A DNA stretch of 64,000 nucleotides from Malacoraja senta (GCA_038087875.1 CM075993.1:2606001-2670000); one strand, 5' to 3'. Positions 1 through 64,000 are shown, counted from the stretch's first letter. The notes: a model not told the origin generated them from the sequence alone. Numbers and translations: made by a program.

Positions 1-382
1 CGTTTCCATGGTATATAACTCAGAGCACTCAGTCGTATGTTTATTCAATACATAATTTGAGCATTTAACTTGGCCTATGCCACTGCTATGGTTTTTATTC
101 TCCTTACTACAAGTTAAAGTTGTAATGTACTCTACATCCTAATAACCCACTGCAAGAATAAAACTGCTCACATGTCACTCAACCAGTTCTTGCCTCAGTC
201 ATTTACTGATGATCATTGTCCTTGTGAAAAATAGTGGAATGACAGATAATTTATCCATCAATCATAGTCATAGAGTGATAGTGTGGAAACAGGCCCTTCA
301 GCCCAACATGTCCCAGCTACACTAGTCCCACCTGCCTGCGTTTGGTCCATATCGCTCCAAACCTGTCCTATCCATGTACCTG

Positions 383-600
383 GTAGACAAAAATGCTGGA
401 GTAACTCAGCAGGTGAGGCAGCATCTATGGAGTGAAGGAAATAGGCAACGTTTCGGGTCGAAACCCTTCTTCAGAGGATAGGTTTCGGCCCAAAACATTG
501 TCTATTTCCTTTGCTCCATAGATGCTGCCTCACCCTTTGAGTTTCTCCAGCATTTTTGTCTACCTTGGATTTTCCAGCATCTGCAGTTCCTTCTTAAACT
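383..600. mobile_element. PLE-derived fold-back element inserted in a CR1 3' end
   Basis: Inverted arms aatgctggag...gcatctatggag / ctccatagatgc...ctccagcatt. Intact core CTGAAGAAGGGTTTCGACCCGAAACGTT on the minus strand at 474-447. Confidence 0.75.
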
Positions 601-2040
601 TAACTATCCAAGTACCTGTCTGTTTCTTAAATGTTGGGATAGTCCCAGCCTCAACTACCTCCTCTGGCAGCTTGTTCCATACACCCACCACTCTTTGCGT
701 GAAAAAGTTACCCCTCAGTTTCGTTAAATCTTTTCACCTTCACCTTCCTCTTATCCTCCATTCCCCTACTCTGGGCAAGAGACTTTTTTTTCCATTTATA
801 ACTAGCCGATTAACCTACAAACCTGCACGTCTTTGGAGTGTGGGAGGAAACCAAAGATCTCGGAGAAAACCCACGCAGTCACAGAGAATGCATAAACTCC
901 ATCCAGCCGGGATAATATAATGGGAGAAATTAGATCCCACAAATTCCAGAATCTGAGCCCCACAAATTAACGGGTACTTTGATCGGCTTCTTTCAAGCAG
1001 GTACTTTTGATCCATTACCTTGATATTAGTAGAAATATACTGGAATAAAGGATTATATCACCAAGAGACAAAATAGTGATTGAGGAGAGTCCATTTGGAT
1101 TTATAGACCGACTGGATGTTTGAGAAGGTACCCAGTGGAAGCCAGCATGTCACACATTTGCATTTTCAGGTTTTACAATGACCCACAGGAGGCTAGTGAA
1201 CAAGCACATGGAGCTGGGAGCAATATGCAACTATGACCCAAGTTGGTTGATAGAAAGAATACAGTAATACATGTCTATAGACAATAGGTTCCCGGTGAGA
1301 GGGCCTGAACATCGGGCTGCCCGTAGCGGTGACTACGGGGTGCTCGGGAGGCCCCGACCACGGTTGAACATTGGGGAACATCAGCGAGGAGGTTGACTGG
1401 ACTTTGGTTCCTTCCCTCACAGTGGGGAACTTTGGTGCCGCTGTGGGGATGTTTGTGTTGTGGACTACTGTGTTCTGTGTTTTTTTAATTTTATTTTTTT
1501 GTATGACTAAGGGAAAAATAATGTTGTTCTCTTCATTGAAGACAATGACAATAAATTAAATCAAATCAATAGGTGCAGGAGTAGGTCATTCGGCCCTTCG
1601 AGCCAGCACCCCACCATTCACTATGATCATCCACAATCAGTACCCCGATCCTGCCTTCTCCCCATATCCCTCGACTCCGCTATCTTTTAGAGCTCTAACT
1701 CTTTCTTGAAAGCATCCAGAGAATTGGCTTCTACTGCCTACCGAGGCAGAGAATCCCAGATTCACAACTCTCTGGGTGAAAGATGGTAAATTGGTCTTTC
1801 GCAGGTTGGCTTCAGCTGGGATACCATGGGGACCCGTGCTCAGTAATACGGCAAGTGGAACACAATAGCACTCAAGCAGAAACACAAAACATAAGAGGTG
1901 GCACAGTATAGAGTTGCTGCCTTGCAGCACCGGAGACAGGCGTTCGATCCCGACTGTGGGTGCAGTCTGGATGAAGTTTGTCTATTCTTCCAGTGCCCTG
2001 CGTGTGTTTTCTCCGGGTGCTCCGGCTTCCTCCCACACTC

Positions 2041-3237
2041 ATAGATGCATAGAAAATAGGTGCAGGAGTAGGCCCTTCGGCCCTGCACCGGCATTCAATA
2101 TGATCATGGCTGATCATCCAACTCAGTATCCTGTACCTGCCTTCTCTCCATACCCCCTGATCACTTTAGCTACAAGGGCCACATCTAACTCCCTCTTAAA
2201 TATAGCCAATGAACTGGCCTCAACTACCCTCTGTGGCAGAGAGTTCCAGAGATTCAGCACTCTCTGCGTGAAAAAGTTTTTCCTCATCTCGGTCTTAAAG
2301 GATTTCCCCTTATCCTTAAGCTGTGACCCCTTGTCCTGGACTTCCCCAACATCGGGAACAATCTTCCTGCATCTAGCCTGTCCAACCCCATAAGAATTTT
2401 GTAAGTTTCTATAAGATCCCCTCTCAATCTCCTAAATTCTAGCGAGTATAAGCCGAGTCTATCCAGTCTTTCTTCATATGAAAGTCCTGATTCCTGGGAT
2501 GTGTCTGGTGAACCTTCTCTGCACTCCCTCTATGGCTATAATGTCCTTCCTCAGATTTGGAGACCAAAACTGTATGCAATACTCCAGGTGTGGTCTCACC
2601 AAGACCCTGTACAACTGCAGTAGAACCTCCCTGCTCCTATACTCAAATCCTTTTGCTATGAAAGCTAACATACCATTCGCTTTCTTCACTGCCTGCTGCA
2701 CCTGTATGCCTACTTTCAATGACTGGTGTACCATGACACCCAGGTCTCGCTGCATCTCCCCTTTTCCTAATCTGCCACCATTTAGATAATAGTCTGCTTT
2801 CCTGTTTTTGCCACCAAAGTGGATAACCTCACATTTATCCACATTATACTGCATCTGCCAAACATTTGCCCACTCACCCAGCCTATCCAAGTCACATTGC
2901 AGTCCCCTAGCATCCTCCTCACAGCTAACACTGCCCCCCAGCTTAGTGTCATCCGCAAACTTGGATGTTGCCTTTAATTCCCTCATCCAGATCATTAATA
3001 TAAATTGTAAATAGCTGGGGTCCCAGCACTGAGCCTTGTGGTACCCCACTAGTCACTGCCTGCCATTGTGAAAAGGACCCGTTTACTCCTATTCTTTGCT
3101 TCCTGTCTGCCAGCCAGTTCTCTATCCACATCAATACTGAACCCCCAATACCGTGTGATTTAAGTTTGTATACTAATCTCTTATGTGGGACCTTGTCGAA
3201 AGCCTTCTGAAAGTCCAGATACAACACATCCACTGGT
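2041..3237 (-). mobile_element. 5'-truncated CR1-clade LINE (RT C-terminal half and 3' tail) nested in a V-SINE
   Basis: Frameshifted ORFs with [33 protein letters not shown] and LVRPHLEYCIQFWSP. SINE sequence resumes on both sides (about 1897-2040 and 3238-3400). Confidence 0.92.
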
Positions 3238-3864
3238 TCTCCCACTCCAAAGACATACAGGTTTGTAGGTTTATTGGCTTTGTTAAAAAAGATGGTAAAT
3301 TGACCCTTGTGTTCAGGATAGTATGAAGTGCGTGCGTGCAGGGAGATCGCTGGTCGGCGTGGACCAAGTGCCCGGTTATATGCTATGCCTCTAAATTAAA
3401 TTGAGTAATGGTATAGGCCAATTAAACACTCAATGTGATTATGACTCGTCTATTCTATCTTCTCATATCCCTCATTACCAATCTTACCTTTATCGACCCA
3501 TCTACTAAATATAGTTAACAACATGGATCCAGTCTCAAGGTACACAAGTCTACAGCTTTGCCACAGAGTGATTTTTCATCAGTCCTAGTTATTTTATCGC
3601 TCGTTTTGAAACAGCGATCCTTTGCTTTGGATATCTCAGTCTGCAGAAGCAGCATCCCATCACAGTCAGTCTATCCCATGTCAGGATCACGATTGACAAA
3701 TGTGATCGACCGAGGGGCTGCATTACTCTTGGTCAGAAGATCGTAAAGGGCTACGGTTTCCCGAATATATTTACTCTAAACGCCACTTCCAAGCAAGACC
3801 GCAGAGCACAAGTACCTGTTGGTTTATATGAGGGCAGACAATCCAGTCGAAAACAGTTCTTGTT

Positions 3865-3906
3865 AGAAAAAAGACAAAATGGACACTGTGTAAGCTAGTT
3901 TTTAAT
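3865..3906 (-). terminator. Probable PKM polyadenylation signal (ATTAAA, 3906-3901) with downstream U/GU-rich element; 3'UTR about 480 nt
   Basis: Minus strand reads ATTAAAaactagcttacacagtgtccattttgtcttttttct. Confidence 0.65.
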
Positions 3907-4362
3907 TGATGTGATTTGCAAACATTCAACATTTAAACTGAATCCTACTCCTATAATTCACAACAGCATGTTGCACCAAGAATGATATCAGGCCCAATAT
4001 CAGACACACAGAATCAGGAAGGATTTAAACAATTTCTATATAATCCAGAACTAAAAATGTAACTAATGCACCAATTAATACTGGGATGTATTATTGGGCA
4101 CTAATTTTAACCAAAATATAAATAAAGGTTTGTGTGGTTAAGATGTACTTGCAGTACACCAAATGAAGCATCATATAATAGTCTTACATCAGGCAGCCTG
4201 GTGCTACACAGCAGAGCAAAATCAGGAGCAGAACATGTTACAAGGAAGATACATTTGCTTTAATTTGCTTAAGTGTTGGTGCTCTGCAGTACACAAAGCT
4301 ACAGCTGTCGAGAGGGAGGTGACACTGCAGTGGACATCAGATCCAAGTCCTACCCACCACGC

Positions 4363-27889
<23,527 letters not shown>

Positions 27890-29929
27890 AGCAGGTGCTG
27901 ATTCTACCCTAGAAAGGAAAAATGCAATATTAAGGCTCTGCTAAGTCCGTAACCCTTCACAGAAGGCCAAATTAGCCCATTTGCAGCACACAAATGCCAG
28001 ACAAAGATGATATCCAAAGAAAATGATCACCCTCTGATATTCAATGGCATTAACATCACTGAATTCCCCACCATCAATGTCTTGGGATTGACCGGCAACA
28101 AAACTACAATAGTAATATACACAATGTGGCAACAGGGGGCAGTTAGAGGCTAGGATTATCACCCCCTAATGTCCCAAAACTAGTCTATCATCTACTGGGC
28201 TCACATTAGCACTGTGACAGAACACACCCCACTTGCCTGGATAACAACAGCACTAACAATGAAGCTCAACAGCATATACAATTGATAGGCACCCCACCCA
28301 TATCTATGCACTCACTATGCCAATATATAGTAGCAGTAATGTGCATCTGCAGAATGCATACATCAACTCAACCCAGCTTCAACTGTCTAGCCACACTGCA
28401 AGTCCCCCAAGCCCACAATCATTTCGGAATCAGCATTTTAAAGATCATAATTTCTTTCCTGCTTCTGCATTCTACTTACACAGTAATGCTTACAATAAAC
28501 TACGCACATTCATTCACTTGTTCCAGTATTGGTTACAATTGCATCCGTATTATGCCTTTTTTCCCCTACCAGTGTTTAAGCAAAACCATTAAAATAGCCT
28601 TGTTCAATCTAATAGGTTCAGATATCATTCCCCGTCACAACCTCCTTTCATTACAAGTCACAAGTCGTCAGATTGCTCACAACCTCAAATCCTGTGCTCT
28701 GACCACAGCATCTGCCCACATTCACCTCTTTTCACCTTTTTAATTAGTCATTATTGCCATGCCCTATTCTCAATTCCCCCCACCACGTTCCCTCTGGGCA
28801 TTCCGGTTTCACAATCCCACAATCTTAAAGACGTGCAGCTTGAAACGTCAACTGTTCATTGTAAACCGACACTTGTATATTGTTAATCGTTAGAATGCGG
28901 AAGGCAGGGACTGGGGGAGGGGAAGTTGATGAGCATGTAGGGTGAATAGATTACAGGGTGCCACGGCTGATGACTATTCTAGATTCATCTTCACAACCAG
29001 AGCCAAATTGCAGAAATATGTCCAAAAATCCTGCATCTTTCTGTACATATTTGGTTAGTTATGCTAGTTGCAAACACCACTTCATCCTTCCCCCATCTCC
29101 TGCCAAACTAGAAATTAAGAAAATCTGAGTTTCACTTATCTGGACTACTTACATATTAAGAACGTTAGTCATAAAAGTCAGAATAAGCTAGCAAAGTCTA
29201 AAGGCAACATTTATAAGCATAGTGATGGTCACAATTCCCCAGGGCTGTTAACTACATTAACCAGCTCAGAGGATAATCTTTACCAAGGGCATATCAACAC
29301 CTCCAGCCTCTCTCAGACCATAGCAGTGTATAGACAATTTGATTACAAGAGTCAAGGCTTTTATTTCACATTTAAAACCAAACTCTTATTTAGATCATCT
29401 TCAGGTCAAGTAGAAAAAAAACTCCAAAGCTACAAGGTACTGATGGTTTTCAAAATGTGCACTTTTGAGAATTTGGTATCAAAGAAAAAGTCAATAAATT
29501 GGGGAGGAAATAGGACGGGGATGGCGGAACTGGGCGTTGCTTGGAGATGAAAGCAAACTTTATTGCCGTTACTTGGCAACTTTATTGCCAAGTAACTGCA
29601 ATAACTCATTGTTAAAATGTTGTTTACATGTGCAGAGAGGACATCCGAAGCATGGCTTTCCTAGTAGTGGTAAATAATTTATAAAATAATGACACATTAA
29701 GGTCATTTCCTTCTATCCAATTGATGCCTTTTAAAAACGACCATCGGCCGGAAATATTAACTCTTCATTGACGCTACTTGATCAAAGAGTTTGCAGCATT
29801 TTAAGGTCTGATTTGGTGCAATATATTTGGTTTTGAGTTCACCCGTTGAAAGCAAGAAACTGCAAGCAATGGCTGACGATCTGGATGCCGTGATTAGTGC
29901 AGAAGCATCTCAAGCTCAGACCATGCCAC

Positions 29930-31330
29930 GTCCCAATAGCCCAAATGCATTCATAACCCGCTCCAGTGAGGCGATTGGAAAGTATTATGAATTACGAGCA
30001 TCAATGGGGGGAGGGGGGGGGAAAGAGGATAAATCATTCCAGAAATCACTAATTCGATTACAGAGAGGAAAAAACCCCGCTAGCTTGAAACATTTCAGTG
30101 ATTTGCGCTAAATCAAAGTGATAGCGGATCGAGAGAATTGGGTGGTGGGGGTTACCGAAAGGGCTAATGTTCGTTCTCTCGCCTCGTCATTCAAACGTTT
30201 CGAATGAGAATTCACCTAAATGCGGCAGGGTGGACCGCATGGCGTCTGCTGCTAGTCTTCCGGTTTCAAATCTCAACCAATGAGTCAATTACGGGCTCCA
30301 TCTTCCCTCTCCCCGCATACGCACATACAGAAAATAAACTACAGCAACCTGCACTGATCCTTGTATCGATAGCTTCTCGGATCCCAACGATCATTAGGGC
30401 AACTCTGTGCCTGCATTTAAAAGGCTGCAGTCTTAGCAAAGCTGTACTGCGATTCCTATCGCCTGCGGTGCTTGCCTCATGACACCACAATATTCCCAAT
30501 GACGTCTAAACACGCAGAAGTTACATACATTTAAACAGACTGAATTTTAATCGAGAATACATACATCCATAGGCAAGCATATTTATAAAAGCATCTCTCA
30601 ACATTATCAAACACATGGTGGAAACATAATATTTATTTAAGCATCTTTAGAGAGTTGAGAGAGGAAGTTTACAAGACAGCTTTATTCAGACTGTTTGATC
30701 TGCGAATAGCAGACTCGATATTTTTGTAAACCAAATATCTTGTTGGGAGAGCCAAATCATTTATGACGATCTCTCCCCAAAGATAAGATGGCTGGGTAAA
30801 TCGACTTCAAAGTCACTTTGAGTCTGGCCTCGCCGTTGCCAGTATCACGTTGCTGGGCCTTGAATAATCGATATTGCCTCTTCACCATGGGTAAGAAGAT
30901 CTCTCGCACACGCAGATGGATCACCCCAGATTCTGGAGATTAAAAGGTAGCCCAAGCAACGGCTACAATTGCGCAGTTGATAAAAAGTTTCATTAGAGCC
31001 CCGATCTCTATAATAACGGAGGTATAAAAAAAAATAGCACTGCTCTGGCGAGGTCAAACAAAACAAAATCCAAGCACACATTTAAATGAAAATATTTAAA
31101 AGGCTGCGTAGCAAAAACATAATCAAAAGGCATGCATGTCAAGGACACTTCACTATAGGTCAAACCACCGATTTCAACTCGGGCTCAAACACTGACCAAG
31201 AAAACTAAATTATTTAGACGGTAGACGTGCAAATTATATTTACAGTCTCTTTCAGACATTGGAATTTATGAGGTGGTGGGTTCGGACTGCAGCCCCATTG
31301 AGTACGTGCGAGTAACCTGCCGCATAATGA
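29930..31330. promoter_or_regulatory. Repeat-free, CpG-enriched block upstream of PKM exon 2 (enhancer or alternative promoter)
   Basis: Contains CCAATGAGTCA 30277-30287, CCAATGACGTC 30496-30506, further CCAAT boxes near 29933 and 29975, and ACGTG cores at 31225 and 31304. Confidence 0.4.
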
Positions 31331-31479
31331 CAAGGAATAGACTGCCCTTCAAATGGAAGAAAGGTTGCAGTAACTTTAAAAAGGGAAATACAAATACATC
31401 GTAAAACGACAGAATGAAAAACCATGCAACAAGGAATAATAATACAAAGTATGTCATAAAATTATAATATCAAGCACAC

Positions 31480-32740
31480 CTTAAAATTAGTAATTCATTG
31501 TTCAATAAAATGAAAATTAGAATTCCATTGGAGTAAATTACAAAATTCATGGATATGCAAAAAATATATAGAATTATTTAAATATATAGAAAATTATAAT
31601 CTTAAAGGAGTCAGTTATAAAACTGATGTTTTATATACAAATCTTGAAGTGGTATTTAAATATTTACATATCCCTTTTAAAGATTTAGGCAATGATAATA
31701 CCAAATAAGTCAATATTAAGAGATATATACAAACATCTTTAAATGGCATTATATATTATATCTAAAATAGTCTCATAATTAACTGGTCCCTTTGGGATTC
31801 TATCTTCCTTCGTCTTTGAATGGGTTTTCATTAATATTCAAAAATATTAATGGCATTTTATAATTGGCTGGTCCATTTCCTATTCTGGTTTTCTTGCTAT
31901 ATATATACCCTGTATATCCCATTTTAATATATAGATTGCAAAGGAAACTAGAAGCTATATCTCTAGATCTTAAATGGGATATAAATCCTGCACATACCAA
32001 ATAAATATATAGATACTAAAGGAAACAGAAATAGAGGAATATAGAACCCATATATCAGCATCTTTAAATGGGCTATACAGCAAATATAAATAGAAAGCTA
32101 AAATGACAAAGGGGCCAAAATGGCATTAATATATGGAATGTTTGAATCCCATTTAAATAGGCAGCATTGTGCTGCAGGTTAGTGCTACATTTTGTCTTGT
32201 ATATACCATTTAAATATATAGATTCTAAAAATTATAATCTTTATGTCTATATTTTTAAATGTGATATCCCATTTATATATGTAAACTCCAAAGTATATCC
32301 CAATCTATATCTTTAAATGGGATATACAAATAGAAAGAAAACTAGAATGACAAAGGTATCAATTAATTATAAAATGGCATTAATATATAAAGTATTTATA
32401 AGTGGTTTATAACCCTATTTAAAGAGGCAGCACTATGCTGCAGGCTCCATAGATCCTTCGCTCCATAGATGCTGCTGCACCCGTTGAGTTTCTCCAGCAT
32501 TTTTGTGTACCTTCGATTTTCCAGCATCTGCAGTTCCTTCTTAAACACTGTGCTGCAGGATGTTGCGACACTATAGCCTGTATATCCCAAATTAATAAAT
32601 GGTTTGCAACCCTATTTAGAGGCAGCCTGTGTTGCAGGTTAGTGCTACACTGCAGCCTGTATATCCCATATTTAAGTGGAAGCCTGTGCTGCAGACTGGT
32701 GCTACACTATACAGGGGCAGGGGCTGCTGCTGCTACACTA
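31480..32740. repeat. Degenerate AT-rich tandem array grading into gcagcctgtgctgcaggttagtgctacac-type units
   Basis: Recurrent atatcccatttaaat, aaatggcattaatat and tgctgcaggttagtgctaca motifs. Interrupted by a PLE-derived insert at 32445-32545. Confidence 0.6.
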
Positions 32741-33310
32741 CACAGGGGTAGGGGCGCCCCGCCGGTTGCTATGGAGCCGCGGCCTAGCGGCCGGCAGACA
32801 CACGCAGCCTCGGCGATTCCCAGCTCCGCCATCCGCCCTCAACGGCCGGCCGGCCAGCCAGCCAGCCGATCCTTCACCCATCACCACCTCCCTCCCCTTC
32901 AGCCACAGCCATGGTACGAACAAACCAACCTGTCCTCTCCACAGCGTGGGTCGAGAAGCTCCGACAAAGTGCCCACCCTGTGCCTGGGCTTCTCCTCATA
33001 TACTCTCCCCGTCCCCGCCCCCACCACCGGAGGACCAGCCGCCTCACCCTCGGAGGACCACCAGTGAATACCCATCCGCCCAGAGGACGCCTTCAAAGCA
33101 ACACCACCCTTCACTTCATCACACCCAAACCACGGTGGGTAGCATTTAAAAATGAATAGCGTGATTTATTTATTTTTTAAATCAGTCTGCACACAGCCTC
33201 TGGGAAAAAGGGAACTAGGTTTTTCCAGCGGATGGATTTCATTGCCAGGTTCTGACGCAGCAGAAGGAGGTACGCAGGGTACACGTGATCAGGCTAAATC
33301 TGGAACAAAA
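32740..33310 (-). promoter_or_regulatory. GC/CpG-rich island, probable PKM promoter and non-coding exon 1 region
   Basis: Strongest non-repeat CpG-rich stretch upstream of the first coding exon. Contains GC boxes (ccccgcccc near 33012), CACGTG at 33282-33287, TGACGCAGCA at 33253-33262, and a candidate donor AGG|gtgagg at 33048/33047. TSS cannot be fixed from sequence. Confidence 0.55.
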
Positions 33311-33332
33311 TGCTTTAACTACTAATATAATT

Positions 33333-34296
33333 ACACATCAAAGCTGTTAGTATTGCCATTTGTTTTAAAATATGAAATATTCTGTGATTGTCTTCATTCT
33401 TAAACTATATACAGACAGATCAAAGCTGTTGGAATTTCCCTTAGCTTTAAAATATGAAATATTCTGTGATTTTTTTCATTCTTAAAACTATGGTAACAGA
33501 TCAAAGCTGTTAGTATTGCCATTTGCTTTAAATATGAAATATTCTGTGATTGTCTTCATTCTTAAACTATATACAGACAGATCAAAGCTGCTGGAATTTC
33601 CCTTTACTTTAAAATATGAAATATTCTGTGATTTTCTTCATTCTTAAAACTATATAGTGACAGATGAAAACTTAGAATTTCCCTTAGCTTTAAAATATGA
33701 AATAGTATGTGATTTCTTAATTCTTAAACTATAGTAACAGATCAAAGGTGTTAAAATTTCCCTTTGCTTTAAAATATGAAATATTCTGTGATTTTTTTTC
33801 ATTCTTAAAACTATGGTAACAGATCAAAGCTGTTAGTATTGCCATTTGCTTTAAATATGAAATATTCTGTGTTTTTCTTCATTCTTAAACTATATAGTAA
33901 CAGATCAGCTTTTAGTATTGCCTTTTGCTTTAAAATATGAAATATTCTGTGATTTTCTTCATTCTTAAAACTATATACAGACAGATAAAAGCTTTTAGTG
34001 TTGCCATTTGCTTAAAACAAAAAAGAAATATTCTGTGATTTTCTTCATTCTTAAACGATATAGTACCAGATCAAAGCTGTTAGAATTTCCCTGAACCAGA
34101 ATGAAGTATTCTGTGATTTTCTTCATTCTTAAAACTATATCATCACAGATCAAAGCTGTTAGTATTGGTATTTGATTTAAAATATGAAATATTCTGTGAT
34201 TTTCTTCATTCTTAAAACTATATAGTAACAGATCAAAGCTTTTAGTATTGCCATTTGATTTAACTATGAGATATTCTGTGATTTTCTTAATTCTTA
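33333..34296. repeat. AT-rich minisatellite, unit about 81 bp, about 12 copies
   Basis: Unit cagatcaaagctgttagtattgccatttgctttaaaatatgaaatattctgtgattttcttcattcttaaaactatatagtaa recurs at about 80-bp spacing. Confidence 0.92.
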
Positions 34297-34989
34297 TAAA
34301 AACCCAAGTGATTACTTTAAGCATTTCTCAGGTCTTAAGAACAATGAATTATTTTACATGCTCATTGCACTTGTGCAACTTTGGTAGCATATCTCCAAAA
34401 GATCATTTATGTTTCAGTGTTTGAAAGATTGTGATCTGCAAACTTCAGTTAAGAAAGCATTATATTCTGTGACAGACTGAAGAAGGGTCTCGACCTGAAA
34501 CATCATCCTTCTCTTCAGAGATGCTGCCTGTCCCGCTGAGTTACTCCAGCATTTTGTGTCTATCTTCAATGTAAACCAGCATCTGCAGCAAAGATCTTTG
34601 ATCTACAGTTCCTTCCTACACATTACATTCTGTGATTGGATGATGGGCTGAAGATTTAGACAGCATTAGCCGAAATGAGGTTAATAACCTACACCAGAAA
34701 AGTCATACAACACCCACTGTTGCCAATTTTCTAATTCAATTTTACCTGAAAACAGTATTCTTTTATGAGGTTTTAGCAAAATGCTGGAAATCTAAAACAG
34801 AAATTGAAATGCAGCCCCCTTTGTATCCTGCAAGCCCTTTGAAACTTGCCCCAAAACTTGCTATTTGTTAAATTATTTGCTTCCAGAGATGCTGCTTGTC
34901 CCGCTGAGTTACTCCAGCTTTTTGAGTCTATCTCAGGTTTAAACCAGCATCTATCACCATAGTGTGGCGGGCCACATCTATCGCCATAG

Positions 34990-35233
34990 TGTGACACATG
35001 GTGTTTTCACGTGTTTTTCAATTAGTTTTCCTGGCTGCCCCGGGACTGGCTGTAGCGCCCAGGTCTCCTGCGTGCCCCGGGACGAGCTGCACTTCCCAGA
35101 TCAGCTTGCGTCCCCGGGACTGGCTACAGTTCCCAGGTCGCGAAAACGAATTGAAAAAAAATACCCCTGTAGGCCGGATGATTTCGGGTTACGGGCCGGA
35201 TCCGGCCCGTGGGCCGTAGGTTGCCGTCGCCTG
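34990..35233. mobile_element. hAT-like transposon end fragment
   Basis: Terminal cgggccggatccggcccgtgggccgtaggttgccgtcgcctg resembles hAT subterminal/TIR sequence. Only one end is seen. Confidence 0.55.
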
Positions 35234-38200
35234 CCCAAGAGCTAAATCTAACTCTCTCTTGAAAATACTCTAATAATACACTCCAAGAGTGTTTGATTTT
35301 TGTTTTTGGATTTAATTCTATCTTTAATTTGTGTACTGGTGATGTCTTTGCTATTTATTTCATTCCGCTTACATGTTTGTACACTATTTGTTAAACTTTG
35401 TAAGGTGTCCTTGAGACTTTGTGAAAGGCGCCCATAAATAAAATGTATTATTATTATTATTATTACTTCAGATGAGGCTTTAAGCTGAAGTCCCACCTAT
35501 TAAAATGCCCTGAAGCTATTTAAGAAAATACAAATGGTCTCACCCATACATCCAGAGCATTACAGCCATAACTTAGTCATTTATTGTTTTTAATATATGT
35601 GGAATCTCATTGCCACTGTTTACTTAGCAACACAGAGTTCATAAATTATTGATTGCAAAATAGATGAAATATATAAAATACACTCTTCTCACCTTGGAGG
35701 CTGTTACAAATGTGCAACGTGGACTAAAGAAAATGGTCATAAGAAAGGACATGATAGGCCGGTTAGCCTGATTTCAGTGGATCAATAGGAAATAACAAGG
35801 CTAAATACATCCAGGTATTGCTGCTCATATATTTTAGTGGTTGTGGAAAAAAAAAATGTTTTCTCCACAATATAATTAATATTATCTGTATGGAAGGAAC
35901 GGCAGCTGCTGGTTTACACCGAAAATAGACACAAAAAGCTGGAGTAACCCAGCGGGTCAGGCAGCTTCTGATGAAAAGGGATAAGTGATGTTTCAGGTCG
36001 AGACCCCTCTTCACATCCGCATATGTATTTGGCGACAACAAATAGTTTCATCTATTGGCTTTGTCTTTGCAATTACATGTTGAGGACAGGAGTAAAAGGT
36101 ACTTTTAAGTTGCTTCATCCATTCTTCTGTGTCAGTGCATTCAAAGAGGCAATTAATTCAGTGTGAAGCGGTGGAATAAATTTGTGTTGGTGCCCCCATC
36201 TTTCATTCACCCCAGTTGCAGAGCATTGTTGCTGCATCAGAGAAGCACACTGGGATTGTTACTAGGGGTCAAAAAGGTCAGTCTTCAGCTCGTGGGAACC
36301 TGGTATCATTCATTGTTGAATCAGCGACAGGAATGCTCGCAGACCTTTGTAAACGGATCTGTTGTGTTTTCCTTGGACGTTTGCAGTGGTTATTTTGTGC
36401 CCTGTGCCGTTTTGACCACAGGGACTGAGGAATGTTTACACAAAGGGTCCACCCACCCCCATCACCACACGTAATTGCAACGCCGGACCATTCTCCCCCC
36501 ACATCCAAAAAGCCAGCAGGAACCTCTTCCTCCCACCCCCTCAATATACCTATCAAATACATATGTATATCAGATATGAATATATATCAATATACATATT
36601 ACATATACATATGCATCCTTTATTTTAGTTTACTTGACTTTCCTTTAGAGATATAGCGTGGAAATAGGTCCTTCAGCCCACCGAGTCCACACCGACCAGC
36701 GATCACCCCGTACGCTAACACTATCCTACATACAAGGGACAATTCGCAATTTTATAATTTTATTATCAAAGCCAATTAAGCCTACTAACCTGCATGTCTT
36801 TGTAGTGTGGGAGAAAACCCATGCAGTCACAGGGAGAATGTACAAACTCCACACAGACAGTGCCCATAGTCAGGGTTGAACCCGGGTCTCTGGCGCTATA
36901 AGGCAGCACCACTATGCTGGTTGTCATTGATTTAGTGTATCATGGATTAACTCCCAGCCCAAAGACTAAACATCTAAACACGCATCACCCTCAGTGTGAA
37001 AAAAAAAGCTTGCCCGCACATCTCCTTTAAAATTTTCTCCTCTCACCTTAAAGCTATGCCCTCTAGTATTTGATTTTTCCATCCTGGGAATAAGGTTCAG
37101 ACTGTCTGCCATATCTATCCCTCTCATAATTTTATATACTTCTGCCCGCAACCTCTAGTGTTCCAGAGAAAACAATCCCAGTCTATCTAACCTCTCTCTG
37201 TAGCTAATACCCCATAATCCAGACATCGTTCTCTTAAACCTCCTCTGCTCCCTTTCCAATTTCTCCACTTTCAAATATTAGGGAATGTTAAGTAGAGAAA
37301 TAAGCGTGATTGTGGGGGAAAGAGGGATTGAGGAGTTGATTGGTGCAGAGTAGTGCTGAGAAGATGTTGGTTGTGGTGGTGGGAGAGATGAATAAGGGTC
37401 GGAGAGCCCTCAAAGGGCGTGGCACTATAAGAAACTTGGTTCAGATCTGATTCAGTGTTTGAGGCTCATGTTATCCAAGGCCCTCATATACACAATAAAA
37501 TCTCATGCATGTGATATTAAACTGACATTGAACAATGTACACAATCAAGTTTATTATCAGGTGTTTGATAAAATTCACACATCCATTTGACAATAGACAA
37601 TAGACAATAGGTGCAGGAGTAGGCCATTCAGCCCTTTGAGCCAGCACCGTCATTCAATATGATCATGGCTGATCATCCACAATCAGTACCCCGTTCCTGC
37701 CTTCTCCCCATATCCCCTGACTCAGCTATCTTTAAGAGCTCTATCTAACTCTCTCTTGAAAGCATCCAGAGAATTGGCCTCCACTGCCTTCTGAGGCAGA
37801 GAATTCCACAGATTCACAACTCTCAGGGCGAAAAAGTTCCTGTGTAAAACAACAGTGTTTGCAGGCCTTATATTATTTAAGGTACAGGGCAAGTGTTAAA
37901 CGAAATATTAAAATCTGTTTTACATCTTTTTCTGGTAGAAATTGTCCCTAGTGGGTGTAGAACAGTGTTAATATGCGGCGATTACTGGTCGGCGCGGACC
38001 AGGTGGGCCGAAGGGCCTGTTTCCATGCTGTATCTCTAAAAAAAAAACCAATCTAAGTTTGTCCAACCTTCCCTTATAGCGAATATATTGTAATCCAGGT
38101 AGCATTGTCAACATTGCTGGTGACAATTACTTCTCATGGGTGATGGACTAATAGATATTTTTTATGGGTTCAATCAGTGTCCCATAATCCAGGCTGATGG

Positions 38201-39389
38201 CCCTATCCTGAATGTTGCTGTATTTCAGATGGGACATTAAATGAAGACCTCTTCTAACTCCAAGGGTATATAAAACATCCTGCATCACTATTGCATCAGA
38301 TGCCTTTGAGCAAGTTTTCCTCTTGGAACAGCATCACTGAAAAAGAGATTATCTGATCAGCATCATCACATTCTGTTTACGGTAAGCTTGCTGTGTAGTT
38401 GTTCAAGGCTGCCCCTCTCAGATTACAGTCGTAACTGTATTTCAAAAATATTTCACTGCATGATATGAGCCCGAATAACATGATGCCTAAAAAAAATCTT
38501 TCCTTTTCCTTTTCAACCTTTAGGATTAGGTTTATTAGTTTGGTTTATTGTCACGTGTACCGAGGTGAAAAGCTTTTGTTGCGTGCTAACCAGTCAGCAG
38601 AAAGACAATAGATGATTACAATCGATCCATTTACAGTGTAAAGATACATGATCAGGGAGTAACATTCAGTGCAAGATAAAGCCAGCAAAGTCTGATCAAG
38701 GATAGTCCGAGAGTCACCAAAGAGGTAGATAGTGGTTCATCACTGCTCTCTGGTTAACACATGTATTGAGGTACAGAAAAAAGCTTTGTTTTACGTGCTA
38801 TCCAGTCACATCAGATAATATAATACAAGTCAAACGGAAGTAGAACAGGTAGAGCAAAGTGGAAGATACAGAGTGCACAATGTAGTTCTCAGCATTGTAG
38901 CACATCAGTTCCAGAGACAAATTCCAATGTTACAATGGGGGAGAGGTGATTTGGACAGTAGCCAAACATATGATGGGATTGTTCAGAAATCTGATAACAG
39001 GATGATCTGTTCCTGATGCACACTTTCAAATTTCTACTTTCAGCTTTTCACAGATTTGGTAAATTAACAAAAAATAATATTGCTATCTTGCAGTCTCATT
39101 AACGTTAATTTTTTCCCACCATGTTTTATATGAACAATAACCTAAAAGTCACATAGGTACAGTCAGCTGATGAGCAAGAATGTATTTGTAGAATCCACCT
39201 GATCCTTGTAAGAGGAGGATAAACAATTAATAAGACTCCATTAACAAATGAACAGAATATTTCTCTATGATTTCCAAGGGTCAACGTGATGTGAAGCATG
39301 GATGGAAACATGATAAACATTTCCAAAAATATTACAGCCTTAAACCAAAATATATTACAATGTTAACAAAGACAGAGAAATAGATATTT

Positions 39390-41600
39390 TGTGTAGGAAA
39401 GAACTGCAGATGCTGGTGTAAATCAAAGGTAGACACAAAATGCTGGAGTAACTCAGCAGGACAGGCAGCATCTCTGGAAAGAAGGAATGGGTGACGTTTC
39501 GGGTCGAGTCTGAAGAAGGGTCTCGTTCCTTCTCTCCAGAGATGCTGCCTGTCCCGCTGTAATAAGTATTTTGTTGGATTAAAAGCTAAAAAGATACTAG
39601 TTTGAAATATTATATGAAAATCAATCCTTATTAAGAATTATAGTAACATAAATCTGCTTTTAAGTTGTCACGTATCAACTCGTGTATATTCTTTATATCT
39701 ATCTAAAAATCTATTCTGCTTTGCCATTGCTGCTGCATTATCTTGTACTTACACTTAGACATTACTTGCAGCATTGCCCATCCTAAAAGAACACAATCAC
39801 TGTATTTGTGGAATTGCAAAGATTTTGGGCCACTTGGCACTTTCACAGATGAAGTATTCGATGAACAGGTTTCTGTCACCAAGGTGAGTTTATTGGCAAT
39901 CGCTGCAGGCAATTACAAATCCCTGACGCTGCAAGCATTAGGAACAGGTCATCATGTTGATTGGCAGTGTAACTCGCCAATAGTTGACAGAGCAATGATC
40001 ACCGTTGACATTTTATCCAGTTAAATCACAGACAGGCTGCTTCTCACCATTCCCAAGTTTGCATGTGTAGGAAGGAGCTGCAGATGCTGGTTGAAACCGA
40101 AGACAGACACAAAAAGCTGGAGTAGCATCAGCAGGTCAGAGAGCATCTCTGGAGATAAGGAAGGGTCGAGACCCTTCTTCAAACTGAGAGTCAGGGGAAA
40201 GGGAAACGAGAGTGTGGGCGGTGATATAGAGAGATATAGAAGAAATAAAATGAAAGATATGCATTAAAAAGTTTGCAGCTGCGGTTTTAAATGTTGCAGG
40301 TTCTGGAATGGGAAAATTGATGTGGAAAGAAGTAACTGGAAGGCGACAGCTGAGGCATTGTTTGCTGCTGTCCACATCCCAACCTATGTTTGTAACTGGA
40401 ATAAGTACCCATGAATATATAGTTATATAGTGTAGAAACAAGGAACTGTACATGTTGGTTTTACACACAAGGGCACAAAGTGCTGGAGTAACTCAGCGGG
40501 TCAGGCTGGATCTCTGGAGAACATAGTTAAGTTAACAAAGAAACTGTCAATGCTGGTTTACAGAAATCCATCTGTATATTGTAGGAAGGAACTGCAGCTG
40601 CTGGTTTACACCGATGATAGACACAAAATGCTGGAGTAACTCAGCAGGACGGGCAGCAACTCAAGCAGTTGTGTAAATGGAAAGTAAAATCTAAGCTTCC
40701 AGCTTTTGAATGTCAAGAGAACGGGCTGTTTTTGTTGTGTTAATGCATATTCTATGTGGAAATATATTCTTGGTCTGTTGGGCCGATGTGTGCTATTTTG
40801 GTATAAACACAAGGACAACTGTATGGTTTGCTGAAATGCTGCTTTATACTCAACAATAGTCTAATGAGTCACTTATGATTCAGTTCATCACATTGTGACT
40901 TCAACTCATGGCGTCATTAGGTAAAGGGATATATCATGTCGATGCGTAGGAAAGAACTGCAGATGCTGGTTTAAATCGAAGATGGATACAAAATGCTGGA
41001 GTAACTCAGTGGGACAGGCAGGATCTCTGGAGAGAAGGAATGGGTAACGTGGTCTCGACCCGAAATGTCACCCATTCCTTCTCTCCAGAGATGCTGCATG
41101 TCCCGCTGAGTTACTCCAGCATTTTATGTCCAATGTCAATTGTGTGCAGATATCATCGATCTCAATACTGCTGCATCAAGATCTCCTTGGTGAAACGGCT
41201 TAAACATAGAATAAACTCAAACAGCTGCGCCTTTATTGACAAATGAACCAAATGATATTCAACACCATTATTAGGCTTTCTAGTTTTTGAGTCTGAAGAA
41301 GGGTCTCGATCCGAAATGTCACCTATCCATGTTCTTCAGGGATTCTGCCTGACCTGCTGAGTTACTCCAGCACTTTGTGTCCTTTCTGGTTTTTGAATTA
41401 GTGCATTGACTACAATTAATAGCAAATTAAATTCATTGAAAATTTACACATCATAAATTAGCATATTACAATGAAATGTATTAAACAGTTAATAGAAATG
41501 AATAGAAAAAAGATACAAAGTTCTGGAGTAACTCAGCAGGTCAGGCAGAATGTCTGAAGAACTTGGATAGGTGGTGTTGAGCATCGGGACCCTTCTTCAG
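39390..41600. repeat. Cluster of at least seven PLE-derived half or fold-back elements
   Basis: Repeated gaactgcagatgctgg...tgctggagtaactcagc...gcagcatctctggag arms near 39390, 40065, 40430, 40580, 40945, 41290 and 41510. Confidence 0.75.
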
Positions 41601-42506
41601 TAGTTCCTTGACTCCATAAAATAATAGACTTCAGAAATCTCCATTCACCTCTTGACAATGTTCACTTGGAATCTGATCATGGGGGATGTATGAACCATTC
41701 TTAAAGGACCCTTGGGTAGGAGGCATGAACACATTTTTGAACTACCACAATCCTTGTATGGCTTTGTTGGAGAGGGAGTTTTAGGATTCAGACCCAGTGC
41801 TGATGAAGGAACAGGTTGATTATGTTGCTTATGGTTTGCAAGAGAACCTGCAGGTGATGATATTCCCTTTACAACTGTTGTCCTCATTCTTCTTGGTGTC
41901 ACTATTCCTGCAGGAGCCACTGGTAAATTGGTACTCGGCACTTTGCAGAAGGTACATAGCACAGCATAGTTCCATGGTGTTGGAGGGAGGGGGTCTCTTT
42001 GGATCGTGGATGAGGTACCAATCAAGGATGATGGATGATGCTGAGCTTTGGAGAACGATGATGGACCTGAATGTCATGGGATTTAAGTTGTAGGAGAGTC
42101 TTGGGTGAGGTTTGGATTTGTAGAAGAATTACATGATGTTCAGCCCCTGGTCTCTCATCCGGTTTCAAAACATTGGTTGAGAAGCAGGTATCTACCTCAA
42201 TGGAACCCTACCATTGCTCCATCAACCTCATTGACCCCTATGGATCGCCTTGGCATTGTCTATGAAGGAAAATCACTGAGGGGGATCAGCGAGGGAGGTT
42301 CACAGAGGGGGAGCAGTCCTTCTCTCCAGAGATGCTGGCTGTTCCGTTGTGTTACTCCAGCACTTTGTGTCTATCCTCGGCATTGTCTCCCAGCTGACTA
42401 TTTCACCCGCTAACATGCAGGACAATAAATGGTTCATTAATCTATCAAAGTGCTTCATTAAGCTGAAAACCCCCAAAAGAGACTAGTAGCATTTCAGACA
42501 GTGGGC

Positions 42507-42552
42507 TCACTCTCTCTCTCTCTCTCTCTCTCTCTCCCCCCCCCCCCCCCCT
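42507..42552. repeat. (CT)n microsatellite plus poly-C, within a PLE-type 3'UTR fragment (42500-42810)
   Basis: Read directly from the sequence. Confidence 0.85.
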
Positions 42553-43008
42553 CATCCCCACCCTTGTCGTCCTACCAGTTCCACTGTTGGCATCCATGTA
42601 TCCCTGTCATTAGCACAAGTTCCCCAGCCAACAATGTGCCATTATGGACTCCACCCTTCCTGAGGTCACCTGTACCGGCCCTGTTCAGTTCTGCCCTTCT
42701 CTATCTTTCAGTCTGAAGAAGGGTTCTGACCTGAAACGGCGCCTAATCCATTTCTTCACAGATGCTGCCTGACCCACTGAGTTACTCCAGCATTTTGTGT
42801 CTATCTTCAGTCAAGTGTCCATTGTCCTTCTAGAGAAGTCTTGTGAACACGCTTCCCGTAAAACCAAGATCAATTCATGTGTGGCGCATCAAGCTAAACC
42901 TACACAAATCCCATTTTTCTATTCCCCCCTCCCCACATTCCCATCAACTCCTCCCCATCTTCTTGGCTTTTATCTTTCTTCCTCTGCCACTTTATTTCCT
43001 TTGACAAA

Positions 43009-43301
43009 GTGTTTAAGAAGGAACAGCAGATGCTAGAAAATCGAAGGTAGACGAAAATGCTGGAGAATGCAAGGTAGACAAAAGGTAGACAAAAATGCTG
43101 GAGAATGCTGGAGAAACTCAGCGGGTGCAGCAGCATCTATGGAGCGAAGGAAATAGGCAACGTTTCGGGCCGAAACCCTGAAGGAAATAGGCAACGTTTC
43201 GGGCCGAAACCCGGAAGGGTTTCGGCCCGAAACGTTGCCTATTTCCTTCGCTCCATAGATGCTGCAGCACCCGCTGAGTTTCTCCAGCATTTTTGTGTAC
43301 C
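43009..43301. mobile_element. PLE-derived fold-back element with internal duplications
   Basis: Inverted arms. 14-bp flanking direct repeat ttatttcctttgac (42992-43005, 43302-43315). Confidence 0.8.
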
Positions 43302-44827
43302 TTATTTCCTTTGACTCTGCTCCTGGAAGTCTTTGAGCATTGCTGGCCCTCCTCCAGTAGTTCAGATAATTAATACCTTCATGTGCGGCGAGCGAGTTCT
43401 GGCAGACAGTTCGGTACATCGCAGCAGAGTCCTCACCTGCCATCCAGACACATGCACCTTCCAGCAGGAATCGCTGGTTAACAATTAGGAGTGTGATCTC
43501 CGGCTGATATCATCTTTCCCACGCTCAAGGAAGGCAGAGCAACATCTGCACAGTTCTGGCAGACTTCAGCAGAATGCAAGACCGTTCTGGGGCCGTCGTG
43601 GCCTGCAGCACTCAGCTCTGGATTGAGATGTTCCAATTGTAGACTCATTGACACGGAGACGAGGAAACACTTTTTCTCACAGAGTGTGGTGAGTCTGTGG
43701 AATTCTCTGCCTCAGAGGGCGGTGGAGGCAGGTTCTCTGGATGCTTTCAAGAGAGAGCTAGATAGGGCTCTTAAAAATAGCGGAGTCAGGGGATATGGGG
43801 AGAAGGCAGGAACGGGGTACTGATTGGGGATGATCAGCCATGAATGGCGGTGCTGGCTCGAAGGGCCGAATGGCCTACTCCTGCACCTATTGTCTATTGT
43901 CTATTGACACGGTTTAGTTTAGGGATACAGTGTAGAAATAGGCCCTTCGGCCCACCGAGTCCACACCGACCGGCGATCACTTGTACACTATTTCTTTCCT
44001 ACACATGAGGGACAATTTACAGAATTCAATGAATTAGGTCATAAGGAATAGGAGTAGAATTAGGCCATTCGGCCTTTCAAGTTTACTCTGCCATTCAAGC
44101 ATAGCTGATCTATCGTTCCCTCCTTACCCCATTCTCCTGCCTTCTCCCCATAACCTCTGATATATGTACTATCTAATTCTGCCTTAAAAATATCCACTGA
44201 CTTGGCCTCTACAGCCTTCTGTGGCAACCTATTCCACAGATTCACCACCCTATGGTGTGCACAGCCTAAAGTTGTAAGACAGCTTGTTCTGTTTGATCTT
44301 CTGTTTTGTGCACGCCAGGTTGATTGCATTCGTCGAAACAGGGTGGACCACGTGAAGGTTGCAATCTCCCACCCCAATAAAACATGGTGACCAAAACTGA
44401 ACACAATACTCTAAATGTCACCAATGTCTTATATAACTATAACATGACCTCCCAACTTCTGTACTCAATACTCTGACTGATGAAGGCTATCTTCGGTATA
44501 AACTGGCATCTGCAGTTCTAGCCTACACATTTTGCCTATCTTGACTGAGAATATTGTTATTTAGTTATCTATAGCCTGTGGGCATCACGGGAGTAGTTTG
44601 CAGGATGTTTCCAGGTGGTCAGGGGTTATGGGAAGAAGGCAGGAGAATGGGGTTGAGAGTCTGAAGAAGTGTCTCGACCCGAAATGTCACCCATACCTTC
44701 TCTCCAGAGATGCTGCCCATCCCGCTGAGTTACTCCAGCATTTTGTGTCTGTCTTCGGTGCAAACCAGCATCTGCAGTCCTATATCATTACACAGTCCTA
44801 TATCATTGACGGTTTAACCTAAACAGT

Positions 44828-45260
44828 TTCAGTTTAGTTTATTGTCACATGTACCGAGGTACAGTGAAAACCTTTTTGTCGTGTGCAAACCAGTCAGCAG
44901 GAAGACAATACATGATCACAAGTCTGAAGAAGGGTCTTGACCCGAATCGTCACCCATTCCTTCTCTCCAGAGATGCTGCCTGTCCCGATGAGTTACTCCA
45001 GCATTTTGCGTCTACACATGATTACAATCGATCCATTTATGGTGTATAGATGCATGATAAGGGAATAATGTTTTGTGCAAGATAAAGCCAGCTAAGTCCG
45101 ATCAAGAATAGTCTGAGGGTCATCAAAGAGATAGATAGTAGTTCAGCACTGCTCTCTGGTTGTGGTAGGATGATTCAGTTGCCTGAGAACAGCTGGGAAG
45201 AAACTATCCTTGAATCTGGAGGTGTGCGTTTACACACTTCTGTACCTTTTGCGTGATGGG
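44828..45260 (-). mobile_element. Unclassified non-LTR retroelement 3' end (copies near 17560-17870, 38540-39020, 45680-45740, 60470-60690)
   Basis: Shared tttattgtcacgtgtaccgaggtacagtgaaaagc block with a (ctaaa)n tail on the opposite strand. Confidence 0.6.
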
Positions 45261-46030
45261 ATTATTTCTCCAGTGATGTTCGAGCACTGGGGAGCTTTGG
45301 AGCTTACCTCCGATATAAGAGATGTGGGGAAAGTGAGTCAGGACCCAGCCTTCAGCCATGACTCTACTGAATGATGGAACATGGGTTCACCAGCCTGCTC
45401 CTGTTCCTTCGATGTGCACGTTAAGCGTCTTTTTCAACATCCTAATTATTATTTAATGTGTCTCCGGAGTGAGAATGCACAGCCTTCGGAATTAGAACAA
45501 AAGTGGTCGCTGTAAATCACAGCTAACGCCCGAGAGACGATAGTTTGGAGAAGGACGGATGGACACAAGAAAATAGGAGGAGGAATAGGCCACTCGGCCC
45601 CTCATGCCAGCCCTGCTGTTCAATGTGATCATGGCCAATCTCTCCTGGGCCTCATTTTCTCTTCTGTGCTAATTCCTCTTAGTTTAGTTTGTTGTCATGT
45701 GTACCGAGGTACAGTGAAAAGCTTTTTTGTTGATTACAATAGGAATGCTTAATGGCAGTTTATATTGGGTGCCTTATCCCTCTGTTACACACAATATTAA
45801 TATCACATAACTTTAAAAGATATTGTTCTAACATATGTATATCACAAATACCTTGGCCCCATAGCAGAAGCGTCCACTTGGCGGGGCTGGAAACTGGAAG
45901 TATCCTGAGCTAATTCTGCTACCACCATCAACTATTGCAACAAGTGATGGCTCCCACTGATTGTCGCCGGAAGCTTGCGTCCTTTTCAGGACGGACGATG
46001 ACAGCGAGGTCAACTTTTGAAACATGGAAG

Positions 46031-46227
46031 TGTTAAAGAAGGAACTGCAGATGTTGGAAAATCGAAGGTACACAAAAATGCTGGAGAAACTCAGCGGGTG
46101 CAGCAGCATCTATGGAGCGAAGGAAATAGGTAACGTTTCGTGGCCGAAACCCTCGAAACGTTACCTATTTCCTTCGCTCCATAGATGCTGCTGCACCCGC
46201 TGAGTTTCTCCAGCATTTTTGTGTACC
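46031..46227. mobile_element. PLE-derived fold-back element
   Basis: Inverted arms. 15-bp flanking direct repeat tttgaaacatggaag (46016-46030, 46228-46242). Confidence 0.8.
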
Positions 46228-46687
46228 TTTGAAACATGGAAGATGGACATGAAAGAAGAAGACAAATACCTTTAAAAGAAGATATATTTCTAATGAATAT
46301 TGCAATAACTTTACAAGATATTTATCTAAGTAGCACATATGTAGAGCTGCTGCTTCACAGCGACAGATACCTGGGTTTGATCTTTCCCTCGGGTGTTGTC
46401 CATGCAGAGTTTGTACGTTCACCCTGCGACTGCGTGTGTTTCCTCCCACATTCCAAAGACGTGCGGGCTTGTAGGTTCATTGGCCTCTGTAAATTTCCCT
46501 CAGTGTGTAGGGAACGGATGCGAAAGTGGGATAACATAGAACTAGTGTGAATGGGTAATCGGTCTTGACTCAGTGGGCTGAAGGGCCAGTTTCCATGCTC
46601 TACCTCTGAACTAAAACTAAAAATTATCATACTAGCTTTAAAAGAAGATATTTTTTATAATGCATGTCATTATAAATGACAACATGT

Positions 46688-47040
46688 GCACAAAATCATG
46701 AGAGGAATAGATCGGGTAGATGCACAGAGTCTCTTGTCCAGAGTAGAGGAATCGAGGAGCAGAGGACATAGGTTCAAGGTGAAGGGGAAAAGATTTAATA
46801 GGAATCCGAGGGGTAACTTTTTCACACAATGGGTGGTGGGTGTATGGAACAAGCTGCCAGAAGAGGTAGTTGTGGCTGGGACTATCCCATCGTTTAAGAA
46901 ACAGCTAGACAGGTGCATGGATAGGACAGGTTTGGAGGGTTATGGACCAAGCGTAGGCAAGTGGGACTAGTGTAGCTGGGATATTGTTGGCCAGTGTGGG
47001 CACGTTGGGCTGTTTCCACACTGTATCACTCTATGACTCT
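46688..47040 (+). mobile_element. CR1 3' fragment (similar copies near 262-785, 20450-20810, 21665-21915, 36970-37265, 37590-37840, 43650-43905, 44040-44470, 49765-50490, 59805-60130)
   Basis: KIMRGIDRVDAQSLLSRVEESRSRGHRFKV...VWNKLP and a cactctatgactctat tail. Confidence 0.85.
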
Positions 47041-47289
47041 ATAACTTTAAAATATATTTTTCTATTGCATATACATCTTTAAAAGATGATGCCTTTCTAA
47101 TGCTCATCATAATTTTTAAAGAATATATTTCTTATTATTATCTTGTAACTTCAAAAGAAGATATTTTCAATGTATATTACGATAACTTTGATATTTTTCC
47201 AATGTATCTCACAGTATGTTTAAAAGATTATTTACAATATATACAACAACTTTAAAAGATAATTTTCTAATGAATTTGACAATGTTAAA

Positions 47290-47632
47290 AGATTCCACTG
47301 TATATCACAATAATTTTAAACAATATTTCTCTACTGTATATCACAATTACTTTAAACAATATTTCACTAGTATATCACAATAACTTTATATGATATTTCT
47401 CTACTGTATATCACAATACCTAAACAATATTTATCTACTGTATATCACAATATCTTTAAATAATATTTCTCTACTGTATATCACAATTACTTTAAATAAT
47501 ATTTATCTACTGTATATCACGATACCTAAACAATATTTCTCTACTGTATATCACAATATCTTTAAATAATATTTCTCTACTATATCACAATATCTTTAAA
47601 TAATATTTCTCTACTGTATATAACAATATCTT
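47290..47632. repeat. AT-rich minisatellite, unit about 35 bp, about 10 copies
   Basis: Unit aatatttctctactgtatatcacaatatctttaaat. Degenerate copies extend left toward 47040. Confidence 0.9.
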
Positions 47633-49094
47633 CTTGCAATGGTATATTAGCTGCGAAAAGCCGATAGCCTTGGGCATTCCAGGCTTACTGCTGAATAGAA
47701 CTAATTGGAGGGAATAGCAGTCGGCACACAGTGCCAGAGACGAGACACAACCCCTCACAGTTGTCTTGGTGTTGCTTTTGTACAGCTTAGGTTCAGATTT
47801 AAGTCACATGACCAGCTCGGCACCGAGCATGCCCGAACTAGCTCAGAGTGGAGCTTAATACAAGAGCTGGGAGGACACGGAGCTTGAGATTCATCCCTAT
47901 CCGCCCGCCTCTTGCTTCTGCCTCCTCGCTCCTGTCTCTCTGGTGGCCAGCACACCAACAGGCATAGAACAAAATCCGCATCGTTCACAGTGAGTACCCA
48001 TCATTGTTCCATGGCTCTTTTAATCAAACAATGACAATAGAGGATGCTGCTAAATGGCATTAAACCCACCTACCCGCCTGTTCCAAGAGAAAGAAAAAAA
48101 ATCCCCCAACCAGCCCTGGTCTTTGTTGCTGTTTCTGCATCTGTAAATTCCATGCTTGCGTTTATTTCTCTGTGGCTGTTTGCAGGTTTGGTCAAATTAC
48201 AGCAGGAGCATATTAGTCAACCAGTTGTGGGTGACATACCGTGGATCTGTCATCCCTCCCCACACTCACAATGGCTTTGGCCCACTCTTGGGCCTGTCTG
48301 TTGCTGATTGCGTGGAAATGAGAGGAGAAGAAAGTAATTTGTGAAACAAGACTGTCTCACTCCACATCTGAATATTCCTTCAGGTGTTTAGTCTTTAAAA
48401 TGCTACGGATGTTAAATCACCTTTGTAAGCGATTTATTCTGATTTAGCCCTCTTGTCAGTGAAGGAAATGAATTTTGTGTGTTCTGGATTAGATCATCCA
48501 AAGCATTGAATGTGTTGGTTGTGTCTGTTGTTGCACTGGCTTCTAGTTTCCATTGTAATATTATCTTTGCAATAAAATGTGTCAATTTGGCTGTCGGTCA
48601 GGCTTTCTGGCCCAGTTTTTAATCTTGAACAATGGCTAGTTTGTGCTAACGGATTTGAATTTCATTGGTTTAAATTCATTTCCTTTGAATGACTTGTTTA
48701 AAGAGAAAAAAAATAAATATGAGGTAGGAGGGTTATGGAACTGTGCATTGGTTGTGAATTTGGTGTTTGTGGTGACTGTTTTGTTTGCCATCCACGGAAC
48801 AACTAACAAGTGAGACACCCTTAAGTGTGGCGTTACCCTCCAGTCTCGCAGTCCTGCGTTCACATTTTTTGAGTTGGGCAAGTCCGATTTCTCTGCGAGT
48901 TTTTCCTGCGTTAATTGAGTTGGTCCTGGGGCTTTTAGCGGTCTCGTCTCAGCACCACTTCTCATTGCTACACAATTATCAACATCAGCAATATCCACGG
49001 GACGGTGGGAGCAGGGATTTGGGCTTTAAAAAGGGGAACACTGGCACTAGACGTTCATCGGCCACCTGTGTGACCCGCAACGACCGGAGTTTAT

Positions 49095-49340
49095 TTGTGT
49101 GGGATGGAACTGCAGACGCTGGTTTACAACAAAGACAGACGCATGATGCTGGAGTAACTCAGCGGGTCAGGCGGCATCTCTGGAGAAAAAGATTAGGTGA
49201 TGTTTCGGGTCGAGACCCTTCTTCAGACCCTGTCTGACTCTCCCAGTCTGAAGAAGGGTCTCGACCCGAAACATCACCAATTCCTTCTCTCCAGAGATGC
49301 TGCCTGACCCGCTGAGTTACTCCAGCATTTTGTGTCTATA
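49095..49340. mobile_element. PLE-derived fold-back element with hammerhead-like core on both strands
   Basis: tttcgggtcgagacccttcttcagac...gtctgaagaagggtctcgacccgaaa. 12-bp flanking direct repeat accggagtttat (49083-49094, 49341-49352). Confidence 0.8.
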
Positions 49341-49904
49341 ACCGGAGTTTATAGTTAGAACGATTTGTCACACGGACTTAACTTAGTGAAGATTATTTTA
49401 TTTTTTATTGAGTGCGTTTAATGTGAGCTTGCCTGGTCTTTAGCCACAATGATAGCCTCCATTGCCATGCATTTGGATACATTTGCATTCAGCTATATCT
49501 AAATTAATAATGTCCAGGTCAGTCTGTGTGTTTCTGAGGGTTTTGAGGAGGTTTGAAGCAGAGGTTTGCAGCCTGGGACCATTGACTGGGACATTGTGGT
49601 GGAAAAGGACACATCTTATTGTACCCACAGTTAAGCAACACAAGCTCAGGGCTTTGTGGCATATGCAGTACATATGTGTCCGCTATTGTATTTGCTCAAC
49701 AAGTATCGGTCCACTGAAGTCCATGGAGCCAGAATAAAGCCAGATTTTAGACTTTTTTTTCTAGAAACATAGACAATAGGTGCAGGAGTAGGCCATTCGG
49801 CCCTTCGAGCCAGCACCGCCATTCAATATGATCATGGCTGATCATCCAAAATCAGCACCCCGTTCCTGCTTTCTCCCCATATCCCTTGAATCCATTAGCC
49901 CTAA

Positions 49905-50221
49905 AGGGGCTGTCCCACTGTACGAGCTAATTCAAGAGTTCTCCTGAGTTTCCCCTGATTCGAACTCGGAGAATTACGGTAATGGCCGCTCGTAGGTACT
50001 CTGGGCTCTCGTGGACATTTTTCAACATGTTGAAAGAACTTCACGAGTCTTCACGAGCTTACCTCGTTTCCCGAGTACCTGCCGTTAGCGTTACGAGCCG
50101 CTAAGAGAAGTCCCCAGCTCCGACCTACCCGCTACGTACATTCTACGTGCTTACCACTAGTTTGATTTTTTTTTAAACTCGGGAGAGCTCTTGAATTACC
50201 TCGTACAGTGGGACAGGCCTT
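49905..50221. mobile_element. PIF/Harbinger-type MITE nested in a CR1 3' end
   Basis: TIRs of about 40 bp, ggggctgtcccactgtacgagctaattcaagag / ctcttgaattacctcgtacagtgggacaggcc. TAA/TTA flanks. Confidence 0.78.
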
Positions 50222-51420
50222 TTAGAGATAAATCTAACTCTCTTGAATACATCCAGTGAATTGGCCTCCACTGCCTTCTGTTGCAGAGCATTCCACAGAT
50301 TCACAACTCTCTGGGTGAAAATGTTTTTCCTAAATGGCCTACCCCTTATTCTTAAACTGTGACCCTGGTTCTGGACTTCCCCCAACATAGGGAACATTTT
50401 TCCTGCATCTAGCCTGTTCAATCCCCGAAGAATTTTATGTTCCCCTCTCATCCTAAATTCCAGTGAATATAAGGCCAGTCGATCCATTCTTTAGAGGTAA
50501 AGCATGGAAATAGGCCCTTCGGCCCACCGAGTCACACCGATGAGTGATCCCCATTCACTAACACTATCCTACACATTCAGAATAATTTATAATTTTACCT
50601 GCAATTAACCTACAACCCTGTACATCTTTGGGTTGGGAGGAAACCGGAGCACCCGGAGAAAACCCACATGGTCGCAGTGAGAAAGTCCAAACTCCTTACG
50701 GACAGCACCCGTAGTCAGGATTGAACCTGGTTCTCTGGCACTGTAAGGCAGCAACTCTGCTGCCGAGCCACTGTGCCGCCCTGTGTTAGGGGCATTCAGC
50801 TCTCATGCAGTGCATCATCAGAGAATGCACTTGATGCGCGTCATAGAGTGGTACAGCATGGAAGTAGGCCCTTCAGCCCATCATATCCATGCTGACCAAG
50901 GTGCCCCATCTAAGCTAGTCTTATTTACCCGAAATGGGGCATCTAATTCATTCTACTCTGAATTCGTAAATGAATGCTTACCACACAATTCCAAACTCAA
51001 CTGTACACTGTTAATATTTGTCGCCACGTCGAGTCATAGAGTGATACAACGTGGAAACAGGCCCTTCGGCCCAACTTGCCCACACCGGCCAACATGTCCC
51101 ATCTACACTAGTCCCACCTGCCTGTGTTTGGTCCATATCCCTCCAAACCTGTCTTATCCATCCAACATCTCCAGGATATACCCAGTAAAACATTCCAAAA
51201 CTTACATTGAGTGACATTGAGTGAATAATAATCATGATACCAAAATCCTTCTAATCTTCTTTTAGCCCTTTAACTGTCATGGTTACTTTACCTTTTTGTC
51301 CATTTCCTTTGATTTGTCACGGTGACAATGAATCGCTCTCTCTCAAAGCCCAATATTAAAATCTCACACAAATTGTAACTTTAAAAGTTGTATTAATTCA
51401 TTGTGGTTCGGGCTCTCAGT

Positions 51421-51560
51421 GGGGTGGGCGATTGCAACCTTCACGTGGTCCGCCCTGTTTCGACAAATGCAATCAACCTGGCGTGCACATTCAAATAAGA
51501 TCAAATAGAACAAGTTGTCCTACAACTTTAGGGTGTGCACGCCACACGCAAGAAGAAGAA
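51421..51560 (+). mobile_element. (GAA)n-tailed retroelement 3' fragment (second copy reversed at about 44250-44375)
   Basis: 10-bp flanking direct repeat ggctctcagt (51411-51420, 51561-51570) and an aagaagaagaa tail. Confidence 0.7.
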
Positions 51561-52139
51561 GGCTCTCAGTCGGCCCAGAACATTGTTATATAGGAGGGGG
51601 GGGAGGAGGGGGGAGTGGGGAAAGCATTGACTACGTTCAATGTGACCCTTTCCTCCCTACTCAAAAGCACACCAGTGCTAAAACAAGAGGCCAATTAAAC
51701 TTGTGACCCAGTCAGAGGGTGTCCGAATTATTCCTTGCGTTAATCCAGGTCAGTCTTTGTGATTTTGAAGAGTTGGAAAGGACTGGGGTTCAGTCTGGGA
51801 CATCGTGGCGGTGAATGATGCAGATCTTGCTGAAGCTGCAGATTTGCCTTTCTAACTCAACCAGGAATGATGGAGAAGCAATATAGTTGTTGCCATGGGC
51901 TTTGGGGGAGGTTTGTAAATTAGGCCTCAGGTGTACACACACCAGAAGGCGAGAGTCGACTATTCACACCATTGGTACACAAAAATGCTGGAGAAACTCA
52001 GCGGGTGCAGCAGCATCTATGGAGCGAAGGAAATAGGCAACGTTTCTGGCCGAAACCCTTCTTCAGACCATTGCACTGAGGATTTTACGACCTCTGTTTA
52101 AGAAAGCACTGCAGACGGGCCTGCCCCGCGGGTGAAGCA

Positions 52140-52880
52140 TGTATGGTCGTGAGTAGTCGCCCAAAGAGTCGTACCTTTTTCTGGTCGCCGCTGGATTTTC
52201 AACATGTTGAAAATTTTCGGAGACCTGCTGCGACGATGACGGGTGCCGGCAAGTCGCCGAAAAAATCGCGTAAGTGGGACAGGCCCTTTAGTTCCACTTT
52301 GTATTTGCCAAAGGGTAATTTACAGAGGCCAATTAACCAAACAAGCCGCACGTTCTTTGGGATGTGGGAGGAAACCAAAGCATTATTAGGAAGCCCACAC
52401 GGTCACTGGGAGAAGGTGCAAACTCCACACAGACAGTACCTGGGGTCAGAACCATACACACTCTCCCATTATTCTGATGTTCTTGAGTCCACAACTTTGC
52501 TTTCTCAAGGAGACAAAATTGCAAACACAGTGAACCCTTGCAATAGTGGACCACGGGGGGGGGTCTGGTGTCTGTTGTTGCCGATTGTCCGCTATAAGTG
52601 GGTGAGGGAGGGGGGGGGGAGTTTGACCCAAGGCTGGGAGGGAAGAAACGCGGTGTTGTGGGGGGGGGGTGGGTTAAACAATTTTGAATTCACAGGCCGA
52701 GGAGCCAGGCGACATCGCGGGGTGACGCCTGTATGGCCGTGAATAGTCGCCCAAAGAGTCGTACCTCTTTCTGGTCGCCGCTGGATTTTCAACATGTTGA
52801 AAATTTTCAGCAACCTGCTGCGACGATGACGGGTGCCGGCAAGTCGTCGAAAAAATCACGTAAGTGGGACAGGCCCTTTA
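52140..52880. repeat. Two direct copies (about 52140-52290, 52730-52880) of a Harbinger-MITE right end
   Basis: Near-identical 150-bp blocks, both ending aagtgggacaggcccttta. Confidence 0.75.
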
Positions 52881-53136
52881 GGATACTTCAGACCTGGCCT
52901 CTTCTACTATTTGTGATGCTATTTATATGAATAGAAGAGCAGGAGTAGACCTCTCAGATCCTGTTGTCTGGTCTGCCAGTCAATATCAGGATTAATGCTT
53001 CATCTTGATTCTATTTCCAGCCAAGCCTCCATGTTAATATCCAACATAAGACTGTAAGAAACTGGAATGGAGCAGGCCATTCAGCCCCTTAAGCCTGCAG
53101 TACCATTCAATAAGTTCATGGCTTAGTCTATATATA

Positions 53137-54749
53137 CAGTGGCTTGCAAAAGTATTCATACCCCTTGAACTTTTCCACATTTTGTCACATTACAACCACA
53201 AACGTAAATGTATTTTATTGGGATTTTATGTGATAGACCAACACAAAGTGGTGCATAATTGTGAAGTGGAAGGAAAATGATACATGGTTTTCAAATTTTT
53301 TTACAAATAAAAAACTGAAAAGTGTCGCGTGCAAAAGTATTCAGCCCCCCTGAGTCAATACTTTGTAGAACCACCTTTCGCTGCAATTACAGCTGCAAGT
53401 CTTTTGGGGTATGTCTCTACCAGCTTTGCACATCTAGAGACTGAAATTTTTGCCCATTCTTCTTTGCAAAATAGCTCAAGCTCAGTCAGATTGGATGGAG
53501 AGCGTCTGTGAACAGCAATTTTCAAGTCTTGCCAGAGATTCTCAATTGGATTTAGGTCTGGACTTTGGGCCATTCTAACACATGAATATGCTTTGATCTA
53601 AACCATTCCATTGTAGCTCTGGCTGTATGTTTAGGGTCGTTGTCCTGCTGGAAGGTGAACCTCCGCCCCAGTCTCAAGTCTTTTGCAGACTCTAACAGGT
53701 TTTCTTCCAAGATTGCCCTGTATTTGGCTCCATCCATCTTCCCATCAACTCTGACCAGCTTCCCTGTCCCTGCTGAAGAAAAGCATCCCCACAGCATGAT
53801 GCTACCACCACCATGTTTCACAGTGGGGATGGTGTGTTCAGGGTGATGTGCAGTGTTAGGTTTCCGCCACACATAGCGTTTTGCATTTAGGCCAAAAACT
53901 TCAATTTTGGTCTCATCTGACCAGAGCACCTTCCTCCACATGTTTGCTGTGTCCCCCACATGGCTTGTGGCAAACTGCAAACGGGACTTCTTATGGCTTT
54001 TTTTCAACAATGGCTTTCTTCTTGCCACTCTTCCATAAAGGCCCGATTTGTGGAGTGCACGACTAATAGTTGTCCTGTGGACAGATTCTCCCACCTGAGC
54101 TGTGGATCTCTGCAGCTCCTCCAGAGTTACCATGGGCCTTTTGGCTGCTTCTCTGATCAATGCTCTCCTTGCCCGGCCTGTCAGTTTAGGTGGACGGCCA
54201 TGTCTTGGTAGGTTTGCAGTTGTGCCATACTCTTTCCATTTTCGGATGATGGATTGAACAGTGCTCCGTGAGATGTTCAAAGCTTGGGATATTTGTTTAT
54301 AACCTAACCCTGCTTTAAACTTCTCCACAACTTTATCCCTGACCTGTCTGGTGTGTTCCTTGGGCTTCATGATGCTGTTTGTTCACTAATGTTCTCTAAC
54401 AAACCTCTGAGGCCTTCACAGAACAGCTGTATTTATACTGAGATTAGATTACACACAAGTGGACTCTATTTACTAATTAGGTGACTTCTGAAGGCAATTG
54501 GTTGCACTGGATTTTATTTAGGGGTATCAGAGTAAAGGGGGCTGAATACTTTTGCACGCGACACTTTTCAGTTTTTTATTTTTTTTTTAATTTGAAAACC
54601 ATGTATCATTTTCCTTCCACTTCACAATTATGCGCCACTTTGTGTTGGTCTAGCACATAAAATCTCAATAAAATACATTTACGTTTGTGGTTGTAACGTG
54701 ACAAAATGTGGAAAAGTTCAAAGGGTATGAATACTTTTGCAAGCCACTG
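53137..54749 (-). mobile_element. Tc1/mariner DNA transposon, IR-DR type, Passport-like; 1613 bp
   Basis: Termini TA|CAGTGGCTTGCAAAAGTATTCA...TGAATACTTTTGCAAGCCACTG|TA. TIRs of about 213 bp (53137-53349, 54537-54749), each with inner and outer TGCAAAAGTATTCA direct repeats. TA target duplication. Confidence 0.97.
53355..54370 (-). pseudogene. DD34E Tc1 transposase with a single frameshift near 53566
   Basis: ORFs 54370-53552 and 53573-53355 join at ...LEWP|(SQ)SPDLNPIENLW.... Shows paired-like HTH, GRPPKL, WSDETK and QQDNDPKH. Restoring 4 nt gives 339 aa. Confidence 0.95.
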
Positions 54750-55974
54750 TATATCAGCAACATTTTAAACCTATTTCTCTTTCCTAACTTAATATATAAA
54801 AATCGATGAACCTCTGTCTTTAGAATTTAGAGACACAGCACCGAAGGTATACACAAGATGCTGGGGTAACCCAGCAGGACAGGGGCAGAAGGAATGGGTG
54901 ATGTTTCGGGTCGAGACCCCATTCCTTCTCTCCAGAGATCCTGCCTGTCTCGCTGAGTTATTCCAGCATTTTGTGCATATCTTCGGTGTAAACCAGCATC
55001 TGCAGTCCCTTCCTACACAGAGAGAAACAGGCACTTTGGCCCACAATGGTTCTTGACAACACACCAGGACACTGAGACCACTGAATCCTGTTCCATGGTG
55101 CTCGGAGACTACAGTCCAGTGGGTGCGATTGAAGAAAGAAGGGGAATGCAAGGGACTGCAGATGCTGGAATCTTGAGTAGAACGCACAAGTGCTGGAGGA
55201 GCTCAGCGGCCCAGGCAACATCTGTGAAGGGAAATAGAGCCATGTCGATTTTGGTTGGGACCTGATGAGAGTAAAGTCTCAGAACCTTCATGCCAAGGGA
55301 GAAACATCAAAGACTAGAGGGCAGAGCATCAAGGAGAGAGTTTAAATGAGGTGAGCAGGACATGGTCTTCACACAAAGTGGTGGGTGCTTGGAACAAGCT
55401 GTGAGGAGTGGTGGTGGAAGCAGATACGATAGTGGTATTTAAGATACGTTTTGATAGACACATGGTATGCCAGACTGGAGCGATATGGATCTCGTCCTGG
55501 CATGAGATTAGTTTAACTCTGCATCATTTTAATCACAGGCATGAATACTGTAGCACTCGCTCCTGTGCCTTACTGTTCTATACGCTTGTAGAAGGACCCC
55601 ATCCTGAAATGCTATCTGTCCATTGCTACATTGCTGCCTGGACTACCATAAAAGCAAAGTAGGAGGCCATTTGTCCCATAGGATTCATTCTGCCCCCCAA
55701 TCCCATCAATGGCATCTCCCCTCTCCTTATTTCCCTGTTGTCCAGCAATTGTATTCTCTCTCACAGCTCATCAACTCCACTTTGATTTGTTTGCCTCTTA
55801 TCTACTCTTTGGGTATGTTACAACCAATTAACCTACCATCACATTTTTGGGAGGAAACCCACATGGCCATGGAGAGAACGTGCAAACTCCACACAAACAG
55901 CATCCAAAGCCAGGCCTGAACGCAGGACTCGGGAGCTGTTACACAGCAGTACTACCTGCTGCACCATTGTGGTC

Positions 55975-56181
55975 GAAGACAGACACAAAATGCTGGAGTA
56001 ACTCAGCGGGACAGGCTGCGTCTCTGGAGGAAAGGAATGGGTGACGTTTCAGGTCGAGTCTGAAGAAGTCTCGACCTGTAACGTCACCCATTCCTTCTCA
56101 CCAGAAATGCTGCCTGACCCGCTTAGTTACTCCAGCATTTTGTGTCTATCTTTGGTGTAAACCGGCAACTGCGATTCCTTC
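55975..56181. mobile_element. PLE-derived fold-back element
   Basis: 16-bp flanking direct repeat ctgcaccattgtggtc (55959-55974, 56182-56197). Confidence 0.8.
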
Positions 56182-57077
56182 CTGCACCATTGTGGTCCTT
56201 GTGTATTTGATGTTACATGGTAAATACTCCAGTAAGTGAGACTCCAGCAAGTAGATCACATTGCTGGTGAACACAGCATTAACAACCTGGATTTGGAATG
56301 GCATCTTTAACACATTGTACATTGCATTAAAGGTAAATATAAGGAACATGGACATAAAGCTTGGAGAAAATGACGATGGGTTGCCCAAAGACTTTATGCA
56401 ACATACCACCAAATTTAATTAGAGTGGTTCTTGACAATGTTTTCTAACACATCATCACCATTGACATATTGGCAGTGACTTCCTCTCATGGGGAGAAATT
56501 CTACATCTTCCTTGAAGATGTACTTCTCTTTTCAGTTTCCAAAGACAGCCTTACAAAGGAGATCAACTTCAAAGCTGATTAATTGAGCAAGAAAATTAAG
56601 GCATTAATAACCTACTGATGAATCAAACAGCCATCGGTGAAGAGATGCAGACAGCAACTGATGGCCTGGGGGATTGCCACGTGCTCGAAGTTTGCAGTGA
56701 AAGAGCCAACTTTTAGCTCTGTCCGCACTTAATCATAACAAGATCTCTTAAATAAATTCTTTGCTAATATTGCCTGCTATCACGAGACTGGATAATAAGG
56801 TGATAAGCCATAAGCGAGATGGAGCAGAATTAGGCCATTCAGCCCATCTAGTCTACTGCGCCATTCATTCATGGCTGATCTATCTCTCCCACCTAACCCC
56901 ATTCTCCTGCCTTTTCCCCATAACCCTTGACACCCGTACTAATCAGGAATCTATCTATCTCTGCCTTAAAAATATCCATTGATAATACAAGGAAGAAGCT
57001 ATTATGAGACAGCTAATAGATATGACAAACAAAACAAGGTGGGATAAAAAATAGACTACCACATTCATGCGTAAGGA

Positions 57078-57328
57078 GTTTACAGATTGTAGAAACAAGG
57101 AACTGCAGGTGCTGGTTTACAAAAAAAAAAGACAAAGTGCTGGAGCAACTCAATGGGACAGGCAACATCTCTGGAGAACATGGATAGGGGACGTTTCGAG
57201 TCGGGACCCTTCTACATCCTATCCATGTTCTCCAGAGATGCTGCCTGACCCGCTGAGTTACTTCAGCACTTTGTCTTTTTTTTTTGTAAACCAGCACCTG
57301 CAGTTCCTTGTTTCTACAATCTGTGAAC
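57078..57328. mobile_element. PLE-derived fold-back element with two full arms
   Basis: Long inverted arms with matching A10 and T10 runs. Confidence 0.8.
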
Positions 57329-58289
57329 GTAGTCATTTCACTTGCAGTCTTACTGTGCCATTTGAATTACTCCTAATGCATGAATTTACATTTAAGTTTG
57401 CAGATTTCTCCCGGACCGCCTCCTTGTCGCTTGCAATAAGACATCGCAACTTTGAGGATTTTTTTTAGTCTTCTGATCGGAAATTCGGGCTTCAAGAATT
57501 CTCTGCCTCTCAGTGGGAGAGGTCCCAGTGAGGTTTTGGTTTTGTTTGGATCTATTATTATCACTTGTACTGAGGTCTGGGATATAAGTACGGTAATTAA
57601 GAGGGAGTTAGATGTGGCCCTTGTGGCTAAAGGGATCAGGGGGTATGGAGAGAAGGCAGGTACGGGATACTGAGTTGGATGATCAGCCATGATCATATTG
57701 AATGGCGGTGCAGGCTCAAAGGGCCGAATGGCCTACTCCTGCACCTATTTTCTATGTATCTATGTATCTATGTAATAAGCGACTTGGATAAACGCAAACT
57801 TAGCTAAGCAATGTTCAGGAAGGAACTGCAGATGCTGGTTTAAACCGAAGATAGACACAAAAAGCTGGAGTAACTCAGCGGGTCAGACAGCATCTCAGGT
57901 GAAAAGGATTAGGTGATGTTTGGGATAGAGACCCTTCTTCTTCACCCCAAATGTCACCTATTCCTTTTCTCCAGAGATGTTGTCCGACCCGCTGAGTTAC
58001 TCCAGCTTTTTGTGTCTATCTTAGCTAAGCAGTACCTTAAGCCCACCCACCGCATTATTTCTGAGTTGCAAGTCTCGGTAGTTTCGGTTGCAATGCGCTA
58101 CTGCCGTTGCGTGCGGACGTTTCTGCAAGTCAGTTAGGTGTCTTCGTGGGTGCGCCCACACTGTGCAGGAAGGAACTGCAGATGCTGGTTTAAACCAAAG
58201 ACATACACAAAAAGCTGGAGTAACTCAGAGCATCTATGGAGAGAAGGAATACGTTTTCCCCAGCGATGAAGAAGAGGAGTTGAGTATCG

Positions 58290-59170
58290 GAGCAAAGAGG
58301 TCCTTCTGCAGTTGTACAGGGCCCTAGTGAGACCACACCTGGAGTATTTATTGTGTGCAGTTTTGGTCTCCAAATTTGAGGAAGGACATTCTTGCTGTTG
58401 AGGTTCGTAGCGTAGGTTCACGAGGTTAATTCCCGGGATGGTGGGACTGTCATATGTTGATGGAATGGAGCGGCTGGGCTTGTATTCTCTGGAAATTAGA
58501 AAGATGAGAGGGAATCTCATTGAAACATATAAGATTATTAAGGGATTGGACACGCTAGAGGCAGGAAACATGTTCCCGATGTTGGGGAAGTCCGGAACCA
58601 TGGGCCACAGTTTAAGAATAAGGGGTAAGCCATTTAGAACGGAGATGAGGAAAAACTTTCACCCAGAGAGTTGTGAATCTGTGGAATTCTCTGCCACAGA
58701 AGGCGGTGGAGGCCAATTCTCTGGATACCTTAAAGAGAGAGTTAGATAGAGCTCTTAAAGATAGCAGAGTCAGGGGATATGGTCCCGGCCTCAACAAGCT
58801 CCTCTGGCAGCTTGTTCCATCACCCTTTATGTGAAAAAGTCACCCCTCAGATTCCTATTAAATCGTTTCCCCTTCACCTTAAACCTATGCCCTCTGGTCC
58901 TCGATTCCCCTACTCTGGGCAAGTGATTCTGTGCATCTACCCAATCTATTCCTCTCATGATCTTATATACCTCTATCAGATCACCCCTCATCTTCCTGTG
59001 CCCCATGGAATAGAGTCCCAGCCTACTCAACCTCTCACTATAGCTCACACCCTCTAGTCCTGGCTACATCCTCGTAAATCTTCTCTATACCCTTTCCAGA
59101 TGTCCTCTGGCCCTCGATTCCCCCACTCTAGGGCAATGGATTATGTGCATCCACCCTATTTATTCCCCTC
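58290..59170. mobile_element. Two abutting CR1 3' fragments in opposite orientation (+ 58290-58780, - 58780-59170)
   Basis: LGLYSLEIRKMRGNLIETYKII on the plus strand and LGLYSMGHRKMRGDLIEVYKIM on the minus strand. Confidence 0.85.
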
Positions 59171-60713
59171 ATGTTCTCTGCTCAGATACAGTAGCGGGTC
59201 ATAACTCAGTTCCATGGCACTGGATGCGAACATCACATCATGATGCCAGTGCTGCTGCCAACTTCAGCAACAGGCAGGCTTCCCTGCAACTAGCTCTTTG
59301 CATCCCGTGGAGCCTGGCACGGAGAAACATGCAATCCGAAATGTACAATCTCGCATTCTGTGCCACAGGAAGCTTGCAAACAAAATGCCCACATCCATAC
59401 CACGCGAGCAGCCAAGATGTACTTGATGGTAATCTGTTTGTAGCAGGAGCAGGAAAGCTGGTACACATTAGATCAGAATCACCTGTGGCTCACTAAATGA
59501 CCAGATGTTGAAACGGGGAACTGCAGGCTCTGGTTTACAAAAAAAGACATAAAGCGCTGGAGTAACTCAGCGGGTCAAGCAGCATCTCTGGACAGCACGG
59601 ATAGATGATGTTTCGGGTCGCGAGCTTTCTTCAGATTGAAGAAGGGTGCTGACCCGAAACATCACCTATCCGAGATCTCTAGGGATAATCCAAGTATCTA
59701 TTTACACCAAAGATAGACACAGAATGCTGGAGTAACTCAGCGGGACAGGCAGCATCTCTGGAGAGAAAGAATAGGGACCTTTTGGGTCAAAACCCTTCTT
59801 CAGACTGTTCCCAGCTACACTAGTCCCACCTGCCTGCGTTTGTTCCATATCCCTCCAAACCTATCCTATCCATGTGCCAGTCTAACTGCTTCTTAAACTT
59901 TGGCATAGTCAACTATCCTCTCTGGGATACCCTGGGGACAAGGGTACTCTGGGCGACAGACTCTGTGCATCTATCCGATCTATTCCTCATGGATTTTATA
60001 CACCTCTATAAGGTCACTCCCCATCCTCCTGCGCTCCAAGGAATAGAGTCTCACCTACTCAACCTTTCCCTGTAGCTCAGACCCTATAGACTTGGCGACA
60101 TCCTCGTAAATCATCTCTCTACCCTTTCCTGCTTGATCACTCTTGATCCAGCCTGATTCCTCTTGCTTGTGAGTCCCAACGCATTCTCAATGTCCTTTCT
60201 GTCACTGGTCATAATTGTTACTTCTGCACTGTGGCGTTTCTTTGTGAATTCATTTCTTATTTTATTCAGGATTGAGAAACAAATTCATATCTGACGAAGC
60301 AAAGGGAGTGATGAATCATCCTGTCTTTAGTCAAAATACGGACAAAGCAGAGCATTTAAAACGCATCTTCACCCAGTGAAAACATTTCCCAAATATATCT
60401 TCACATTCATTCCATCCATGTTGTTCGTAGATTGGCAGGGCTAGGCAACTTTTCTGAGATTCCAATATCAGTTGAGTTTATTGTCACGTGTACCGAGGTA
60501 CAGTGAAAAGCTTTTGTTGTGTGCTATCCAGTCAGCGGAAAGACAACACATGATTACAATCGAGCCGTTTACAGTGTATAGATATATGATAAGGGATTGG
60601 CGTTTAGTGCAAGGTAAAGGCAGCAAACTCCGAACAAGTTACTAATGAGGTAGATAATAGCTCAGCATTGCTCTCTAGTTGTGGTAGTTGTGGTTGTAAT
60701 ATCATTTGTGGGA

Positions 60714-61030
60714 GGCACGGTGGCGCAGCGGTAGAGTTGCTGCCTCACAGCGCTAGAGACCTGGGTTCGATCCTGACTACGGATGCTATCTATATGGAGT
60801 TTGTACGTTCTCCCATGCGGCCCGTGTGGGTTTTCACCGGGTTCCCTGGTTTCCACCCAAATTCCAAAGACGTGCAGATTCGTACATTAATTGGTCTCTG
60901 TAAATTGCCTCAAGTGTGTAGGATGTGAAAGTGGGATAGCATAGAGCTAATGGACGGGTGATCGATGGTTGGCGGGGACGCAGTGGGCCGAAGGGCCTAT
61001 TTCCACACCATATCTCTAACCTAAACTCAA
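60714..61030 (+). mobile_element. tRNA-derived V-SINE (HE1-like), near full length
   Basis: A box TGGCGCAGCGG (60721), B box GGTTCGATCC (60764), V-domain ggagtttgtacgttctccc...ggtttccacccaaattccaaagac, and a CR1-like tail gggccgaagggcctatttcc...ctaaac. Confidence 0.85.
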
Positions 61031-61450
61031 ATCGCCATTGCAATTGTATTAGCAAATTATAAACGAGAGTTTGATGTATGCAAGCTTATGCTACTTGTGC
61101 AGATGTCCTATAATTTTCCCAGCATGGCTCCATCAGTCAGTGTGTGAAGACTTCACCCCTGTTCAACTCGGGAGTCTTCTGTCGCTCCTCTATCCCTGTG
61201 AAGTCATCTGCAAACCAGCTATTGTTCCGCTCCTGTTGGTAACATCTGTTAACCACTATGAGTCCCCAAATGCATTGGTCCCATGCTTTAGCGACGTCAG
61301 TGCCTCGTCCCCAGGGTATCCCAGTGAGCAGCTGCCCGGCCTATTCCCGCCGTTCTTTGTAGAAACAGTGTTAGGGAGGGAAGAGGCAAGCTGGGATTGG
61401 CAAGAGCTGGGGCAAGGGAAAGGACATTTGTGAAGGGACAGAGCCGACAG

Positions 61451-61612
61451 CAGGGGCTCCCAACCTTTCTCGTCCTGTTTACCCCCGGCAACTTTAATAG
61501 CACGTAACAATGTTATCTCACTTATTTATGAACACCTAATGATGAACAGACACCCATATACCCAAACCAAACAGTCAGCCAATGCGACATTTACCCCAGG
61601 TTAGAACCCTTG
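61451..61612. mobile_element. hAT-type MITE
   Basis: Termini CAGGGGCTCCCAACCT...AGGTTAGAACCCTTG. 8-bp flanks gccgacag / gcctacag. Confidence 0.7.
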
Positions 61613-61861
61613 GCCTACAGCAATGACAGGCATGACTCAGTAGATAAACAAATAGAAGGTATTAGTAAAATGTTGGAGAGTCCGCAAGTTTGGGTCTAAA
61701 ACAGGTAATTAGAGGGTGAGTGAGAGTAATTGTACACATTGTAGGAAATAGTGATAGAATGATTCTACAGCAGTGAGGAATAGAAAGAGATGGGGGGTGA
61801 AAGAGAGCATACAAGCACCTGCCATTTAGTCTGAAGAAGGGTCTCATTTATCATTTAAATC

Positions 61862-62358
61862 TTTTTATTTGAATTTCACAGCAATTTGCATACATACTAT
61901 GATAACAGACAGTGACAGTCAAGGCATAATTGTGCAACAGTATGTAAGTGACCCTCAAAACCCTTACCCTTACCCACCTTCAACCCACCCGAATCAGGTC
62001 GGAACCAAACGGGGACAAACAACACTCACATACGTACACATCCACACACATATGGTAAGGTAAACTAAACAAAAAGTACTAAAAAAATAAATAATAATAA
62101 AAAATAAAAAATAAAAAATACAGTAAATAAGTAAGTAATTAAATAAATAATTGTGGGGAGAGGGGGGGGGGGGATTAAGGGGAAAGCAGCTGCTGTAGAG
62201 CAAAACAATGGTGGAGAACACTCAGTCCTCTTCCGAGTCCGGGGACAAGTTGAGTGAGTTAACAAGTTCCAAGAAAGGGTTCCATGTATCTAGGAATGTC
62301 TTGGTAGAGCCTTTGAGAGAGAACCTAAGTTTTTCAAGCTTTAAATTGTAAAGCACCT
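61862..62358 (-). mobile_element. L1-clade LINE 3' end
   Basis: Minus-strand LKLEKLRFSLKGSTKTFLDTWNPFL* resembles a fish-type L1 ORF2 C-terminus, followed by a T-rich UTR and aataaaaa. Confidence 0.65.
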
Positions 62359-62487
62359 CTGAAGAAGGGTCTCGACCCGAAACGTCACCCATTCCTTCTC
62401 TCCAGAGATGCTGCCTGTCCCGCTGAGTTACTCCAGCTTTTTTGTGTCTATCTTCGGTGTAAACCAGCATCTGCAGTTCCTTCTGAC
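62359..62487 (+). mobile_element. PLE-derived half element with intact hammerhead-like core
   Basis: CTGAAGAAGGGTCTCGACCCGAAACGTC (62359-62386) followed by the family terminus. Confidence 0.75.
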
Positions 62488-62939
62488 GCATTTCGTCTGC
62501 TATTTAGTTTAGTTTAGAGATACAGATTTAGAGATTTAGAGAGAGAGAGACTTCCAATAATATGAGAGAGTTAGAGAGGGAAATAGACAAGGAATGCGAG
62601 CGCTATCCTGCACAATAGGGACGATTTACAGTTTTTACCGAAGCCAATTAACCAACAAACCTGTCTGTCTTTGGAGTGTGTGAGAAACTGGAGCAGGTTT
62701 CCCTGAAGAAAATCCACGGGGAACATACAGACTCCGTACAGACAGCACCCGTGTTTAGGATCGAGCCCCTGTCTCTGGCGCTGTAAGGCAGCAACTCTAC
62801 CGCTGCGCCACCGTGCCGTGATATGAGAAAGAAAGAGAGTCCCACAGTAATATGAGTGTGGGTGAGAGAGAAGGAGCAGACAAGAGCCTATTAGTGGGTG
62901 GGTGTTTTGTTATAGTTTGTTGTGAATTACTATTGTTCA

Positions 62940-64000
62940 TAAGTTGTTGGAACAGAATTAGGCCATTCGGCCCATCAAGTCTACTCCGCCATTCAATCAT
63001 GGCGGATCTATCTTTCCCTCTCAACCCCATTCTCCTGCCTTCTCCCCATAGCCCCTGACACCCGCACTAATGATGAATCTGTCAATTTCAACTCTAGAAA
63101 ATACCTAATGACGGCCACCACAGCCTTCGGTGGCAATGAATTCCACAGATTCATCACACTCTGACTGAAGAAATTCCTCCTTATCTCCTTTCTAAATGTA
63201 CATCCTTTTATTCTGAGGCTGTGGCCTCTGGTCCTAGACTCAACCACTAGTGGAAACATCCTCTTCACATTCAGTCTATTCAGGTTGTCACTATTCGGTA
63301 CTCCTCAATGAGGTGCCCCCTCATCCTTCTAAACTCCAGCAAGTTCAGGCCCAGTGCCGTCAAACGCTCATCATATGTTAACCCAATCATTCCTGGGATC
63401 ATTCTCTTAAACCTTCTGTGGACCCTCTCCAGCGGCAGCACATCCGTCCTCAGATACGGGGCCCAATACTGCTCACAATACTCGAAATGCAGTTTGACCA
63501 GTGCCTTATAAAACAATAGACAATAGACAATAGGTGCAGGAGCAGGCCATTTGGCCCTTCAAGCCAGCACCGCCATTCACTGTGATCATGGCTGATCATC
63601 CCCAATCAGTACCCCGTTCCTGCCTTCATATCCCCTGACTCCGCTATTTTTAAGAGCCCTATCTAGCTCTCTCTTGAAAGTATCCAGAGAACCTGCCTCC
63701 ACCGCCCTCTGAGGCAGAGAATTCCACAGACTCACCACTCTCTGTGAGACAAAGTGTTTCCTCCTCTCCCTTCTAAATGGCTTACTCCTTATTCTTAAAC
63801 TGTGGCCCCTGGTTCTGGACTCCCCCAACATCGGGAACATGTTTCCTGCCTCTAGCGTGTCCAAGCCCTTAACAATCTTATATGTTTCAATGAGATGCCC
63901 TCTCACCCTTCTAAACTCCTGAGTGTACAAGCCCAGCTGCTCCATTCTCTCAGCATATGACAGTCCCGCCATCCCAGGAATTAAACCCAGCATTACATCC
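62940..64000 (-). mobile_element. Two tandem CR1 3' fragments (62940-63512, 63513-64000)
   Basis: YKALVKLHFEYCEQYWAP and RGHLIETYKIVKG...RVVSLWNSLP. The second copy has a (ctattgt)n tail. Confidence 0.88.

What the first reader, a model, noticed from the sequence alone, without database searches (positions are those of the whole stretch)
383..62487. Abundant fold-back elements carrying a hammerhead-ribozyme-like core, derived from Penelope 3' ends
Seen: roughly 30 short (100-300 bp) elements share one arm sequence and often occur as inverted pairs. The inner end of the arm reads CTGAAGA-A-GGGT(CTCG/TTCG)(A/G)CCC-GAA-ACGT-(C/T), intact at 62359-62386 (+), 474-447 (-) and about 24481-24453 (-). 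The same arm directly follows a GIY-YIG-type C-terminus at 5837-6172 and terminates the PLE remnant at 22195-23480. Established: this matches the hammerhead core CUGANGA / stem II / GAA-A...UH, and Penelope-like elements are known to carry minimal type I hammerheads with a tiny palindromic stem III (here ACGT or AACGTT) that can act as dimers. Inference: this is a non-autonomous, PLE-mobilised ribozyme-bearing family with at least three subfamilies. Caveat: I see only about 2 bp of stem I (gt before CUGA with ac after the cleavage triplet), and full fold-back pairing would compete with the ribozyme fold.
Basis: partly seen in the sequence, partly recalled or inferred. Interest (0 to 1): 0.78.

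Follow-up and report, generated by a model that had tools for sequence, protein, structure and literature searches.

The report
Penelope end stubs with hammerhead relics
These 37 short repeats in a cartilaginous-fish genome are end pieces of a Penelope-type jumping gene, twelve of them joined head to head as hairpins likely formed during insertion, and the tiny hammerhead-ribozyme motif they carry is a known feature of such elements that is broken or predicted to be masked in nearly all copies, so this is a known kind of thing.

Summary
In detail: 53 arms in 37 loci (0 in 5 shuffles), 12 loci with a head-to-head fold-back, subfamilies A, B, C plus an older type D. The arm is the end repeat (pLTR) of a Penelope-like element (PLE): it follows an RT/GIY-YIG remnant (22613-23329) and a 10-codon ORF end plus 3'UTR (5837-6046). 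The layout is the published one for PLE insertions: inverted copy, optional ~35-nt tail on one side (9 of 10 scorable fold-backs), variable 12-18 bp target duplications (9 of 37 loci; 2 of 1332 controls). The hammerhead core is invariant between subfamilies (11/11 vs 71/106, p=0.016) but decays like its neighbours among copies; only 3 of 53 arms keep core, stem II and the ACGT palindrome; stem I is 2 bp; fold-backs mask it by 31-52 kcal/mol (predicted). Half of the solo arms (12 of 24) begin 4 nt before to 1 nt after the core's first base and none at the predicted cut, so templates were likely uncleaved. A separate non-autonomous family is unproven; it stays open for B and C. This scan reached the same reading on other DNA several times. 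Interest low-moderate.

The parts
382..599 (.). Fold-back, subfamily B: short arm (-, full core 447-474) + long arm (+); 15-bp target duplication with 1 mismatch
5837..6172 (+). Last 10 codons of PLE ORF (5837-5866), 3'UTR, subfamily A arm with broken core and tail
6778..6866 (+). Solo short arm, B, core lacking one GAA; 14-bp target duplication
8996..9229 (.). Fold-back, B, with internal 34-bp duplication (9039-9105); the two arms carry different B variants
22195..23439 (-). Decayed PLE remnant: RT and GIY-YIG pieces (tblastn 22613-23439), 3'UTR, type D arm (22195-22294) without the core
24386..24485 (-). Solo short arm, A, full core 24454-24481
32454..32547 (+). Solo long arm, B, starting at +36; 14-bp target duplication
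39390..39559 (.). Fold-back, A; junction +12/-3, same as at 55974
40064..40272 (-). Solo long arm, A, with about 90 nt of PLE 3'UTR upstream; core partly deleted
40943..41130 (.). Fold-back, A, long + short
43010..43302 (.). Fold-back, B, long + short, internal duplications; 14-17-bp target duplication
44921..45014 (+). Solo short arm, A, starting at the AGT before the core; 12-bp target duplication
46031..46228 (.). Fold-back, B, long + short, arms 100% identical over 75 nt; 15-18-bp target duplication
49096..49339 (.). Fold-back, A, both cores present (ACAT at stem III), 12 nt of 3'UTR in the loop; 12-bp target duplication
51974..52068 (-). Solo short arm, B, core present, G10.1-C11.1 pair broken
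54839..55019 (.). Fold-back, A, short + long
55974..56187 (.). Fold-back, A, short + long; 15-bp target duplication
57084..57322 (.). Fold-back, C, long + long (the one exception to tail on one side)
57817..58022 (.). Fold-back, A, long + short; 12-14-bp target duplication
59506..59807 (.). Fold-back, C (59506-59686), interrupted by an A arm (59701-59807, -)
62358..62483 (+). Solo long arm, A, full core 62359-62386; best-preserved copy
8832..58250 (.). Remaining solo or same-strand arms: 8832, 14998, 16252, 16835, 26288, 34482, 34880, 35897, 40443, 40589, 41298, 41505, 42315, 42718, 44666, 55154, 58173

Best explanation
The repeats are short end pieces (pLTR stubs) of a Penelope-like retrotransposon, likely written into the genome by the element's own reverse transcriptase and endonuclease, and the hammerhead motif is likely an inherited, mostly dead passenger. 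Shown: the arm follows the PLE ORF end and 3'UTR; it has two preferred 3' ends about 35 nt apart; solo copies start mostly at the AGT just before CUGAAGA; pairs lie heads in, tails out, join inside the ribozyme region, carry the tail on one side and are framed by variable 12-18 bp duplications. Inferred (by analogy with the anole element PAc): the GIY-YIG domain nicks both target strands 12-15 bp apart; RT starts internally at one of two sites about 95 and 130 nt from the RNA's 5' end, copies through the uncleaved hammerhead and runs off that end. One cDNA gives a solo arm. Two cDNAs, one from each nick and one from each start site, meet by a few bases of homology in the self-complementary ribozyme region and give a fold-back. 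Copies then decay neutrally. The ribozyme would act, if at all, only in source transcripts, as a dimer through ACGU and with protein help.
For: PLE link: remnant finds P0001 (E 4.4e-4), whose relatives are shark and ray RT + GIY-YIG proteins; these map back to 22613-23439 (best E 2.6e-8) and carry a Cys-rich RT-EN linker. The 5837 piece ends like P0010; in public contigs the multi-copy stretch begins at 5837, 17 contigs of run X2 continue upstream with letters that I read by hand as the ORF's preceding residues, one X16 contig bridges 5837-6022 and runs on to AGTCTG, and 48/29/32 contigs of X2/X1/X7 run from the 3'UTR into an intact A core. Ends: solo arms 12 long, 11 short, 1 other of 24; fold-backs 9 long+short, 1 long+long, 2 unscorable (p=0.011 against random pairing). 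Target duplications 9 of 37 loci vs 2 of 1332 mismatched flank pairs, all different in sequence. 12 of 24 solo 5' ends at -4..+1, none at the cut (+28); the listed 'before' loose ends in 4 runs are at 62358, 62399, 62440, not 62387 (846 rows not shown). All 12 junctions lie at -12..+29. In 382 and 49096 the arm that reaches furthest 5' is the short one, and at 8996 the arms are different B variants, which self-copying of one cDNA would not give. Neutral decay: CpG 35/155; core 5/156 vs rest 48/1004, p=0.54. Literature: inverted pLTR, one-sided tail, 8-10 bp TSD (PMC3846280, PMC8557442); two internal RT starts, both strands extended, uncleaved RNA the main substrate (PMC11167929).
Against: No full-length PLE ending in arm A, B or C was seen: no genome was held and no single contig spans ORF to arm. 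B and C show no upstream PLE sequence in the window. Two pairs of fold-backs share or nearly share a junction (39390 with 55974; 8996 with 43010), which a master fold-back would also give. 25 of 37 loci show no duplication scoring 9 or more within the 24-nt flanks searched beyond the 9 counted (13 of 37 reach score 8). That AGT is the RNA's 5' end is inferred; it also reads as a splice acceptor. Arms of a pair are always the same subfamily (12 of 12) and in two pairs 98-100% identical, which fits self-copying or later gene conversion as well as two RNAs of one lineage. Core invariance between subfamilies (p=0.016) shows selection in sources, so 'passenger' applies to copies only.
Confidence: 0.72

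Rival explanations
1. One reading: one or more non-autonomous ~130-nt elements (solo arm, tandem or fold-back masters) are transcribed on their own and mobilised in trans by a PLE, like animal retrozymes; the hammerhead is kept because it is used.
For: Arms far outnumber ORF-linked copies (4 of 53 arms extend 8 nt or more upstream; 321,812 contig records laid on the arm in X2). Sharp 5' start. No ORF link for B or C. Direct head-to-tail joints (62484 to 62358) in 63 contigs of X2, 71 of X7, 3 of X15, 0 of X16 show tandem dimers elsewhere. Shared junctions in two pairs of fold-backs. Core invariant between subfamilies.
Against: No head-to-tail core dimer among 37 loci here; motif is of the minimal PLE type, not the canonical type I of retrozymes (PMC7229834 passages); no copy starts at the cut; at least 10 different junctions among 12 fold-backs; a sharp 5' start is also expected from run-off at the PLE RNA's 5' end.
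Confidence: 0.2
2. Fold-backs arise by snap-back: one cDNA reaches the RNA end, folds on itself in the palindromic ribozyme region and is copied back (a variant of the best explanation with one template).
For: Junctions sit in a self-complementary region; arms at 46031 are 100% identical over 75 nt including private changes, at 43010 98%; same subfamily in 12 of 12.
Against: A copy-back arm cannot be longer than the first arm, yet at 382 and 49096 the 5'-truncated arm carries the tail; at 8996 arms differ at variant-defining sites; mean arm-to-arm identity (0.78-1.00 per pair) is only slightly above identity to other copies.
Confidence: 0.15
3. The fold-backs are MITEs (DNA transposons with long terminal inverted repeats) and the core is a chance likeness.
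For: Hairpin shape; long ends finish in ...ACA; no Rfam hammerhead hit; no two-sided covariation in stem II.
Against: Asymmetric ends, solo arms in the majority, long variable duplications, direct continuity with a PLE ORF and 3'UTR.
Confidence: 0.02

Closest known systems
Insertion units of endonuclease-bearing PLEs: pLTR, adjacent inverted 5'-truncated copy, one-sided 30-40 bp tail, TSD (PMC3846280, parts 1-3 of 5 read; PMC8557442, passages)
   Same: Inverted copy at the 5' side, tail on one end, variable TSD, palindromic 5' end region; relatives carry the CX2-5CxxC linker named for Neptune-type PLEs.
   Different: Here the unit is reduced to the pLTR end alone (90-290 bp), at about 0.8 arms per kb, with a sharp 5' start just before the ribozyme core; TSDs 12-18 bp against 8-10 bp in the rotifer.
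[quoted passage not shown]
   Same: CUGANGA, extra base after A9, G10.1-C11.1, GAAA, palindromic 15.2-16.2, NUH; mostly single dispersed motifs, some pairs on opposite strands.
   Different: Helix I is 2 bp (paper: 4-5 bp typical; 2 bp in D. virilis Penelope) and helix II 4 bp (paper: 6-8 bp in its main examples). No chondrichthyan example in the text I read; its supplements were not read.
PAc, Poseidon element of Anolis carolinensis (PMC11167929, parts 1-2 of 4 read)
   Same: Two internal RT start sites that define the tail; uncleaved RNA as template; protein-assisted minimal hammerhead upstream of the start sites.
   Different: PAc is Penelope/Poseidon clade and its ORF begins inside the ribozyme; no ORF start was identified in this arm; head-to-head stubs were not studied in the parts read.
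Animal non-LTR retrozymes (PMC7229834, passages; bioRxiv 10.64898/2026.07.22.740005, part 1 of 5 and passages)
   Same: Non-coding, hammerhead-bearing, related to PLE pLTRs; reported in one chondrichthyan.
   Different: Retrozymes are head-to-tail arrays with a type I hammerhead in each unit, processed to circles; here copies are solo or head to head and the motif is minimal.

Membership tests
EN+ Penelope-like element (fragments) | RT plus C-terminal GIY-YIG ORF directly upstream of the repeat | tested here: met
   Type D remnant 22613-23439 and A-type ORF end 5837; not shown for B and C
EN+ Penelope-like element (fragments) | Optional 30-40 bp tail, on one side of inverted units | tested here: met
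   Two end classes; 9 of 10 scorable fold-backs long+short
EN+ Penelope-like element (fragments) | Variable-length target duplication | tested here: met
   9 of 37 loci vs 2 of 1332 controls
EN+ Penelope-like element (fragments) | Full-length copy with pLTR at both ends | not testable with these tools
   No genome held; metagenome and viral scans empty
Neptune-type clade | Cys-rich linker between RT and EN | tested here: inconclusive
   Present in 7 of 7 relatives inspected; that stretch is not recognisable in the decayed window remnant; no tree built
Minimal type I hammerhead of PLEs | Core CUGANGA, GAAA, U16.1-H17 | tested here: met
   11 of 11 core positions invariant in A, B, C consensuses; triplet GUC in A and C, GUU in B
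Minimal type I hammerhead of PLEs | Extra base after A9, G10.1-C11.1, palindromic 15.2-16.2 | tested here: met
   A and B consensus ACGU; C consensus of 8 copies shows ACAU, as CpG decay would give
Minimal type I hammerhead of PLEs | Helix II supported by covariation | tested here: inconclusive
   93.8% of cells paired in 20 copies but only one-sided changes, 54/500 shuffles as high; predicted pairing probability 0.09 or less in isolated RNA
Minimal type I hammerhead of PLEs | Helix I of 4-5 bp | tested here: not met
   2 bp (U-A, G-C; U.G, G-C in B), also with 47 nt of 3'UTR added; 2 bp is reported for D. virilis Penelope (PMC4209133)
Minimal type I hammerhead of PLEs | Self-cleavage as dimer or with protein | not testable with these tools
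   Only contigs were available; no copy starts at the predicted cut
Rfam hammerhead families | Score against covariance models | tested here: not met
   No hit
Non-LTR retrozyme | Head-to-tail repeats with a hammerhead in each unit | tested here: inconclusive
   0 of 37 loci in the window; head-to-tail joints in public contigs of 3 of 4 runs
Non-LTR retrozyme | Circular RNA | not testable with these tools
   No raw RNA reads offered
MITE | Symmetric terminal inverted repeats and fixed short TSD | tested here: not met
   Asymmetric ends, 12-18 bp variable duplications

The most novel reading that the evidence does not exclude
The stubs are a mass record of the first step of Penelope transposition: 'strong-stop' cDNAs that run from two internal start sites to the RNA's 5' end, with each fold-back made by a dimeric protein priming both target strands on two RNAs, one per start site, and the hammerhead region serving as the annealing joint instead of as a cutter; in subfamily B one such fold-back with a dead core became a master that spreads as a unit. 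With over 100,000 contig records per genome data set this would make the open question of PLE second-strand synthesis testable by counting.
Probability: 0.3. Interest if true: 0.55.

Novelty: new member of a known kind. Interest (0 to 1): 0.27.

Why it matters
As a ribozyme discovery it adds little: minimal hammerheads in PLE end repeats, inverted copies and one-sided tails are published. Its use is as a large natural data set on how PLEs integrate, which is still partly unknown: fixed 5' start, two 3' starts, strict long/short pairing and junction positions can be counted genome-wide. The family also fills about 8% of this window with arms, and 12 hairpins in 64 kb could give double-stranded RNA if they lie in a transcribed region (not tested).

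Tried and rejected
Whole genome not held. Rfam: no hammerhead; the miRNA-family hits on fold-backs are below gathering score and reflect generic hairpins. Pfam found nothing in the remnant's stop-free pieces or three read-through frames; a direct homologue search with one piece found nothing; a profile of 24 of the 26 relatives found only the 22967-23289 remnant, not 5837. DNA pattern scans of metagenome (2) and viral (1) contigs: 0 hits. The variant table shows no common change in CUGAAGA but is biased near alignment ends, so I did not use it as a conservation test; the first copy-level test (p=0.008) had the same bias and hidden source variants and was replaced (p=0.034 raw, 0.54 after dropping 11 recurrent-variant columns of 62). 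An extended stem I using 3'UTR sequence was not predicted. Look-up of earlier notes by sequence and by place gave nothing. Lunse et al. 2016 (PMC5785218) is not held; I saw only its reference line. Repbase and Dfam were not available, so a prior database entry for this family is not excluded.
Full report
Observation. An iterated profile from six window copies finds 53 arms in 37 loci, with no hit in five shuffled windows. Twenty-four loci are solo, twelve contain a minus-then-plus pair and one has two same-strand arms. Arms make up 5,211 bases. Best-reference assignment gives 29 A, 13 B, 8 C and 3 older D arms. The same sequence is abundant in public data: 16 of 23 listed runs hold half or more of the sampled words, and 321,812, 268,349, 5,127 and 4,190 contig records were laid on one arm in four runs (not a copy number).

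Origin. The remnant at 22.2-23.5 kb gave nothing in Pfam, but its read-through frame found one protein (E 4.4e-4) whose 25 longer relatives are led by shark and ray proteins with RT and GIY-YIG domains. These align back to 22613-23439 and seven of seven inspected have a Cys-rich linker before the endonuclease, which PMC8557442 names for Neptune-type PLEs. The host is therefore a cartilaginous fish; 'skate or ray' rests on my recall of its other repeats and on earlier scan notes. This remnant ends in a type D arm without the core. At 5837 there are only ten codons, ending like relative P0010. Public contigs support the link: the multi-copy stretch starts at 5837, loose ends before it read in frame (my hand translation) like the residues that precede the end in P0010, one contig bridges 5837-6022 and continues to the AGT before the core, and 48, 29 and 32 contigs in three runs pass from the 3'UTR into an intact A core. 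No contig spans the whole stretch. The 3'UTR recurs at 40184-40272 in front of another A arm (73% over 90 nt). No such link was seen for B or C.

Anatomy. Numbering from C3 of CUGAAGA as 0, twelve of 24 solo arms start at -4 to +1, three further upstream, two at +5/+6 and seven at +29 or beyond; none starts at the predicted cut, +28. Against a uniform spread over 94 positions, an arbitrary null, this gives p about 6e-9. The 3' ends fall in two classes about 35 nt apart (12 long, 11 short, 1 other). Of twelve fold-backs nine are long plus short, one is long plus long and two cannot be scored (p=0.011 for 9 of 10). Direct repeats scoring 10 or more flank 9 of 37 loci (6 of 12 fold-backs, 3 of 24 solos) against 2 of 1332 mismatched flank pairs; matches are 12-18 bp and differ in sequence. 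All twelve junctions lie between -12 and +29, seven have an arm reaching +2 or further 5', and at least ten are different; 39390 and 55974 share one, and 8996 and 43010 nearly so. This is the layout published for PLEs: inverted 5'-truncated copy, tail on one side, TSD (PMC3846280 parts 1-3; PMC8557442 passages).

The ribozyme motif. In sequence it meets the minimal hammerhead of PMC4209133 (parts 1-2 read): core, extra base after A9, G10.1-C11.1, palindromic 15.2-16.2. Eleven of eleven core positions are invariant across A, B and C against 71 of 106 downstream (p=0.016), though four downstream runs of 8-12 nt are equally invariant. B's two changes in paired positions both keep a wobble pair. 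Among A copies the core is not protected once recurrent source variants are removed (5/156 vs 48/1004, p=0.54; raw 97/1218, p=0.034; CpG 35/155). Ten of 53 arms keep the core pattern, four of these the ACGT, three also stem II. Stem II shows only one-sided changes in 20 copies. Stem I is 2 bp with or without the 3'UTR; the hammerhead-compatible fold costs 7-13 kcal/mol in solo RNAs and 31 and 52 kcal/mol in two fold-backs tested. Rfam models do not score. Cleavage could not be tested.

Mechanism. For the anole PLE, RT starts at two internal sites that define the tail, extends both target strands, uses uncleaved RNA, and the hammerhead cuts only with protein (PMC11167929, parts 1-2). Read with this, solo arms are cDNAs from either start to the RNA's 5' end; AGT resembles an initiator (my recall of the consensus; Penelope RNA is reported to start inside the upstream repeat, PMC2377424 passages) but also a splice acceptor. 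Fold-backs are best explained by two cDNAs, one per nick, joined in the self-complementary ribozyme region. Self-copying is argued against by tails on the more truncated arm (382, 49096) and by different variants in the two arms at 8996, and argued for by near-identical arms at 46031 and 43010. These steps are inferred.

Against this reading, or left open: no full-length element seen; no ORF link for B and C; two shared junctions; head-to-tail joints in public contigs (63, 71, 3 and 0 contigs in four runs), which show that dimers able to pair through ACGU exist elsewhere and could behave like retrozymes (PMC7229834 passages; bioRxiv 10.64898/2026.07.22.740005 part 1 and passages, which reports retrozymes in one chondrichthyan; its supplements are closed and those of PMC4209133 were not read, and either may list this family).

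Novelty. Searches for Penelope with skate and inverted repeat (1 unrelated paper) and with cartilaginous fish and palindrome (0 papers) found no description of this family in the held library; Repbase and Dfam were not searchable. The kind is well known. Earlier notes of this scan on other DNA, seen after I had stated my reading, reach the same view; they are not independent evidence. Verdict: real, a new member of a known kind, interest 0.27.

Noticed in passing
window 45843-45920 (+): HDV-like ribozyme fold close to Rfam's mammalian CPEB3 model (29.7 bits, gathering 35; E 7.6e-4 in the whole window): 7-bp P2 identical to the model, 6-bp P1 with swapped pairs, one G.G mismatch in P3. Single copy in the window; short recalled CPEB motifs found no exon; the 36-aa frame behind it has no Pfam hit; no paper found with CPEB3 ribozyme, retrotransposon and shark. 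Earlier scan notes tie such heads to Vingi-type retroelements (not tested here). A B fold-back inserted 110 nt downstream.
   Followed up: partly
window 9039-9105 and 43146-43218: The same 34-bp tandem duplication (stem II to just past the cut site) inside two B fold-backs, on the short arm in one and the long arm in the other, so likely independent slippage.
   Followed up: partly
arm positions +46 to +120, e.g. 62405-62478: CCAGCA(T) occurs twice, one upstream of each 3' end class, and a GAUGCUG segment can pair with either; predicted nested hairpin in A and B. Candidate RT recognition structure.
   Followed up: partly
public contigs laid on 62320-62510: Direct head-to-tail joints of long end to 5' start (127-nt unit) in 3 of 4 runs; none in this window.
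   Followed up: no
window 53132-54754: Tc1-like DNA transposon: 225-nt inverted repeats at 94% and a 275-aa transposase frame at 53552-54382.
   Followed up: no
window 33333-34296 and 47297-47632: Tandem arrays with 82-bp and 34-36-bp units; single units like the second lie just upstream of the HDV-like fold.
   Followed up: no
window 2123-3395, 37600-37838, 58134-58782, 63523-63984: Fragments of a LINE with a weak RT hit; the fold-back at 382 is inserted in such a fragment's end region.
   Followed up: no
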